DNA from: a virus
IMG/VR virus record: IMGVR_UViG_3300032291_002550
Span: 64,436-128,435 of that record
Direction: 5' to 3' (one strand)
Length of the DNA: 64,000 nucleotides
Shown here: in pieces, positions 1-64,000 of the stretch
Numbering within the stretch: position 1 is the stretch's first letter
Layout: the number at the start of each line of letters is the position of its first letter
Program-made: the position numbers and the translations under genes
Notes under the pieces: generated by a model
The model's input: only the letters and a program-made list of their open reading frames with translations
The model's database searches: none
Told to the model about the DNA's origin: nothing

Positions 1-7
1 TTATTTA

Positions 8-727
8 ATGCCAATTCATATACGTAATGAATTTCTTACATACTACGATAATACGCCTATTGTTACTGAAGAGATATTAAATGATATCGAAAATTGTATT
101 GTTATATATCCGGAAGGAATAAAATATAATCCGTTAAATTCAAAACATGTAGTTAGATGGATATTAGGCCCTGCTAGAGAAGAAGATATTATTACATATA
201 GTAAAGATGATATGATACTTTGGTATATGGATTATTATTATTTAGAACATGTAGGTCAAAAAGATAATCAATTATGTATCAGCGAATTTCATGAAGATAT
301 ATTTTTCAATCAAAATAAAAAGAGAAAAGGATCTTCTTATTGTGTAAGAAAATGTAAAAATCCAAAGTTCATACATCCAGAGGATTCTATTTTTATTCCA
401 TATCATGCAGCAGGTAATTTGTCTGGTTTAGCAGATTTATATAATCAAACAGAAAAATTTTATTGTTATGATAATTATACATTTTTACCAATACAAGCAG
501 CAATGTGTGGTTGTTTAAGTATAGTCATACCAGATGGTTCAAAAACCAAAGAAGAATGGTTAAGTAGTTGGAATCTTTACCAATATGGTATAGCTTATGG
601 GGAAGATGATATTCCTAGAGCATTAGAAACTTTACCATTATTATATCAAGAAATTAAAAAAGTTAATTTGGAAATGTATGAACAAATTAATATATTCATA
701 AATAAATGTAAAATTAAATTTAAATGA
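8..727 (+). CDS. putative glycosyltransferase-like protein
   Basis: ORF at the head of the sugar cluster; C-terminal 'YDNYTFLPIQAAMCGCLSIVIP' resembles a GT-B C-terminal segment. Confidence 0.5.
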   Translation: MPIHIRNEFLTYYDNTPIVTEEILNDIENCIVIYPEGIKYNPLNSKHVVRWILGPAREEDIITYSKDDMILWYMDYYYLEHVGQKDNQLCISEFHEDIFFNQNKKRKGSSYCVRKCKNPKFIHPEDSIFIPYHAAGNLSGLADLYNQTEKFYCYDNYTFLPIQAAMCGCLSIVIPDGSKTKEEWLSSWNLYQYGIAYGEDDIPRALETLPLLYQEIKKVNLEMYEQINIFINKCKIKFK

Positions 728-1671
728 AAGTAGTTTATATAACAGGATGCCTAGGATTTATAGGCTCCTATCTTACTAGAAGATGTCTAGAATTAGGTTG
801 GTATGTAAAAGGTGTTGATAAGATAACCTATGCAGCTAATAAAACTTTATTAGAAGAATTTAACACATATTCAAACTTTTCATTTGTACATTGCGATATA
901 AATGATTTGAAATTTTTATATGATTGTGATTATGTAATTAATACAGCAGCTGAAACTCATGTTGGTAATTCTATATCAAATTCTGATGAATTCGTTTCTT
1001 CGAATGTTAATGGTGTACATAATTTATTAGAGTTAATTAGAAATCATCGCGGAGAGCATAGCGAAAAGCCGATATTTATACATTTTAGTACTGACGAAGT
1101 ATACGGAGATATAGAAACCGGAGCTCATACAGAAGAAGATTTATTAAAACCATCTAATCCATATTCTGCAACTAAAGCAGCAGCTGATATGCTTGTATTA
1201 GCTTGGGCAAGAACATATAATCTTCCTTATATCATTGTTCGTCCTACAAATAACTACGGAATCGGCCAATATGTAGAAAAATTAATACCTAAGGCTTGTA
1301 AATATTTAAAGTTAGGTAAAAAGGTTCCATTACATAACAATGGAGATCCTATTCGTAATTGGCTTCATGCTAAAGATACTGCAGAAGCAGTAATTACAAT
1401 TATTAATTCTAATGTTAAAAATGAAATTTATAATATCTGTGGAGGATTTGAACAAAGTAACAAAGTAACAGCAGAAAAAATAATTAAAGAATATTTTGGA
1501 AATTTAAATTATTCTTCCTATATTAAATCTGATTATAAAAGGCAAGGTCAAGACGTAAGATATTCTTTAGATGATTCTAAACTAAGATCTTTAGGATGGG
1601 AGCCAACAGCAGTATTTGATGAAGAATTAAAAGATATTATAGAGTATTATAAAAACAAATTTATATGGTAA
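724..1671 (+). CDS. rfbB: dTDP-glucose 4,6-dehydratase (extended SDR)
   Basis: GxxGxxG (TGCLGFIG), AAETHV, STDEVYG, YSATK, RPTNNYG motifs. Confidence 0.85.
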   Translation: MKVVYITGCLGFIGSYLTRRCLELGWYVKGVDKITYAANKTLLEEFNTYSNFSFVHCDINDLKFLYDCDYVINTAAETHVGNSISNSDEFVSSNVNGVHNLLELIRNHRGEHSEKPIFIHFSTDEVYGDIETGAHTEEDLLKPSNPYSATKAAADMLVLAWARTYNLPYIIVRPTNNYGIGQYVEKLIPKACKYLKLGKKVPLHNNGDPIRNWLHAKDTAEAVITIINSNVKNEIYNICGGFEQSNKVTAEKIIKEYFGNLNYSSYIKSDYKRQGQDVRYSLDDSKLRSLGWEPTAVFDEELKDIIEYYKNKFIW

Positions 1672-2294
1672 CTAAAGAAGAATTAATTTCTTTTGAAACA
1701 GAAATAGGAAATACTTTTAATCAAGGAAAGATTGCTGCCCCAATACATCTTTATTCTGGTAATGAAGATTTAATTATGGAAATCTTTAAAGATATTGATG
1801 TTGAAAATGATTGGGTATGTTGTACATGGAGAAATCATTATCAAGGCTTATTAAAAGGAATTCCTAAAGAAATAATCAGAGAAAATATTATGAATGGTAA
1901 ATCAATGGTTATGAATTTACCCGAATATAAATTTATTTGCAGTTCTATAGTAGGAGGAATTCCTTCAGTTGCTGCAGGTATAGCATTTGCTCTTAAATTA
2001 CAAAATAAATCTAATAGAGTATGGTGTTGGGTAGGTGATATGAGTGCCGAAACGGGAAATTTTCATGAAGCATATAAGTATAGTTTAAATCATGATTTAC
2101 CTATTACTTTTATAGTAGAAGATAATAAAAAATCAGTATGCACACCTACACCAGATATCTGGAAACGCAATCAACCTTATTATCTTGAATCAGAATACCA
2201 AGGTGGTTTGTTAAAACAAAAAAATTTAATATATTATCAATACACTAACGAAAAATATCCTCACGCCGGGGCAGGTATTCGAGTTCAATTTTAA
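1665..2294 (+). CDS. TPP-dependent dehydrogenase E1 alpha-like subunit (probably sugar branching)
   Basis: HLYSGNE, SIVGG and GD...EDN TPP-binding motif; sugar-cluster context. Confidence 0.75.
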   Translation: MVTKEELISFETEIGNTFNQGKIAAPIHLYSGNEDLIMEIFKDIDVENDWVCCTWRNHYQGLLKGIPKEIIRENIMNGKSMVMNLPEYKFICSSIVGGIPSVAAGIAFALKLQNKSNRVWCWVGDMSAETGNFHEAYKYSLNHDLPITFIVEDNKKSVCTPTPDIWKRNQPYYLESEYQGGLLKQKNLIYYQYTNEKYPHAGAGIRVQF

Positions 2295-2298
2295 TAAC

Positions 2299-2835
2299 AT
2301 GAAATATTTTGAAGAATTAAAAAAAGCAATGAGTTTGCTTGCTGAACATCCTAAAACATTATTTATAGGCCAAGCAGTTGAGTTTGAAGGTACGGGATTA
2401 TATGAATCTTTAAAACATCTTCCTAAAAATAAAACAATAGAATTACCTGTTGCTGAATATTTACAATCTGGATTAGCTAATGGAATGGCTATTGAAGGAT
2501 TAATTCCAGTATCTACTTATCCTAGGTGGAATTTTTTATTAATGGGTACAGATCAAATTGTAAACCATTTAGATAAATTTTCTACAATGTCTAATGGTAA
2601 ATGTAATCCTAAAGTTATTATTAGGGTAGCAGTCGGAAGTGAACATCCCGTTGATCCTCAATGTCAACATAAAGGTAACTTTTCTAATGCTTTTAGATCT
2701 ATGCTTAAAAATGTTGAAGTAGTTGAACTGCATGAACCAGAAGATATTATACCTTCTTATGAGAAAGCATTGAATAGAGAAGATGGTGTTAGTACCATAT
2801 TAGTAGAATTTGCAGATTATTGTAAAGAAAAATAA
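2299..2835 (+). CDS. E1 beta / transketolase pyrimidine-binding domain protein (no C-terminal domain)
   Basis: ELPVAE, GLANGMA, DQIVN, QH motifs; only 178 aa. Confidence 0.75.
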   Translation: MKYFEELKKAMSLLAEHPKTLFIGQAVEFEGTGLYESLKHLPKNKTIELPVAEYLQSGLANGMAIEGLIPVSTYPRWNFLLMGTDQIVNHLDKFSTMSNGKCNPKVIIRVAVGSEHPVDPQCQHKGNFSNAFRSMLKNVEVVELHEPEDIIPSYEKALNREDGVSTILVEFADYCKEK

Positions 2836-2847
2836 AATAAAATAACA

Positions 2848-3390
2848 ATGAAAAAAGCTTTAATTATTACTTGGGAAAAGTTCCAAGATCATGAATTAAT
2901 TTATCCATTTTACAGCTTAAAAGAAGCCGGATATGATGTTACATTAATGGCTAATAAAGTAGGAAAGATATGGGGAAGTTTAGGAACTCATATGAATTGC
3001 GATATTGAAACGACAGCATTTGAAGATGAAATAACAAGACGACAGTATTTAAATGAATATGAAATCTTATTAGTCCCAGGTGGAGTCAAGGCTTTAGAAA
3101 AATTAAGACAAGAAAAAGGAGTATTAAAATTTGTTCAAGAATGGAATTCTGCTAATAAAACAATATTTTCAGTATGTAATGGAGCACAATTATTAATATC
3201 AGCTAAAATTTTACAAGGAAGAACATTATCTGGATATTATTCAATTGATGTAGATATTGAAAATGCCGGAGCTACATATAGCAGAGGTCCTGTAGTAGTG
3301 GATGGTAATATTATTTCTTGCCCACATTACGATTTTATGGGTGAATGGATGAGAACAGCATATCAAGTTCATAACGAAAGAAATAAATAA
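2848..3390 (+). CDS. DJ-1/PfpI family protein
   Basis: FQDHE..YP, VPGG, VCNG nucleophile elbow, VVVDGNIIS. Confidence 0.85.
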   Translation: MKKALIITWEKFQDHELIYPFYSLKEAGYDVTLMANKVGKIWGSLGTHMNCDIETTAFEDEITRRQYLNEYEILLVPGGVKALEKLRQEKGVLKFVQEWNSANKTIFSVCNGAQLLISAKILQGRTLSGYYSIDVDIENAGATYSRGPVVVDGNIISCPHYDFMGEWMRTAYQVHNERNK

Positions 3391-4064
3391 TGAGTTACGA
3401 AACTAATATTGTAAAAAAGCCTTGGGGATATGAATATTTAGCTTACGAAAATGAAGATGTAGGTTTATGGGTTCTTTATATCGCACCTGAACAATGTACA
3501 TCAATGCATTGTCACCCTAAAAAAACTACAGGGTTAGTATTATTAGATGGTCAGGCAGAAGTTTCATTTTTAGCAGATAAGAGAAAATTATATTCTTTAG
3601 ATAAAGTAATGATTCGAAGGGGATTATTTCACTCTACTAAAGCTTTAAGTGATACAGGAGCATTTATTTTTGAAATAGAAACTCCTAAAGATAAGCATGA
3701 TCTAGTAAGATTAAACGATCAATATGGCCGGGCATCTAAAACATACGAAGATAGTACGTTTGAAGAAAAGAAGGCAGATAATTGCCTTTGGATTTCTGAA
3801 CCTGAATTAGGTAATTTTAAATTATATGACTTTGCTGATTGTCAATTAAAAATTGAAACGATTGATAATATAAACGTAATTAATAAAAAAGAAGATACTG
3901 ATTTAATTATGTTTTTAAAAGGCGGGATGGTACGAAATATAGATGGAAATTTACATTGCGTAACTATTCCCGGAGATGTCGGATTTGCAAATGTTATTAA
4001 GCAAGTATCTCATCAATTGGACGGAGTAGTTCCAGGTACAATTATAATGACTATAACAAAATGA
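3390..4064 (+). CDS. cupin-domain protein (mannose-6-phosphate isomerase-like)
   Basis: VKKPWGYE, SMHCHPKK, FEIETP...DLVRLNDQYGR. Confidence 0.7.
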   Translation: MSYETNIVKKPWGYEYLAYENEDVGLWVLYIAPEQCTSMHCHPKKTTGLVLLDGQAEVSFLADKRKLYSLDKVMIRRGLFHSTKALSDTGAFIFEIETPKDKHDLVRLNDQYGRASKTYEDSTFEEKKADNCLWISEPELGNFKLYDFADCQLKIETIDNINVINKKEDTDLIMFLKGGMVRNIDGNLHCVTIPGDVGFANVIKQVSHQLDGVVPGTIIMTITK

Positions 4065-4441
4065 AATATTTCCCTGCAGAATTTGAATCAGATAAAAATA
4101 ATTTAGCAATTGATTTTGATGGAGTTATTCATAACTTTGACAAAGGATTTCATGATGGAACTTGTTATGGCGATCCGATTGAAGGGTCATTAAATGCTAT
4201 ACGTGAGCTATCTAAAAAATATACTATTATTATCTTTACTGCAAAAGCAAAATCAGATCGACCATTAATTAATGGCAAGACCGGTACAGAGTTAGTCAGA
4301 GAGTGGTTGGATAAATATGGTATCTTAGATTGTGTAAAAGAAATTACATCTGAAAAACCTAGAGCAATGTTATATATTGATGATAATAGTTATCGTTTTG
4401 AATCTTGGAAAGACACTTTAAAGTTTATTAATAATATATGA
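4061..4441 (+). CDS. HAD-family phosphatase
   Basis: DFDGV motif I, KP...YIDD motifs III/IV. Confidence 0.75.
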   Translation: MKYFPAEFESDKNNLAIDFDGVIHNFDKGFHDGTCYGDPIEGSLNAIRELSKKYTIIIFTAKAKSDRPLINGKTGTELVREWLDKYGILDCVKEITSEKPRAMLYIDDNSYRFESWKDTLKFINNI

Positions 4442-6216
4442 AAATAAAAGTTTCAGATTATATTTTTAATTATTTAAATAAAAAAGGTTTAGATACAATA
4501 TTTACCGTAGCTGGTGGAGCTGCAGCTCATTTACTAAATACAGTAACAAATAGCGATTTTACTTATATTTGTAACTATCATGAACAAGCTTGTGCCATGG
4601 CAGCTGAAGGATATACTCGTGTATCAAATAAACCAGCAATTGTATTAGTTACTAACGGGCCTGGTTCTTCTAATACCATTACAGGCGTATTAGGAGCATA
4701 TCAAGATTCAATTCCTATGATTATTATTTCAGGTCAAGTTCCTGTAAATCAATCTTTAGGAAGTTTAGAAAATTTACATTTAAGACAGTTAGGCGTACAA
4801 GAATGTGATATTATTAGTATGGTAAAGCCGATTACGAAATATGCTGTACAAATAACTAAAGCTTCGGATATAAAATATGAACTTCATCAAGCTTATAATT
4901 TGGCTATATCAGGTAGGAAAGGACCGGTTTGGTTGGACATACCTTTAGATGTACAAAGTTCCGAAATTGATGATACTATATTTGAAGAAAAATTTGAAAC
5001 ATTTCATAATAACCCTAACAATTATGATTTAAGTACAATTGTATCTTTACTTTTAAAAGCAAAAAAACCTGTTATAGTAACAGGTAATGGAATACATTTA
5101 TCTCAGTCAGAAAAAATATTTACTGAATTAAAAGACAAATTACAAATTCCTGTTGTATCTACATGGACCTCTAAAGATTTAATGAATCAAAATGATCCAT
5201 TATATGTAGGAAATTTTGGATTATTAGGAGAGCGCGCGGCAAATTTTGCTATACAAACTGCTGATTTATTATTAGTTTTAGGAAGTAGATTATCAATTCC
5301 AAATATTGGATACCAATCTCAATTATTTTCTCCTAAATCAATTAAAATTATGGTTGATATAGATGAAAATGAATTAAATAAACCAACAATTAAAATTGAT
5401 TATAAAGTAAATGAAGATTTGTATAAGTTTATAACTAACTTAAACGTTGAGTTACATAATCAAGAATTACCTAATAGATCTAAATGGGTTGAGAAAACTC
5501 AAACATGGAAATATAAATACCCTGTATTTCAGACAGAATATAAGTATAATACCAATCGAATCAATTCATTTTACTTTATGGAAATATTATCTGAAAAATT
5601 AACAGATAATAATATTATAATAACTGATATGGGAACTAGTTACACTTGTACTATGCAATCATTACAAATGAATGGTAAGAATAGATTATTTACATCTAGT
5701 GCTTGTTGCTCGATGGGATTTGGTTTACCCGGCGCTATCGGTGCTTATTTTGCATCTCCAACAAAAGATATTATATTAATAGCAGGTGATGGTGGATTGC
5801 AAATGAATTTACAAGAACTACAAACGATAGCACATCATCAACTTCCTATTAAAATATTTGTGTTAAATAATAATGGATATTTGGCTATATCTTTAATGCA
5901 AGACAATTTATTTAAAGGGAATTATATAGGATCAAATAAACAAAGCGGTATTAGTTCTCCGGATTTTATTAAAATAGCAGATGTTTATGGATTTACGAGC
6001 TTTAAATTTAATAATAATAAAGATTTAGAGAGTAAAATTGATGATGTAATGAATACTAAAGGACCAGTATTAGTTGAAATTATGATGACTGAGAACCAAT
6101 TATTAGTTCCTAGAGTACAAAGCTCTAAAGATATAAACGGTAAAATTATATCAAATAGTTTAGAAAATATGTTTCCTTATTTACCTGAAGAGGAAATAAA
6201 AGAAATAATGTTATGA
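4438..6216 (+). CDS. thiamine pyrophosphate-binding protein (acetolactate synthase / YerE-like)
   Basis: HEQACAMAAEGY, TNGPG, GPVWLDIPLD, SMGFGLPGAIG, GDGGLQMN...NN. Confidence 0.85.
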   Translation: MKIKVSDYIFNYLNKKGLDTIFTVAGGAAAHLLNTVTNSDFTYICNYHEQACAMAAEGYTRVSNKPAIVLVTNGPGSSNTITGVLGAYQDSIPMIIISGQVPVNQSLGSLENLHLRQLGVQECDIISMVKPITKYAVQITKASDIKYELHQAYNLAISGRKGPVWLDIPLDVQSSEIDDTIFEEKFETFHNNPNNYDLSTIVSLLLKAKKPVIVTGNGIHLSQSEKIFTELKDKLQIPVVSTWTSKDLMNQNDPLYVGNFGLLGERAANFAIQTADLLLVLGSRLSIPNIGYQSQLFSPKSIKIMVDIDENELNKPTIKIDYKVNEDLYKFITNLNVELHNQELPNRSKWVEKTQTWKYKYPVFQTEYKYNTNRINSFYFMEILSEKLTDNNIIITDMGTSYTCTMQSLQMNGKNRLFTSSACCSMGFGLPGAIGAYFASPTKDIILIAGDGGLQMNLQELQTIAHHQLPIKIFVLNNNGYLAISLMQDNLFKGNYIGSNKQSGISSPDFIKIADVYGFTSFKFNNNKDLESKIDDVMNTKGPVLVEIMMTENQLLVPRVQSSKDINGKIISNSLENMFPYLPEEEIKEIML

Positions 6217-6986
6217 AAATATTAATAACTGGAGGTAATGGTTATATTGCAAAAGGACTATACAATAATTTAAAGCCTATACATGATATAACTTTAATAA
6301 CAAGAAAAGAATGTGAACTAACGAACTTTCATTCTGTTAATTCTTATTTTCATGATAAGTATTTTGATGTCATTGTACATTGCGCTGTAGATGGTGGTAG
6401 CAGATTAAAAGAAGATTCTCCTGATGTGTTAGATAACAATCTTCGTATGTATTATAATCTTCTTTCTCAAAAAAGTCATTATAATAAATTTATTCATTTT
6501 GGTTCTGGTGCTCAGTTTCGTTCTGAGCCCGGACCTTATGGTGTAAGCAAATCCATTATCGCCGATTCGATGAGCAATAAAGAACGTTTTTATAATATCA
6601 TAGTATATGGATTGTTTGATGAAAATGAATTGGATACGCGCTTTATAAAGGCTAACTTAAAAAAGTATATCAATAAAGAATCAATGATAATTCATAATGA
6701 TAAGAAAATGACGTTTTTTTATATGAAAGATTTGGTAACGTTAGTAAATCATATTATATTAGAAGAGCCAAAGAGATTAATAAAAACTCAAGATGCCTCG
6801 TATGTATCTGAATATTCTTTACTAGAAATTGCAGAGTATATTAACACATTAGGAGATTATACAGTACCTATACTTGTTGGAACTGAGATGGGTGAGGATT
6901 ATCAATCTATGTTTAATGCTCCTTATAGTTTAGATTATGTTGGATTAAAAAATGGAATTTTGGAAGTCTATAATAAATTAAAATGA
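6213..6986 (+). CDS. NAD-dependent epimerase/dehydratase
   Basis: TGGNGYIA, GSGA, YGVSK. Confidence 0.8.
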   Translation: MKILITGGNGYIAKGLYNNLKPIHDITLITRKECELTNFHSVNSYFHDKYFDVIVHCAVDGGSRLKEDSPDVLDNNLRMYYNLLSQKSHYNKFIHFGSGAQFRSEPGPYGVSKSIIADSMSNKERFYNIIVYGLFDENELDTRFIKANLKKYINKESMIIHNDKKMTFFYMKDLVTLVNHIILEEPKRLIKTQDASYVSEYSLLEIAEYINTLGDYTVPILVGTEMGEDYQSMFNAPYSLDYVGLKNGILEVYNKLK

Positions 6987-7891
6987 ATATAACGATATTA
7001 TATCATATAATGCCATGGGAAATAGATTATGCTCTATTAACCTTTCAACAACTTAAAAGATCTAAATACTATCTTCCAGAAGATGTAAACATTACAATTA
7101 ACTCTGCTTTAAACTTATCTTCATTTTTAATTAATTGGGATGAATCTAAACTTCCAAAAGAATATTTTATCGAGAAGTATAAGACATTATCGATACTATT
7201 AAAAGATTATAATCATATTCCATTTATTTATGATGGCAATGAATTATGGGGTCATTTAGATTTACAACGAGATATAATAAAAAATAACTCTGATTACTAT
7301 ATTAGTAGTTGCCCGGATATGTATTTTAGTGAACATTTACTTTCATATTTAGTACAAGCTGTCCAATCAATTAAAAATAAATACTTTGTTCTTACTCCGC
7401 AAATTTGTAGAATGTGGGATGAATCTTGGGAAGTATTAACTCATGATAAATATAAAATCGGGCCTCATTATGGATGGGAAAAAACAATAGATATTTATGA
7501 TGTAGATAATTTTCTTCATACAGAAAATGAAGAAATATCTATAACTCCTATTAATCAATTAAAATGGGCTGGTTGGTTTGATTTGTATAGTAAAGATTTT
7601 TATGAAGATTTAATGAGAGTGCCTGATGATTGGCATGGTTATGGTGGATTAGATTTTTATGGTCTAGTTATCGCGCAATATGCTAAACAAAAAGGATATG
7701 ACTTTCAGCAATATCGATTAAATGGGCAGGTAATATTTGAATATTCGGTTGGGCCATTAAGAAATGAAACTATCCATGGATTTTCTAACTATTATAAAAA
7801 TTTAATCGTACGAAAAGATATTTCAGAACAAAGAGATCTTTTTAATTCGAAAATAAATTATTATATTGAAGAAAAAATAAAAACGTTATGA
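6983..7891 (+). CDS. putative glycosyltransferase (GT-A-like)
   Basis: cluster context; GYGGLD resembles the GT-A GxGxED motif. Confidence 0.5.
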   Translation: MNITILYHIMPWEIDYALLTFQQLKRSKYYLPEDVNITINSALNLSSFLINWDESKLPKEYFIEKYKTLSILLKDYNHIPFIYDGNELWGHLDLQRDIIKNNSDYYISSCPDMYFSEHLLSYLVQAVQSIKNKYFVLTPQICRMWDESWEVLTHDKYKIGPHYGWEKTIDIYDVDNFLHTENEEISITPINQLKWAGWFDLYSKDFYEDLMRVPDDWHGYGGLDFYGLVIAQYAKQKGYDFQQYRLNGQVIFEYSVGPLRNETIHGFSNYYKNLIVRKDISEQRDLFNSKINYYIEEKIKTL

Positions 7892-9036
7892 ACATATCAT
7901 TACTAATAGGATTAAAAAATAACTTAGATTATACTAAGAATTTTTATAATACTACAAGACAATTATATCCAAATGTAGAACTATGCTTTGTAAGTTATGG
8001 TTCTACAGATGGAACTAATGAATGGTTAGATTCTTTAAACGATGAAAATGTAAAATACTTTCATTCTACAGAAACTAAAACATTCTCTGATACATTTAAT
8101 AAAGCAGCATCTTTAGCTACTAAAGATTATATTATGTTTCTTCATAATGATATAGTTATTGCTCCAAATTTTTTAGAGAACATTGAAAAGCATTTATCTG
8201 AAGATTCTATTGTATCATATACAACAATTGAGCCTCCTATTTTTGCGGGTCATGAAAGGCCTGGTAAAATAATTAAAGACTTTGGAACAGATATAAATAC
8301 ACTTAAGTTAAATGAAATGTATGAGTTTGTAGAGTCTCAAAGAGATGTATATTGTAATAAAACAGAATCAGGTATTACATTCTTTATGTGTATGCCAAAA
8401 GATAAATATCTTGAAATAGGAGGATTACATAATATTTTTAGTCCAATGTTCTGCGAAGATGATGATTTGATCTTAAGATGGAAATTATTAGGATTAAATT
8501 TATTTACGTCTTTAGATTCTATATGTTATCATTTTGTAAGTAAGACAAGTAGATTTTCTGAGGAATATCAACTAATTACTCAGAAAATCGAATTACATTC
8601 TAATAAAAACTTTATTCGTAAATGGGGGTTTAGAAATTCAATTTATAATAAAAAATATAATATAGCTTTCATAGTTCATAACTGTAACTTATCTTTACTA
8701 GAAGCATTAGAGCCATGGTGTGATAGAATATATGTTAATGAAAAGTTTAATGTTGGAAGATCATGGGACTATGTTGAAATGGAGCAATCAAACACTTCTT
8801 TTGATTTATCTAAAAGAGTTTTAAACATTAAAGAAAATGACCCTTATTCTGAAAACGATATTATAATAGAATTTGATATAAATAATTTTAATGGAGAATC
8901 ATTTAATATTATACAAAACTTATCAGATATTATTACTGAGTCTGGAGAAATTGGGCAGTTCGAATTAGATTGCTTTAAAATTACAATTAATAATATTAAA
9001 GATACATCAAACGATCTTATATACATAAATAATTAA
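7888..9036 (+). CDS. glycosyltransferase family 2
   Basis: GSTDGT, FLHND, CEDDDL motifs. Confidence 0.8.
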   Translation: MNISLLIGLKNNLDYTKNFYNTTRQLYPNVELCFVSYGSTDGTNEWLDSLNDENVKYFHSTETKTFSDTFNKAASLATKDYIMFLHNDIVIAPNFLENIEKHLSEDSIVSYTTIEPPIFAGHERPGKIIKDFGTDINTLKLNEMYEFVESQRDVYCNKTESGITFFMCMPKDKYLEIGGLHNIFSPMFCEDDDLILRWKLLGLNLFTSLDSICYHFVSKTSRFSEEYQLITQKIELHSNKNFIRKWGFRNSIYNKKYNIAFIVHNCNLSLLEALEPWCDRIYVNEKFNVGRSWDYVEMEQSNTSFDLSKRVLNIKENDPYSENDIIIEFDINNFNGESFNIIQNLSDIITESGEIGQFELDCFKITINNIKDTSNDLIYINN

Positions 9037-9082
9037 TAAAATATCTATAGGATATATTTAAATTAATACTTATATTAATGAT

Positions 9083-9442
9083 ATGAAATCTCCAGTTGAG
9101 CAAGTAAGCGAAAAGATGTTCGGATATGTTAATTTAACAATAGAAGATGTAAAAAACAATCCAGAATTATTCTTATCACATAAATTAACATTTGATCAAT
9201 ATGTAGAATGGTATAATTGGTCTCAAGATTTATTAACTAATTCATATCCATCAATGTCATCAATTGATATCTTAAAGATATTAGACTTATTTGATATTAA
9301 ATTTGGCTTATTATATGAATATATTAAAGTAGATAATAAATTATCAGATGAATTATTAGATATGATGCGTGAAATACGACCAAAGAAAATAAAAGAATCA
9401 AAAAATAAAATATTAGACACTAATAAAGGCGGGTTGGCATAA
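9083..9442 (+). CDS. hypothetical protein
   Basis: ORF track, same strand as neighbours. Confidence 0.6.
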   Translation: MKSPVEQVSEKMFGYVNLTIEDVKNNPELFLSHKLTFDQYVEWYNWSQDLLTNSYPSMSSIDILKILDLFDIKFGLLYEYIKVDNKLSDELLDMMREIRPKKIKESKNKILDTNKGGLA

Positions 9443-9484
9443 TAAAGCCACCGAATTTATCAAGCAAAAACTGCTTTATCACAA

Positions 9485-9742
9485 ATGAAAAAACAATTGT
9501 TTACTTACTATATTTTACTTCCAGGCGATACTGAAGAAAATATATCTGACGCTAATATTCTAGGAGAAGAAAGTACACATAATAACTTTTGGCCTGGAGA
9601 TGGATTGGTAGCATTAAATAATATTCTTAATCAAAGACCAGATATGCTCGAACATATTACTATTATTAGATCAGACAGAAAAGTAATTACAGTCGAGAAG
9701 TTTTTAAATGATATTAAAAAATTTAAATTCGTTAAAAAATAA
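9485..9742 (+). CDS. hypothetical protein
   Basis: ORF track. Confidence 0.6.
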   Translation: MKKQLFTYYILLPGDTEENISDANILGEESTHNNFWPGDGLVALNNILNQRPDMLEHITIIRSDRKVITVEKFLNDIKKFKFVKK

Positions 9743-9748
9743 CATAAC

Positions 9749-10261
9749 ATGGTAACAGATAATGATATAGATTCACTTCAATGGCAGTCTATAATTGATA
9801 AAAGATTCACAACTCAAGTCATTTATCCTAATCATCCTTCTTTTAAAAAGATGTATGATAATTATTTTAAAGTATATGGACTTGCATTTTTACATTTTAA
9901 AGCTATGAATATTTTTATCGATGGTCAAGAACTTCTTAAGGATGGATATACTCCATCTCATATATATGCCATCGAGGCTCATGAAATAGCTCATTATATA
10001 CTTCAACATGATAAAGATAGTCCTTCAATTGAACAAGAAAAGTCTGCCGATGTAGCCGCAATTCAAATCTTAGAATTCTTAAAGCATTATGAAGCTAAAG
10101 AATTATTAATAAGGCGCTTTACTTTATTGTATAAGTGCGATCCTAATAAAGATGATATCTTATCTCCAAAAGAAAAAGAAATGCTTATAAGCTATTTAAA
10201 ACAGCGTAAACCTTCTTTTATTAATAAAATTAAAAATTTTCTTTTGAAATTTAAAAAGTAA
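9749..10261 (+). CDS. putative zinc metallopeptidase (HExxH)
   Basis: AHEIAH followed by EKSAD. Confidence 0.55.
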   Translation: MVTDNDIDSLQWQSIIDKRFTTQVIYPNHPSFKKMYDNYFKVYGLAFLHFKAMNIFIDGQELLKDGYTPSHIYAIEAHEIAHYILQHDKDSPSIEQEKSADVAAIQILEFLKHYEAKELLIRRFTLLYKCDPNKDDILSPKEKEMLISYLKQRKPSFINKIKNFLLKFKK

Positions 10262-10279
10262 TCTTTATATTAGATATCT

Positions 10280-10885
10280 ATGGGAAGGCCGAAAACAATA
10301 TTCAAAACAAAATTACGGAGCTTTATTAATTTTATGTCGAGAGAAATATTTAATGCGTCTATTAAAAATCTTAAAGATAAAAGATTAATCTTCGACTTTA
10401 ACTTTAAAGATGAAATTATTCGTCTTAATATTAATATAGATTATGATTCGATAGTTGGAGGCATTTATACCGAAGGATTTGATATTTGGGGAAGTAGTTC
10501 TGACGAAGATATTCAAATGTATATTCAAATATATACTCATAACTTTAAAAGTATATCTTATAATGAATTTAATGCTTCTATTAGAGAGTTTCTGAGACAT
10601 GAATTAGAACATATAGCCCAATATTTAGAAATAAATGGAAAGCCTGACATATATGAATCGGGCCCGGCGACATTAATAGAAGATTATCTTACTCAGACAC
10701 ATGAAATAGATGCTTTCTTATTTGGGCTTAACTATAAAAGAAAATATCTTAAAACAAATATGAAAGATGAAATTCAATCATTATTAATGAGATATTATCG
10801 ATTAACTGATAATAATATTGCAGATAAGATTGAAAATATTTGGTATAAACGATTAAAAATAATACTTCCACACTTAGTAGATTAA
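10280..10885 (+). CDS. putative zincin-like metallopeptidase
   Basis: RHELEH and downstream HEIDA. Confidence 0.5.
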   Translation: MGRPKTIFKTKLRSFINFMSREIFNASIKNLKDKRLIFDFNFKDEIIRLNINIDYDSIVGGIYTEGFDIWGSSSDEDIQMYIQIYTHNFKSISYNEFNASIREFLRHELEHIAQYLEINGKPDIYESGPATLIEDYLTQTHEIDAFLFGLNYKRKYLKTNMKDEIQSLLMRYYRLTDNNIADKIENIWYKRLKIILPHLVD

Positions 10886-10887
10886 AT

Positions 10888-11166
10888 ATGACAGAAGAAA
10901 AGAATTATATTAATGAAATTTTATCTGAGGGTGTTGAGTTATTAATATCTCCAAAACTTAAATTTCCTAGAGAATTAAGTAATGAAGACAGAATTCAACT
11001 TTTTCAGAGAATGATAAAGTATTTTGAAACTCAAGAAGAATATTTAAAGTGTGCAGCTCTTGAAAAGCCATTATACAAATATGTTATTAAACAAAAGCAC
11101 GAACAATATGGAAAACAAAAATATGCAAGAATTAAAAACGCCATATCAAGTTCTGAAGCATCTTAA
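10888..11166 (+). CDS. hypothetical protein with UVR-like helical hairpin motif
   Basis: YFETQEEYLKCAAL resembles the UvrB/C motif. Confidence 0.45.
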   Translation: MTEEKNYINEILSEGVELLISPKLKFPRELSNEDRIQLFQRMIKYFETQEEYLKCAALEKPLYKYVIKQKHEQYGKQKYARIKNAISSSEAS

Positions 11167-11488
11167 AGAAGAGATGAATAGTCATTCTTATTTTAAAGAA
11201 GCTGTAGATAAAGAATTTATAAATGAAAAAAAGTTTTTTAATATAGTATATGGCTGTATAAAAGATAACTTTAAAAGAACAAAAAAAGCCTTTATTCTTC
11301 AAGAACAAATGAACTTTATAATAAAGAATGAAATTCAGATTAATATGGCATCTGCTATAAGTAACCTTTTAGATAATGAATTATTATGTATATCAGCAGT
11401 TAGTCCTAATGGAGAGCTAGTTTATAAATTAACTGAAACAGGATTTGATGCAGTAAAATTACTGAATAATGAAACAAACAAAGAATAA
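11108..11488 (+). CDS. hypothetical protein (possible winged-helix C-terminus)
   Basis: ORF; ATG at 11108 preferred; ends YKLTETG. Confidence 0.5.
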   Translation: MENKNMQELKTPYQVLKHLKEEMNSHSYFKEAVDKEFINEKKFFNIVYGCIKDNFKRTKKAFILQEQMNFIIKNEIQINMASAISNLLDNELLCISAVSPNGELVYKLTETGFDAVKLLNNETNKE

Positions 11489-11753
11489 GCAAAATAAAAC
11501 ATATAAACTAACTGTATATAATAATGATAATATATCTTTTAATGATATTATTTTTATTTTTAAATCATTAGGTCATGCAACACTTCAAGCAGAACAATGC
11601 GCCTCAATTATTCATAATAAAGGAAAGTATAATATGATCGTTGGAAATTATAATGAATTAGTAGAAATTCAATTATTATTAACAGATAACAATATTCAAT
11701 CGGAGATCATATCCGAAAGAACTAAAACAAAAAAACCCAAATCTAAAATTTAA
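11469..11753 (+). CDS. clpS: ClpS-like ATP-dependent Clp protease adaptor
   Basis: LTVYNND, QAEQCASIIHNKGK match Bacteroidota ClpS. Confidence 0.7.
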   Translation: MKQTKNKQNKTYKLTVYNNDNISFNDIIFIFKSLGHATLQAEQCASIIHNKGKYNMIVGNYNELVEIQLLLTDNNIQSEIISERTKTKKPKSKI

Positions 11754-11758
11754 AAGTT

Positions 11759-11968
11759 ATGGAAGAAACAATGGACATGGAACAAAAGCAAACGGCTATT
11801 ATGTTTGCTGACATGGCAGATCTTTGGAAAGAGTTCGAAACAAATCATCAAGATTATTCAACTAAAGGAACAAAGAAATCAGCAGCAAAGGCTAGAAAAG
11901 CAATTCAGTCTTTAAAGTCAATGATTACAAATTACAAGAAATCTTCAGTAGAAGAATGTAAAGCATAA
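11759..11968 (+). CDS. histone H1-like (Hc1) protein
   Basis: KGTKKSAAKARKA...YKKSSVE resembles the Bacteroidota Hc1 family. Confidence 0.6.
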   Translation: MEETMDMEQKQTAIMFADMADLWKEFETNHQDYSTKGTKKSAAKARKAIQSLKSMITNYKKSSVEECKA

Positions 11969-11989
11969 TCTTAGACTACTCAATGTAAT

Positions 11990-12023
11990 GAAAGGGCCGG
12001 TAAAACACCGCCCTTTCTTACTT
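11990..12023 (+). terminator. intrinsic terminator
   Basis: GAAAGGGC...GCCCTTTC hairpin followed by T-rich tail. Confidence 0.55.
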
Positions 12024-12052
12024 TAACCTATATTTATAATAAAGAAGATAAA

Positions 12053-12535
12053 ATGAAGAATAAAATTCTTAAACAACATATAAAAGAAGAAATAATGTCT
12101 TTATCTTATGAATTAATTTCTGAAAATATAAATCCGGAAGATCATTACGATTTTGAACATTCCCGTAAAAATCTTTGGAAATTTAAAGACAGAAAAAACT
12201 TTCAACATTTTATTGTTATTCATAAATCTTTATATAAAGAAGAAAATGATGCCGAAATAAAATTCGGATGGATAGATGAAAAAAATATAAAGAGATATGA
12301 TAAACCTCCTACATATGATGAACGTGTTTTTAATACACATATTTATATATTGTATAATGAAATATTAAAATATTATGTAGAATATTTTGATAGCTTTTAT
12401 TTAGAAGCTATTGATCCTATTAGATATAGATTATATAGGATGGCATTAAATAATACAATAGATAAATCAAAATATATACTTGAAGAAGTCCCGGAACAAA
12501 ACACTATTATAATTAAAATAAAAAATGAAGAATAA
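12053..12535 (+). CDS. hypothetical protein, putative head-packaged
   Basis: N-terminal MKNKILKQHIKEEI shared with neighbours. Confidence 0.55.
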   Translation: MKNKILKQHIKEEIMSLSYELISENINPEDHYDFEHSRKNLWKFKDRKNFQHFIVIHKSLYKEENDAEIKFGWIDEKNIKRYDKPPTYDERVFNTHIYILYNEILKYYVEYFDSFYLEAIDPIRYRLYRMALNNTIDKSKYILEEVPEQNTIIIKIKNEE

Positions 12536-13199
12536 AATTCTTAAACAACTTATAAAAGAAGAAATAAAGAACATACTTCGCGAAGGCGAAAATGAACAAC
12601 AAAACTATATGTTCTTTCAAAATCTTCATACTATCAAAAGAATGGTAGAGAAGATGCTTCAACTTAATCCTCAAGAAGTTGATGCTTTATTATCGAATGG
12701 CCATGCATGGGCTGTAGATCATATTTCAACTGCAGCAGATGATGTGGGTGAAGTCGGAACTTGGCTTTGTAATGAAGTAGGGCAACCATCTAATAACATG
12801 ATGAATGAGAATAATGAAAATAATAATTGGGAAACTGTATATACATGGGCTAAATTATTTTCAACAGATAACGGGAATTTTTTAAGTAAAAATAATATAA
12901 CATCTGGTGTGTGGTTAAAAAAAGCAATTGAAGGTGGTAAAATTACACTACAAGATATTGATAATGTAACGCGTGAATCAGATGGTGTTAAGTTTTCTGA
13001 ATTACCAATGTTAAAGAGTTTAACTAAAAATACAATCCCAGAATCCAAATCTGCAGAGTCAGAATCTTGGAAAAAATCAGGTTTTAAAAGTGAAGAAGAA
13101 TATAAAAAGTTTTTAGATACTAAAATGAAAGATATGATGAGTAAGATAACATCTGATCCTAAATTATTAAATGTATTTAAAAGATTAAAAGATAAATAA
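12525..13199 (+). CDS. hypothetical protein, putative head-packaged
   Basis: N-terminal MKNKILKQLIKEEIKNILRE. Confidence 0.55.
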   Translation: MKNKILKQLIKEEIKNILREGENEQQNYMFFQNLHTIKRMVEKMLQLNPQEVDALLSNGHAWAVDHISTAADDVGEVGTWLCNEVGQPSNNMMNENNENNNWETVYTWAKLFSTDNGNFLSKNNITSGVWLKKAIEGGKITLQDIDNVTRESDGVKFSELPMLKSLTKNTIPESKSAESESWKKSGFKSEEEYKKFLDTKMKDMMSKITSDPKLLNVFKRLKDK

Positions 13200-13646
13200 A
13201 TGAAGACATTAAATAATAAACATAATAAACTAAAAACACTTATCAAAGAACATATCAAACGCGTTCTTTTAGAAGAAGGGTTTCAAGCTACGGACAATAT
13301 TTATCTTTCTATGTATGAAGATAATGTTATTCTTACTCAATCATTCGGTGGTGATGAATCAGATACAGGACAAAAGATAGAAATATCTATGAAAGACTTC
13401 CCTAAGATCTTAGATGGGTTGTTTAATTTAGTCCCTGTAAATAGAATACCTGTTAACTATCGTCAAAGTATGATAGCTAAATTATCTGATAAAGCAATTA
13501 ATCAAGAAACAGATCTTGCTGCTGAAAAGCCAGATGGTGAATTTAAAGGTAAAAAAGGTAAAGAGGAAGAAGAAGGCGCTGAAGGAGGAGAAGAAGCTGC
13601 ACCAGAAGAAGAAGGTAAAGAGGGTGGTAAAAATCCATTTGCATAA
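13200..13646 (+). CDS. hypothetical protein with acidic C-terminus
   Basis: LKTLIKEHIKRVLLE motif; Glu/Gly-rich tail. Confidence 0.55.
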   Translation: MKTLNNKHNKLKTLIKEHIKRVLLEEGFQATDNIYLSMYEDNVILTQSFGGDESDTGQKIEISMKDFPKILDGLFNLVPVNRIPVNYRQSMIAKLSDKAINQETDLAAEKPDGEFKGKKGKEEEEGAEGGEEAAPEEEGKEGGKNPFA

Positions 13647-13657
13647 TTTTAAAGTAT

Positions 13658-14275
13658 ATGATGCCACTTATTCATAACAATAATTCATTTAACGACTTAT
13701 CATATCAGCTTTATAAACATATGTCTGATAAGTATGAAGTTCTTAAGAATCAATATCCTAAGTTTATTATTAATAATAAACAACAATCATCACATATTTT
13801 AGGGCCAACAGCTAACTATAATCCGATGAATCAAACAATCACCGTATATAGCTTTGGGCGCCATCCTAAAGATATGTTACGATCATTTGCTCATGAAGTA
13901 ATTCATCATATTCAAAATTGTGAAGGAAGATTGGCAAATACTTCTACACATGAAGGATATGCTTTAGACGACCCTAAGATGAGCGAGCTTGAACGCGAAG
14001 CATATGAGCAAGGTAATATGTGCTTTAGAGAATTTGAAGATTTATATAAAAGAAATAACCCCATTAATGAAGGAGATTCATCTATGTATGCTGATAAACT
14101 TCAAAAACAACCTGGGTCTATAAAGAGCGCTGCAAAGAAAATAGATATTAAAGCAGAATTTCCTGAAGCATTTACTGCATGGTTTAATACATTAGGTATA
14201 ACTAAAGATAAAGTAAATATATCTTCTATTAAATCAATGGTTGGTAATGCTCTTTCTCAAATGGGCTTTAACTAA
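13658..14275 (+). CDS. putative metallopeptidase (HExxH)
   Basis: RSFAHEVIHHIQ and ELEREAY. Confidence 0.55.
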   Translation: MMPLIHNNNSFNDLSYQLYKHMSDKYEVLKNQYPKFIINNKQQSSHILGPTANYNPMNQTITVYSFGRHPKDMLRSFAHEVIHHIQNCEGRLANTSTHEGYALDDPKMSELEREAYEQGNMCFREFEDLYKRNNPINEGDSSMYADKLQKQPGSIKSAAKKIDIKAEFPEAFTAWFNTLGITKDKVNISSIKSMVGNALSQMGFN

Positions 14276-14276
14276 T

Positions 14277-14480
14277 ATGGAGCGTTTAAAAGAATATATA
14301 CGTAAGATAGTTAAAGAAGAAATGGGCGGGGCGACAATGAATGCTCAGGAAATGGCTCGTCATAAAAAGAAGCTTCAGAAACTTAAAAAAATATTAGCAA
14401 CACAAGGAGATCAAATGATAGAATATCCTAAATCATTACCTAATACAGTCTTTAATGCTAAACTAATTAATAAAAAATGA
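14277..14480 (+). CDS. hypothetical protein
   Basis: ATG at 14277; MERLKEYIRKIVKEE motif. Confidence 0.55.
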   Translation: MERLKEYIRKIVKEEMGGATMNAQEMARHKKKLQKLKKILATQGDQMIEYPKSLPNTVFNAKLINKK

Positions 14481-14830
14481 TTAAACTTAAAAACATAATC
14501 TCAGAAGCTAAGAAACCAGAAGATAAAAAAGACACTTTCGAATCTTTCGCAGAAACAAGAATGGGTGGAGCAGAGAAGATATCTGATAATGCTCATGAGA
14601 AAGGAGGCTTAGCTCTTCTTACTTGGCACCATTTTAAAGTGAAGCTTCCTTATTATAAGAAAGCATCAGAAGGTAAATTAGATGTTGAGAAAATGAAGTC
14701 TGAATATAAAGAACTTCTTGAGAAGCTTTATAAATCAACTAAAGGTAATATGAATATTACTCAAATACAATTTCAAGAGTTAGTCGGAAAGATTGAAGTG
14801 TTAGGTGAATTAATTATTAAACATAAATGA
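14477..14830 (+). CDS. hypothetical protein
   Basis: MIKLKNIISE N-terminal motif. Confidence 0.6.
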   Translation: MIKLKNIISEAKKPEDKKDTFESFAETRMGGAEKISDNAHEKGGLALLTWHHFKVKLPYYKKASEGKLDVEKMKSEYKELLEKLYKSTKGNMNITQIQFQELVGKIEVLGELIIKHK

Positions 14831-15069
14831 TAAAATTAAAAGACATAATCTCAGAAGATAAGAAAGAACAATATGTTCCATATATGTATTCATCAGTTGG
14901 ATTTGGATGTCATGTATGTAAATTCTATTATAAAGAAAAAGACAAACACATGTGCGATAATCAAGATTATTACAAATATAAAGGAACACATGAGTTAATA
15001 GATGATAATGGCAATCAAATAAAAGACCCTTCAAAATGGTGTTCTAACTGGTTTAAACCATCTAATTAG
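14827..15069 (+). CDS. small Cys-rich protein, HiPIP-like motif
   Basis: [10 protein letters not shown] leader; CHVC...C...WC. Confidence 0.45.
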
Positions 15070-15070
15070 T

Positions 15071-15712
15071 ATGAAATTAGAACTTACGAATAATAAACTA
15101 AATGATATTAAGTATTGGAGCAATCCTATACAAGATACTGAATACTATCCTTCAGTAAATGATATTTCTTTATTTGATGTTAATGGATATGATTTATGCG
15201 TATTAGAACAAGAATATGCTAAAGTAAATATGCCAGCAATTGAACATCGTTACAAACAAGCTATTAAAAAGGAATGGATGAAAGATATAGATAAAAGTAT
15301 ATCCGGATGCCATATAAATCATGCTCTTTTATTTGAGCGTAAAGGATATTCTGGCCCTGCATTAGAACAATTATCATCATGGGCAAAAGAATTACCTTTA
15401 ATAAATAAACTAATCTTTATTAATCCAAAATGGGGTATAGACCTTTCAATTGATTATGTAGATGATAATGGCAATGTATTTGAAGTGTTTCATTATGAAT
15501 GGGATTCATTTAACTATTCTAAAGTGTTAAGAATGAAAGAAAAGATTGAATATCTGGCATTAAATACAAATTGGGATGATGTTGCAATGGAATTAATTAA
15601 AAGAAAAGATGAATGGTCTTTATTACCATTTTTCGAACAAAGTAACTGGAAATGTAAGTTCTATGGTATCGAGCCTGAAAACTTTAAAGAAATAATTTGG
15701 AGCTCTATATAA
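15071..15712 (+). CDS. hypothetical protein
   Basis: 213-aa ORF. Confidence 0.65.
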
Positions 15713-15713
15713 T

Positions 15714-16178
15714 ATGATAAAACTTAAAAAATTACTAACAGAATTAGGAGAAGGAGTACCGCCTTATCAATGGTCAGGGCCTCAAGAAAAGACTGGTATA
15801 GTAGAATATTATTTTACGACAGAAGATAATGATTATTATAAAGTAAGATTTGATGGTATGATGGGTAATGATTGGGAATTGGCATTCTATGCTAATAATG
15901 ATTCTAGTGTAATTATAAATAAAGGTCATCAATATAAAGTTATATCTACAGTAATGGATATTATAAAGTCCTTTGTAGAAGAATACCCAGTTGATTTAAT
16001 TCGTTTTACAGGCTCAGATAAAAAAGGAGCTACGACAAATCAAAGAAATTTATTATATGTACGATACATAGATAAAAATATTGATAAACTTCCTGGATAC
16101 CATGCTGTAATAGGAACAACATATATTAATATTATTCGAGATGAGCCATTGCCAGGAATGGAACTTAAATCTACTTAA
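15714..16178 (+). CDS. hypothetical protein
   Basis: MIKLKKLLTE N-terminal motif. Confidence 0.6.
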   Translation: MIKLKKLLTELGEGVPPYQWSGPQEKTGIVEYYFTTEDNDYYKVRFDGMMGNDWELAFYANNDSSVIINKGHQYKVISTVMDIIKSFVEEYPVDLIRFTGSDKKGATTNQRNLLYVRYIDKNIDKLPGYHAVIGTTYINIIRDEPLPGMELKST

Positions 16179-16232
16179 AATAACGATTGTTTATTACGTA
16201 TGTAATAATTATATTAAAGAAAGTATCATATT

Positions 16233-16808
16233 ATGCAACAAAAGGTTTACAAAAATGATCCAGATGGTAGTATTTGGGCAAGTATGTCAGAAGAAGAAAG
16301 ACAAGAAAGCGAAAATAGTAAAACTGATTATTCAAAATATTCAGATAACCAATTGGCTATGGCAATTGTTAAGCTTTCGAGATTTGAAGGTAATAAATTT
16401 GATAAAATTGATCTTCAAAGCTTAAAAGATGAATTAAATAAACGTAAAAAACAACCTAAAAAAATAAAAGAAATAATGAACAAAACAGCATTAAAGGCTC
16501 TTATAAAAGAGTGCTACAAAGAAGTGTTAGCTGAGAACGAAGAAATGGATCTTCCTGCAGATACTGGTAAAAATATTAACATGGGATTCGATAACAACGT
16601 TGGATTAGATGTTGATAAGAGAATGTCAGGCAATATGAGTAAAGTAATGACTCAAATAGAAATGCTAAAAAATAAATTAGCTCCATTCATTGCTGATTTC
16701 AAAGCTAAGAAGTTATCTAAAGAAGAATATATAGCAGCTACAAAGGGCCTAGTAGCTGACCTTAAGAAAGCTCAAATGGCATTAGAGCTTATGATGGCCA
16801 AATTATAA
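16233..16808 (+). CDS. hypothetical protein
   Basis: ORF; internal LKALIKECYKEVLAE motif (possible second start at MNKTA). Confidence 0.55.
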   Translation: MQQKVYKNDPDGSIWASMSEEERQESENSKTDYSKYSDNQLAMAIVKLSRFEGNKFDKIDLQSLKDELNKRKKQPKKIKEIMNKTALKALIKECYKEVLAENEEMDLPADTGKNINMGFDNNVGLDVDKRMSGNMSKVMTQIEMLKNKLAPFIADFKAKKLSKEEYIAATKGLVADLKKAQMALELMMAKL

Positions 16809-16842
16809 TTATGTATGGATACCGTACCGCGAAGTATAAATA

Positions 16843-17061
16843 ATGACATTCAGAGAAACATTCAAAAAGAACATTCTAACGATAATTCTAATGGCAGCAA
16901 CTTTCTTTCTGCCACTTGGATTCGATGCCTTGTTCGCTCTAACCATGCGCTGGACGGGTTCTTTTTGGGCAGCAGACATAATTTTTTATTGTATTTCTCT
17001 ATCATTTTTTGGATTATATTTTTATCTATCTAAAAAGTGGGGCATTAACAAAACCAACTAA
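16843..17061 (+). CDS. small two-TM membrane protein
   Basis: two hydrophobic segments, basic C-terminus. Confidence 0.55.
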   Translation: MTFRETFKKNILTIILMAATFFLPLGFDALFALTMRWTGSFWAADIIFYCISLSFFGLYFYLSKKWGINKTN

Positions 17062-17066
17062 ACATT

Positions 17067-17351
17067 ATGGAAATATCAAAACAAGGAAATTATACGGACC
17101 CAGCAAATCAAGTATCTGCAATGGATACTGACTTAAAAGATAAGTTAAGAAAGCGTCTTAAGTATGTCATACTTCAATATTTAACGGATAATCCTCCACA
17201 AAGTCCTATAACAGGATTAGACCCAGAAATGCATTCAGTATATACATCTGATATGTATTTGGAAGAATCTATTAAAGCATTAAATTCATTAACAGAATTG
17301 TTTGATTTAATTAACGAACATTATTCAATATTAAATGAGTCTAAAGTATAA
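17067..17351 (+). CDS. hypothetical protein
   Basis: ORF track. Confidence 0.55.
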   Translation: MEISKQGNYTDPANQVSAMDTDLKDKLRKRLKYVILQYLTDNPPQSPITGLDPEMHSVYTSDMYLEESIKALNSLTELFDLINEHYSILNESKV

Positions 17352-17781
17352 GAAAAATAAATCTTATAACAAACAAAGAAGCGTAAATAAGAATTATAAT
17401 ATTATATCGAAAAAGGATATTGCTCGTATACAAAATTTTATTATTGAGCGAGCAATATTCGTTTCGGGACAAGATGCAGATACTGTTATTCTAAAGCTAA
17501 GTCTAAATGAATTAGAAAAAATCTTAAAAAAGATTAGGAAAAATAAAAAAGATACTTTATATTTAAATAAGTTTAAAGATAGATCAATTATGGATTTCAT
17601 CATACCAATAGCAAATAAACTAATGACTAAAAAATATTATTCATCTAGCAGAGTTGACCCTTACGGGGAAGCAATGGATTCTATTATATCTCCGTCGAGA
17701 TTATTAGCTGCAAATTATTTTGCAAAAAGAAAAAGATTAGCATTAAGAGAATATCTGAAAATTTTTAAAGTATCAAAATAA
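17335..17781 (+). CDS. hypothetical basic protein
   Basis: ORF track. Confidence 0.55.
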   Translation: MSLKYKKNKSYNKQRSVNKNYNIISKKDIARIQNFIIERAIFVSGQDADTVILKLSLNELEKILKKIRKNKKDTLYLNKFKDRSIMDFIIPIANKLMTKKYYSSSRVDPYGEAMDSIISPSRLLAANYFAKRKRLALREYLKIFKVSK

Positions 17782-17795
17782 ATAAATCATCAAAA

Positions 17796-17969
17796 ATGAA
17801 AAAACAATTAATCATAGCTGCAATAGCTATTTCAATTATGTTCGCTGTATCATGTGGACAAACACCAGTATCAAATGTATCTGAAAATACAGATAGTATT
17901 TCTATCATAGAGTCAGCTACGGATAGTATGTTAGACTCAACAGTATACGAAATTGACACGTTAAACTAA
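17796..17969 (+). CDS. small lipoprotein (57 aa, not in ORF track)
   Basis: MKKQLIIAAIAISIMFAVS-C signal peptide II/lipobox; followed by terminator. Confidence 0.7.
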   Translation: MKKQLIIAAIAISIMFAVSCGQTPVSNVSENTDSISIIESATDSMLDSTVYEIDTLN

Positions 17970-17993
17970 TTAGTTTAAAATTTTAAAATAAAT

Positions 17994-18023
17994 ACGAGCT
18001 TCCTTATTGGGGCTCGTTTTTTT
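17994..18023 (+). terminator. intrinsic terminator
   Basis: ACGAGC...GCTCGT stem plus T run. Confidence 0.7.
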
Positions 18024-18102
18024 ATGGACTTAATTATCAATACTTTACAAAATTTAACAAAGATTTATTTGGAAATATGAAATGTATATCTTATATTTAT
18101 GT

Positions 18103-18372
18103 ATGATAAATTTATTAATAGGTGCAATTGGAGCATTAACTATTATATCAGGTATATTGATATATAGAATATATGATATTAAAGACCGCGTAACTGCTCA
18201 AGAAAAGCTTTTAGATGAATGTATACATGTTACGGCAGATCTAATTAATAGACATAATGAATTAGCAGAAATAATCGCTCAAGCAATGGAAGACGCTAAA
18301 GCAGATATGGAATTAGAAGAGATATTACATTCAAATATAATATTTAATCCAAACTCAATCGGACAAGCTTAA
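18103..18372 (+). CDS. membrane-anchored coiled-coil protein
   Basis: ATG just after promoter; N-terminal TM. Confidence 0.55.
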   Translation: MINLLIGAIGALTIISGILIYRIYDIKDRVTAQEKLLDECIHVTADLINRHNELAEIIAQAMEDAKADMELEEILHSNIIFNPNSIGQA

Positions 18373-18388
18373 TAAAAAATAAATATAT

Positions 18389-18622
18389 ATGTTCACATTT
18401 TTAGATTCATCAAACACATCGATGCCAAAATATCACTTTACATCGTCATTGCCGGGGCCTCAATCTCCTGAAGTATTAAAAGCCATAAAAGAAAGTATCA
18501 AAGAAGCATTTCCAAATGGACCTGCTATTTCAAAGACTATATTTCCTGATGTAGATTTATCTGTTAAAGATAAAATGAAACATATTGGTAAAGAAATTAT
18601 TAAACTAAGAAAGAAAAGATAA
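18389..18622 (+). CDS. hypothetical protein
   Basis: ORF track. Confidence 0.5.
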   Translation: MFTFLDSSNTSMPKYHFTSSLPGPQSPEVLKAIKESIKEAFPNGPAISKTIFPDVDLSVKDKMKHIGKEIIKLRKKR

Positions 18623-18623
18623 T

Positions 18624-19007
18624 ATGCAAACAATAGCTCAACAATTAAAAATTAAAAAATTTCCATTCATAATTAATGATCATAATGGAAATGAAATTTA
18701 CTATGAAAGTTCAAACGGATTTTGTATTAGAAGAGAAAAAGACGAAAACGACAATCAAACATTCGCTGAAAATTCAGAAGGATATTGGTGTAAATCTGAA
18801 TTTGATTCTAACGGAAATGAAATCTACTTTGAAAATTCAAATGGATATTGGTGGAAATCTGAATATAATTCCAATGGAAATATAATCTACTATGAAAGTT
18901 CAAAAGGAACAATCATAGATAAAAGACCTAAAACAGTTGAACTGACGATGGATGAAATTGCTAAGAAGTTGGGCATTGATGTTAATTTATTAAAAATAAA
19001 AAAGTAA
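18624..19007 (+). CDS. repeat protein, paralog 1 (D.NGN.IY.E.S.G.W repeats)
   Basis: 23-aa internal repeats; termini shared with 20043 and 23335. Confidence 0.7.
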   Translation: MQTIAQQLKIKKFPFIINDHNGNEIYYESSNGFCIRREKDENDNQTFAENSEGYWCKSEFDSNGNEIYFENSNGYWWKSEYNSNGNIIYYESSKGTIIDKRPKTVELTMDEIAKKLGIDVNLLKIKK

Positions 19008-19033
19008 ACTAACTATATAAAATATAATTGATT

Positions 19034-19603
19034 ATGGAAACTATAAAAACATGGCTTTGGAAAAACATCGGATGGTATATTAAAAGTATATACAATAGAT
19101 TCTATAATCTATATAGATGGTTTCCAATAATTTGGAAAGACCGCGATTATGATGATTGGTATATATTTACTATACTCCAAACTAAACTTAAACATCAAGC
19201 AGAATATATCGGAACAAGAGATATACATACCAGAGCTCAATACGATGCTCAACGTATGCGAACATGTGTACGATTAATTGAAAAAGTTAAAGAAGAATCA
19301 TATGTAGATGAATATATGGAGTATTACGAATTAAGTTTCGGAAGTACCCCAGTACCAGGGTCAGACTTACATACTCTTGATATGACAACTAAAAATGAAC
19401 ACTTTGATGATTATTTTTTAGCGTATCCGTTAGATTATAAAAGGGTCCTTAACGGAGCTGGATGGTTAGACATTAATAATTCAGACTCAGAGACAGAACG
19501 TAATAGACTTATTGCCATGAATATGTCCTATTTAAGAGGGCAACGAGCAAAGAAAATATTATTCCAACTTTTAGATAGACATATTGAAGGTTGGTGGGAT
19601 TAG
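19034..19603 (+). CDS. hypothetical protein
   Basis: ORF ending GWWD. Confidence 0.65.
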   Translation: METIKTWLWKNIGWYIKSIYNRFYNLYRWFPIIWKDRDYDDWYIFTILQTKLKHQAEYIGTRDIHTRAQYDAQRMRTCVRLIEKVKEESYVDEYMEYYELSFGSTPVPGSDLHTLDMTTKNEHFDDYFLAYPLDYKRVLNGAGWLDINNSDSETERNRLIAMNMSYLRGQRAKKILFQLLDRHIEGWWD

Positions 19604-19705
19604 AAACTTTAATGTACTGATATTCAAATACTTATAAAAATATTTACTGAAATATTAGGATATTTGAAATGTATTCCTTATCTTAAAGTATAATAAGAAA
19701 TTAAT

Positions 19706-20035
19706 ATGAAAGTAAAATTATTAAAGAAAGTAAGAAAAAGATTCGAGATATTTCATTTACCTAACGGAGAAGTGTTTGGTAATACTCACTATAAATATAA
19801 TTTGTTTAAGCTCATTGATAATAATGGAGGCTATTGGCCGTATGATAGCTATGCTCAATTAGGAGTAACTCCAGGCCCTTATAAATTTTGTGAAAGTATT
19901 TTTGATACAGAAAAAGAATGTATTGATTATTTAAGAAATAATATTATAAAAATTTTAAGAAGCGAAACATGTAATCAAAGTTCTAAAAGTAAAAGAATTA
20001 AAAATAACAGAATAAAGGTTTGGTATAAAAAATAA
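19706..20035 (+). CDS. hypothetical protein
   Basis: follows promoter motif. Confidence 0.6.
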   Translation: MKVKLLKKVRKRFEIFHLPNGEVFGNTHYKYNLFKLIDNNGGYWPYDSYAQLGVTPGPYKFCESIFDTEKECIDYLRNNIIKILRSETCNQSSKSKRIKNNRIKVWYKK

Positions 20036-20042
20036 AAATAAT

Positions 20043-20366
20043 ATGTTTAATATGATAACAATAGCACAACAATTAAAAATTAAAAAATTTCCATTCATAA
20101 TTAATGATCATAATGGGCATCAAATCTATGCCGAATATGAAAGTGGATTTTGGATTAGAAGAGAAAAAGACGAGAAAGGTAATCAAACATTTTCTGAAAA
20201 TTCATATGGTTTTTGGTGGAAATCTGAATATGATTCAAAGGGAAATAGAATTTACTATGAAGATACACAAGGAGTAATGTACGATAACAGAACGGTTGAA
20301 TTAACAATGGATGAAATTGCCAAAAAACTTGGCATTGATGTAAAACTTTTAAAAATTAAGAAATAG
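20043..20366 (+). CDS. repeat protein, paralog 2
   Basis: TIAQQLKIKKFPFII...ELTMDEIAKKLGIDV. Confidence 0.7.
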   Translation: MFNMITIAQQLKIKKFPFIINDHNGHQIYAEYESGFWIRREKDEKGNQTFSENSYGFWWKSEYDSKGNRIYYEDTQGVMYDNRTVELTMDEIAKKLGIDVKLLKIKK

Positions 20367-20632
20367 TATGGACAAATATAATATTATAATGATATTGGGA
20401 TGGATGTTATTAGTATCATCTTGGGTTCCGAAACACTTTATTAAAAATGACAAATTGAGAAATACAATTAATCTAATATTATCTGGCGCTGCTTGTATAT
20501 TATTCTTAACATCAATAATCAGTTTACTTTAAAACATAAATAATAACATAATAAAGGATAGTATATATAATGCTATCCTTTTTTCATGTTCTTTCATTCA
20601 TTCACCATAATTATAATAAAGAAATAAATATT

Positions 20633-20950
20633 ATGGCATTAGAACCTGGATATACATATAGTAGTGGAATAGCTACTGCAAGCGCTGCAGACGGTAAGAC
20701 AAGCATATCTGCACCATTAATGGATTATTCTAGAACAGCAACAGCATCTGGAACATTAACTTCATTAACAACAGAAGCTTGTCAAGGAATAACAATTATT
20801 AATTCAAGTGCGGGCACATTATTCGTAAGTGTAAATAGTGGAAGTGCATTAAGCATTCCAGCAAACTCTGGCTTTTCATTTAATGTGGACAATGCAAATG
20901 AACTTAGAATATCTGGTTCAGGTGCTATTGGATATAACGTATCTAAATAA
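20633..20950 (+). CDS. putative virion structural protein (beta-rich, G/S/T/A-rich)
   Basis: ATG at 20633; composition; upstream of fibre-like gene. Confidence 0.5.
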   Translation: MALEPGYTYSSGIATASAADGKTSISAPLMDYSRTATASGTLTSLTTEACQGITIINSSAGTLFVSVNSGSALSIPANSGFSFNVDNANELRISGSGAIGYNVSK

Positions 20951-20967
20951 TTTATTAGTTATTATAT

Positions 20968-21189
20968 ATGGCAATAACTAAACAAAAATATATTATCGGA
21001 GGTACGCTTCAAACTCCTACTAGATGGAATAGAAATATTGCATTTATTAGTTCTGGCGGCGGAGCTAACACTATCGTATCAGCATTTCAAGCTCGTGTAG
21101 CTGCTGCAGGTAGTCCTACATTTTTTGAAGCAAGTGCTTGTCTTACAAATACAATTCAATCATTTTTAAATATTGATTTAGCACCTTAA
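20968..21189 (+). CDS. small putative virion protein
   Basis: ORF within structural-like block. Confidence 0.45.
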   Translation: MAITKQKYIIGGTLQTPTRWNRNIAFISSGGGANTIVSAFQARVAAAGSPTFFEASACLTNTIQSFLNIDLAP

Positions 21190-21207
21190 TTTATAAATAC
21201 TATATAT

Positions 21208-22425
21208 ATGGCAAATTTATATGATAAAGCATCTTTCATTTTTACAGCAAATGCTTATTCTGCGAGTAGATTATTTTCGATCAAACCAACAACCGGAAAT
21301 GGAGATTTAACTTTTTCTCGAGCTAGCGCTAGAACAAGAGTAAATTCAAGTGGTGTTATACAAACATTAGCTACTGATATACCAGCACTAAATTATTCAT
21401 CTAGTTTAAGCTGTCCGACATTTTTAACAGAGCCTCAAAGAACAAATTTTTTCTGGCCATCCGACACCGGTAGCAATGCATCGAATATAGTATCTGCATC
21501 AAATGATTGGGGTATTGGATTTGTAAATAAGAATACACTTTATAATACCGGTGCCGCTGGGGCGGTATATTATACTTCAAGTCCCATGACTATAGTAACC
21601 GGGTCAACATATATTATTAGTTGTTATGTAAAAATAGTAGATGGGCAAGCAGGTACACCTGTATTCGGCCCGACAGCTAATAGCCAAGGATATTTTAATA
21701 TTGCAGGTACAAGTATAACAGGAGATTCTTCATACAGAAAGATTCCGTTAGGTAATAATATTTGGAGAGTCGTTGCTAGCGGAAGTGGGACGGGAGGCGT
21801 TCAAAACACAGGGTTCTTAAGATGGACAATGAACCGTACAGGTTCAAATGGTACAGGGTCAATTGAAGTTACAGGGCTTCAAGTAGAATCAGGTTCAGGA
21901 ACAACACCATTTGAAACGAGTTATATTCCAACTACAACTGGCGCAGTTACACGCGCTGGAGATTCTATTAGTTTATCAAATATATATACAAATGGATTTA
22001 TTTCATTAACTGGCGGTACTTGGTTTGTAAATTTTAAAAATAATACAGTAATATCTGGAGATGGTGGTACAACAGGTATGTTTTTAGGAAGTAGTCCGAC
22101 AAACCCTACTACCGGTGATTCTTTACATTTTCGAAGTGCCGGTGCATCAGGTAGACATAAACTATGGAAAACATCAGGGTCTTCTACTTCAACCGTATAC
22201 GATACAACGTCCGACAATTGTAAAATTGCTATGACATGGAATGGCTCATTTCTTAATGTATTTGAAAATGGTACAAGGGTTATAACTAGTGCAAGCTTCG
22301 GGGCAACAAGTAGCTTACAAAATTTAGCTATACCGACATTCGCGGGGAGACCGTTTAACATTGATAGTATGGCATTATTCCCAACAGCATTATCAGACGC
22401 AGAATGTATAGCTTTAACAACATAA
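21208..22425 (+). CDS. putative fibre/adhesin protein (lectin/LamG-like)
   Basis: FSRAS..TRVN, EPQRTN, QVE...TSYIPTT..AVTR motifs and a C-terminal ALSDAECIALT typical of phage fibre proteins; higher GC. Confidence 0.6.
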   Translation: MANLYDKASFIFTANAYSASRLFSIKPTTGNGDLTFSRASARTRVNSSGVIQTLATDIPALNYSSSLSCPTFLTEPQRTNFFWPSDTGSNASNIVSASNDWGIGFVNKNTLYNTGAAGAVYYTSSPMTIVTGSTYIISCYVKIVDGQAGTPVFGPTANSQGYFNIAGTSITGDSSYRKIPLGNNIWRVVASGSGTGGVQNTGFLRWTMNRTGSNGTGSIEVTGLQVESGSGTTPFETSYIPTTTGAVTRAGDSISLSNIYTNGFISLTGGTWFVNFKNNTVISGDGGTTGMFLGSSPTNPTTGDSLHFRSAGASGRHKLWKTSGSSTSTVYDTTSDNCKIAMTWNGSFLNVFENGTRVITSASFGATSSLQNLAIPTFAGRPFNIDSMALFPTALSDAECIALTT

Positions 22426-22440
22426 TCAAATTATTTATAT

Positions 22441-22719
22441 ATGAAAACATTATACTTAAAAGCATCATCAAAAGAATTATTAATTACTGACATTAGTAAA
22501 GTTATTGATGATTATTCAGGGCAAATAGAAGCTAGCAATAATAATATACATTGCCACTATATAGGTCAAATAGCTAAGTCATTCGACCCTAAAACCGGAG
22601 AAATAACGGGATGGGTTGATGGTTATCATGCAAATTTATTAGTCCCGGATAATTTTAAAGAAAGTATATTATCTACGATCGTAACAGTCCCAACAAGTCC
22701 AGCACATAGTTTTTTATAA
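22441..22719 (+). CDS. hypothetical protein, possible fibre-associated
   Basis: directly follows the fibre-like gene; GYHANL...P.H.F. Confidence 0.45.
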   Translation: MKTLYLKASSKELLITDISKVIDDYSGQIEASNNNIHCHYIGQIAKSFDPKTGEITGWVDGYHANLLVPDNFKESILSTIVTVPTSPAHSFL

Positions 22720-22775
22720 AAAATAATTAGGAAATTTGAAATGTTTTTCTTATCTTTAAGTATAATATAAATTAT

Positions 22776-23333
22776 ATGGTATTTAAGATAGATCGTAAAA
22801 CATTAAAACCTAGAAGTGTTATTGTACATATCGTACTTGTTACGCTAATCATTTGTCTTTTTACATCCGGAGCAACTTTTGTCTTCGGATTTAAAGAAGG
22901 CCGAAATGTTCTTCAAAATCTAACGCCTGAAGAACGGCTTATTATTATTAATGAATATGATAAGTTTACTCCACAAAAGTTAAAAGCATATATGGCGGAA
23001 TTAAATATTCCACATTCAGATATTGTATATGCTCAAGCAGTTTTAGAAACTGGAAATTTTACATCACATATTTGTAAAACAAACAATAACTTCTTTGGTA
23101 TGAAGGTTGCGACCATTCGTCCAACTACAAATATCGGAGAAGAAAATGGCCATGCCGCTTTCAAAAATTGGAGGCAATCAGTCATAGACTATGCTTTATA
23201 CTCTTCTTGTTACTTAACGAGAATGACACGAGATGAGTACTTTTCTTATCTTGGGTCTCGTTATGCAGAAGACCCTAATTATATCATACGCGTAAAACAA
23301 ATCATCGAAAAAGAAAAAAATAAAAAGAAATAA
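22776..23333 (+). CDS. glucosaminidase (GH73-like) peptidoglycan hydrolase with N-terminal TM
   Basis: AQAVLETG, NNFFGMK, YAEDPNY. Confidence 0.75.
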   Translation: MVFKIDRKTLKPRSVIVHIVLVTLIICLFTSGATFVFGFKEGRNVLQNLTPEERLIIINEYDKFTPQKLKAYMAELNIPHSDIVYAQAVLETGNFTSHICKTNNNFFGMKVATIRPTTNIGEENGHAAFKNWRQSVIDYALYSSCYLTRMTRDEYFSYLGSRYAEDPNYIIRVKQIIEKEKNKKK

Positions 23334-23334
23334 T

Positions 23335-23772
23335 ATGAAAAAAGTTACAATAGCACAGCAACTAAAAATTAAAAAGTTTCCATTCATAATTGAAGATTCC
23401 AATGGAACCCAAATCTACTTTGAAAATTCATATGGAACTTGGATTAGAAGAGAAAAAGATGAGAAAGGTAATCAAACATTCGCTGAAAATTCAGATGGAT
23501 ATTGGTGTAAAAGAGAATTTGATTCCAATGGAAATGAAATTTACTATGAAGATTCAGATGGAACAATTATAGATAACAGACCTAAAGTATCTGAAGTACA
23601 TATCACAATGGCAGACATAAAAGATTCAATATATAAAGCAGCTAGTGCTGACTTTATTATTTCAATTATTTCAATTCAAAGATCTACCCCTTTAAAGGAA
23701 ATTGAATTAACAATGGATGAAATTGCTAAGGCATTAAATATTGACGTAAACCTTTTAAAAATAAAAAAATAA
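23335..23772 (+). CDS. repeat protein, paralog 3
   Basis: same termini and repeats as 18624, plus an insert. Confidence 0.7.
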   Translation: MKKVTIAQQLKIKKFPFIIEDSNGTQIYFENSYGTWIRREKDEKGNQTFAENSDGYWCKREFDSNGNEIYYEDSDGTIIDNRPKVSEVHITMADIKDSIYKAASADFIISIISIQRSTPLKEIELTMDEIAKALNIDVNLLKIKK

Positions 23773-23777
23773 ACTAT

Positions 23778-24065
23778 ATGATATTACTATTATTATTACT
23801 CGCAGGATACATTTATCCTTTATACAGATGTATAAAATTTGACAGAGCATATTATGGACCTAATGGTGCTGGGAGTGATGAAAAACCGACACTTAGAGAA
23901 TTTATTATTGCATTTATACCAATATTCAATATTATATATGTATGTATAATGTACATAGAGAATGAAAGTCCATGGAAGTCTTCATATCATCGAGAGCTCG
24001 AAAGAATAAAAAAAGAAAAGCCACTTCATCCAATCTTAAAATTATACTTTAAAAAAGATAAATAA
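23778..24065 (+). CDS. hypothetical membrane protein
   Basis: two hydrophobic segments. Confidence 0.55.
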   Translation: MILLLLLLAGYIYPLYRCIKFDRAYYGPNGAGSDEKPTLREFIIAFIPIFNIIYVCIMYIENESPWKSSYHRELERIKKEKPLHPILKLYFKKDK

Positions 24066-24081
24066 TAATATCTAATTGTAT

Positions 24082-24160
24082 ATACGCTCGTATACGTGCT
24101 TAAATTAATATTCCTATATATTGTTATAAGAATATAATAAAAGTGCATATACGAGCGTAT
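24082..24160. repeat. inverted repeat between convergent genes
   Basis: ATACGCTCGTATA / TATACGAGCGTAT arms. Confidence 0.6.
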
Positions 24161-24205
24161 TTTCATATACATACGAGCCGTCCTAATTATAATAAGATTC
24201 TAATA

Positions 24206-24931
24206 CTATTCATAATCATACTTAGACTTATAATATTGAATTGGATTGCCTACCAGCATCGCGAAACAGTTATAGCATAATAATTGCAAATTTTCTATTT
24301 TCCATTCATCATAATTACAATCAATATGATCAATCAATAAAGGAACTTTACCTGTTATCATATTTTTTTCAGAGTATCCGCAACAAGCACAACGTTCAGC
24401 AATAATATCATTAGCTATAAGAAACTCTTTTAAACGTTTCTGAGTATATACTTTAACATCCAAATCATTATTATTTAATTTTTGAACTATACTTTGGACA
24501 TACCATTCATCCCATTTCTTTTTACGATGCAATTTTTTAAGAATAACTAAACGAGCTCCTTTAGCTTTATTAGAACGATCTAATAATAATTGAAAATAAG
24601 ATTTTTTACTTTCTTTTTCTATATATAAGGAAGCATACTTTTTCCATCTTCTAAAAGACACGTTTAAGTAATGAGCAGCATCACGATTAGATTTGATATC
24701 AGGAACGTTAAATACTATATGTTTTATTTCATGTTCGTAAAGAGGAATGACCCTAGACTTTTTTACTTTTGTCGGATCGTTAAGAGTAAATGAATCTGTA
24801 GAAGCGTTAAGGTCGAAGTCGAATCTGGGGATTCGATTTTTAGGAGCTTTAACTTTAACACCATTAATAATTTGGGTACCACGTTTAAGCTCGTTAGGAT
24901 TTAAATTAATTTGTTGTGGAGTATCAGTCAT
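24206..24931 (-). CDS. HNH endonuclease (zinc-finger type)
   Basis: CACC...IDHID.N....ENLQLLCYNC; the only convincing minus-strand gene. Confidence 0.75.
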   Translation of the reverse strand: MTDTPQQINLNPNELKRGTQIINGVKVKAPKNRIPRFDFDLNASTDSFTLNDPTKVKKSRVIPLYEHEIKHIVFNVPDIKSNRDAAHYLNVSFRRWKKYASLYIEKESKKSYFQLLLDRSNKAKGARLVILKKLHRKKKWDEWYVQSIVQKLNNNDLDVKVYTQKRLKEFLIANDIIAERCACCGYSEKNMITGKVPLLIDHIDCNYDEWKIENLQLLCYNCFAMLVGNPIQYYKSKYDYE

Positions 24932-24934
24932 AAT

Positions 24935-25712
24935 ACTATATATAATAAGAATAAAGAAATAATAATAATAAAAAAGCTATATAATAACCTAGATACTAAA
25001 TAACCTATAAATACTATATATAAGAATACTAATAATAATATTAAATATAAAGTAATAATAGATATAGAAACAATTATAGTAATAATAGCAATTATAACAA
25101 TAATAATAATAAAAGGATATAACTTTATTAATATATACCAGAGATTCTATATAGTTAAAGTAATTAACCTTTTTTTATTATAAGTATGTAATAAGAATAT
25201 ATGATCGCCTAGTATATTATATATAGATAGATAGAAGAGAAGCAGAGTTGTTTATGTAAGGAATTGGGTGGTTGTGGAAGATTATACAGTTCCTCCTCTC
25301 TCAGAACAGTTTTCTTATATATAAAGAACTCTCAGCACTGAATAACCAATTATCATTACATATTTCTTATATACTATATATAATAGACTCATTCATTCAT
25401 TGTTCTTTATATATAGTATATTACGTTTGTACTGGTTTAGTAGTGTCTATTATATATAGTATTATTATATTCAGTAGTACTGTATTGTTTGTACATATAT
25501 TATATATAGTATTAGTAGTACTATGGGCATCTTCATATTATTATTATTATATAGTAGTACTGGGTTAGTAGTATTCATTCTTATTATATATAGTATTATT
25601 CAGTAGTGTCTTATATATAGTATTATTATATATAGTATGCTCGTTGTACTACAGGTTTAGTAGTGTCTATATTATATATAGTATTAGTAGTACAAAGTAT
25701 TTTTCAGTAGTA
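24935..25712. repeat. AT-rich low-complexity tract with TATATAGTATT / TAGTAGTAC repeats
   Basis: non-coding; repeated short motifs; A-rich then T-rich skew. Confidence 0.6.
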
Positions 25713-25779
25713 CTAGGAAATATGAAATGTTTTCCTTATATTTATATTCTATTAAGTTAAATCAGATAAATAATAAGTT

Positions 25780-26085
25780 ATGAAGAACACAGGATTAAGC
25801 TCGTTACAGAGCCAGATTGCCGAATTGACATTTCGCGCAGAACATTTAGAAAATTTTCAGGACATCACAAACGAATTGAAGGAAAACTTCAACTCGCTAA
25901 ACTACATTAGACGTTATTCACACGTTGGTCCTAGATCGCAGCGTACCAAATTCTACGGTACGAGTAATTTAAGTAACAGTACTGTATATCGTATGAAGAA
26001 TCATGTTGAGAAAATCAACCCCTTCTATACAGTACGTAGAGCAAGCACCGGAGACGTAGCAGTGTACTTTAACAGTGCATACTAA
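25780..26085 (+). CDS. hypothetical early protein
   Basis: own promoter. Confidence 0.6.
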   Translation: MKNTGLSSLQSQIAELTFRAEHLENFQDITNELKENFNSLNYIRRYSHVGPRSQRTKFYGTSNLSNSTVYRMKNHVEKINPFYTVRRASTGDVAVYFNSAY

Positions 26086-26244
26086 TCACTAACCGGTACC
26101 GAGGAGAGGTGCTATTATATATAGCATCTCTCACCATGTAAACTTTTTCGTATTGATTATCAAGCAGTTATATATAAGTAAAACATTTCTCTAGGATTCG
26201 TAATATTATTTTCTTATCTTTAAGTATAATAATAAAAAGAATAT

Positions 26245-26619
26245 ATGACACAAATTAAATCAATTGACAAACGCAATATCGGGACATTACGTAATGAATA
26301 TCAAGCAGCATTAGATGCTGTTTCTAAGAAATATGGATTGACAGCGCATATGGGCAGAATTTTATTTAATTCTAATGAATTCAGATGTAAATTAACAGTT
26401 TCTGCCGCGGCTACATTAGTTAAAGCTACTTTAAGTAATCCTATGCATAATGCCACTGGGGATACTAGTACTTCTTATATTGGTCGTTCGTATAAGCTCA
26501 GGAATTCGGTATATACGATCACGGATATGAAGTCTCCGGGAGTATTTTTAGCTAAAAACCAAAATGGAAGACTTTTTAGAATTAAAGCAGATCAGTTAAA
26601 AAGTATGATTGCTATATAG
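26245..26619 (+). CDS. hypothetical early protein
   Basis: own promoter. Confidence 0.65.
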   Translation: MTQIKSIDKRNIGTLRNEYQAALDAVSKKYGLTAHMGRILFNSNEFRCKLTVSAAATLVKATLSNPMHNATGDTSTSYIGRSYKLRNSVYTITDMKSPGVFLAKNQNGRLFRIKADQLKSMIAI

Positions 26620-26895
26620 TATATTGATTATCAAGAGCTTATAATTATTTGATTATTAAGCTCTTTATTTTTATTCCGTTAAACATTTCTCTAGGAAATT
26701 TGCGGACATTATCTTATCTTTAAGTATAATAATAAGATAAATGGAAATAAATAAAATATGTGATAAAGAAAAATGTACACGTAAAGCATGTATAAAGAAT
26801 GCTCAGTATTTCCCAGGATTACATTTATGTACATATCATGCTAATAAAGCAACTAAAGAAGGTAGAGTAGCACGTAAATTAAAAAAATAAATAAT

Positions 26896-27297
26896 ATGGA
26901 AAAAGAATTTATACCTTACGAACAAGCATTAGCTTTAAAAGAATTAGGTTTTGATGAACCTTGTTTTGCACATAGATATTCTAATAGAGATGATGATTTT
27001 CATTTTTTGCCAAATCCTCTAAATAATTCTCAATTAATAAAAGAAAATAGAGGGTGTGCAGCACCACTTTATCAACAAGCATTTAGATTTTTTAGAGAGA
27101 AGTACGGTTTAGATGTTAATTATGATGTTTGTATTCCAACATCTTATATACCAACAATTCATTTTACAAGCGAAATTGGATTAGAATATAGATGCCATGA
27201 AATGTTGAAATTTTTTGGGAGACGTATATTTGATTCTAAAGAAGAAGCTAGAATTGAATCCCTTAAAAAACTAATCGGAATTGTAAAAAATAAATAA
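26896..27297 (+). CDS. hypothetical phage protein
   Basis: EQALALKELGFDEPC...APLYQQAFRFFREKYGL. Confidence 0.65.
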   Translation: MEKEFIPYEQALALKELGFDEPCFAHRYSNRDDDFHFLPNPLNNSQLIKENRGCAAPLYQQAFRFFREKYGLDVNYDVCIPTSYIPTIHFTSEIGLEYRCHEMLKFFGRRIFDSKEEARIESLKKLIGIVKNK

Positions 27298-27530
27298 TAT
27301 GGTAACCAATACGGAATTAAATAAAATTATTGAATTTGCTGCTAAGTTTAATTGTACTGCATTTTTAATAGCTGAAGAATGGAATGTATGTAAAGATAAT
27401 TATGAAGATATATCTGATTACTTGGCAGATTTAGAAGTTACTGGTGATTATGATATATTTTTAGAAAAGTAACATTTCGGTTGTTTATTTGAAATAAATC
27501 TCTTATCTTTAAGTATAATAAAAAGGAAAT

Positions 27531-27797
27531 ATGAAAGAAGATTATAATTTTTCAGATAATTTTGATAAGCATTTGTTTAATGAGCTTTTAAAGTTAAATG
27601 GAGATATTCACTATACAAAATATAGCGATATTGAAGATGCTAGTATTTATTTAGATGATAAATATCATATACAATTAGGTTATAGTGTTGTAGTTGTCTG
27701 GGCAAAGATAGGTGATGAATTTCATGAATTAAAAGCATTTTATAAATCACATTATTTTATGCTCGAGATTATTAATTATGTATTTAAACTAATGTAA
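27531..27797 (+). CDS. hypothetical early protein
   Basis: own promoter. Confidence 0.6.
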   Translation: MKEDYNFSDNFDKHLFNELLKLNGDIHYTKYSDIEDASIYLDDKYHIQLGYSVVVVWAKIGDEFHELKAFYKSHYFMLEIINYVFKLM

Positions 27798-27804
27798 GTA
27801 ATAT

Positions 27805-27936
27805 AGTCAGGTGGCGGAATGGTAGCCGCAAATAACGTGTAAGTGAATCTAACCCGCGAGGTAGTTGAGCGGAGAATAAAGCACGTGATTGAAGAAGTTA
27901 CTTATCTTCATACAGGTTCGAATCCCGTCCTGACTA
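27805..27936 (+). ncRNA. tRNA-scaffold RNA, copy 1 (132 nt)
   Basis: AGTCAGG/CCTGACT acceptor, D-arm GCGG-AATGGTAG-CCGC, T-arm ACAGG-TTCGAAT-CCCGT; extended insert in place of the anticodon loop. Confidence 0.75.
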
Positions 27937-28060
27937 CAAAAATTAAAATAATTAATAATCAATTGGTTATATAAGTCCTTGTAAATCAAGGGCTTTTTTT
28001 ATGTTAAAAATTTGGATTATTGGACAATTTATCTTATCTTTAAGTATAATAATAAAAGAA

Positions 28061-28315
28061 ATGAAAAATAGAAGAAATAGCCAGCAAGAAATAGTAGACT
28101 TTTTAACTAATAATAATTGTAAAACAGAGTCAGAAATTCAAGAATATGTTTGGGGCTATTATCGCTCAGAAAGTAATGAATCAAATAAAAAATATGCAGA
28201 TATTTTAAGACGTGCATTAAATGCTGGTAAAATTAAAAGAGCTAGATTAAAATTTAAAAATAAAGGCGAAACAAGATATTATTGGAGATATTATGTTGAT
28301 TTGAAAAATAATTAA
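28061..28315 (+). CDS. hypothetical protein (possible winged helix)
   Basis: ATG at 28061 after promoter. Confidence 0.6.
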   Translation: MKNRRNSQQEIVDFLTNNNCKTESEIQEYVWGYYRSESNESNKKYADILRRALNAGKIKRARLKFKNKGETRYYWRYYVDLKNN

Positions 28316-28381
28316 CATTTCTCTAGGAAATTTGAAAATTAATTCTTATCTTTAAGTATAATAAAAATAAAATATAAAAAT

Positions 28382-28645
28382 ATGAGTACATTTAAAACAT
28401 TACCAATGAATCAAATTAATGGTGGAGTTCAACATTTAGCATTTTACCCTAATGGCTATGGAGCTTCGATTGTAAAACATAGCTTTTCATATGGGCACGA
28501 GGATGGTTTATGGGAATTAGCAGTAATTAAAGGTACTGAAGAAGATTGGAATATATGTTATGATACTCATATTACATCAGATGTGCTAGGATATTTATCA
28601 GAATCGGATGTTGAAGATATATTAGTATTAATTCAAGCTCTTTAA
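28382..28645 (+). CDS. hypothetical phage protein
   Basis: PNGYGAS..KH.FSYG...GLWELAV...DVLGYL. Confidence 0.65.
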   Translation: MSTFKTLPMNQINGGVQHLAFYPNGYGASIVKHSFSYGHEDGLWELAVIKGTEEDWNICYDTHITSDVLGYLSESDVEDILVLIQAL

Positions 28646-28720
28646 AAAAGTAACAAAAAGGTTGTTTAATTGAAATAAATAACTTATCTTTAAGTATAAT
28701 AAAAAATAAAATATAAAAAT

Positions 28721-29038
28721 ATGAATAACGTAATTGTAATTGACGAAGTAAAATTATTATCTGGTAAAGGACGTAATGCTAAGTATTCGGCTATCGCTAA
28801 TGATGGAGAAGATTATGCATCAGAAATTTCTAAAGAAATCTTAAAACGTTCTGTAGAAGGATGGAATGGCAAGAGGATTGTGTATTTCAATCCAGAAGTA
28901 AAGAAATGGCAGAGATCAACAGCGCTTGATCAGATCAAAGCCTTGGCTCCAAAAGCCTCCAAAACAAAGACTCAAAGCGCACCCGTAGCTGATTCCGACA
29001 GTAACAGCGCAAGCGCATGCTCTAGCGCGGTAGAGTAA
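28721..29038 (+). CDS. stand-alone homolog of the N-terminal domain of the MoxR ATPase at 35670
   Basis: KRSVEGWNGKRIVYFNPEVKKWQR vs QRAIDGMGGKSSIVFNPNCEEWQR. Confidence 0.6.
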   Translation: MNNVIVIDEVKLLSGKGRNAKYSAIANDGEDYASEISKEILKRSVEGWNGKRIVYFNPEVKKWQRSTALDQIKALAPKASKTKTQSAPVADSDSNSASACSSAVE

Positions 29039-29345
29039 TCATCATATATCTTTTAAGGGCATTCGCCCATTATTATTATTAGTAAATCGCCCCTAGATCT
29101 TCGGATTCGGGGCTTTTTACTTTCAATACGATATTAGACCCCGGTTTCTATAAAAGAATATTGACTCTAATACGAAAGTTCATATACGCACAACTATACA
29201 GCTTGATTTTTACGTGTAACGTGTTGATTTTCAATGATTTTAACTATTTGATAATCAATCTAATAAAGTTACGGAAAGGTAAACATAAATTTGGAAATAC
29301 GAGAATATTCTCTTATCTTTAGGTATAATAATAAAAAGAAATAAT

Positions 29346-29549
29346 ATGATAACAGCAGAAGAGTTTATGTTAGAAAATTTGCAGAGCATGGATCAGCAAG
29401 AAGTAGAAAATGCAATGATTGAATTTGCTAGATTAAAAGTAGAAGAAGCAATTCATGAAATAGTTAATGCTGTAGATAATGAAGTTGAAAAAGATTTCAT
29501 AACAGAAGATCTTATCCGAAATGCTTATCCATTAGAAAATATAATGTAA
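29346..29549 (+). CDS. hypothetical protein (TAEEF...YPLENI family)
   Basis: paralog of 45686. Confidence 0.6.
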   Translation: MITAEEFMLENLQSMDQQEVENAMIEFARLKVEEAIHEIVNAVDNEVEKDFITEDLIRNAYPLENIM

Positions 29550-29608
29550 CAAATCGGTTGGAAATTTGAAATAAATAACTTATCTTTAGGTATAATAATA
29601 AAAAGAAT

Positions 29609-29824
29609 ATGAAAAATAAAATTAATGATTTAGGAATGATAATTGCTTTTGGTCCTTATAAGGTAAAATTATCTAGCAATGGACAAGTATCTTATTACAA
29701 GAATGGCCAATTAAGTAGAGTTGTTGATAAAGCAATTGACTTTGACAGTAAAGATTTATATGCACATGTATCAGAAATGGCTGACAGAATGGGTTATAAA
29801 GAATCAGATTTAAAGAAAGGATAG
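29609..29824 (+). CDS. hypothetical early protein
   Basis: own promoter. Confidence 0.6.
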   Translation: MKNKINDLGMIIAFGPYKVKLSSNGQVSYYKNGQLSRVVDKAIDFDSKDLYAHVSEMADRMGYKESDLKKG

Positions 29825-30040
29825 TATATGAAAGTAAGTAAAGAACAAATAGCAACAGGTTTATTAGTGGTTTATTTTCTGGCTGTCCTAATAATAGCAG
29901 TGTATATATCTAATTAACTGATAATCAATATTATATAAGTCCTTGTAAATCAAGGGCTTTTTTTATGTCCTGTTAAACATTTCTCTAGGAAATTTGAGCA
30001 AAAGATCTTATCTTTAGGTATAATAATAAAAAGGAAATAT

Positions 30041-30247
30041 ATGTCATTAGAAGTTAGAAAATATGAAAGCAACCCAGAATGGGATAGTCTTATAGTTAAA
30101 CAAAAATGGTCAACATGGACATTGGATAGTCATTCGGATGGAGATGTTGAAATATGCTGCACGACAGATGAGGGTGATACATCATTATTCCTTACCCAGG
30201 ATGAATTAAAATTAGTTATAGAATTTTTGCAAAGTAAAGTAAAATAA
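30041..30247 (+). CDS. hypothetical early protein
   Basis: own promoter. Confidence 0.6.
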   Translation: MSLEVRKYESNPEWDSLIVKQKWSTWTLDSHSDGDVEICCTTDEGDTSLFLTQDELKLVIEFLQSKVK

Positions 30248-30314
30248 TTAACATTTCGGTTGGATCTTTGAATCCTTTTCGGTATCTTTAGGTATAATAA
30301 TAAAAAGAAATAAT

Positions 30315-31250
30315 ATGAGTAACATTTTTGAAGCAATCCAAATTAAAGGTAAATTAGTCGCAAAAGAATTAGAAACAGGTAGAATAGCTAAAAAAGGCGA
30401 AATCCGTGATATTCAGATCCGAAATGCCTATAAGGAAAATCAACATTTATTAGTTGATCCTGTAAGTGGCAGAATTACCAGAATAGCAAAAGCTCCTGGA
30501 ACTATGTCAGTCCGTAAAGAAAATTTTGCTTCCGTTATCGCTAAAAGAGATCCTGAAATAATGTTTACCAATTTAAAAAACTTAACCAGAATGGTAGGAA
30601 AAGGAATCCAACCATCCTTAGTGGTTACAGGAATGGCTGGTATGGGTAAGACTCATATTGTAAAAGATACTTTGCAGCAATTAGGATTAAGAGAAAGTTT
30701 TGAATTCGTGCATTTTAAAGGAAGAGCTACTGCTGCTGGATTATATATTACCTTATATGAAAATAGCGATAAGATTGTTATATTAGATGATTGCGATTCT
30801 GTATTTAAAGATGACGATGCTGTAAATATTTTAAAAGGAGCTTTGGATAGTTATGATACACGTTATATTTCATATATTACCAGTAGAGAGTTAAAAGACA
30901 GTTATGGTAATGCTGTTCCGAAACAATTTAATTTTACAGGCCGAGTAATATTTATTTCTAACTATGAACAAAGTAGAATTGACGAAGCAATTAAATCTCG
31001 TTCTTTTGTTCAAGATATAAGTATGTCGACAGAACAAGTATTTTTGAGGATGGAACAATTAATTAATAAAATTGAGCCAGCAATTAAAAAGGAGCATAAA
31101 GTTCAAGCATTAGAAATAATGAAAAGTATAAACGAAAAATATGATGGTGTTGAAATTAATATTCGTTCTTTAATTAAAGCATCCAGAATAATTGCTATGG
31201 GTTTTGATAATCCTGAAATGGCTATATGCGAGCAGATTATATCTGCCTAA
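30315..31250 (+). CDS. AAA+ family ATPase
   Basis: Walker A GMAGMGKT, Walker B VILDDCD, IFISN, AIKSR. Confidence 0.8.
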   Translation: MSNIFEAIQIKGKLVAKELETGRIAKKGEIRDIQIRNAYKENQHLLVDPVSGRITRIAKAPGTMSVRKENFASVIAKRDPEIMFTNLKNLTRMVGKGIQPSLVVTGMAGMGKTHIVKDTLQQLGLRESFEFVHFKGRATAAGLYITLYENSDKIVILDDCDSVFKDDDAVNILKGALDSYDTRYISYITSRELKDSYGNAVPKQFNFTGRVIFISNYEQSRIDEAIKSRSFVQDISMSTEQVFLRMEQLINKIEPAIKKEHKVQALEIMKSINEKYDGVEINIRSLIKASRIIAMGFDNPEMAICEQIISA

Positions 31251-31365
31251 TAATCAATTAAATATAAGTCCCTGATTACCAGGGGCTTTTTTTATGATTT
31301 GTTAAACATTTCGGTTGGATTATTGAACAATTTATCTTATCTTTAAGTATAATAATAAAAAGAAT

Positions 31366-31569
31366 ATGAAAGAGATATTAATATGTATATTGTTACAATT
31401 TGTACTTTTTATACCATTCTATCTAATATGGAGGAATGACTGTAAAAAAATAGGAAAGAATAATTTGGCAGTAAGTTTAGAGGAAAGGTTTATTACTTGG
31501 ATTTTTCTTTGTCTTTTATTTACTATCTTATCATTATGCCCAATTTGGATATGTGGCTTTTTAAATTAA
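31366..31569 (+). CDS. small membrane protein
   Basis: two hydrophobic segments; own promoter. Confidence 0.55.
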   Translation: MKEILICILLQFVLFIPFYLIWRNDCKKIGKNNLAVSLEERFITWIFLCLLFTILSLCPIWICGFLN

Positions 31570-31642
31570 AATAAAATAATTAACATTTCTCTAGGAAATA
31601 CAAAATAAATCTCTTATCTTTAGGTATAATAATAAAAAGAAT

Positions 31643-31873
31643 ATGAGTATAGAAATTGTTAAAGGAAGCGTAGTTAAATTAAAAGAACGTTATGCTGAGG
31701 GAGAATTTAAAGGATTTTACAGAATTACTTCAATAAGAGGCTTATATGCCAATTTAGGAAGCGTATTTGGCAATACCATATACCATAAAAGAGTTCCATT
31801 AGAATGGTTAATAGAATGTGAAGAAGAATGGTATGCTAAATGGAGCCAAAGTGAAACTTATCAGTGTATGTAA
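31643..31873 (+). CDS. hypothetical early protein
   Basis: own promoter. Confidence 0.6.
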   Translation: MSIEIVKGSVVKLKERYAEGEFKGFYRITSIRGLYANLGSVFGNTIYHKRVPLEWLIECEEEWYAKWSQSETYQCM

Positions 31874-31924
31874 AAAATATCAAGGATAGCATCGGGCAAC
31901 CTTATAAAAAATGTAGCCGAATAT

Positions 31925-32029
31925 AGTCAGGTGGCGGAATGGTAGACGCTATCTAAAAGATCATATGAAAGGGTGATATAAGAGTGAAATGAATAAACCC
32001 ACTTACAGGTTCGAATCCTGTCCTGACTA
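31925..32029 (+). ncRNA. tRNA-scaffold RNA, copy 2 (105 nt)
   Basis: AGTCAGG-TG-GCGGAATGGTAGACGC...ACAGGTTCGAATCCTGT-CCTGACT-A. Confidence 0.75.
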
Positions 32030-32106
32030 CAAAAAAAAGTAACATTTCGGTTGTTTATTTGAAAGAAATATCTTATCTTTAAGTATAATAATAAAATAAA
32101 AAGAAT

Positions 32107-32322
32107 ATGGCAACTAGAAAAAAATCATTTTACATTGGCGAAAGATTTAATCCACAATTAAGTAAACCTTATTATAAAGCATATGGCCAATTAAGTAAAA
32201 CCGAAGCAAAAGAAAAAGCAAATCCTATATATGGATCAATGTATTTAACTTGTTTCGAAACGGAATCAGAATATACAATTGCATTGGATAAAATAAAAGC
32301 CGACGGCTTTAGTATTCGTTAG
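32107..32322 (+). CDS. hypothetical early protein
   Basis: own promoter. Confidence 0.6.
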   Translation: MATRKKSFYIGERFNPQLSKPYYKAYGQLSKTEAKEKANPIYGSMYLTCFETESEYTIALDKIKADGFSIR

Positions 32323-32434
32323 TTAAATAATTCAAAAATCCTAATTAAATTTTATTAATTTATATTTTTAAAATTTAATTAGGAATTTTGAAAGTAATAT
32401 CTTATCTTTAAGTATAATAATAATAAAAAGAAAT

Positions 32435-33253
32435 ATGACACAAACATTAGAATTAACCTCGGCAGAATTAAAATTAATTGAAAACAAAAGAAAGCAAGAT
32501 GCTTTAGAACAAGAAGCAGCAAAATTAAGAAAAGAAGCTAAGATTCAAAAAGAATCAATTGAAATTCAGAATTCAATTCTTAAAGAACAAAAAGAAGCTA
32601 ATTTGCAAGTCGCAGCAGCAACGGAATATTATAATGGATTAGTAAAGCTTGATCCTAAATATAAGTTGGAAGTTACGGAGCGCGAATTAAAAAAAGAAAT
32701 TAAAGATTATTCAGGCCCAGAAGCTATAGTCATAAAAAGTTTTAATTATACAATTAAGAACGCCCGAATCATATTATCTGATTCTCCTTATTATATAACA
32801 GTTGAAAAGCATATTGTATATACTGGTATGAGTTTCCGCGGAACAGATAAAGGATATAAAATGGAATTAAATGGTGGAGGATTTTATAGTGAAAGAAAAG
32901 TATCAAATCCAAAAACTATTAATGATAAGATAGTAAATAAAAGACAAGCAGAAATTAATGCAAAAATTGCGGAGCAAAAGAAAGCATCTGGTTTAGATAC
33001 AGCATATAATAACCTAGTAAATAAATACCCTGGAGCAACAATAATCAAATCAACAGAATGGGAAAGAAATTTATATGATAGAAAAGTCTCAGGAGAAACT
33101 ATTAATATTATTACCATTACATTACCCAATACCATTTCAATTAAATATAAAGTATATTCAGATGGTTCATTAGGAAGAAAAGAAATAAGATATCCTTTTA
33201 AAAATAATTTTGATTTATTAGACACATTAAATAATATAATCATACCTCAATAG
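32435..33253 (+). CDS. hypothetical protein with N-terminal coiled coil
   Basis: 272-aa ORF, own promoter. Confidence 0.65.
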   Translation: MTQTLELTSAELKLIENKRKQDALEQEAAKLRKEAKIQKESIEIQNSILKEQKEANLQVAAATEYYNGLVKLDPKYKLEVTERELKKEIKDYSGPEAIVIKSFNYTIKNARIILSDSPYYITVEKHIVYTGMSFRGTDKGYKMELNGGGFYSERKVSNPKTINDKIVNKRQAEINAKIAEQKKASGLDTAYNNLVNKYPGATIIKSTEWERNLYDRKVSGETINIITITLPNTISIKYKVYSDGSLGRKEIRYPFKNNFDLLDTLNNIIIPQ

Positions 33254-33371
33254 AAATTCTTTTTTTATTATATATAAGAGTAAGGGTAGTGTGTAAAAGC
33301 ATTATCCTTCTTTACTGTTACTTCATTCATGAATGAACGATCTATATATCATATAGCACAACTTTAATGCA

Positions 33372-33470
33372 TGGGGGGTCAAATGGGGTCACCCGGCGGT
33401 TGGTTATGGGGAGCCCGGGGGTTTAGGGGAGCCCTAATAAGGGGGTGGTTAGGGTGGGTGGTTAAACCGG
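33372..33470. other. G-run-rich tract (G-quadruplex potential)
   Basis: many G3-G6 runs in an AT-rich genome. Confidence 0.6.
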
Positions 33471-33534
33471 TTGTCACCGCACGGATAACTTTTTCGTCTA
33501 TATAGACCGCGGTTTGTGAAGTTTAGGGCAAGCC

Positions 33535-33642
33535 CTAACAAATCATTCAAGTACCTATCACATAAATCTAACAAATCATTCAAGTACCTATCAAATAAAT
33601 CAAGAATCAAGTAATTACCTATCACATAAATCAAGAATCATT
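33535..33642. repeat. tandem 31-33 bp iteron-like repeats
   Basis: CTAACAAATCATTCAAGTACCTATCA(C/A)ATAAAT x2, then a variant copy and a partial copy. Confidence 0.8.
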
Positions 33643-33843
33643 TACACACGCACGGGATACACATACACACATAATACACATATACCACAAAGAACTTCGT
33701 TCCTACAAATACCGAATACTACTACGGGTGCGCAGCGGTTAAAATTTTATACAATTGATTTTCAATGCTTTATATAATAATAAAAGAATTTGGTTGATAA
33801 ATTGAATTGTTTTCCTTATCTTTAAGTATAATAAGAAGATAAT

Positions 33844-34230
33844 ATGAAACAAAACGATAGTAAATACCATCAATTATATTTAGGTTTAAAAGATGCAGAT
33901 GACTATTTTCCTAAAGAATCTAGAAAAGAAATGTTATCCTTAATTAAGGAGTTATACAAAGAAAATCAAGATTTGTTAAATGAAGATGATGATAAAGGAA
34001 AATATGGTATAAGATATAAAACCATTGGAGAACTTTCGAAATGGTCTGATACAGGATATCAATTTTTTAGAAGTAAATCTAAAAGAGATGATGTATATGA
34101 TGATTGGATTAATGGAAGGTATTGGGATAAAATATTCGAAACTGAATTGCAATATCGAACCCCTTCGCCGAATGTACATGAGATTGTAAAAATATTTAAA
34201 GAAAGCGGTAATGTATATGATGAAAAATAA
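33844..34230 (+). CDS. hypothetical protein
   Basis: own promoter. Confidence 0.6.
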   Translation: MKQNDSKYHQLYLGLKDADDYFPKESRKEMLSLIKELYKENQDLLNEDDDKGKYGIRYKTIGELSKWSDTGYQFFRSKSKRDDVYDDWINGRYWDKIFETELQYRTPSPNVHEIVKIFKESGNVYDEK

Positions 34231-35086
34231 AAATATGAAAATAGGAGATAAAGTAAGATTTACAAATCCGGGTAGTTACTCAGCCCCTACAGGTTCAACA
34301 GCAAGAATAGTTAGAATTGAATCGCCAATGATTTACATAGAATGGATTGATAAAGGAGATAGTGGTCAAAGCAATGGACGTTATCTCTCAAAAGATTTTG
34401 AAGTAATCGAAGAAGAGTTAGAAGTATTACCTGAAAAATGGGCTATTAAAACTACAAGTGACACTAGGAAAATTATCAATGATTTTATGATTTCAAAAGG
34501 TTACGATACTGTATGGGAGTCTGATTATGTTGCTCATTACCCTTTCACTGTGGGTGGTGGTTCAGCTTTTGTTTCTGTTAGCGGCGGTTATACAGAAATA
34601 TCATTCGAAAATTTTGAAAAATTAGTATTAAACAAAGAAATAAAAACAACAACAAAAACAAAACCCATTATGTCAAAACAAAAATTAACAGTATCAATTA
34701 CGGAAGTATTAGAAATTCATAAAATTGCTTGTACTACTTGGAAAGAAACAATTGCTAAGTATTTAACAAGAGTAGATTCAGACCAAAATATTACTTTTAC
34801 TCAAGAAGAAGTAGATGCGATGTTTAAAGCAGCTACCTCAAGTCAATTACCGAAATTAGAAGATATATTTGGTGCTCAACATAAAGAACCTACATTAGAA
34901 GATATGGCTGATGGTAATCCATTATTTGCCATGCCTGGAGAATTTATTGAAGGAGCTGCTATGATTGAGGTAAGAATATCTAGCGAATATAAAGATAAAG
35001 CGTTTTGGTTAAATCATAATTATATCTGGGAAATTAAAAAAGATAGTAGAGGGACGTTAGTTTTAATTCCGACACCTAAAAACTAA
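34211..35086 (+). CDS. hypothetical multidomain protein (N-terminal KOW/SH3-like)
   Basis: KIGDKVRF...G.TARIV; LPEKWAIK module. Confidence 0.6.
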   Translation: MYMMKNKNMKIGDKVRFTNPGSYSAPTGSTARIVRIESPMIYIEWIDKGDSGQSNGRYLSKDFEVIEEELEVLPEKWAIKTTSDTRKIINDFMISKGYDTVWESDYVAHYPFTVGGGSAFVSVSGGYTEISFENFEKLVLNKEIKTTTKTKPIMSKQKLTVSITEVLEIHKIACTTWKETIAKYLTRVDSDQNITFTQEEVDAMFKAATSSQLPKLEDIFGAQHKEPTLEDMADGNPLFAMPGEFIEGAAMIEVRISSEYKDKAFWLNHNYIWEIKKDSRGTLVLIPTPKN

Positions 35087-35400
35087 TGAATATGAGTCAT
35101 AAGTGGTATATAGGGCAACCAATAGTAGCGATAAAAAATAGCAAATGTGGTAGAATTAAAAAAGGCCAAGAATTTACAATAAAAGGTCTAATGGGGTCTA
35201 TTTGTAAATGCGGTGATGTATTAATTGATATTGGGTTACGCAGCGATCATGATGGTTGGGGATGTTTTACCTGTAATACTTTTAGGTATAGTAATAATAA
35301 TTATTGGAAAAAAGAAAGATTATTTGCGCCAATGGATATAGATATTTCAGAGCTAACTGATATTTTAAAAGAACCAATTAACGAATTTATAGAAAGATAA
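35086..35400 (+). CDS. hypothetical Cys-containing protein
   Basis: CKC and CFTC motifs. Confidence 0.55.
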   Translation: MNMSHKWYIGQPIVAIKNSKCGRIKKGQEFTIKGLMGSICKCGDVLIDIGLRSDHDGWGCFTCNTFRYSNNNYWKKERLFAPMDIDISELTDILKEPINEFIER

Positions 35401-35402
35401 TC

Positions 35403-35588
35403 ATGGAACTAGTAAATAAAGCCTTTAAAATATTCAAAAAAATGCAAAAGTTGGACGATTCTGACTTTGAGTCGCAGGTCGAATGTCAATCCGGTATTTT
35501 TAAATTAATGTTGGGTATGACAGACGAAGAAATAAAGTTGTACAACAATAAATGTGACGATTTTCTTAAAGAATCTAAAAAAAGATAA
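35403..35588 (+). CDS. hypothetical protein
   Basis: ORF track. Confidence 0.5.
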   Translation: MELVNKAFKIFKKMQKLDDSDFESQVECQSGIFKLMLGMTDEEIKLYNNKCDDFLKESKKR

Positions 35589-35669
35589 AAAAAAAGGTTG
35601 GAAATATGAATTGTTTTCCTTATCTTTAAGTATAATAAAAGGAAATAATATTAAAAAAAAAGAAAAGTT

Positions 35670-36869
35670 ATGAAAGAAGAAATTATTGTAATTGTAAGCG
35701 TTAAAGAATTCGAAGCTATTGATACTAATGGTGTTAATCATTGGGATTCTATTCCTGTATTAGTAAGACAAAGAGCAATTGATGGTATGGGTGGTAAAAG
35801 CTCTATTGTATTCAATCCTAATTGTGAAGAATGGCAGCGTATAGAAGTTAGTAAGATACAAGAAAAGATTGAAAAAATTACGACATCTTTAATGGCGACA
35901 GATTCTAAACCAAAAGCTCCGAAAGTTACTAGAGAAGTAAAAAAGGCTGATTTGGATGAAGCTACAAAAGACGTAATTAATTTTGTTCATACTGCTCCAG
36001 AATTTAAGCCTAGCGATTTAATTATGGCTGATGTTAAATGGAAATATCTTATTCGTAATATTATGAGAGGTCAAAATATTATGATGGTGGGCGATTCGGG
36101 TATGGGTAAGACAGTTGCTGCTATGGCAGCTGCTAGGTCATTAGAACGTCCATTATATATTATTGGAATGGGTTCGACTCAAGATCCAAGATCTACCTTA
36201 ATTGGTAATACGCAGTTTAATAAAGAAAATGGTACGTTTTTTGCGGAGAGTAGATTTGTAAATGCTATTCAAGAAGAAAATGCCGTTATTGTTTTAGATG
36301 AGTTATCTCGTGCTAATGGTGAAGCTTGGAATATTTTAATGCCTGTGTTAGACCCTAATCAAAGATGTTTGCAATTAGATGAAAAGCCGGGCAGTCCTAT
36401 TGTTAAAGTGCATCCTACGGTATCCTTTATTGCTACGGCAAATATTGGATTCCAATATACTTCGACTCGTGTAATGGATAGAGCGATGCTCGATCGTTTT
36501 ACGACAATTGAAATGGATCTTTTAAATAAAGATCAAGAATTACATTTATTATCTTTAAAAGTTCCTGAAGTAAGTAAGACGGACTTAAAATCTATTACGG
36601 ATATTACTTCTGATATCAGAACAGAATTAAAATCTGACGTGCCGAGAATATCGACTCAAATTAGTACAAGGGCCGCTATTGAGATTGCTGCTTTATTAAG
36701 AGATGGATTTACTTTAGTAGAAGCTTCAGAAATAGCAATTTATCCTTTTTATTCTGAAGAAGGTGGTGCTCAAAGTGAGCGCGTTTATATTAAGCAATTA
36801 GTTCAAAAGTATATTAAAGACGAATCCGTTCCGGATAGTTTAGTAAATAATGCTTCAAATACGTTTTAA
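35670..36869 (+). CDS. MoxR/CobS-like AAA+ ATPase
   Basis: GDSGMGKT, VLDELSRA, IATAN, DRAMLDRF, STR. Confidence 0.85.
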   Translation: MKEEIIVIVSVKEFEAIDTNGVNHWDSIPVLVRQRAIDGMGGKSSIVFNPNCEEWQRIEVSKIQEKIEKITTSLMATDSKPKAPKVTREVKKADLDEATKDVINFVHTAPEFKPSDLIMADVKWKYLIRNIMRGQNIMMVGDSGMGKTVAAMAAARSLERPLYIIGMGSTQDPRSTLIGNTQFNKENGTFFAESRFVNAIQEENAVIVLDELSRANGEAWNILMPVLDPNQRCLQLDEKPGSPIVKVHPTVSFIATANIGFQYTSTRVMDRAMLDRFTTIEMDLLNKDQELHLLSLKVPEVSKTDLKSITDITSDIRTELKSDVPRISTQISTRAAIEIAALLRDGFTLVEASEIAIYPFYSEEGGAQSERVYIKQLVQKYIKDESVPDSLVNNASNTF

Positions 36870-37041
36870 AATTCTTTTCTTTTTTTATTATAGTAGAAAG
36901 GGTTATCTTTTATAAAGGTAGCCTAAACTACTGTAAATTAATACATTATAAGTAATTGATAATCAACCAGAAAAAGATTATATAATATTAGGATAATTGA
37001 AATGTTTTCCTTATCTTTAAGTATAATAAAAGGAAATATAT

Positions 37042-39195
37042 ATGGCAAAAGTAGAAAGTTTAAATAAAAGTTCAAGTTTCTGGCTAAATTCCGATTCTTT
37101 TAATGTGGAAGGTAGTACCTCGGGCATTACTAAAAAATTAAAATTATTAGCATATAAAAGAGCTATCTCTAATTTCGTAAAAATCTTAACTCAAAAAGAC
37201 GGATATGAAATAAAATTTAGTACCGGAAATGATTCTTATACAGATGGTAAAACGGTTGTTATTAGTTCAAAGTTAGATGAAAAAAACTTTGACTTGACCG
37301 TAGGATTGGCATTACATGAAGCATCTCATTTGTTATTAACAGATTTTAATGTTATTAAAGATAAAAGAAACACGTATGATGCTGTAACAAAAGAACATGG
37401 CGTATTAGGATTAGAAATGCGTTATGATGTATTACATTCTATTTTTAATATTGTCGAGGATAGATATATTGATAGTTTTGTATATTCTACAGCCCCGGGC
37501 TATAGAGGATATTATCAAACGTTATATGATTTTTATTTTCGTACACCGGCTATTACAAAATTACTTAAATCTCCTAAAAAACGTACGGAGACTGTAGATA
37601 ATTATATTTCGCAACTTTTAAATATAATTGGCTTAGAATTTGACGAAAAATGTTTAATAGGTATGCCAGATATCGTTAAGGAATTTGATTTACCCAATAT
37701 TAAAAGATTAGTTACTACAATGGATAGATTACAGGTCGCGGCAAATATTTATGCAATTATTCTTAAGAATGTAAATGCAGCAATAAACGCCGGCGTAGTA
37801 GATGATGAAGATTCTAAAAAACCTAGTACCCCAAAAGCTCCTAGCGTCAGCAATGAATCTTCTAATGATAAAACTCCTAAGAGTGATGATAAAGATGATA
37901 AAGATGATATAGATTTTGATGATGAAGATAAAGAGTCTGAAGAAGAAATTAAAGAAGACGACAAAGAATCTGAAGAAGAATCTGAGGAAGACGATAAAGA
38001 ATCTGAAGAAGAAATTGAAGAAGAAATTGAAGAGCCTGAAACGGATGAAGAAAAGACTCATAATGATGATAAAAATGAAGATAATGTAATACAACCTTCG
38101 ATGATATCAAATGAGCCTCCATTAACTAAAGAAGAAGAAGACGCGGCAGAAGCGTTATTAGATGTAGCTAAATCAGTAGTAGATGGTAAAGTAGATAAAG
38201 GTAAGCCTGCGGCTAAAAATCTAAATGATCAAATTGATATGTTAGATAAATCAGATGCAGAACTTCATAGAACAGAGTATGATATTTATCGCGGCGCTCA
38301 AAAAATTAAAACTGCTTCTATGAATACATTAATGGTAAAGAACTTAACAAAAGAAGCCGCGCTTAACGGATTATTTACTAATTTGCTTAATAATTACAGA
38401 TCTGTAAGTATAGGAGAAGAAGTTCAAAAAGGTATTATATTAGGTAACCTTTTAGCTAAAAGGATGCAAATTCGTAATGAAGAAAAAAGTACGATAACAA
38501 ATAGATTAAATAGTGGAAAGATATTTAATAGACATATTGCAATGTTAGGCGCGGATGTTGAAAATATATTTTATAAAATAAAGACGGATAAATTTAAAAC
38601 TTCCGTAATACATATTTCAATTGATGCTTCCGGAAGTATGGATGGTACAAGATTTTATAATTGTATAATGACATCTACCGCAATTGCAAAAGCTTGTACA
38701 TATTTAAGAGGTGTTAATTGTATTATTTCTTTTAGAAGTGTAAATGACGGGCTTCCGATGATGGCTGTTGGGTATAATTCTAAGAAAGATCATTTTTCTA
38801 AGATTATAGATTTATTTCCGCATCTAGCAGCAAATTCATCTACTCCAGAAGGATTATGTTATGATGTTTATAAAAAGTTTATTTCTGAAGAAGATGGAAA
38901 TAATGTAGATAAGTATGTAATAAATTTGTCTGACGGAGAACCTTCCTTTGGAAATGATTATCAATATGAGACAGCTTTTAATCATACTAAAAAAGTTTGG
39001 AATGAAATACTTAAAACAGGAGTAGTTGGATTAAGTTATTTTATATCTGAATACGAACATAATATGGATACATTTCGATATATGTATGGCAAAAATGCTA
39101 AATCTATAGATACTAATAATATCGTGCAATTAGCAAGTACAATTAACGAAATGTTAATGTCTAATAGTGCAGTTATGAGTATTCTAAGCGAATAA
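37042..39195 (+). CDS. CobT-like VWA protein with N-terminal HExxH domain and acidic linker
   Basis: LHEASH, NIVEDRYID, MIDAS DASGSM...T...SDG; partner of the MoxR ATPase. Confidence 0.8.
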   Translation: MAKVESLNKSSSFWLNSDSFNVEGSTSGITKKLKLLAYKRAISNFVKILTQKDGYEIKFSTGNDSYTDGKTVVISSKLDEKNFDLTVGLALHEASHLLLTDFNVIKDKRNTYDAVTKEHGVLGLEMRYDVLHSIFNIVEDRYIDSFVYSTAPGYRGYYQTLYDFYFRTPAITKLLKSPKKRTETVDNYISQLLNIIGLEFDEKCLIGMPDIVKEFDLPNIKRLVTTMDRLQVAANIYAIILKNVNAAINAGVVDDEDSKKPSTPKAPSVSNESSNDKTPKSDDKDDKDDIDFDDEDKESEEEIKEDDKESEEESEEDDKESEEEIEEEIEEPETDEEKTHNDDKNEDNVIQPSMISNEPPLTKEEEDAAEALLDVAKSVVDGKVDKGKPAAKNLNDQIDMLDKSDAELHRTEYDIYRGAQKIKTASMNTLMVKNLTKEAALNGLFTNLLNNYRSVSIGEEVQKGIILGNLLAKRMQIRNEEKSTITNRLNSGKIFNRHIAMLGADVENIFYKIKTDKFKTSVIHISIDASGSMDGTRFYNCIMTSTAIAKACTYLRGVNCIISFRSVNDGLPMMAVGYNSKKDHFSKIIDLFPHLAANSSTPEGLCYDVYKKFISEEDGNNVDKYVINLSDGEPSFGNDYQYETAFNHTKKVWNEILKTGVVGLSYFISEYEHNMDTFRYMYGKNAKSIDTNNIVQLASTINEMLMSNSAVMSILSE

Positions 39196-39420
39196 TTAGG
39201 CATTAAGGCAGATTTTAGGGGCTAATAAGGGAGATCTTCGGGTCTCCTTTATACTAATATGACCCTAATATAAAAGCGCGTATATGAGCGTTTAAAACAC
39301 TTTCTAAAGCATTAATAATCAATAAATTATAACTAGTTGATTATTAATTAGAAAAAATTATAGAAATGATTAGGAAATATGAAATGTATTCCTTATCTTT
39401 AAGTATAATAAAAAGAAATA

Positions 39421-40137
39421 ATGAAAAACATACACGTATTACCAACAGATAAACCAAGTAGGTTGCATACTTACAAAGGAGTATTAAATCTTGCAACAGG
39501 TGAATTTGTTGCTCCTACTATTGTTAAAAATGATTTAATTAACCTAAATATTTACATCACTTCTGATGAAGAAATTAAAGAAGGAAATTATGTAGTTGTT
39601 AGTTGTTCAGAAGTTAATATTGAAGAAGTAAGAATTGTTACAGGATATTATAATGAACAATTTTTATTTGATGATAAAAGTCAAATACATATGGATTATT
39701 GTAAAAAAATCATCCTAACAACGGACCAAAACTTAATCAAAGATGGTGTACAATCCATTGATGACGAGTTCTTAGAATGGTTTATAAATAATCCAAGTTG
39801 TGAGTTTGTTGAAGTTGAAAATGAAATGGTTGCTTCAAAACTTTCTAGTATCGAAAGATGGGATTATGAATACAAAATCATCATTCCAGACTTGTGGGGT
39901 GAAGTATTCAATTGGTTATCACAAGAAGAACCTAAACGAGAAACACTTGAGGAAGCTAAACAAAGAATTTTAGATTCCAATTACCTATCATTAAATGATG
40001 CAGACATTTTTAAAATGGGCGCTGAATGGCAGCGTAAACAAATATTAGATTTTCTATACTCAGAAATAACAGAACGAAGAGATTATTCAGCATCTAAAAT
40101 GTGTGAAAAGGTTGTGGAATTTATTGAACAATTTTAA
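39421..40137 (+). CDS. hypothetical phage protein
   Basis: 238-aa ORF, own promoter. Confidence 0.65.
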   Translation: MKNIHVLPTDKPSRLHTYKGVLNLATGEFVAPTIVKNDLINLNIYITSDEEIKEGNYVVVSCSEVNIEEVRIVTGYYNEQFLFDDKSQIHMDYCKKIILTTDQNLIKDGVQSIDDEFLEWFINNPSCEFVEVENEMVASKLSSIERWDYEYKIIIPDLWGEVFNWLSQEEPKRETLEEAKQRILDSNYLSLNDADIFKMGAEWQRKQILDFLYSEITERRDYSASKMCEKVVEFIEQF

Positions 40138-40148
40138 AAAGAAATAGC

Positions 40149-40856
40149 ATGAAAATAAAATTAGAATTAAGTCAAAATATATTTTTTACATCCGACACGC
40201 ATTACAACCACAAAAACATTTGTCGCGGGGTAAGTAATTGGAAAGATATAAATGGTAATGTACCTATTAATCAAACTCGTAATTTTCAATCTCTAGAAGA
40301 GATGAATGATAGTATTGTTAATGCTATTAATAGTAAAGTAAGAGAAGATGATATTTTGTTCCATTTAGGTGACTTTTCTTTTGGTGGATTTGAAAATATC
40401 GAGGAGTTTAGGAGCAGAATTGTATGTAAAAATATACATTTAATATTAGGCAATCATGATCACCATATTGAACGTAATAAAGATAATATACAAAGATTAT
40501 TTAGTTCTGTAAATCAATGTCTAAGATTAAGTGTTTCTATTTATCCTGGTACGACATTATATAACGGCAATCATGATTTTATATTATCACATTATCCAAT
40601 TGCAAGTTGGCACAACATGAATGATGGTGTAATGCATTTGCACGGGCATGTTCATTTACCAGCACATTTAAAAATACATGAAGGTAAAGCAATGGACGTT
40701 GGTTGTGATGGTAACAATATGGTACCGTATTCAATAAACAATATTATATCTTTGTTAAATAAAAGACCTATAAAATGTTTAACATTACCTCAAGATCATC
40801 ACGAAGAAAGAATTGAAGGTAATGGAGGAAATAAAAAAGGAAGTTCAAGTTTTTAA
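40149..40856 (+). CDS. calcineurin-like metallophosphoesterase
   Basis: SDTH, LGD, GNHD, HYP, HGHVH. Confidence 0.85.
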   Translation: MKIKLELSQNIFFTSDTHYNHKNICRGVSNWKDINGNVPINQTRNFQSLEEMNDSIVNAINSKVREDDILFHLGDFSFGGFENIEEFRSRIVCKNIHLILGNHDHHIERNKDNIQRLFSSVNQCLRLSVSIYPGTTLYNGNHDFILSHYPIASWHNMNDGVMHLHGHVHLPAHLKIHEGKAMDVGCDGNNMVPYSINNIISLLNKRPIKCLTLPQDHHEERIEGNGGNKKGSSSF

Positions 40857-40925
40857 TTAAAAGTAAACATTTCGGTTGGAAATATGAAATGTTTTCCTTA
40901 TCTTTATGTATAAGTAAGAGATAAT

Positions 40926-41123
40926 ATGAGATTTATAAACGAAAAGGTACTTAGAGATGCATATTTTAACAATACAATGAAGCGTAAAACAAAATTTTTG
41001 TGGTTGCCAGTAACGATTGATGGAGAAACTAGATGGTTAGAGACTGCTATAATTGATTATAAAGTATTCAAAAAAGTAGGTGTATTTGATGTATATTTTT
41101 TTGGGAACCTTATTGTTTTATAA
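40926..41123 (+). CDS. hypothetical protein
   Basis: own promoter. Confidence 0.5.
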   Translation: MRFINEKVLRDAYFNNTMKRKTKFLWLPVTIDGETRWLETAIIDYKVFKKVGVFDVYFFGNLIVL

Positions 41124-41137
41124 ATAAATAAAAGTAT

Positions 41138-41338
41138 ATGAAACAGTTAACAGAACAACAAATTGAACAGTATAAAAGATTAGCAATACAAGAAACATCA
41201 ATCGAATCTTGCGGCGATGAATGGAATCCTTATGAAATAAGCGGTGGTAACTTTGATGATGCTTATTACGTAGGTTATAAAGATGCTGATATTGAAAATG
41301 CCCGTTTCATTTTACATTTATTTGAAATAGAATATTAA
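41138..41338 (+). CDS. hypothetical protein
   Basis: ORF track. Confidence 0.55.
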   Translation: MKQLTEQQIEQYKRLAIQETSIESCGDEWNPYEISGGNFDDAYYVGYKDADIENARFILHLFEIEY

Positions 41339-41340
41339 AC

Positions 41341-41601
41341 ATGTTTATAGAAAGATTTTTCAACCCGCAATTGCAAAATTCAAATGAATTTGTATTTTAT
41401 AATACAAAGAAAGCATTGGAACATTGCATATTAAATTATTCATGTATACGGCATTATTCTTTTAGAGGCGATCAATATATTAAATATAATGGTAAAAGTT
41501 TAATTTGGAATGATGGCAGTATAGTTGATAAAAGAAAATTGCCTAAAAATGATGGTTGGGGCAAATATTATTCAGAAATATATAATCATCAATCATTTTA
41601 A
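41341..41601 (+). CDS. hypothetical protein
   Basis: ORF track. Confidence 0.55.
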   Translation: MFIERFFNPQLQNSNEFVFYNTKKALEHCILNYSCIRHYSFRGDQYIKYNGKSLIWNDGSIVDKRKLPKNDGWGKYYSEIYNHQSF

Positions 41602-41607
41602 TAAAAT

Positions 41608-41681
41608 AGTCAGGTAATTCAATTGGATAGAAAGCCTATGCAGCGCAGCGGAAAATGTGGGTTCGAATCCCGCCCTGACTA
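41608..41681 (+). ncRNA. tRNA-scaffold RNA, copy 3 (74 nt, broken anticodon stem)
   Basis: AGTCAGG/CCTGACT acceptor, D- and T-arms; CCTAT/AGCGG anticodon stem does not pair. Confidence 0.7.
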
Positions 41682-41918
41682 CTATAACCTGTACCCTTGA
41701 AAAACTCGTATTATTCAAAAAGGTGTCATATTCAGAATTGGCCCACCTACTAAAGTAGGTGGCAGTATTAGGAGTACATTTTGATAGATAAGCAGGTTTA
41801 CACCGAAATAAAAGGGTATTAGAATATGGTGTAAAAAAAATATAACCCAGTTTCAGAAGAAACTACATTGACTGAAAAGTTTAACTGAGTAAGCAGAACC
41901 TCTTTTTGGGTTATAGAT

Positions 41919-42045
41919 AGTTAGGTGGTACAATTGGTAGCCATTAGTGTGGGATGAATATATACTCTGTCAAATCAATAACGTAATTGGTCAAATCCTA
42001 CTACGGGTGTATATAGCTAAACAGGTTCGAATCCTGTCCTGACTA
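41919..42045 (+). ncRNA. tRNA-scaffold RNA, copy 4 (127 nt)
   Basis: AGTTAGG...ACAGGTTCGAATCCTGTCCTGACTA. Confidence 0.75.
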
Positions 42046-42063
42046 CAAAATATTTTTAATAAA

Positions 42064-42384
42064 ATGAAAGAACAAATATTAACATTAGTTAAACACCCCA
42101 AATTCAATAATAATGGATTTAAGGGTTTATTTGAGAAGGAATGGAAACATAACTCAAAAGAAGATTTAAGGTGGTTGTTCTATCTAACAGAATTACAACA
42201 ATGGTTAAGGGATACTAAGGGTATTGAAGTTGAAATATACTCACTTAACTCATTAAGTTATGGTAAGATGTATGGTTGTTTGATTAATATTGAGGGTGAA
42301 AAAACTATTAGGTTAAATGATAGATTACTATACCTAACTATGTTAGAAGAAGGGTTATGTGAAGGATTAAAATTAATAAAGTAA
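42064..42384 (+). CDS. hypothetical protein
   Basis: ORF between scaffold copies 4 and 5. Confidence 0.6.
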   Translation: MKEQILTLVKHPKFNNNGFKGLFEKEWKHNSKEDLRWLFYLTELQQWLRDTKGIEVEIYSLNSLSYGKMYGCLINIEGEKTIRLNDRLLYLTMLEEGLCEGLKLIK

Positions 42385-42386
42385 AT

Positions 42387-42602
42387 ATGAAGCATTCGGA
42401 ATTAACAAAATCCATTTTAGAAAGTAATGGGATTACAAGTGAAAAGGAAAAGGATTTCTTCAAGGAATTGAGGGTATCACTTAGATTGGATTATGATATC
42501 CCAGCCCCTGAAGTAAGGAAATTAAATGATAATCAGGTTATTGAGAAATGGTATGAAATCCATTCAAAACCTGAGAATAGTATTGGGGGTAGTGTTGTTT
42601 AA
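42387..42602 (+). CDS. hypothetical protein
   Basis: ORF between scaffold copies 4 and 5. Confidence 0.55.
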   Translation: MKHSELTKSILESNGITSEKEKDFFKELRVSLRLDYDIPAPEVRKLNDNQVIEKWYEIHSKPENSIGGSVV

Positions 42603-42608
42603 AAAAAT

Positions 42609-42736
42609 AGTTAGGTGGTGTAATTGGTAATCACACCTTGCAAGTGAGTAATAGGGTAAGTGAGTCAATAGCACTGCTCGGCTTGATAGCCTCACGACAG
42701 GGAAACAAATTGCAGGTTCGAATCCTGTCCTGACTA
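42609..42736 (+). ncRNA. tRNA-scaffold RNA, copy 5 (128 nt)
   Basis: AGTTAGG...GCAGGTTCGAATCCTGTCCTGACTA; CCTTG/CAGGG and GTGAG/CTCAC stems enclose the insert. Confidence 0.75.
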
Positions 42737-42754
42737 CTAAATAAATAAAATAAT

Positions 42755-43330
42755 ATGAGAAATGAAGGTTCAGATTGGTGCATTAAACAACATGTAAATA
42801 CCAATCATTTTTATGATACATACTTACCATATCAGTTCCATTTACAAATGGTTGCGCAAGTATATGAAGATTTTAAACATCTTTTACCTAAAGACTTAAT
42901 AGTAACAGAAGAATCATATGGCCATGGTAGTTATGAAAAAGTAGATATTACGCATCAAGTAGTTAATATGGCTTGTTGGGGACATGATTTAATCGAAGAT
43001 ACCAGAACGTCTTATAATGACGTCTACAATAAGTTAGGAGTATATGTTGCAAATATTGTTTATGCCGTTTCTAATGAAAAAGGTAAGACCCGAGCCGAGC
43101 GCGCTAACGACAAATATTATGAAGGTATTAGAGAAACGCCGGGTGCTGTATTTGTTAAATTATGTGACAGAATAGCAAATGTTCAATATTCAAAAATGAC
43201 TAAGTCAAGAATGTTTGAAATGTATAAAAAAGAAAATGATAAATTTATGCTTTGTTTAGGTCGTGTATATCAAAATGATGGCCCTTACGAAGAAATGTAT
43301 CAATATTTAATTAATTTATTTAATGATTAA
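42755..43330 (+). CDS. HD-domain hydrolase, Mesh1/small alarmone hydrolase-like
   Basis: PYQFHL..V, GHDLIEDT, VKLCDRIANV. Confidence 0.7.
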   Translation: MRNEGSDWCIKQHVNTNHFYDTYLPYQFHLQMVAQVYEDFKHLLPKDLIVTEESYGHGSYEKVDITHQVVNMACWGHDLIEDTRTSYNDVYNKLGVYVANIVYAVSNEKGKTRAERANDKYYEGIRETPGAVFVKLCDRIANVQYSKMTKSRMFEMYKKENDKFMLCLGRVYQNDGPYEEMYQYLINLFND

Positions 43331-43387
43331 ATTAGGAAATATGAAATGTTTTCCTTATATTTAAGTATAATTAAAAAGAATAATAAC

Positions 43388-44272
43388 ATGAAAGTATTAA
43401 ATTTAGTATATCCTGAAAAATCGGATATAAAATTCAAAATATCAAAGTTTCCCGATGGGCAACAATCAATTACATTAGATATGGTTGAGGCAGATTTGCC
43501 AGATAAAATTACAGTAAGCATTGCTAGTAGATTTAATTCATTTTTAGATTTGGAACTTATCATTGCTGCAAATCAAGCGTTAAGAGAATTTTCTTATGTT
43601 GAAAATGTTAAATTGAATATACCTTATTTCCTAGGTGCGAGATCAGATCGTAAATTCGGAGATGGTACGAGTAACTATCTTAAAACAGTAATTTGTCCTA
43701 TCATTAATGCTCAGAAATTTTTAAGAGTAACCGTGTTAGATCCTCATTCAGATGTGTTAGAAGCATGCTTGGATAATTATCACAAACATAATAACTATCG
43801 TTTAGTTAAAGATGCTTTAACAGCAATTGATAATAAAAATGATGCTCAAGAAAGAATTTGCTTAGTAAGTCCAGATGCAGGTGCTTATAAAAAGATCTTT
43901 GACGTTGCTAAAGAATTTGGTATTAATAATATCATTACTGCAAATAAAGTTAGAGATATTAAAACGGGTCAAATTATTAGAACCGAGGTCCCAACTTTAG
44001 AGATGCATGAAGATCTTAAATACGTTATCATTGATGATATTTGTGATGGTGGTAGAACATTTGTTGAATTAGCAAAAGCAATGAAAAAACAAAGACCAAC
44101 TGCTAAAATTTATTTAGTTGTGACGCATGGTATTTTTAGTTCAGGATATGCACAATTAGGTGAATATTTCGAACAAATTTATTGTACCAATTCAATAAAA
44201 GATATTGGAGAAACTGAATATCATTGTCTTGAAAACATACCAACAAAAGTTAAACAAACAAACATATTTTAA
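43388..44272 (+). CDS. ribose-phosphate pyrophosphokinase-like protein (candidate NARP1 Adps)
   Basis: FPDGQ, PYFLGARSDR, DPHS, SPDAGA, IIDDICDGGRT, VTHGIFS; ATG at 43388. Confidence 0.85.
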   Translation: MKVLNLVYPEKSDIKFKISKFPDGQQSITLDMVEADLPDKITVSIASRFNSFLDLELIIAANQALREFSYVENVKLNIPYFLGARSDRKFGDGTSNYLKTVICPIINAQKFLRVTVLDPHSDVLEACLDNYHKHNNYRLVKDALTAIDNKNDAQERICLVSPDAGAYKKIFDVAKEFGINNIITANKVRDIKTGQIIRTEVPTLEMHEDLKYVIIDDICDGGRTFVELAKAMKKQRPTAKIYLVVTHGIFSSGYAQLGEYFEQIYCTNSIKDIGETEYHCLENIPTKVKQTNIF

Positions 44273-44273
44273 A

Positions 44274-44792
44274 ATGAGTTATCAAGAAATAGAAGGCGAT
44301 TTAATCAAATTAGCCAGAGAAGCTAAATTTGACGTAATAGTACATGGTTGCAATTGTCTTAGTACAATGGGCGCCGGAATTGCGCCGCAAATGGCAAATG
44401 CTTTTGGTTGTGATAAATTTGAAATGGAGAGATGGGGGCCGACAATTGAGAAATTAGGTTGTATCGATTATGAAACTGTTGTTCTTGGAGAAAAGACGAT
44501 ATGGTCTTTAAGTGACTACAAAAACAATCGTAATGAACCAGAATTAACTGTTGTCAATGCATATACGCAATATAAGTATGGTTCGAACCACAAAGATGGC
44601 ATTGCAAACCCATTTGACTATGAAGCATTCACGATATGTATGCGAAAAATGAACCATATCTTCAAAGGCAAGCATATTGGCATGCCAAAGATTGGCGCTG
44701 GATTAGCTGGAGGAGATTGGAATAGAATTAAGGACATTATCCAAGCAGAATTAAAAGATATGCAAATATCAGTAATAATTTATAAACCATAA
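44274..44792 (+). CDS. macrodomain (ADP-ribose binding/hydrolase) protein
   Basis: GDL, HGCNC..TMGAGIA, PKIGAGLAGGDW; ATG at 44274. Confidence 0.85.
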   Translation: MSYQEIEGDLIKLAREAKFDVIVHGCNCLSTMGAGIAPQMANAFGCDKFEMERWGPTIEKLGCIDYETVVLGEKTIWSLSDYKNNRNEPELTVVNAYTQYKYGSNHKDGIANPFDYEAFTICMRKMNHIFKGKHIGMPKIGAGLAGGDWNRIKDIIQAELKDMQISVIIYKP

Positions 44793-44811
44793 GAAATAAA
44801 ATATTTTAAAT

Positions 44812-44997
44812 ATGACCTTAAAGGAAAGTTTAAAAGTAAAAGAAACGGACATTTATGGATGTAGCAGTTGTAAAATTACCTCCGAGACGAAAGGCAGAAT
44901 GTGCCCTTGTCCACGTGGTAGTTGTGATGCTGAAATTATAGGACAAAAAATAATAATAACAGAAATTAAATCGTATTCAAATGGAAATAAGAAATAA
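44812..44997 (+). CDS. small Cys-rich protein
   Basis: CSSC...CPCPRGSC. Confidence 0.5.
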   Translation: MTLKESLKVKETDIYGCSSCKITSETKGRMCPCPRGSCDAEIIGQKIIITEIKSYSNGNKK

Positions 44998-45102
44998 AAA
45001 TGGCAATACAATATTCGAAATGGATGATGTGTTAATATTACTTTTAGCATGCGTTATAGCATTTTGTATAGTGGGGCATTGTTAAAAATAAACTATCAAG
45101 AA

Positions 45103-45258
45103 ATGAAAATATTTAAAGACATATTAGCACCGGCATATTTAGGATTTGCACTATCATATTTTGCAAACATATCATGGGACAATTCGAAATTTTATGCTAT
45201 CATTATCCCATTCTATTTTCTTGTAAAAATATCTAATTTTAATAAAGACGAAGAATAA
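45103..45258 (+). CDS. small membrane protein
   Basis: ATG at 45103; hydrophobic. Confidence 0.45.
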   Translation: MKIFKDILAPAYLGFALSYFANISWDNSKFYAIIIPFYFLVKISNFNKDEE

Positions 45259-45686
45259 TGAATAAATTACAAAAATACATCGATCGCTTAACGAGAGAAT
45301 GGAAGCAGCATAAAAATATCATCATTGCTGTTGATTTTGATGATACAATTAGTCCTTGGGGACTAAACACAACACAAGAATGTAATTGGGTTGTCGAAAA
45401 ATTAAAAACATATCAACAACAAGGAGCTTATATTGTAATATTTACTGCTTGTAATTCTGATAGATTTGAAGATATTAGCAATTTCTGTAGTCAGAATGAT
45501 TTAATGATTTCAAGTATTAATAAAAATGCTTTTGAATTGCCTTATGGTAATAACGGAAAGATATATGCTAATGTATTTTTAGATGATAGAGCTGGGTTAT
45601 TTGAAACCATTGAAATATTAGATGGTGCTTTATGTAATATGAAGGCTCATGGAAATGAAATACAACATATAGGAGAAATTGCATAA
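45258..45686 (+). CDS. HAD-superfamily hydrolase
   Basis: AVDFDDTI, KIYANVFLDDRAG. Confidence 0.7.
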   Translation: MNKLQKYIDRLTREWKQHKNIIIAVDFDDTISPWGLNTTQECNWVVEKLKTYQQQGAYIVIFTACNSDRFEDISNFCSQNDLMISSINKNAFELPYGNNGKIYANVFLDDRAGLFETIEILDGALCNMKAHGNEIQHIGEIA

Positions 45687-45883
45687 TGAATATATTAACA
45701 GCAGAAGAATTTTTAAAACAAGAAGGTTGGTATAATGAAGAATGTTCTGTTAATTATTTAATGATTAAATTTGCTAAAATGCACGTAAAAGCTGCTTTAG
45801 AAAAGGGAGCTAAAAGTTATATAATGTATGAAAGCGATAGAGAAAAAATAAGAAATTCTTACCCTTTAGAAAATATAAAATAA
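45686..45883 (+). CDS. hypothetical protein (TAEEF...YPLENI family)
   Basis: paralog of 29346. Confidence 0.6.
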   Translation: MNILTAEEFLKQEGWYNEECSVNYLMIKFAKMHVKAALEKGAKSYIMYESDREKIRNSYPLENIK

Positions 45884-46350
45884 TGAATAACGTATTTACA
45901 CCACCAATGAACATATCTCTAAGAGATAGAAGAAAACATTCAATATTCCTAGCCGGTTCCATAGATATGGGAGCATCAGAAGATTGGCAAACTTATGTGA
46001 TTGATAAAATTAAATATAAAAAAGCACATAATTGGTTTAATCCTAGAAGGTTAGATTGGGATAGTTCTTGGATTCAAGAATTAGAGAATCCTCAATTTAA
46101 TCAACAAGTTAAATGGGAGATAAATGCTCTAAAAAAAGCTGATATAATTGTTATGAACTTTACAAGTGGGTCCATTTCGCCCATATCGTTACTTGAATTA
46201 GGAATGTTTGCACATACAGGTAAAATGCTCGTTTGTTGTCCAAAAGAATTTTGGAGAAAAGGAAACGTAGATATTATATGTGAAGAATATGACATACCTT
46301 TATTCGAAGATTTAGATAGTTTATTATCTAGATTAGAACAAATAATATAA
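45883..46350 (+). CDS. nucleoside 2-deoxyribosyltransferase-like protein
   Basis: IFLAGSI...DWQ, FNPRR.DWD, QVKWE, SPISLLELG. Confidence 0.75.
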   Translation: MNNVFTPPMNISLRDRRKHSIFLAGSIDMGASEDWQTYVIDKIKYKKAHNWFNPRRLDWDSSWIQELENPQFNQQVKWEINALKKADIIVMNFTSGSISPISLLELGMFAHTGKMLVCCPKEFWRKGNVDIICEEYDIPLFEDLDSLLSRLEQII

Positions 46351-46430
46351 TTTTTAAAAAAATAATTAAAAAAAAGGTTGGAAATATGAAATGTTTTCCT
46401 TATCTTTAAGTATATTAATAAATAAATAAT

Positions 46431-48305
46431 ATGAGTTTTAAAATAAATAGTTTATATCTTACAGACGGATATAAGGTTGGTCACAAGAAAATGTTAGCTA
46501 AAGGTACAACAAAGCTATACGGAACATGGATTCCTAGAAGTACTAAACATGCCCCTAAGGGTGTTACGAAAATTGTATCATTCGGTCAACAATTGGTTTG
46601 GAAATGGTTACATGATGAATTTGAAGAAAATTTCTTTTTTACGGAACAGAAAAAATTAATGAACTTTTCTGACCCGGCCAGAACAAATCAAAAAAGTGAA
46701 TTAAAAGCTAAAGCGCTTCAATTCACAAAAGATATGTCCCTATACTTAGGTATGGAGTATGACGGTAAACATTTCGAAGAATTGTGGGACTTAGGTTACT
46801 TACCTATTAAAGTAAAAGCATTACCTGAAGGTATTGAAACAGGAACTAATATTCCTCATATGACCTTTATAAATACAGTTGATGGGTTTGCTTGGTTAAC
46901 ATTATATCTTGAAACTGTAGTTAGTTCATTAGCTTGGAAACCAAGTACAGCAGCAACTATTGCTAAATTGTATAGAAGACAAGCTGAAGAATGGGTAGCT
47001 AAAACAGACCCAAGTAATATGTGGTTAGTTGATTTTATGTGTCATGATTTCTCTGCTAGAGGATTAGACCCGATGAGTCAATACCTAATTGGTTTAGGTC
47101 ATGCTACATCATTTAAAGGTAGTGATACATTACCTGTTATTCCTGCTGCTAGATATTTTTATGGAGTTAAAGAAGATGAAATGCCTATCTATAGTGTTAA
47201 TGCGTCAGAACATTCAGTATCAACTACAAAGATTTTTACAGTAGGTGAACAACAAATGATTGCTGATTGGTTAAAGGATTTTGATAAAGGTATTTTATCA
47301 ATAGTAGCTGATACATTTGATTTATGGAAACTAATTACAGAATATTTACCAGCTAATAAAGAAGCTATTATGGCTCGTGATGGTAAATTAGTAATTCGCC
47401 CTGACTCTGGAGATCCTGTTGATATTATTTGCGGATTAAATATTCCCGAATATGATAGTTTAGTTGATGCCGAGGAATCATTTAGAGATGAGTTGTATAA
47501 TAACCAAGTGCATGGAGAAGATATGTTTTCAATTGATGAAACGCGACTGGTAAAAGTTGAAGATAAATATTATAAATTAACAGCAGATGTTGATTGGAAC
47601 AGATATGATAAACAATACTATTTTATTGAATGTATTAGTTTTGGCGTTATAGAAGTAGAATCAACGCCAGCCTTTAAAGGCGTAATAGAATTACTTTGGG
47701 ATATATTTGGCGGGACAATTAACGAACAAGGATTCAAAGTTTTAGATCCACATATCGGAGCCATTTATGGTGACAGTATTACACCAGAACGTCAAGTTCA
47801 AATATATGAAAGATTAGCTGCTAAAGGATTTGCATCGACTAATATTGTATTAGGTGTAGGTAGTTTTACTTATCAATATAATACAAGAGATACATTAGGA
47901 TTTGCTGCTAAAGGCGCTTGGTTTGAGGTTGAGGATAGAATTGTATTTTTTGCTGCTAAAGGCGCTTGGTTTGAGGTTGAGGATAGAATTGTATTTACTA
48001 ATAAAAATGGTAATCTTGACGAAGAATTTGTAAAAACTGCTTATAATATTTATAAAGATCCAATTACAGATGATGGTACAAAGAAATCATTAAAAGGTTT
48101 ATTACAAGTAGAAGAAGTTAACACTTATAAAGGTGGTGATAAAGTAAAAACAGATTATATAGTATTACAAGAATGTACCCCTGAAGAAGAAAATAAAGGA
48201 ATGCTTCAAGTAATTTATGAAGATGGTAAATTCTTTAATCAAGTTACTCTAAATGAAATTAGAGAAAGATTACAAAGTGCTATAACAATAGCTATAGGAA
48301 AATAA
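46431..48305 (+). CDS. nicotinamide phosphoribosyltransferase-like protein (candidate NARP1 Namat)
   Basis: TDGYKVGH, HDFSARG, SEHSV, VADTFD, IRPDSGDP, IYGDSI, KDPITDDGTKKSLKG. Confidence 0.88.
   Translation: MSFKINSLYLTDGYKVGHKKMLAKGTTKLYGTWIPRSTKHAPKGVTKIVSFGQQLVWKWLHDEFEENFFFTEQKKLMNFSDPARTNQKSELKAKALQFTKDMSLYLGMEYDGKHFEELWDLGYLPIKVKALPEGIETGTNIPHMTFINTVDGFAWLTLYLETVVSSLAWKPSTAATIAKLYRRQAEEWVAKTDPSNMWLVDFMCHDFSARGLDPMSQYLIGLGHATSFKGSDTLPVIPAARYFYGVKEDEMPIYSVNASEHSVSTTKIFTVGEQQMIADWLKDFDKGILSIVADTFDLWKLITEYLPANKEAIMARDGKLVIRPDSGDPVDIICGLNIPEYDSLVDAEESFRDELYNNQVHGEDMFSIDETRLVKVEDKYYKLTADVDWNRYDKQYYFIECISFGVIEVESTPAFKGVIELLWDIFGGTINEQGFKVLDPHIGAIYGDSITPERQVQIYERLAAKGFASTNIVLGVGSFTYQYNTRDTLGFAAKGAWFEVEDRIVFFAAKGAWFEVEDRIVFTNKNGNLDEEFVKTAYNIYKDPITDDGTKKSLKGLLQVEEVNTYKGGDKVKTDYIVLQECTPEEENKGMLQVIYEDGKFFNQVTLNEIRERLQSAITIAIGK
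47901..47996 (+). repeat. exact in-frame 48-bp tandem duplication in the NAMPT-like gene
   Basis: FAAKGAWFEVEDRIVF encoded twice by identical DNA. Confidence 0.9.
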
Positions 48306-48313
48306 TAAGGGTT

Positions 48314-48438
48314 AGTCAGGTGGCGGAATGGTAGACGCTACCCAGATAACAGCCGAAAGGTGGGGATTAATCAGAATAGTTATTCTGAAATGCACTAACG
48401 AAACAGATTAATTACAGGTTCGAATCCTGTCCTGACTA
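48314..48438 (+). ncRNA. tRNA-scaffold RNA, copy 6 (125 nt)
   Basis: AGTCAGGTGGCGGAATGGTAGACGC...ACAGGTTCGAATCCTGTCCTGACTA. Confidence 0.75.
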
Positions 48439-48455
48439 CTAATAATATAACAAAT

Positions 48456-49592
48456 ATGGAAAATTTAAATAGTGTGTGTTTTGTAGCACGAATTGATGAA
48501 ATAAAAGAAATTGCTGGAGCCGATAATATTGTTCAGGCCGTTGTCGGCGGTTGGAACTGTATTATACAAAAAGGTCAGTATACCGAAGGTGGATTAGTAA
48601 TCGTAGCAACTACGGATGCCGTAATTCCTCAAGAATTATCAGATGAGATGAACGTAACTAATTATTTACGTAAAGGTAACCGTGTTCGTACCGTTAAGTT
48701 ACGAGGCGTATATTCTGAATGCTTAATTATACCATTAAAATATATTCCTAAGGGTAATATTAATGCGTATACCGAAGGTAAAGATATGATGGAGGTAATG
48801 AATATCTTTAAATATGAACCGCCCGTTAAGCAAATTCAATTAGCGTCAGGTAAAAAGATTCGTTACCAAGATAATCCTAACTTCCATGTTTACTACAAAT
48901 TTCCAAACTTAAAAAATGTTAAAGGGATGTTTACGGAAGAAGATGATGTTCAAATTACTCGTAAACTTCACGGAACTAATGCTCGTTATGGTATTGTATT
49001 AAAAAATAAATTATCATTATGGGATAAAGTAAAGAAGTTTCTTTATCTTGCAGATGAATGGGTTGATTATGAATATGTAGTCGGGTCACATAACGTAGAA
49101 AAAGGTAGCGATTCTCAAGGATTTTATGATACAAATGTTTGGTATGAAATAGCAAATAAGTATCAAATTAAAGAAAAGTTGTGGCAATTTGTTAAGGAAA
49201 ATTATAGCCCTGAAGAATTAGGTTCAGGATTATCTATGTACGGTGAAATTTATGGAGCTGGTATTCAAAAGAACTATGATTATGGGTTAAAAAATATTGA
49301 GTTTGCAATATTCGATGTTACTAAAAATGGTACGTATTGGCCAACATTTTATACCGAAGTATTTGCATCTGCAGGAATTGAATTACCTCACGTGCCTATA
49401 CTATATGATGGACCATGGTCTCAAGAAATTCAAGACAAATATACGTTTAATAACTTTATTGAAGGTACTAAAGTTCCGCACGAAGGTATTGTAATTAAAC
49501 ATGTAAGTGGCGAAAGAAATAAAGTAGCTAAAGTAATTAATCCGGATTACTTAATTTACGGAGAAAAACATAACGTAGGAGATAGTCATTAA
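48456..49592 (+). CDS. RNA ligase (Rnl2 / DRB0094 family)
   Basis: N-terminal OB module (GADNI, VKLRGVYSE), KLHGTN, YGEIYG, FDV, HEGIV, KVIN. Confidence 0.85.
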   Translation: MENLNSVCFVARIDEIKEIAGADNIVQAVVGGWNCIIQKGQYTEGGLVIVATTDAVIPQELSDEMNVTNYLRKGNRVRTVKLRGVYSECLIIPLKYIPKGNINAYTEGKDMMEVMNIFKYEPPVKQIQLASGKKIRYQDNPNFHVYYKFPNLKNVKGMFTEEDDVQITRKLHGTNARYGIVLKNKLSLWDKVKKFLYLADEWVDYEYVVGSHNVEKGSDSQGFYDTNVWYEIANKYQIKEKLWQFVKENYSPEELGSGLSMYGEIYGAGIQKNYDYGLKNIEFAIFDVTKNGTYWPTFYTEVFASAGIELPHVPILYDGPWSQEIQDKYTFNNFIEGTKVPHEGIVIKHVSGERNKVAKVINPDYLIYGEKHNVGDSH

Positions 49593-49594
49593 AA

Positions 49595-50137
49595 ATGATC
49601 AATCAAATATTTGTTAATGTAAGCGACATGCACTTATATATTAAAGTGCCAAACCATTTATGGTATACTGCAACTCATTATACGCATGTACCAAGTACAG
49701 ACCCAGAATATCCATATTTCAATGATGAATATCGTTATGGATGGATGGATGTCGTTTATTTAACAGACCCTATAATAGATCCAACAGGGGTAATGAGAAG
49801 CCCTGAATGGATTTATGTTTTAGTGAATAAATCAATGCCGGGAATGGTAAAGATTGGATTAACAACAACATCTGTTGATCAACGCGTTAAAGAAATAAAC
49901 AGTGCTACTGGAGTACCTACTCCTTGGATAGATGTTTATAAATTTAAATGTTATGGGTCTAGATATCTAGAAAAGGAAATACATCAATATTTAGCAAGCC
50001 ATCGAGTGTCTACAAATAGAGAAATGTTTGCCGTAACTACAATGCATGCTCAAGAAGTAATTGAGAAGCTAGGTGACCCATATACAAGTTTTTTATATGT
50101 AGATCAAAAAAATCTTGAAATAGATTTGGAAAATTGA
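49595..50137 (+). CDS. T5orf172 (GIY-YIG-like) domain protein
   Basis: IYVL.N.SMPG.VKIG.T...QRVKE...TGVPTP...LEKEIH...REMF. Confidence 0.75.
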   Translation: MINQIFVNVSDMHLYIKVPNHLWYTATHYTHVPSTDPEYPYFNDEYRYGWMDVVYLTDPIIDPTGVMRSPEWIYVLVNKSMPGMVKIGLTTTSVDQRVKEINSATGVPTPWIDVYKFKCYGSRYLEKEIHQYLASHRVSTNREMFAVTTMHAQEVIEKLGDPYTSFLYVDQKNLEIDLEN

Positions 50138-50350
50138 AAAGTATTCTTTATCTTTAAGTATATGAAATCAGGTCAATATGTGTATTTAAATAACTATCGA
50201 TATTTGTTTCTAGGATATATTGATTATAAAAGAACTAGATGTATACTAGCAGATAGACATGGTAACAAATGTGAAATGTGGATAGATAAAATAAAAAATT
50301 AAAAATAAAAAGTCTAGGAAAATTGAAAAGTATTCTTTATCTTTAAGTAT

Positions 50351-50572
50351 ATGAAAATAATTAGATATTGCAGTGAATGTAATGAGCTTATTCCAGAAGG
50401 AAGATTAAAAGCTAAGCCAGATGCAAAAACTTGTATTAAACATAGTAATACAATAAGATATTCTGGCAGAATGGTTGTTCATCATAAAACGGGTAATGAA
50501 ATTGAAATTTATAAAGACCCGAATACAGCAAAAGAAATGTTCAGATTAGATATAACAAAAGGAAGAAAATAA
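50351..50572 (+). CDS. TraR/DksA-type zinc-finger protein
   Basis: CSEC...IPEGRLKAKP.AKTCIKH. Confidence 0.7.
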   Translation: MKIIRYCSECNELIPEGRLKAKPDAKTCIKHSNTIRYSGRMVVHHKTGNEIEIYKDPNTAKEMFRLDITKGRK

Positions 50573-50574
50573 TT

Positions 50575-50907
50575 ATGGAAAATAAAAACAAAAATCAAAA
50601 CGGCAAGAAGCCTAACAAAACTAATTACTCGCGTATTGAGACATTACCGGGACAATTCCCGACTAATGCAGAAGGTCGTATTATGAGTAATATCGCATAT
50701 GGATATAAAGCTAGCGATTATTCATGGGAGAAGCTTTTCAAGAAGACTCCGGAAGAGCGCGCTAAAGCAAAGAAAGAAATTTCTAAGTATAAGAGCTTAA
50801 TGGCTGCATATTACGGGGCAGATTGGAGAAGCAGAAAGGGCGAAAAGGCAGTTATTAATGTGCCAATTAAAGTTAATAAGCAAACAATGTTATTTGAATT
50901 AATCTAA
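50575..50907 (+). CDS. hypothetical basic protein
   Basis: ORF track. Confidence 0.55.
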   Translation: MENKNKNQNGKKPNKTNYSRIETLPGQFPTNAEGRIMSNIAYGYKASDYSWEKLFKKTPEERAKAKKEISKYKSLMAAYYGADWRSRKGEKAVINVPIKVNKQTMLFELI

Positions 50908-50917
50908 TAAAAAATAT

Positions 50918-51193
50918 ATGTACTATACAGCAAGAGTAGTTGTCGAGTTTGAAACAGACAACGGTAAAATAAAAAAGGTAAGCGAAACTTATTTAGTAGA
51001 AGCTTCATCAGTAACCCATGCGGAATCAATTGTTCATAGAGAATTTTCTAAAGAACAAAGAGACTTTGAAGTTAAATCTGTAACTCAATCTAGATATTTA
51101 GATGTGTTTTTTGAAGATGCGACAAAGAATAGTAATAGAGTTGCAATTGATTCGCAAGATCGTAAACGTTCAGACGAATGGCCGGAAGAGTAA
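50918..51193 (+). CDS. DUF4494-like protein
   Basis: GKIKKVSETYLVEA.S.T.AE motif of a Bacteroidota family. Confidence 0.65.
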   Translation: MYYTARVVVEFETDNGKIKKVSETYLVEASSVTHAESIVHREFSKEQRDFEVKSVTQSRYLDVFFEDATKNSNRVAIDSQDRKRSDEWPEE

Positions 51194-51483
51194 GAAAAAA
51201 CCATTACAAACTCGGACAAACAATTGTATTTATTTGGTCTGGCAAAAGACGTATGGGTGTAATTGAAGAACGCAGGCCAAAAAATAAAAAAATATTCTAT
51301 AACGTACGCGGCGATGATGGTAAGCTTTATGAAGGAATGTACGTTGATGATTCAGAAGTAGCAGCAATTCTTTCTTATGAAACTAGAATTGTTAATGAAT
51401 CAATGGAAAAGAAAAAATTATCTAAAACCGAACCGGAACTAGAAGAATTCGAAAGTTTAGATGATAATTTTGAAGATAACTAA
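51178..51483 (+). CDS. hypothetical protein (SH3-like)
   Basis: ORF track. Confidence 0.55.
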   Translation: MAGRVRKNHYKLGQTIVFIWSGKRRMGVIEERRPKNKKIFYNVRGDDGKLYEGMYVDDSEVAAILSYETRIVNESMEKKKLSKTEPELEEFESLDDNFEDN

Positions 51484-51499
51484 TAATTATCTTTAATAT

Positions 51500-51857
51500 G
51501 GGGGTGAATGGATTTGACAGGAGTGGTCAGCCAATTAACGATTATGCGATGGGTGATATCTTACATCTAAATGAATATCAAAAACAAACGCAAACAAAAA
51601 CATCATTAGCCAAGATTCTAGGAATTTCGCTAATCAAGTAGAAGCAAAGATCATTTCTTTAGTTAGAAACGAATACGTAGCAATTGCAGCTTAGTAATAA
51701 GCAAAGAGTTTAATCAAACTTAAAATGATTTGGTGGTAGTTGACCTTAATCGGTTAGCCCGTTTGAAGCATTACAAATTAAAAGAAATGCAAATCAAGCA
51801 TATTAAAGTCGTTAGTAAGCAGCTAGCTGGACCGGGGTTCGAAACCCCGCACCTCCA
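51500..51857 (+). ncRNA. ssrA: tmRNA
   Basis: GGGGGTG/CACCTCC-A acceptor with G3:U70, GGATTTGAC 5' motif, T-arm CGGGG-TTCGAAA-CCCCG; tag frame 51590-51694 ending VAIAA-stop. Confidence 0.9.
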
Positions 51858-52092
51858 CTTAGGTCCTTTTTTGAAATTGGGCAAAAATAAAAAATCTTTT
51901 AAAAAAAAATAAAAAAAGATTAGGAAATTTAAAATGTTTTTCTTATATTTAAGTATATTAAAAAATAAGAAATAAGTAAGAAAATAAAAAAATCTTTAAA
52001 AAAATAAAAAAAAAGGTTGTTTATTTGAAATATTTATCTTATATTTAAGTATATTAGAAATTAAGAAAATAAGATTCGTTCTTTGAAAATAT

Positions 52093-52974
52093 TATTATCC
52101 ATTTAATCATCTCCTTGAAAGCTTCGGTTGGATTGGAGAGGGTTAATAAATGATAATCGGTGGCATATAATCGTTAAATAAACTACGAAAGTAGTATAAA
52201 GTGAATTGGTTTGACTGAACCAGTTTGCGGTTCCGAAAGGAGCTTAAGTATGCAAGTGAGATATCATTAAACCTTTAGTATCGAGGGTAACACTATAGAG
52301 AATGTGGTTTAGTGACTAGCCTATGTGGGTAGGTTAGTTGAGTTCGGAAGAACAATAAAAATAACTCATAGAATATTTGCAAAAAATATACTTATCCAAG
52401 TATATTATTGCGTTATTCAATATAAGAGAAATCTTAAAACCGAAAGGTATGTAGATGTACAGGTGGTGCTGTTATTTACCTTATTTATAATCTACCAAGG
52501 TTATTTATTCGAAGAATTCTTAAAATATGAGGATGGGGACATCCTAGAGAGTAGTTAAGTATCTGCCCTGACAAAATTAGGGTTGGCTTATTGACAGGCC
52601 ACTACTTTCAATCATCCACAAGTCACAAACTTATTTGCATTATGATTGCAAAATCTAAAAATAAATAAGCAAAAGTGCTTGTCAGCTACGGACGAAAGAT
52701 GCCTACATAGTAATGAGTTGTTCATTGCCACTAAAGGTCGCAAGCCAATAGTGATTTTACGGAAAAGTTTATAGTCCCGCAAGGATTAATCAGGTCGGCA
52801 GATTTGAATAGATAGAGTAAATAGAGAGTAGTCCAAATAAATGTAGCTTAAAGAGTGGTTCACTTAAATAACCGGCATTGCTAGAATAGATTTCAAAAGA
52901 ATCTGGACAAATTGGGAAAACAAAATAATCCAATAAAAGATTTAGCATTTAAAGGTATAGTCTCAGCCTTATTT
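52093..52974 (+). ncRNA. large structured RNA, probably GOLLD
   Basis: ~880 nt non-coding after a promoter and boxA-like site; many GAAA/GCAA-capped hairpins; 3' AAGG...TCTCAGCCTT; directly upstream of the tRNA array. Confidence 0.65.
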
Positions 52975-52991
52975 AAAATAAAATATTAGAT

Positions 52992-53063
52992 TGCGGGTCG
53001 GAGAAATGGTAACTCATTGGGCTCATAACCCAAAGATCGCTGGTTCGATTCCAGCACCCGCAA
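52992..53063 (+). tRNA. tRNA-fMet(CAT)
   Basis: cloverleaf; GGG/CCC anticodon stem. Confidence 0.85.
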
Positions 53064-53116
53064 CAAATTTAACATTTCTGGAGTGAAAACTTAACCAGAG
53101 GCATATTTATTAATAT

Positions 53117-53239
53117 ATGAAATCGAATAACATACATACATTATCTATTAAAGGGTTTAGTAACCCCGTTAACGGCCAAGCTTATTGGACGCTAATGAAT
53201 GATGTTGAATGTGTACATAATCGAGGAATTCGTATATAA
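53117..53239 (+). CDS. putative 40-aa leader peptide
   Basis: MKSNNIHTLSIKGFSNPVNGQAYWTLMNDVECVHNRGIRI; followed by terminator. Confidence 0.4.
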   Translation: MKSNNIHTLSIKGFSNPVNGQAYWTLMNDVECVHNRGIRI

Positions 53240-53277
53240 AAAAGAAAATAAAATTAACTTTTTTACATATTAATATT

Positions 53278-53310
53278 TAAACCTCGGACATAAAATCCGG
53301 GGTTTTTTAT
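53278..53310 (+). terminator. intrinsic terminator
   Basis: ACCTCGGA/TCCGGGGT stem plus T run. Confidence 0.75.
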
Positions 53311-53533
53311 TGTATATGGGGGTTAAAGTTAATCGTATACGAGCTTTAATTAGTATTTAGATATAATATACCTAAATAAATTATAAGCGCTTATATGAGC
53401 CTTTAAAATGCTTTATATAAGTAATTGATTTATAATAAGATATAAAGTATTGAAAATCAATTAGAAAAAATAAAAAAAAGATTAGGAAATTTGAAATATT
53501 TTTCTTATCTTTATGTATAGGAAATTAATTAAT

Positions 53534-53606
53534 GGGGTAGTAGCAAAAATGGTTTATGCGCTGGTCTGAAAAACCAGAGATATTGGATCGATACCAATCT
53601 ACCTCA
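53534..53606 (+). tRNA. tRNA-Phe(GAA)
   Basis: cloverleaf; atypical T-loop ATCGATA. Confidence 0.8.
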
Positions 53607-53617
53607 CAAAAAAATAT

Positions 53618-53689
53618 ACGGCGCAGCATTAGGATGCAGCAGGTCTCCAAAACCTCGCACAGAGATGGGTTCGATGCCCTCGCGCCGTG
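53618..53689 (+). tRNA. tRNA-Trp(CCA), atypical
   Basis: ACGGCGC/GCGCCGT acceptor, CT-CCA-AA loop; short D-arm. Confidence 0.65.
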
Positions 53690-53694
53690 CAAAG

Positions 53695-53765
53695 ATAACA
53701 TAGTAAGTAAGATAGTTACTTCGTTTTTGGATATGATAAAATACTATCTTCAATAATCTTGTTAT
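53695..53765 (+). ncRNA. minimal Y-RNA-like element
   Basis: same TAGTAA...stem-TACTTC...stem-CAATAATC architecture as the elements after the TROVE gene. Confidence 0.6.
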
Positions 53766-53770
53766 TAATT

Positions 53771-53842
53771 TGGGATATAGCTCAGAGGTAGAGCGCTGAC
53801 CTGTTAAGTCAGATGTCGAGATTTCGAAATTCTCTATCCCAG
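53771..53842 (+). tRNA. tRNA-Asn(GTT)
   Basis: cloverleaf. Confidence 0.85.
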
Positions 53843-53853
53843 CAAATAAATAA

Positions 53854-53925
53854 GGGACGACGCCCAGGGTTGGTCAGACGGTCTGTAAAACCGAACTGCA
53901 TAGTGCTCGAGTCACTTCCGTCCCA
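53854..53925 (+). tRNA. tRNA-Tyr(GTA), atypical (no long variable arm)
   Basis: CGGT-CTGTAAA-ACCG anticodon arm; degenerate D/T arms. Confidence 0.55.
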
Positions 53926-54014
53926 CAAAATTAAAATAAAATGAAACGAAAACCTTAAAGGTATGAGTTGCATCAAGGATGAGCTTATACGTAAAATTGA
54001 ATTAAATACAATAT

Positions 54015-54089
54015 GCGCTTGTAGCTCAGCTGGATAGATGCACTCGGCTTTTAACCGAGGGGTCGTTGGTTCGAACCCAACCAGGCGCA
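54015..54089 (+). tRNA. tRNA-Lys(TTT)
   Basis: cloverleaf. Confidence 0.85.
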
Positions 54090-54098
54090 CTAAGTAAT

Positions 54099-54171
54099 AC
54101 TCTTGTAGCTTAATTGGTAGAGTACCTGACTCTTAATCAGGGGGTTAAAGGTTCAAGTCCTTTCGGGAGTA
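54099..54171 (+). tRNA. tRNA-Lys(CTT)
   Basis: cloverleaf. Confidence 0.85.
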
Positions 54172-54207
54172 CAAATTTTAATTGTTATTTGACATATTGT
54201 AATAAAC

Positions 54208-54281
54208 AGGATCATGGTTGAATGGTTTACAATGCCGGCTTGTCACGCCGTGTGGTGCGGGTTCGAATCCCGTTGGTCCTG
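54208..54281 (+). tRNA. tRNA-Asp(GTC)
   Basis: cloverleaf, G73. Confidence 0.85.
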
Positions 54282-54291
54282 CAAAATAAAT

Positions 54292-54364
54292 AGCGTAGTA
54301 GCCTAATGGTTGAGGTACTTCATTTGGGATGAAGACGATGTCGGTTCGAGTCCGGTCTACGCTA
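54292..54364 (+). tRNA. tRNA-Pro(TGG)
   Basis: cloverleaf. Confidence 0.85.
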
Positions 54365-54369
54365 CACAT

Positions 54370-54487
54370 GGGGGAGACGCAAAACAAAACATGTTTAAGC
54401 ATTCTCTAGAAATAGTAGTAAATAAACATCTACATCGCAATTAAATCGGAAATTAATCAGTGCCCTTAAGAAAGGCCTCCCCCACCA
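54370..54487 (+). ncRNA. unknown RNA with acceptor-like stem and encoded ACCA end
   Basis: GGGGGAG/CTCCCCC-A-CCA; no D-arm or anticodon arm. Confidence 0.5.
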
Positions 54488-54533
54488 TATTAAACTAATT
54501 AGGCGAAGTTTTGAAAATTTAGGTAGCCTCCAT

Positions 54534-54605
54534 GCGGGTATAGCACAATGGTCAGTGCTCGGGTCTTCCAAACCTGAGATCTCAGTTCGAGTCTGAGTAT
54601 CCGCT
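54534..54605 (+). tRNA. tRNA-Gly(TCC)
   Basis: cloverleaf, U73. Confidence 0.85.
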
Positions 54606-54705
54606 CGCTTTCATGAATAAGTTAGCAGCATAAACAATTGACGGAATGCTGTAAGTCTTAATGACTTTGGAGACGCGAAGTACAGTAACGTCTCCTAAAT
54701 TTTTT

Positions 54706-54779
54706 GGGTCATTGGTGAAGTTGGCGATCACAGGAGTTTTGCAAACTTCAGTCTCGAGTTCGAAGCTCGAATGTATCCA
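54706..54779 (+). tRNA. tRNA-Ala(TGC)
   Basis: cloverleaf with G3:U70; one bulge in acceptor. Confidence 0.75.
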
Positions 54780-54845
54780 CGATAGTGTTAAGGTGTACAC
54801 AAAAAAACACTATTCCTCGAACTAATCGGAAGGTTAGTAAGATGA

Positions 54846-54918
54846 AGTCATAAAGTAATTAATGGTAATTATTCCGGACGGCCTTCGGAGGGTGTTGGTT
54901 CAATTCCAGCTATGACTG
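54846..54918 (+). ncRNA. tRNA-like RNA with non-canonical anticodon loop (ACGGCCT)
   Basis: AGTCATA/TATGACT acceptor, 6-bp D-stem, T-arm. Confidence 0.55.
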
Positions 54919-54926
54919 CAAAAAAT

Positions 54927-55000
54927 GCCGAGTTGGTAGAGTTGGTTTCTTACGGAGCTCTCATAAGGCTTAGACAACAGTTCGAATCTGTTACTCGGTA
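54927..55000 (+). tRNA. tRNA-Met(CAT)
   Basis: cloverleaf. Confidence 0.8.
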
Positions 55001-55207
55001 CAATATTCATTATTAAGTAATTATATTATATTAATAATCAATGAAATAATTTTAAAAAAAGATTAGGAAATTTGAAATATTTTTCTTATCTTTATGTATA
55101 GGAATTAAGAAATAAGATAATAAAATCTTTAAAAATAAATAAAAAAAAGGTTGTTTATTTGAAATATTTTTCTTATCTTTATGTATAGAAAAAATTATTA
55201 ATTAAAT

Positions 55208-55279
55208 TCTCTCTTCGTCTAATTGGCAGGACAAATGGTTTTGAGCCATTGAATCGAGGTTCGAACCCTTGGGAGAGAA
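55208..55279 (+). tRNA. tRNA-Gln(TTG)
   Basis: cloverleaf, U1:A72. Confidence 0.85.
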
Positions 55280-55288
55280 CATTATATT

Positions 55289-55362
55289 GGACCTTTAGCT
55301 CAATTGGTTGGAGCAGCTCGCTCATAACGAGAAGGTTATAAGTTCGAGTCTTATATGGTCCA
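55289..55362 (+). tRNA. tRNA-Ile2/Met(CAT)
   Basis: cloverleaf; GGACC acceptor resembles Ile2. Confidence 0.75.
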
Positions 55363-55368
55363 CAAATA

Positions 55369-55537
55369 ACGGCATTGTCTTTGGGACAAATATAGTTTCA
55401 ATTATTATTAATATAAGTAATAAATTAGCTACTTATGAAAGTATTAATTATAGTGAATAGGGAAGTAGATGTATCTTAAGAAGGCATTGATGACCTGATA
55501 AAGTATATCAGTTGGGTTCGAAACCTAAAATGCTGTC
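55369..55537 (+). ncRNA. extended tRNA-like RNA (~170 nt)
   Basis: ACGGCAT/ATGCTGT acceptor, GTC-TTTGG-GAC hairpin, T-arm TTGGG-TTCGAAA-CCTAA, ~110-nt insert. Confidence 0.5.
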
Positions 55538-55549
55538 AATAAAATAAAT

Positions 55550-55623
55550 GTTCCGTCGGACAAATTGGTTAAGTCGCCTCCCTTTCAAGGAGGAGATTGC
55601 GAGTTCAAATCTCGTACGGAATA
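55550..55623 (+). tRNA. tRNA-Glu(TTC)
   Basis: cloverleaf. Confidence 0.85.
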
Positions 55624-55693
55624 CTATGATTAGGACACTGCAATGTCTATTTCAGAGCCAATAAAGTTTTCTTGCAGGTTAACTTAGTTGGTC

Positions 55694-55767
55694 GAAGCGT
55701 TGTTCTAGTCTGGTTCAAGGCACTCCCGTGGAAGGGTGAGACATAGGTTCGAATCCTATACGCTTTA
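55694..55767 (+). ncRNA. tRNA-like RNA with irregular (8-nt) anticodon loop
   Basis: GAAGCGT/ACGCTTT acceptor, canonical T-arm; CACTC-CCGTGGAA-GGGTG. Confidence 0.55.
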
Positions 55768-55776
55768 CAAAAATAT

Positions 55777-55849
55777 GTCGATGTGGATGAATGGTTTAGT
55801 CACCAACCTGATAAGTTGGTCAATGTGAGTTCAAATCTCACCATCGATA
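55777..55849 (+). tRNA. tRNA-Ile(GAT)
   Basis: cloverleaf. Confidence 0.85.
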
Positions 55850-55855
55850 CAATAA

Positions 55856-55929
55856 GCCTGATACGCACGAATGGTGGTGCACCTGATTTGTAACCAGGAA
55901 TAGAGTCGGTTCGATTCCGGCATTAGGCT
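55856..55929 (+). tRNA. tRNA-Thr(TGT)
   Basis: cloverleaf. Confidence 0.8.
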
Positions 55930-56056
55930 CAATATCGCCTTTACTAAGGAAATGCCGGTACAGTCCGTGCTATGTTAGGTAATTCTTTTGAACGTGAAAA
56001 AGAAGGAGATTAACATTGGTTGAGAATAAGACATAATGGTCTCACTTGACCGCCAC

Positions 56057-56132
56057 AGTCGCTTCGCTTAGTTGGTTTTAAAGCGCCACTCTTACAAAGT
56101 GGAGATCATTGGTTCGAATCCAATAGTGACTA
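56057..56132 (+). tRNA. tRNA-Val(TAC)
   Basis: cloverleaf. Confidence 0.85.
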
Positions 56133-56143
56133 CAAAAAATAAT

Positions 56144-56227
56144 GGAGAGTGTCCGGCTGGCGCGAGGAACTTGTCTTGAAAACAAGCGGGTGTAAAAGCT
56201 TCCGGGGTTCGAGTCCCTGACTCTCCG
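56144..56227 (+). tRNA. tRNA-Ser(TGA)
   Basis: type II cloverleaf, G73. Confidence 0.85.
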
Positions 56228-56274
56228 CAATATGAAAAAAGTAAATGACTTCTATTAGGTAATCCTAATAGAAT

Positions 56275-56499
56275 ATGTCAAAAAATAGAAACAGAGCAAA
56301 ACTGAACAAAGCACAAAACGGTAATGAATATCGTAAAATTATGTTGAATATAGAATATCCAATATATTGGGATGAAGGATTATTATTTTATCCACAATAT
56401 AAAAGAGGATTCAAAAATTCAAATAGAAGTATATTACGTTACCAAATGAGAAAATACCGAACTTGGAAACATAATAGATTAAACCAATGGAAAGAATAG
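56275..56499 (+). CDS. hypothetical basic protein in tRNA array
   Basis: ORF ending RTWKHNR..QW. Confidence 0.6.
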   Translation: MSKNRNRAKLNKAQNGNEYRKIMLNIEYPIYWDEGLLFYPQYKRGFKNSNRSILRYQMRKYRTWKHNRLNQWKE

Positions 56500-56684
56500 C
56501 AGATGCACAAATAACTTTAATAAGAGAAACTCTTATAGGTAAAAAAATTAAAGTACGTGGAGTTATAGGCATTTGTGAATACTTTGGTTATAATGATTGG
56601 TTTCCTAACTGGAAGTTACAAGTAACAATTGGTAGAATGCCAATTCCTTATTTGGAACTTTCTGATATAGAGTTGGTAGATTAA
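56487..56684 (+). CDS. hypothetical protein
   Basis: ORF track. Confidence 0.55.
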   Translation: MERIADAQITLIRETLIGKKIKVRGVIGICEYFGYNDWFPNWKLQVTIGRMPIPYLELSDIELVD

Positions 56685-56692
56685 TATTTATC

Positions 56693-56765
56693 GGGCGTGT
56701 GTCTGAGTGGTTTAAGTGCCGGTCTGCAAAATCGTGCTACATTGGTTCAAATCCAATCGCGCCCT
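56693..56765 (+). tRNA. tRNA-Cys(GCA)
   Basis: cloverleaf, U73. Confidence 0.8.
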
Positions 56766-56873
56766 CAATTTAAATGAAAATAAAGAGTAAATTAACTATA
56801 AGGCATTAGGGTAGTTAATAGAACATAAACCTTTACTAGTAAGTCAGAGCTCTGATAATACCTATACCGCAAT

Positions 56874-56964
56874 GGAGAAGTAATGTCATAATTGGTATTG
56901 CAGCTGTTTGCTAAACAGTTCATCGTCGAAAGAGGGTGTGTAGGTTCGAGTCCTATCTTCTCCG
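56874..56964 (+). tRNA. tRNA-Ser(GCT)
   Basis: type II cloverleaf. Confidence 0.85.
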
Positions 56965-57006
56965 CAAAAAAATTAAGAATCGTCAATTAAAAATTGTACT
57001 AAGTTT

Positions 57007-58653
57007 ATGTCAAAGTTCAGAAACGCAAAGTTAGCATCTACAGTAGGTGCATTGCAACCAAAATCAAATTTAGTAGCAGCAGCTGCAATACCAGCTCCTA
57101 ATACTACAAACATTCAAGGTCACAAAGCTTATACTCAAGATAAGTGGCTTAGGTTATTAACCATGCTTAATACTTTAAAATTAGAAAATCAATTTTATCG
57201 TAACGAAAGCAAAACAGCATTAGAGTTAAAATCATTAATTACCGATTGTGCTCATTCCGACCCATATTTTACAGCGCAATGTATTGTATATTCTCGTTGT
57301 ATGGGAGAAGGTATGCGTTCAATCAATCATTTAGCAGCTGTTTACTTAGCTCCATACCTTGCTGGCCAAGATTGGGGTAAAAGATTCTATGCTTCATGGA
57401 ATAAGAAAGATTTAAAAGGCGGAACGGTATTTCGTCCGGATGATATTTCTGAAATGGTTGCAGCATATAGCGCATTAAATATTAATCCTGAGACTAATAA
57501 ACCATTTGCGATTACAAATGCAATGAAGAAAGGATTTAAGTCTGCAATTGAGTCTATGGATTCATATAGTGTTCTTAAATATAAGAGTTCGTTGTTAGAT
57601 ATTATTAATCTTGTTCACCCTAATCCAGCAGAATCTAAAGCATTCGTTAGATATGGAGATAAGAAAGTTTCAGTATTTGAAGCTGTCATGAAAGGATATA
57701 ATGTATCAGCTGATACTTGGGAAGTAGCTCAATCAGATGCCGGGCAAATAGTTGCAAAGGCTGTTAAAGAAGGAAAGCTTTCAAAAGAAGATGCAGAAGT
57801 AGTTTTACGTGAAGCAAAGGCTGAAAATTGGGAGTCAATGTTAGTTGATGGTAAATTAGGTATTTTAGCTGCATTACGTAATATACGTAGTATTTTATTA
57901 GCTAAATCTAATTCGAATACAATTGACTTACTTTGCAAATTAATATCAGACCCTGAAGCTATACGTAAAGGTAAAATAATGCCTTTCCAAATAGATATGG
58001 CAAATGAAGTATTATTAGCAGAATTTAGCGATTCTAATGCTCGTAAAATTTCAACAGCCCTTTTAAAGGGTTATGAATTAGCATTACCGAATTTAGCTGA
58101 ACTATTATCGGGAGATACATTAGTAATGGTAGATTTTTCTGGTTCTATGTCTTCAATTGTTACAGACCCGACTCGTAAGATGCGTTATAAAAGCTCAGCA
58201 ATGACTAAGGCTGCATTAATTGCTGCTACAATTGCTAAAGCAACTAACGGAGATATAATTCGTTTTGGTTCTAGTGCTGAATATGTAAATTACAATCCTA
58301 ATTTAGATGTATTTACATTAGCTAATTCGATTAAGAAAGAAATGGGTGGTACATCATTGTCTATGGCATGGAATTGCGCAAAAAACTCTAAAAAGAAATA
58401 TACAAGAGTATTTATTCTTTCAGATAATGAATGTAATGTAGGCTCTACATATAAATTTTATTCAGAGTACGTTGAAAGCGTTGGCGACCCATATGTATAT
58501 TCGGTAGATTTAGCTGCTTATGGTACAAATTGCATTGCAGGTCCAAAAGTTCGTTATTACTACGGGTTTGGGTATTCTATGTTTGATGATATTGCATCTA
58601 ATGAATTTAATGCAAATTATCACTTAGAAAAAGTAAAGAAAATTCAAATTTAA
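57007..58653 (+). CDS. rsr: Ro60/TROVE domain RNA-binding protein
   Basis: helical TROVE region (RPDD, AMKKG, HP.P, TWE, ALRNIR, MPF) plus C-terminal VWA (DFSGSM, ILSDNE, DLAAYG). Confidence 0.85.
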   Translation: MSKFRNAKLASTVGALQPKSNLVAAAAIPAPNTTNIQGHKAYTQDKWLRLLTMLNTLKLENQFYRNESKTALELKSLITDCAHSDPYFTAQCIVYSRCMGEGMRSINHLAAVYLAPYLAGQDWGKRFYASWNKKDLKGGTVFRPDDISEMVAAYSALNINPETNKPFAITNAMKKGFKSAIESMDSYSVLKYKSSLLDIINLVHPNPAESKAFVRYGDKKVSVFEAVMKGYNVSADTWEVAQSDAGQIVAKAVKEGKLSKEDAEVVLREAKAENWESMLVDGKLGILAALRNIRSILLAKSNSNTIDLLCKLISDPEAIRKGKIMPFQIDMANEVLLAEFSDSNARKISTALLKGYELALPNLAELLSGDTLVMVDFSGSMSSIVTDPTRKMRYKSSAMTKAALIAATIAKATNGDIIRFGSSAEYVNYNPNLDVFTLANSIKKEMGGTSLSMAWNCAKNSKKKYTRVFILSDNECNVGSTYKFYSEYVESVGDPYVYSVDLAAYGTNCIAGPKVRYYYGFGYSMFDDIASNEFNANYHLEKVKKIQI

Positions 58654-58750
58654 TTTGGAATTTTAAAATATTTATATTATATTTAAGTATAGGTTAGGAG
58701 GTAATCCTAACTTATATTTAAAAATAAATCGTTCTTTTAAATAAAAATAT

Positions 58751-58899
58751 TAGTAAGATAGTAATGTTGTAAGTTACTTCGCATATTGGTTCGATTCCAA
58801 TATTTTCCGCCAACAATTGGAAAATTAGACAAACGGTTAAGTCAAAACTCTTATAAAGTTTCATAGAAAAACACACTTACTCAAATAATCTTCTTACTT
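58751..58899 (+). ncRNA. Y RNA (YrlA-like) with circularly permuted tRNA domain
   Basis: AGTAAGA/TCTTACT and GTAAGT/ACTTAC stems; inside, T-arm, ATTTTCC-GCCA-linker-GGAAAAT, D-arm, anticodon arm (CTTATAA). Confidence 0.75.
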
Positions 58900-58906
58900 A
58901 AAATAT

Positions 58907-59038
58907 TTACTAGTAGTAATAGGTAATCGTTACTTCGAAAATTAGCTCAGTTGGTTGAGCGTTTATATGCTAAATAAAAGGTCGTTGGTTCAACTCCAAC
59001 ATTTTCAATCAAATCACGATCCTAACTTTCTCTAGTAA
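58907..59038 (+). ncRNA. Y-RNA-like element with unpermuted tRNA domain
   Basis: TTACTAG/CTAGTAA and ATCGT/ACGAT stems enclosing a cloverleaf at 58937-59006 (loop ATGCTAA). Confidence 0.7.
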
Positions 59039-59042
59039 TAAT

Positions 59043-59128
59043 GCTCCTATGGCGTAATTGGTAGCCGCGCTGGGTTTAAGCCTCAGCGGTCAGTAATGGC
59101 CGTTTCAGTTCGAATCTGAATAGGAGCA
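59043..59128 (+). tRNA. tRNA-Leu(TAA)
   Basis: type II cloverleaf. Confidence 0.85.
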
Positions 59129-59211
59129 CGAAGAAATAATAATCTTCCTATATGGCATTCGGTCCATTAAGCCGAAGAACTTATTTGACGTCTCGGAAAG
59201 ACGAGAAATAT

Positions 59212-59284
59212 TGCCAGATGGAGTAATGGTAACTCATTTATATTTATATAAAAGACTATTAGGTTCAATTCCTAATCTGCGCAA
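59212..59284 (+). ncRNA. tRNA-like RNA with all-AT 16-nt anticodon arm
   Basis: D-arm GAGT-AATGGTA-ACTC and T-arm intact; TTTAT-ATTTAT-ATAAA. Confidence 0.55.
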
Positions 59285-59285
59285 C

Positions 59286-59498
59286 GATGAGTAAGAGATA
59301 CTCAGCAGTCTAATCAAAGACTCATTTAATCTATGGTCGGTACTAAAGAGGACATCGTTAACGCCTCTTTCGTGGGAATAAAGCCGGAAGATCATCCTTG
59401 CTCCCAGTAATGGTTGACGTTTTCACGGTGTAAGAACCACAGGGTTACAAATAGGAAACCGGAAATATCTACTTACTTATAATCTCAGAGTAAGGAAT
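59286..59498 (+). ncRNA. candidate structured ncRNA (~210 nt)
   Basis: non-coding, GC-elevated, several stems (GAGTA/TACTC, AGTCT/AGACT, AAAGAGG/CCTCTTT). Confidence 0.4.
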
Positions 59499-59501
59499 TA
59501 T

Positions 59502-59588
59502 GCCCCGGTGTTGGAATGGTAGTCATACCTGCCTTAGAAGCAGGCGCGAAATAATAGTAGCGTGAGAGTTCGAGTCTCTCCTGGGGTA
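59502..59588 (+). tRNA. tRNA-Leu(TAG)
   Basis: type II cloverleaf. Confidence 0.85.
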
Positions 59589-59709
59589 CAACTTATAAAT
59601 ACCATATCGGGTTAAAGAATAAGAGGGAGCCTGCGACTATGTATCGAAAGATAAATTAGACAAAACTTTACCCTTCGCGCTAGGTTGGCAGTGGTGAGCC
59701 TAGCAAATT

Positions 59710-59782
59710 AGTTCTATGGTGCAATGGATTAGCATACGCCCCTTCTAAGGGCTTGATATAGGTTCGAATCCTATTAGGACTA
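59710..59782 (+). tRNA. tRNA-Arg(TCT)
   Basis: 73-nt cloverleaf; CT-TCT-AA loop register preferred. Confidence 0.75.
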
Positions 59783-59909
59783 CTAACCAATGCATGCGGC
59801 TACCTTTGGGGTTATATAGAAAGTGAAGTAAAGTAACAAGTAATATAATTACGGGCAAGCGGGGTAACGCCTATTGAGTATAGTTTGACAGTTGGAAAGA
59901 CAACAAATT

Positions 59910-59982
59910 GCTTTCTTAGCTCAATGGATTAGAGTACTCGGCTACGGACCGAGAGATAGGAGTTCGAATCTCTTAGAGAGCA
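59910..59982 (+). tRNA. tRNA-Arg(ACG)
   Basis: cloverleaf. Confidence 0.85.
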
Positions 59983-60076
59983 CGAAGCGGCGTTGACCTG
60001 TCTGCAGCCGCAATGCTTAGGGTAACCTAAGGGCGCTTAATAGTAGAGGGTGACAAACTGGGAGAGACCCGTACAT

Positions 60077-60151
60077 GGTGTTTATAGTGTTAGCGGTTAG
60101 CACGTATGTTTGTGGTACATGAAGCGATCGGTTCGAATCCGACTAAATACC
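60077..60151 (+). tRNA. tRNA-His(GTG)
   Basis: G-1:C73, cloverleaf. Confidence 0.85.
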
Positions 60152-60184
60152 CTACGACAATAATTATAAGAAAGGAGAAAGGTT

Positions 60185-60655
60185 ATGAACCTACAATTTA
60201 AATCTTTAAGTACTCATGAAAACGTTACTGATATATTAGTATATATTAATAATATATTACGTTTGAAGCCAGACACTAAACTATATGTCGGTACTGATTC
60301 GCAAAATGGTAAACGTGCTACGGTATATGCTACAGTTGTTGTTATGCATTTTAATGAAAATGATTCTGGTAAAGGTGCGCATGTATTATTTGCAAAGGAA
60401 ATCTTACCTAAGATTAGAGATAAATATACTAGATTATGGGGCGAGGTAGAACGTTCAGTTGAAGTGTCAAATTTATTAAGAGATGGAGGATTATCTATTA
60501 AAAATATTGACTTAGATTTTAACGAAGACCCAAAATACCAATCAAATACGATATTACGTTCAGCAGTTGGTTATGTAGAAGCATCTGGGTATAAAGCTAG
60601 ATGGAAGCCACATGATGCTTATAGTGTACGTATTGCAGATCAAATTTGTAAATAA
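60185..60655 (+). CDS. RNase H-like YkuK family protein
   Basis: YVGTDSQ, RLWGEVERS, IDLDFN...YQSN, KP.AY...AD. Confidence 0.75.
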   Translation: MNLQFKSLSTHENVTDILVYINNILRLKPDTKLYVGTDSQNGKRATVYATVVVMHFNENDSGKGAHVLFAKEILPKIRDKYTRLWGEVERSVEVSNLLRDGGLSIKNIDLDFNEDPKYQSNTILRSAVGYVEASGYKARWKPHDAYSVRIADQICK

Positions 60656-60656
60656 T

Positions 60657-60950
60657 ATGTTAAAAAAATTTTTAAGTTTATTTAAATCAAAACAAACTAT
60701 ACCGGATGATATATTAAGTCCTTTTTTAGAAATTTATCAATTAAAAGAATCGGTACCGGAGTTTAAGAATTTTTTAAAAACATTTATGTTATATAATAGC
60801 AATAACAATGAAAATTATGCTATTAAACATGAATATGTTATGGACTTTTTCTCAGGTAAAAAATGTCGTAGTAAAATACCTGAAAATGGTTACTTTAAAT
60901 ATAATACAACAAAAGAACTAGTAGATCTTATTTGTTGGATGAAAAATTAA
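60657..60950 (+). CDS. hypothetical protein
   Basis: ATG at 60657. Confidence 0.5.
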   Translation: MLKKFLSLFKSKQTIPDDILSPFLEIYQLKESVPEFKNFLKTFMLYNSNNNENYAIKHEYVMDFFSGKKCRSKIPENGYFKYNTTKELVDLICWMKN

Positions 60951-60951
60951 T

Positions 60952-61140
60952 ATGGAAGAAAATAATATTTTATATGATTATGTATTATGGAATAATACGT
61001 ATGAAGGTATGTGGTATGCTATTAAGCGCGAACATATAACAGCATATTTTGCTGGTGGAGATTATCGTGAATCAATTCCTTCCGGAGGAGTTCTTCAAGA
61101 TGATGATTTAGATAGTTTAATAAGCCTCATATTTGAATAA
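60952..61140 (+). CDS. hypothetical protein
   Basis: ORF track. Confidence 0.55.
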   Translation: MEENNILYDYVLWNNTYEGMWYAIKREHITAYFAGGDYRESIPSGGVLQDDDLDSLISLIFE

Positions 61141-61154
61141 CTAAAAAAATAATA

Positions 61155-61180
61155 AAGCTCGATTTATTTCGGGCTTTTTT
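61155..61180 (+). terminator. intrinsic terminator
   Basis: AAAGCTCG/CGGGCTTT stem plus T run. Confidence 0.7.
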
Positions 61181-61232
61181 ACTGTTTAAACATACGTTGT
61201 TAGATAATTATATTAAATTTATTTAACAATAT

Positions 61233-61823
61233 ATGGCATACACAAAAGAACAAATCGAAGCCGCAATTAAATCAAAAGGTTATGTTTGGTTTGAAGGAGC
61301 AAAAGATTATGATTTAAACATCGTAGGAATTAGAAATTCTGCGACAGGTAACAAAGTTACTAACGTTTTTGATGATACTATGACAGTATCTTACAAAGTT
61401 AATGGTCAATGGGTATTTAAACAATGGCCTTGCACAACCGACCCGGGCACAAAAGGAGTAAAAGAATTTCATAATGCAAATGGAGTTGCTCGTTTAGTAG
61501 AAGGACAATATAGAGGTTCACATACCATTGGATTACATCAAGGTAAATATGAAGCTTTAAAACAAGCTAAACCAGTTAAAGTATATAGAGATGCTAACAA
61601 AGACATGACTTATGATGAAAGTAAAACTGAAACGGGTGTTTTTGGAATTAATATTCATAAAGCTGGCGCTGACTCTACATATGTTGAGAATTGGTCAGAA
61701 GGTTGTCAAGTATTTAAAAAATCAGCTGATTTCGATTCATTTATGGTAATTGCAAAAGAAGCTGCAAAAATACATGGTTCTTCTTTTACTTATACATTAA
61801 TTGAAAGCGCAGATATTAAGTAA
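61233..61823 (+). CDS. putative peptidoglycan-active enzyme (L,D-transpeptidase-like His/Cys motif)
   Basis: GINIH...WSEGCQV. Confidence 0.55.
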   Translation: MAYTKEQIEAAIKSKGYVWFEGAKDYDLNIVGIRNSATGNKVTNVFDDTMTVSYKVNGQWVFKQWPCTTDPGTKGVKEFHNANGVARLVEGQYRGSHTIGLHQGKYEALKQAKPVKVYRDANKDMTYDESKTETGVFGINIHKAGADSTYVENWSEGCQVFKKSADFDSFMVIAKEAAKIHGSSFTYTLIESADIK

Positions 61824-61921
61824 ATTAACTTAAACTAATTGATAATCAGACAGCGACCTAAAAAATCGCTGTTTTTTATCTTTTTATTAGGAAATTTGAA
61901 ATATTTTTATTATCTTTAGGT

Positions 61922-62188
61922 ATGTTAGATATATTATATTTTTCTGCACCGTGGTGTGGTCCTTGCAGAGCAATGAAACCTGCAATTGATAAATTTGAAG
62001 AAGCTTTAGATACTACTAAAGCAAAACTTAAAAGAGTTAATGTTGATGAAGATGCTGATTTAGTATCATTATACAATGTACATGCAGTGCCTACATTTAT
62101 ATTTGTTAAAGATTCTAATAAAGTAGAATCATTTACAGGCGTTATAGCTATTAATAAACTTCAAGATACCGTAGAAAAATGGAGCTAA
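61922..62188 (+). CDS. trxA: thioredoxin
   Basis: WCGPC, VPTF. Confidence 0.9.
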   Translation: MLDILYFSAPWCGPCRAMKPAIDKFEEALDTTKAKLKRVNVDEDADLVSLYNVHAVPTFIFVKDSNKVESFTGVIAINKLQDTVEKWS

Positions 62189-62691
62189 CACTTATACCTA
62201 AAGAAGATATTCAATCAAGAATCGAGACTTTAGCAAATGAAATTAACAAAGACTATTCAAGTAATAATTCTGTTGTGTGTGTGTGCGTACTACGTGGCGC
62301 TTTTTTGTTCTTTTCTGATTTAGTCAGAAAACTTAACCTAGATGTTGATATTGAATTTATTCAAGCTTCGAGTTATGAAAATGGAACTGAGAATCAAGGA
62401 TTAACAATTAAATCTAAATTAAGTTATAACGTAAAAGATAAGACAGTATTTTTAATAGATGATATTGTAGACTCTGGTAATACTTTAAATCAATTATCTA
62501 TTATCTTTAAAGATTTAGGCGCTAGAGATGTTAAAACAGTAGCATTAGTTTGCAGGCCTCAAAGTCAAACATTAGTAGATTATTATGGATTTGTAATTGG
62601 AGATGAATGGATTTATGGGTATGGATTAGATTTACAAGGCAAAAAAAGAACTTTATTAGATATTAAATATATAGAACAAAACATTGACTAA
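62179..62691 (+). CDS. hpt: hypoxanthine phosphoribosyltransferase
   Basis: VLRGA..F..DL, LIDDIVDSGNTL, GYGLD. Confidence 0.88.
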   Translation: MELTLIPKEDIQSRIETLANEINKDYSSNNSVVCVCVLRGAFLFFSDLVRKLNLDVDIEFIQASSYENGTENQGLTIKSKLSYNVKDKTVFLIDDIVDSGNTLNQLSIIFKDLGARDVKTVALVCRPQSQTLVDYYGFVIGDEWIYGYGLDLQGKKRTLLDIKYIEQNID

Positions 62692-62965
62692 TATGGATAA
62701 CGAAAGAATAAAAAAGATTATTTTAGAGATATATTCTGGACAAATAAATATGCAAGATGCAATTGATTTAGTTACAGAATATATGTCTGAAACAAAAGGA
62801 ACTGTAAATCAAACATTATTACATTTTTTGTGTAATCAAACAAACCCAGTTTCGATACAAATGTTACAGCGCGCTGTGGAAGTTTCTAAAGAGTATTTTG
62901 AAAATACAAGAGTTATAATAACAAGAGTACTAAAAGCAGATGGTACTTTTATCTATGCTTTTTAA
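62684..62965 (+). CDS. hypothetical protein
   Basis: ORF track. Confidence 0.55.
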   Translation: MTNMDNERIKKIILEIYSGQINMQDAIDLVTEYMSETKGTVNQTLLHFLCNQTNPVSIQMLQRAVEVSKEYFENTRVIITRVLKADGTFIYAF

Positions 62966-63870
62966 TGATTGGATATCATATATACTATCAAAAAAATAAT
63001 GAAATAAGTTTTGTAGAAATATCTTCGCAATTTGCATCTGCATTGTTTTGGAAAAAGCATTTTGGTCCAATTCGTCTATATTGTAATTCTAAATTTTTAG
63101 AAACAATATCATTATATAAATTAGATTTATTATATGACGAAATAAATGTAGATATATTAGATAATATTACATACGACTCAAAAATACTTTCGAAGTATTG
63201 GAGTATACCTAAACTTTATGCTGCAAATGAAATTTCTAAATTAGAACCTACATATTGTATATTAGACACTGATTTATGGATTACAAATTATTTTGAGTGG
63301 GATATTTCAAAAGATTTTTTGGCATTTCATTACGAAAAATTTGACTTAAAAAATAAAAATAATCCTTATCTTATACCTTCTGCATTTATAGATGATTATG
63401 AAGAAAAAGATTGGGACTTTATGGCAATGAATTGCGCGTTTATGTATATTAATAACCAACAAATGATATTTGATTGGTTTGAATATGCAGATGCTGTTAT
63501 AAAGTTAAATAAAACAGTAAAAACAAAAAATAAAAAAGATGTATATACGTTGTTTATAGAACAGCGCGCTATTACATATATTTGTGAAAAGTTAAAATTA
63601 GATTATGGGACATTTATATCTAATATATTCATATCCGGGTTAGATTCTGATAAAGAATTATGGAATCCTAAATTAAATCTTTTAGATAAGCCGCAAAAAT
63701 ATATTAAGCATATATGGGGACTTAAAAAGTTTTATGATTCATTAACTCTTCATTTATTAGAAGTAATATATAATGATATACATTCGGAATTTGGATTTCT
63801 AGAAATAGATTTTCCAGAACTTTATATAAAACGATTAACAATTATTCAAAATGAAACTAGTATTAATTAG
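62965..63870 (+). CDS. putative nucleotide-diphospho-sugar transferase
   Basis: WSIPKL, LDTD (DxD), MNCA, IEQ, HIWG. Confidence 0.55.
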   Translation: MIGYHIYYQKNNEISFVEISSQFASALFWKKHFGPIRLYCNSKFLETISLYKLDLLYDEINVDILDNITYDSKILSKYWSIPKLYAANEISKLEPTYCILDTDLWITNYFEWDISKDFLAFHYEKFDLKNKNNPYLIPSAFIDDYEEKDWDFMAMNCAFMYINNQQMIFDWFEYADAVIKLNKTVKTKNKKDVYTLFIEQRAITYICEKLKLDYGTFISNIFISGLDSDKELWNPKLNLLDKPQKYIKHIWGLKKFYDSLTLHLLEVIYNDIHSEFGFLEIDFPELYIKRLTIIQNETSIN

Positions 63871-64000
63871 CGATACGCATACAATGCATGAAGATTTAGT
63901 ATTACCTCAAGGTGATATTTTAATTCATTCAGGAGATTTTACTGGAAGGGGTAAGCCTCATGAGGTAGAGGAGTTCTTTGGTTGGTTAGAACGTCAATCT
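63851..64000 (+). CDS. metallophosphoesterase (partial, runs off window)
   Basis: MKLVLISDTH...GDILIHSGD. Confidence 0.8.
   Translation, partial: MKLVLISDTHTMHEDLVLPQGDILIHSGDFTGRGKPHEVEEFFGWLERQS

Follow-up and report, generated by a model that had tools for sequence, protein, structure and literature searches.

A phage family of tRNA-shaped elements that carry exchangeable inserts in place of the anticodon arm

The closest known things to the elements described here are RNA1 and RNA2 of phage T5 (AY543070), which are annotated as 'tRNA-like stable RNA with unknown functions'. Their genes lie among phage tRNA genes and small ORFs, and both RNAs combine acceptor pairing, a D-arm and a T-arm with an interior of 70-75 nt that lacks an anticodon arm. 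RNA1 has the Leu-type D-arm core of our elements and RNA2 has the same T-arm and discriminator A, but the acceptor sequences and inserts are unrelated, and T5 carries two or three such genes rather than a large exchangeable repertoire. Species 1 and 2 of phage T4 (rnaC and rnaD) are also small stable RNAs from a phage tRNA cluster. A canonical T-arm stands at the end of rnaC, which has a short terminal pairing, and the computed fold of rnaD shows no tRNA features; unlike the elements, the T4 RNAs lack a Leu-type D-arm, their acceptor helix is only weak, and they share no sequence relation with them. YrlA/Y RNAs, which Ro60 binds, are non-decoding and mimic the D arm, T arm and acceptor stem of tRNA (Chen et al. 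2014, PMC4201824); RNase P cuts one YrlA RNA, to which CCA is added (PMC4201824). However, the YrlA ends form a Ro60-binding helix whereas the ends of the elements form an acceptor stem, and YrlA genes adjoin rsr whereas the elements have no link to Ro60 genes. The engineered tRNA scaffold of Ponchon and Dardel retains the acceptor, T and D arms and puts an arbitrary structured RNA in place of the anticodon stem-loop, yielding RNAs that in E. coli are stable, correctly processed and modified like tRNA (PMC3753655). The scaffold is a laboratory construct, and the likeness shows how such an RNA may work rather than kinship.

The complete 197-kb genome of a freshwater phage contains eight tRNA-shaped elements, six of them within the 64,000-nt stretch analysed here (the window; positions 64,436 to 128,435 of IMG/VR record IMGVR_UViG_3300032291_002550). 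The six are intergenic, 74-132 nt long, and have an acceptor stem, a D-arm and a T-arm without an anticodon arm. At no more than 2 mismatches, their 21-nt T-arm/acceptor end matches the window six times, with no match expected from 100 shuffles. The six positions given in an initial annotation were borne out, all on the + strand, as were the lengths. The same holds for its description of the ends: the acceptor strand AGUYAGG pairs with CCUGACU, which is followed by A; a T immediately precedes the first nucleotide in all six; three elements (27805, 31925 and 48314) have a Leu-type D-arm; and the 25-nt 3' end is identical in four (31925, 41919, 42609 and 48314). All six sit between + strand ORFs and, as had been noted, away from the tRNA island (52992-60152).

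The longest element (27805..27936, + strand, 132 nt) has an A-C mismatch in its T-stem and, where the anticodon arm would be, a two-helix enlarged domain and a variable-arm-like hairpin; the stop of the preceding ORF lies 7 nt upstream. Element 31925..32029 (+, 105 nt) has an insert of ∼56 nt, scores 38.1 bits with the Rfam tRNA model and has a fold z of -1.9. The shortest one (41608..41681, +, 74 nt), with a class-I-like D-arm, scores 39 bits and follows the preceding stop by 6 nt. In element 41919..42045 (+, 127 nt) the acceptor 5' strand is AGUUAGG, giving one G-U pair; its tRNA score of 26 bits is below threshold, its fold z is 0.0 and the following ATG is at 18 nt. Element 42609..42736 (+, 128 nt) has a stop codon 6 nt upstream and an HD-phosphohydrolase gene 18 nt downstream, and element 48314..48438 (+, 125 nt, fold z -2.2) is flanked on one side by a NAPRTase-family gene and on the other by an RNA ligase gene. 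The two extra copies, outside the window, are at genome positions 32982-33103, with an additional insert in the D-loop, and 33279-33370. Each copy within a genome holds a different insert.

Four window elements score 37-39 bits with the Rfam tRNA model (RF00005) and one 26 bits, and these scores, the position profile and the consensus cloverleaf reveal acceptor, D and T arms whose tertiary nucleotides are conserved. The core that is kept comprises U8, A14, G18G19, U48, the T-loop and A73; among 150 insert-distinct members of the wider family, A73 is found in 137, U48 in 130 and U8 in 139. None of the six window elements, 31925 and 41608 included, is called a tRNA by ARAGORN, and no anticodon arm (stem of 5 bp and loop of 7 nt, with U33 and purine 37) stands at the standard site in any of the six, the 74-nt copy included. 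Across the family, anticodon-like ARAGORN calls (19 of 148 inserts) are at the level of insert-shuffled controls (17.4 of 148), in agreement with the original observation that a canonical anticodon arm is missing. Class II tRNA-Leu of bacteria or phages (RF00005) is alike in its D-arm, elbow nucleotides, A15-U48, A73 and T-arm; the elements differ from it in lacking an anticodon stem-loop, in reaching 105-132 nt in five of six copies and in that no decoding is possible. tmRNA was considered and rejected: pair 3:70 is U-A, not G3-U70, and the Rfam tmRNA model matches only 51500-51860.

An A-rich run comes after N73-C74 in all 28 ARAGORN-called genes of the phage genome, and T occupies -1 in most of them. 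The elements have these same flanks, and because the phage's own tRNAs carry this pattern, the tRNA-type maturation by host enzymes that had been suggested is plausible. A search for a CCA-adding enzyme gene in the phage found none, and maturation would therefore depend entirely on the host. A promoter-like stem-loop and TATAA repeat on the + strand (40878..40913) heads the unit holding elements 41608, 41919 and 42609, and another copy (46380..46415, +) heads a unit consisting of the NAPRTase gene, element 48314 and the RNA ligase gene. This repeat occurs 7 times in the window and never in shuffles, and all 14 genome copies are on the + strand; it also heads tRNA blocks and borders a block exchanged between this phage and its relative L225. 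The NAD-salvage and RNA-ligase genes among the elements' neighbours fit the counter-defence surroundings claimed earlier. Over the family, the gap after a stop codon is 5-10 nt in 40 of 185 cases, and that to the following ATG is 15-25 nt in 37 of 185. Such tight spacing, the placement inside promoter-defined units and the flanks of real tRNAs are what one would expect if the elements were only sites at which RNase P/Z cleaves polycistronic transcripts, thereby stabilising or uncoupling the flanking cistrons. We consider this kind of mRNA punctuation quite unlikely, since the task could be done by any tRNA or by a minimal acceptor/T hairpin, since relatives have the same gene junctions without an element, and since it leaves unexplained the conserved, covarying 20-130-nt inserts that travel with the chassis to unrelated contexts. 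Conservation of the same insert in unrelated gene contexts thus weakens an alternative that the initial annotation had entertained.

The same ends were found in more than 119 uncultured viral contigs. The family comprises 175 distinct copies with 154 unrelated insert types (clusters) of 20-130 nt, and same-insert duplicates within one genome are almost absent from the family and absent from the studied phage. These clusters, together with the covariation described below, support the view of constant tRNA-type ends around hypervariable structured inserts. An Rfam search of the elements matched no family except tRNA, and no published description of a tRNA-bodied insert family was found in the literature searched; apparently, then, this is a large phage family of insert-bearing tRNA-shaped RNAs not described before. 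The earlier statement that no named family fits stands for Rfam and for the literature searched, although T5 RNA1 and RNA2 have the same architecture. No common motif was found among the inserts, and their stability relative to shuffles is modest (mean z -0.97 in the family, -2.2 to 0.0 in the six window copies). The proposal that the inserts are antisense cargo gained nothing from the searches: antisense matches of the inserts to the phage's own genome do not exceed in length those obtained with shuffled inserts, and BLAST against 301 Bacteroidota genomes gave no match. One metatranscriptome run (contigs only) contains chassis-bearing contigs of other family members, where DNA carry-over is possible, and is a weak hint at most of a discrete RNA.

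Whole elements that are ∼90-100% identical occur in unrelated gene neighbourhoods, far more commonly than ordinary tRNAs do. Flank homology is absent from 14 of 20 element pairs with at least 90% identity, compared with 4 of 19 ordinary tRNA pairs used as a control, and 19 of 27 pairs sharing an insert (83-100% identical) have neither flank nor protein homology within 2.5-3 kb. The insert of element 48314 recurs nearly unchanged in 13 further viral contigs, in ∼7 unrelated flank contexts and with a second acceptor helix, and the element is missing from the syntenic slot in 66 relatives. In relative L226 the syntenic slot of element 42609 contains the same chassis, whose insert is unrelated and whose 3' acceptor strand is damaged, and in L225 the slot has no element; a distant relative of the insert of element 42609 is found at L278:3815-3940. 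Two independent cases of insert swaps were seen at fixed sites, as were loss and decay. Some element pairs are homologous on one flank only, which places recombination breakpoints at the element ends. The elements thus behave as self-contained accessory cassettes, whole units shifting between phages and inserts being swapped between constant ends.

Pairing within the elements is maintained by compensatory changes. Element 27805 has orthologues at L054:3679-3815 and L304:7339-7471, and the three sequences yield a cloverleaf consensus of 36 pairs, 5 of which are kept through changes on both sides. Four pairs of the acceptor helix around one identical insert have changed, on both strands, and stem swaps are seen within insert clusters. 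Compensatory substitutions in both insert and acceptor helices show selection on RNA pairing. This bears on the idea that the elements are selfish or neutral mobile tRNA-derived cassettes, or recombination linkers, that have no RNA function, are kept by gene conversion at conserved ends and, through exchange between co-infecting phages, shuffle adjacent genes. The unrelated neighbourhoods of entire elements, the variable presence at syntenic sites, the decayed copies, the swaps and the one-sided breakpoints would all be expected of such cassettes; so would the same ends borne by real tRNAs (Lys-UUU and Ile-UAU), as products of gene conversion, and the absence of a partner gene linked to the elements. 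Nevertheless, selection on pairing, the retained core tertiary nucleotides and the near absence of same-insert duplicates per genome, which differs from what transposing elements do, make this reading rather unlikely. Neither a transposase nor a reverse transcriptase was found, and the elements have no linked transposase-like gene; their inverted ends are the 7-bp acceptor strands only, and seven insertion contexts of one element have in common just T at -1 and a C following the discriminator, with no target-site duplication visible.

The explanation that we favour, though tentatively, is that the elements are genes for non-decoding, tRNA-bodied small RNAs that are cut from operon transcripts by host enzymes, are stable and act in trans, and hence constitute a natural 'tRNA scaffold'. 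An element would be transcribed within its operon from the repeated promoter of the phage. The constant acceptor, D and T arms probably fold as the upper body and elbow of tRNA-Leu, which both sequence and covariation support, and host RNase P, 3' trimming enzymes and the CCA-adding enzyme would then release a stable RNA; we infer this release because the flank pattern is that of the phage's real tRNAs and because T5 RNA1 and RNA2 are annotated as stable. The working part would be the insert, which takes the place of the anticodon arm and of some of the variable arm and may act on a host or phage partner independently of adjacent genes. The recurrence of the ends far beyond chance and in more than 119 contigs, the kept core, the compensated pairs, the tRNA-like flanks, the placement within promoter-headed units and the analogy with T5 RNA1 and RNA2 and with the engineered scaffold speak for a scaffold, and the same inserts without shared flanks, with a different insert in each copy of a genome, speak for action in trans. 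Against it stand the failure to find a target for the inserts in the phage genome or the 301 Bacteroidota genomes, their lack of a common motif, their modest fold stability, the dependence on host CCA addition, and a near-identity of the ends across very different phages that exceeds the needs of folding or processing. Recombination or recent spread, rather than function, may account for this near-identity.

The nucleotides kept in the core are the determinants of E. coli LeuRS, and tRNA-Leu without its anticodon and variable arms remains chargeable (PMC9976931). Scored by the rules of that study, and referring to sequence rather than charging, the determinants (A73, A15-U48, G18G19, A20a and the D/T-loop contacts) are present in ∼87-100% of the 150 members. 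Since the chassis retains the full bacterial LeuRS recognition set, it is possible, albeit doubtful, that the RNA can be charged with leucine; charging would shield the 3' end or engage LeuRS or EF-Tu. The intact set raises the question whether these anticodon-less RNAs are leucine-charged in vivo.

Retention of the LeuRS and elbow determinants in ∼90% of members would also suit a decoy or sponge, in which the chassis itself, as an abundant look-alike of tRNA-Leu without an anticodon, soaks up host factors that bind the acceptor end or elbow and the insert is stabilising filler. The targets proposed are acceptor-end toxins, for example tRNA nucleotidyltransferase or pyrophosphokinase toxins, or else LeuRS or EF-Tu. 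The many copies per genome, the NAD-salvage and RNA-ligase neighbours typical of counter-defence and repair regions, and the failure to find insert targets in the phage genome or the 301 Bacteroidota genomes agree with a sponge. Filler, however, would not need to be conserved with compensatory changes across unrelated contexts, and plain duplication would suffice, yet the inserts differ among all the copies that a genome carries; we therefore think it unlikely. The variant in which anticodon nucleases are decoyed, put forward in the initial annotation, is weakened further by inserts that are anticodon-like only at chance level.

A 548-aa Ro60-like ORF in the tRNA island (57007-58653) suggested that the elements could be phage analogues of Y RNAs. 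It scores 28.4 bits for TROVE, above the cut-off, and matches solved TROVE proteins over nearly its full length, and YrlA RNAs of bacteria and phages imitate tRNA and can be cleaved by RNase P and acquire CCA (PMC4201824). As a general explanation this is largely refuted and highly improbable: a Ro60 homologue occurs in only 2 of 50 chassis-bearing viral records and in none of the 11 with a completeness of 90% or more, the gene lies 8-29 kb from the elements, the YrlA motif (GNCGAAN0-1G) is not enriched (4 of 110 inserts against 2.4 expected), the Ro-binding strands are absent, and Rfam gives no Y RNA or YrlA match.

Extending the scaffold reading, one may speculate that phages share a horizontally exchanged library of self-contained RNA genes, each a leucine-chargeable tRNA chassis with one of hundreds of different trans-acting effector inserts, a proposal that is possible but on balance doubtful. 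The chassis would make the host mature and protect any inserted RNA, with inserts swapped at the constant ends; effectors could be, for example, aptamers or decoys directed at host factors and defences, and the whole would parallel, with RNA in place of protein, the 'moron' or anti-defence gene cassettes. If the RNAs are processed and trans-acting, phages would own a huge, scarcely explored repertoire of small structured RNAs produced by way of the host tRNA pathway; lake phages carry up to a dozen or more elements each, exchanged among phages. This would account for the decades-old T4 and T5 'stable RNAs of unknown function', provide a natural precedent for the tRNA scaffold of biotechnology, and prompt a search for factors of counter-defence or host takeover that consist of RNA. 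As tRNA finders either miss the elements or assign them chance anticodons, phage tRNA counts are slightly off.

Six intergenic elements in the window, starting at 27805, 31925, 41608, 41919, 42609 and 48314 and spanning 74 to 132 nt, combine a constant chassis (acceptor stem, D-arm and T-arm) with a variable insert where the anticodon arm should be. In all six, a 5' AGUYAGG pairs with a 3' CCUGACU followed by A, a T lies immediately 5', and a D-arm and a canonical T-arm are present. The 21-nt T-arm/acceptor end gave six + strand matches with at most 2 mismatches and none in 100 shuffles, bearing out the family of tRNA-scaffold elements with shared ends proposed in the initial annotation. ARAGORN, expected there to return pseudo or undetermined tRNAs, called no tRNA on any of the six. 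Among existing Rfam families, tRNA was the sole match to elements or inserts at E values up to 1, with 37-39 bits for four elements, so that no known RNA family was recognised within an insert. The source record is a complete virus genome of 196,980 bp with terminal repeats and 29.8% G+C, from a phage of freshwater metagenomes. Two further copies lie in it outside the window, just 3' of tRNA-Pro (genome 32982-33103 and 33279-33370), the first with an additional insert in the D-loop.

We class the elements with the phage tRNA-like stable RNAs, a kind that is known but barely characterised. Their closest known counterparts are T5 RNA1 (144 nt) and RNA2 (125 nt), annotated as 'tRNA-like stable RNA with unknown functions', whose architecture is the same; RNA1 shares the Leu-type D-arm core, RNA2 shares the T-arm and A73, and T4 rnaC is a looser analogue. 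Pattern scans and insert-anchored searches addressed the questions for which the initial annotation had proposed a covariance model. The same 3' end occurs in more than 119 viral contigs, many with several copies, and the interiors of the 175 distinct copies extracted (70 to ~180 nt) form 154 clusters, 140 of them singletons. At contig level, sequencing runs show many other family members from the same lakes; one RNA library also contains chassis-bearing contigs, which as contigs lack RNA ends and say nothing on processing. The exact chassis was found in no cultured phage among 50,697 records, and our literature search found no publication describing the family; the skipping-rope tRNA mimics of a 2026 preprint are different RNAs. 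Across 185,579 species genomes, the ends were confined to ~20 MAG contigs, each with chassis plus insert, and a genuine tRNA-Ser(CGA) of Algimonas/Litorimonas, a chance resemblance. The chassis is thus no copy of a host tRNA, and we rejected host tRNA mimicry. The same phages also have anticodon-less elements on other acceptor sequences, sometimes around the same insert; AGUCAGG thus marks a dominant subfamily rather than an absolute requirement.

The tRNA-type fold is under selection. Together with two orthologues in other viral contigs (L054:3679-3815 and L304:7339-7471), the 27805 copy yields a cloverleaf consensus with 36 pairs; five, including acceptor pair 1:72, are kept through two-sided changes. 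Two further contigs, L306 and L309, carry the exact insert of the 48314 copy on an acceptor helix whose two strands are both changed at four base pairs, and within insert clusters complete stems are swapped for complementary alternatives. Random decay without compensatory pairing, which the initial annotation had named as refuting its reading, is not what these homologues display. Thermodynamic stability is unconvincing as evidence by itself, the fold z-scores of the elements being modest (-2.2 to 0.0).

The flanks are likewise of tRNA type. In every ARAGORN-called gene of this genome, C and then an A-rich run come after the discriminator, and T is the most frequent base at -1; the elements have the same pattern. 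The RNA would be excised by RNase P and 3' enzymes, receive CCA and be stable. Among 150 insert-distinct members, A73 is found in 137, U48 in 130 and U8 in 139, G18G19 hardly varies and U20/A20a is retained in 72-79%; according to an identity review, these nucleotides are the determinants for E. coli LeuRS (PMC9976931). As judged from sequence, the LeuRS recognition set is intact in the chassis, and leucylation of these RNAs is possible. A chassis of this kind might itself be the active part, acting as a decoy, a reading we consider unlikely.

A 36-nt repeat, consisting of a stem-loop and then a TATAA box, is probably the repeated promoter of this phage: its 14 genome copies are all on the + strand, just 5' of genes and tRNA blocks, seven of them in the window (22730, 35600, 36991, 39373, 40878, 43335 and 46380). 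The elements lie inside the units that this repeat defines, typically 5-10 nt 3' of a stop codon and 15-25 nt 5' of the next ATG, a placement implying that they are co-transcribed with mRNAs and cut out of them. That they serve such transcripts as punctuation only seems distinctly improbable. The repeat also borders a 1.8-kb block (40930-42760) for which unrelated DNA substitutes in the related contig L225, a repeat-bounded replacement resembling the promoter/stem-loop repeats of T4-like phages. Within this block, just 5' of element 41608, an 86-aa ORF (41341-41601, +) has 83.6% DNA identity to part of LR756502, a 642-kb uncultured huge-phage record.

The interior is non-decoding: ARAGORN 'calls' a tRNA in 19 of 148 real copies against 17.4 of 148 insert-shuffled ones, and inserts were rejected as anticodon arms. 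On this frame, a small number of members do resemble true tRNAs (Lys-UUU, Ile-UAU). We found no motif common to the inserts, whose stability exceeds that of shuffles only mildly. The antisense targets suggested for the cargo did not materialise beyond chance: when eight inserts were compared with their own genome, the longest complementary matches were no better than shuffled, arguing against control of phage genes, and BLAST of the inserts of 41608, 41919, 42609 and 48314 against 301 Bacteroidota genomes gave no match, arguing against a host-derived or host-targeting insert. Matches in that BLAST were confined to the tmRNA 3' end and the NAD-salvage genes. These genes are a pair, a PRPP-synthetase-like gene (43346-44272, +) and a 624-aa NAPRTase-family gene (46431-48305, +); the NAPRTase-family gene has 69-76% DNA identity to genes in several Bacteroidota genomes, a likeness compatible with a Bacteroidota host.

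Insert conservation is independent of context, and the elements behave as cassettes. Of 27 pairs that share an insert, 19 (11 of 15 clusters) show 83-96% identity between the elements, 120-nt flanks that match no better than background, and no detectable protein homology in the 2.5 kb to each side. At 90% identity or above, flank homology of any kind is lacking in 14 of 20 pairs of elements, versus 4 of 19 pairs of ordinary tRNAs at the same loci. The 48314 insert type recurs nearly unchanged in 13 additional contigs and about seven contexts, its similarity beginning at +1 or -1 and ending just past the discriminator and C, with flanks unrelated over 3 kb. At fixed sites there is turnover: in 66 relatives the NAPRTase/RNA-ligase junction lacks the 48314 element, and in one of them (L200) a 132-aa ORF occupies the slot. 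The site 5' of an HD-phosphohydrolase gene holds one insert here, an unrelated insert on the same chassis with a damaged acceptor strand in the viral contig L226, and only the promoter-like repeat in L225. L306 and another contig, L307, share an upstream flank and have different inserts at the same site. Directly 5' of this syntenic element, ~90 nt with no obvious ORF are conserved (L306:300-400 and L307) and may be another structured RNA.

No linked machinery was identified: none of this phage's proteins turns up repeatedly beside the elements (9 of 149 loci at most), and mobility by reverse transcriptase was rejected, there being no such gene in the genome and no encoded terminal CCA in the copies, one variant excepted. 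Whole-element mobility, turnover at fixed sites and this lack of linked machinery lead us to regard the elements as accessory cassettes, each dispersing as an exact unit and swapping inserts at its constant ends. That they are nothing other than selfish or recombination elements we regard as a little less likely even than a decoy. Fold, flanks and context-independent inserts make the natural tRNA scaffold put forward initially the best supported reading, which we favour tentatively; release, CCA addition, stability, action in trans and possible leucylation are the parts of it that we infer. The engineered tRNA scaffold (PMC3753655) works just as is proposed for the elements, which would act in trans.

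The tRNA island encodes a 548-aa protein (57007-58653, +) that is a divergent orthologue of Ro60. It scores above the Pfam cut-off for TROVE and just below it for the Ro60-type vWA domain, aligns along almost its entire length with the solved TROVE proteins 9l5y and 9kop, and has ~38% identical homologues in two other viral contigs (L330 and L331). YrlA RNAs mimic tRNA and are bound by bacterial and phage Ro60 proteins (PMC4201824), and Ro60 was considered as a partner of the elements. However, of 50 chassis-bearing records just 2 encode a homologue, and the 11 that are nearly complete have none; the YrlA motif is unenriched, Ro-binding strands are absent and Rfam gave no YrlA, nor any beside the Ro60 ORF. 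We reject a general partnership as highly improbable.

Directly 5' of the 26-gene tRNA array lie a tmRNA (51500-51860, +, 72.5 bits) and a GOLLD RNA (52547-52969, +, 256 bits). In the island, ARAGORN also reports a tRNA (55694-55768, +; Rfam 33.9 bits) whose type is undetermined and whose 'anticodon' has just two bases (gg). Between two of its tRNA-Leu genes, a 370-nt ORF-free gap (59130-59500, +) contains a tRNA-like stretch (59213-59283) that scores 33.8 bits with the Rfam tRNA model and receives no ARAGORN call. Immediately 5' of this stretch is a hairpin with a 5-bp stem and the loop GAAAGA (~59190-59207), which, with a compensatory stem change, also precedes the alternative-acceptor element of L306 and L309.
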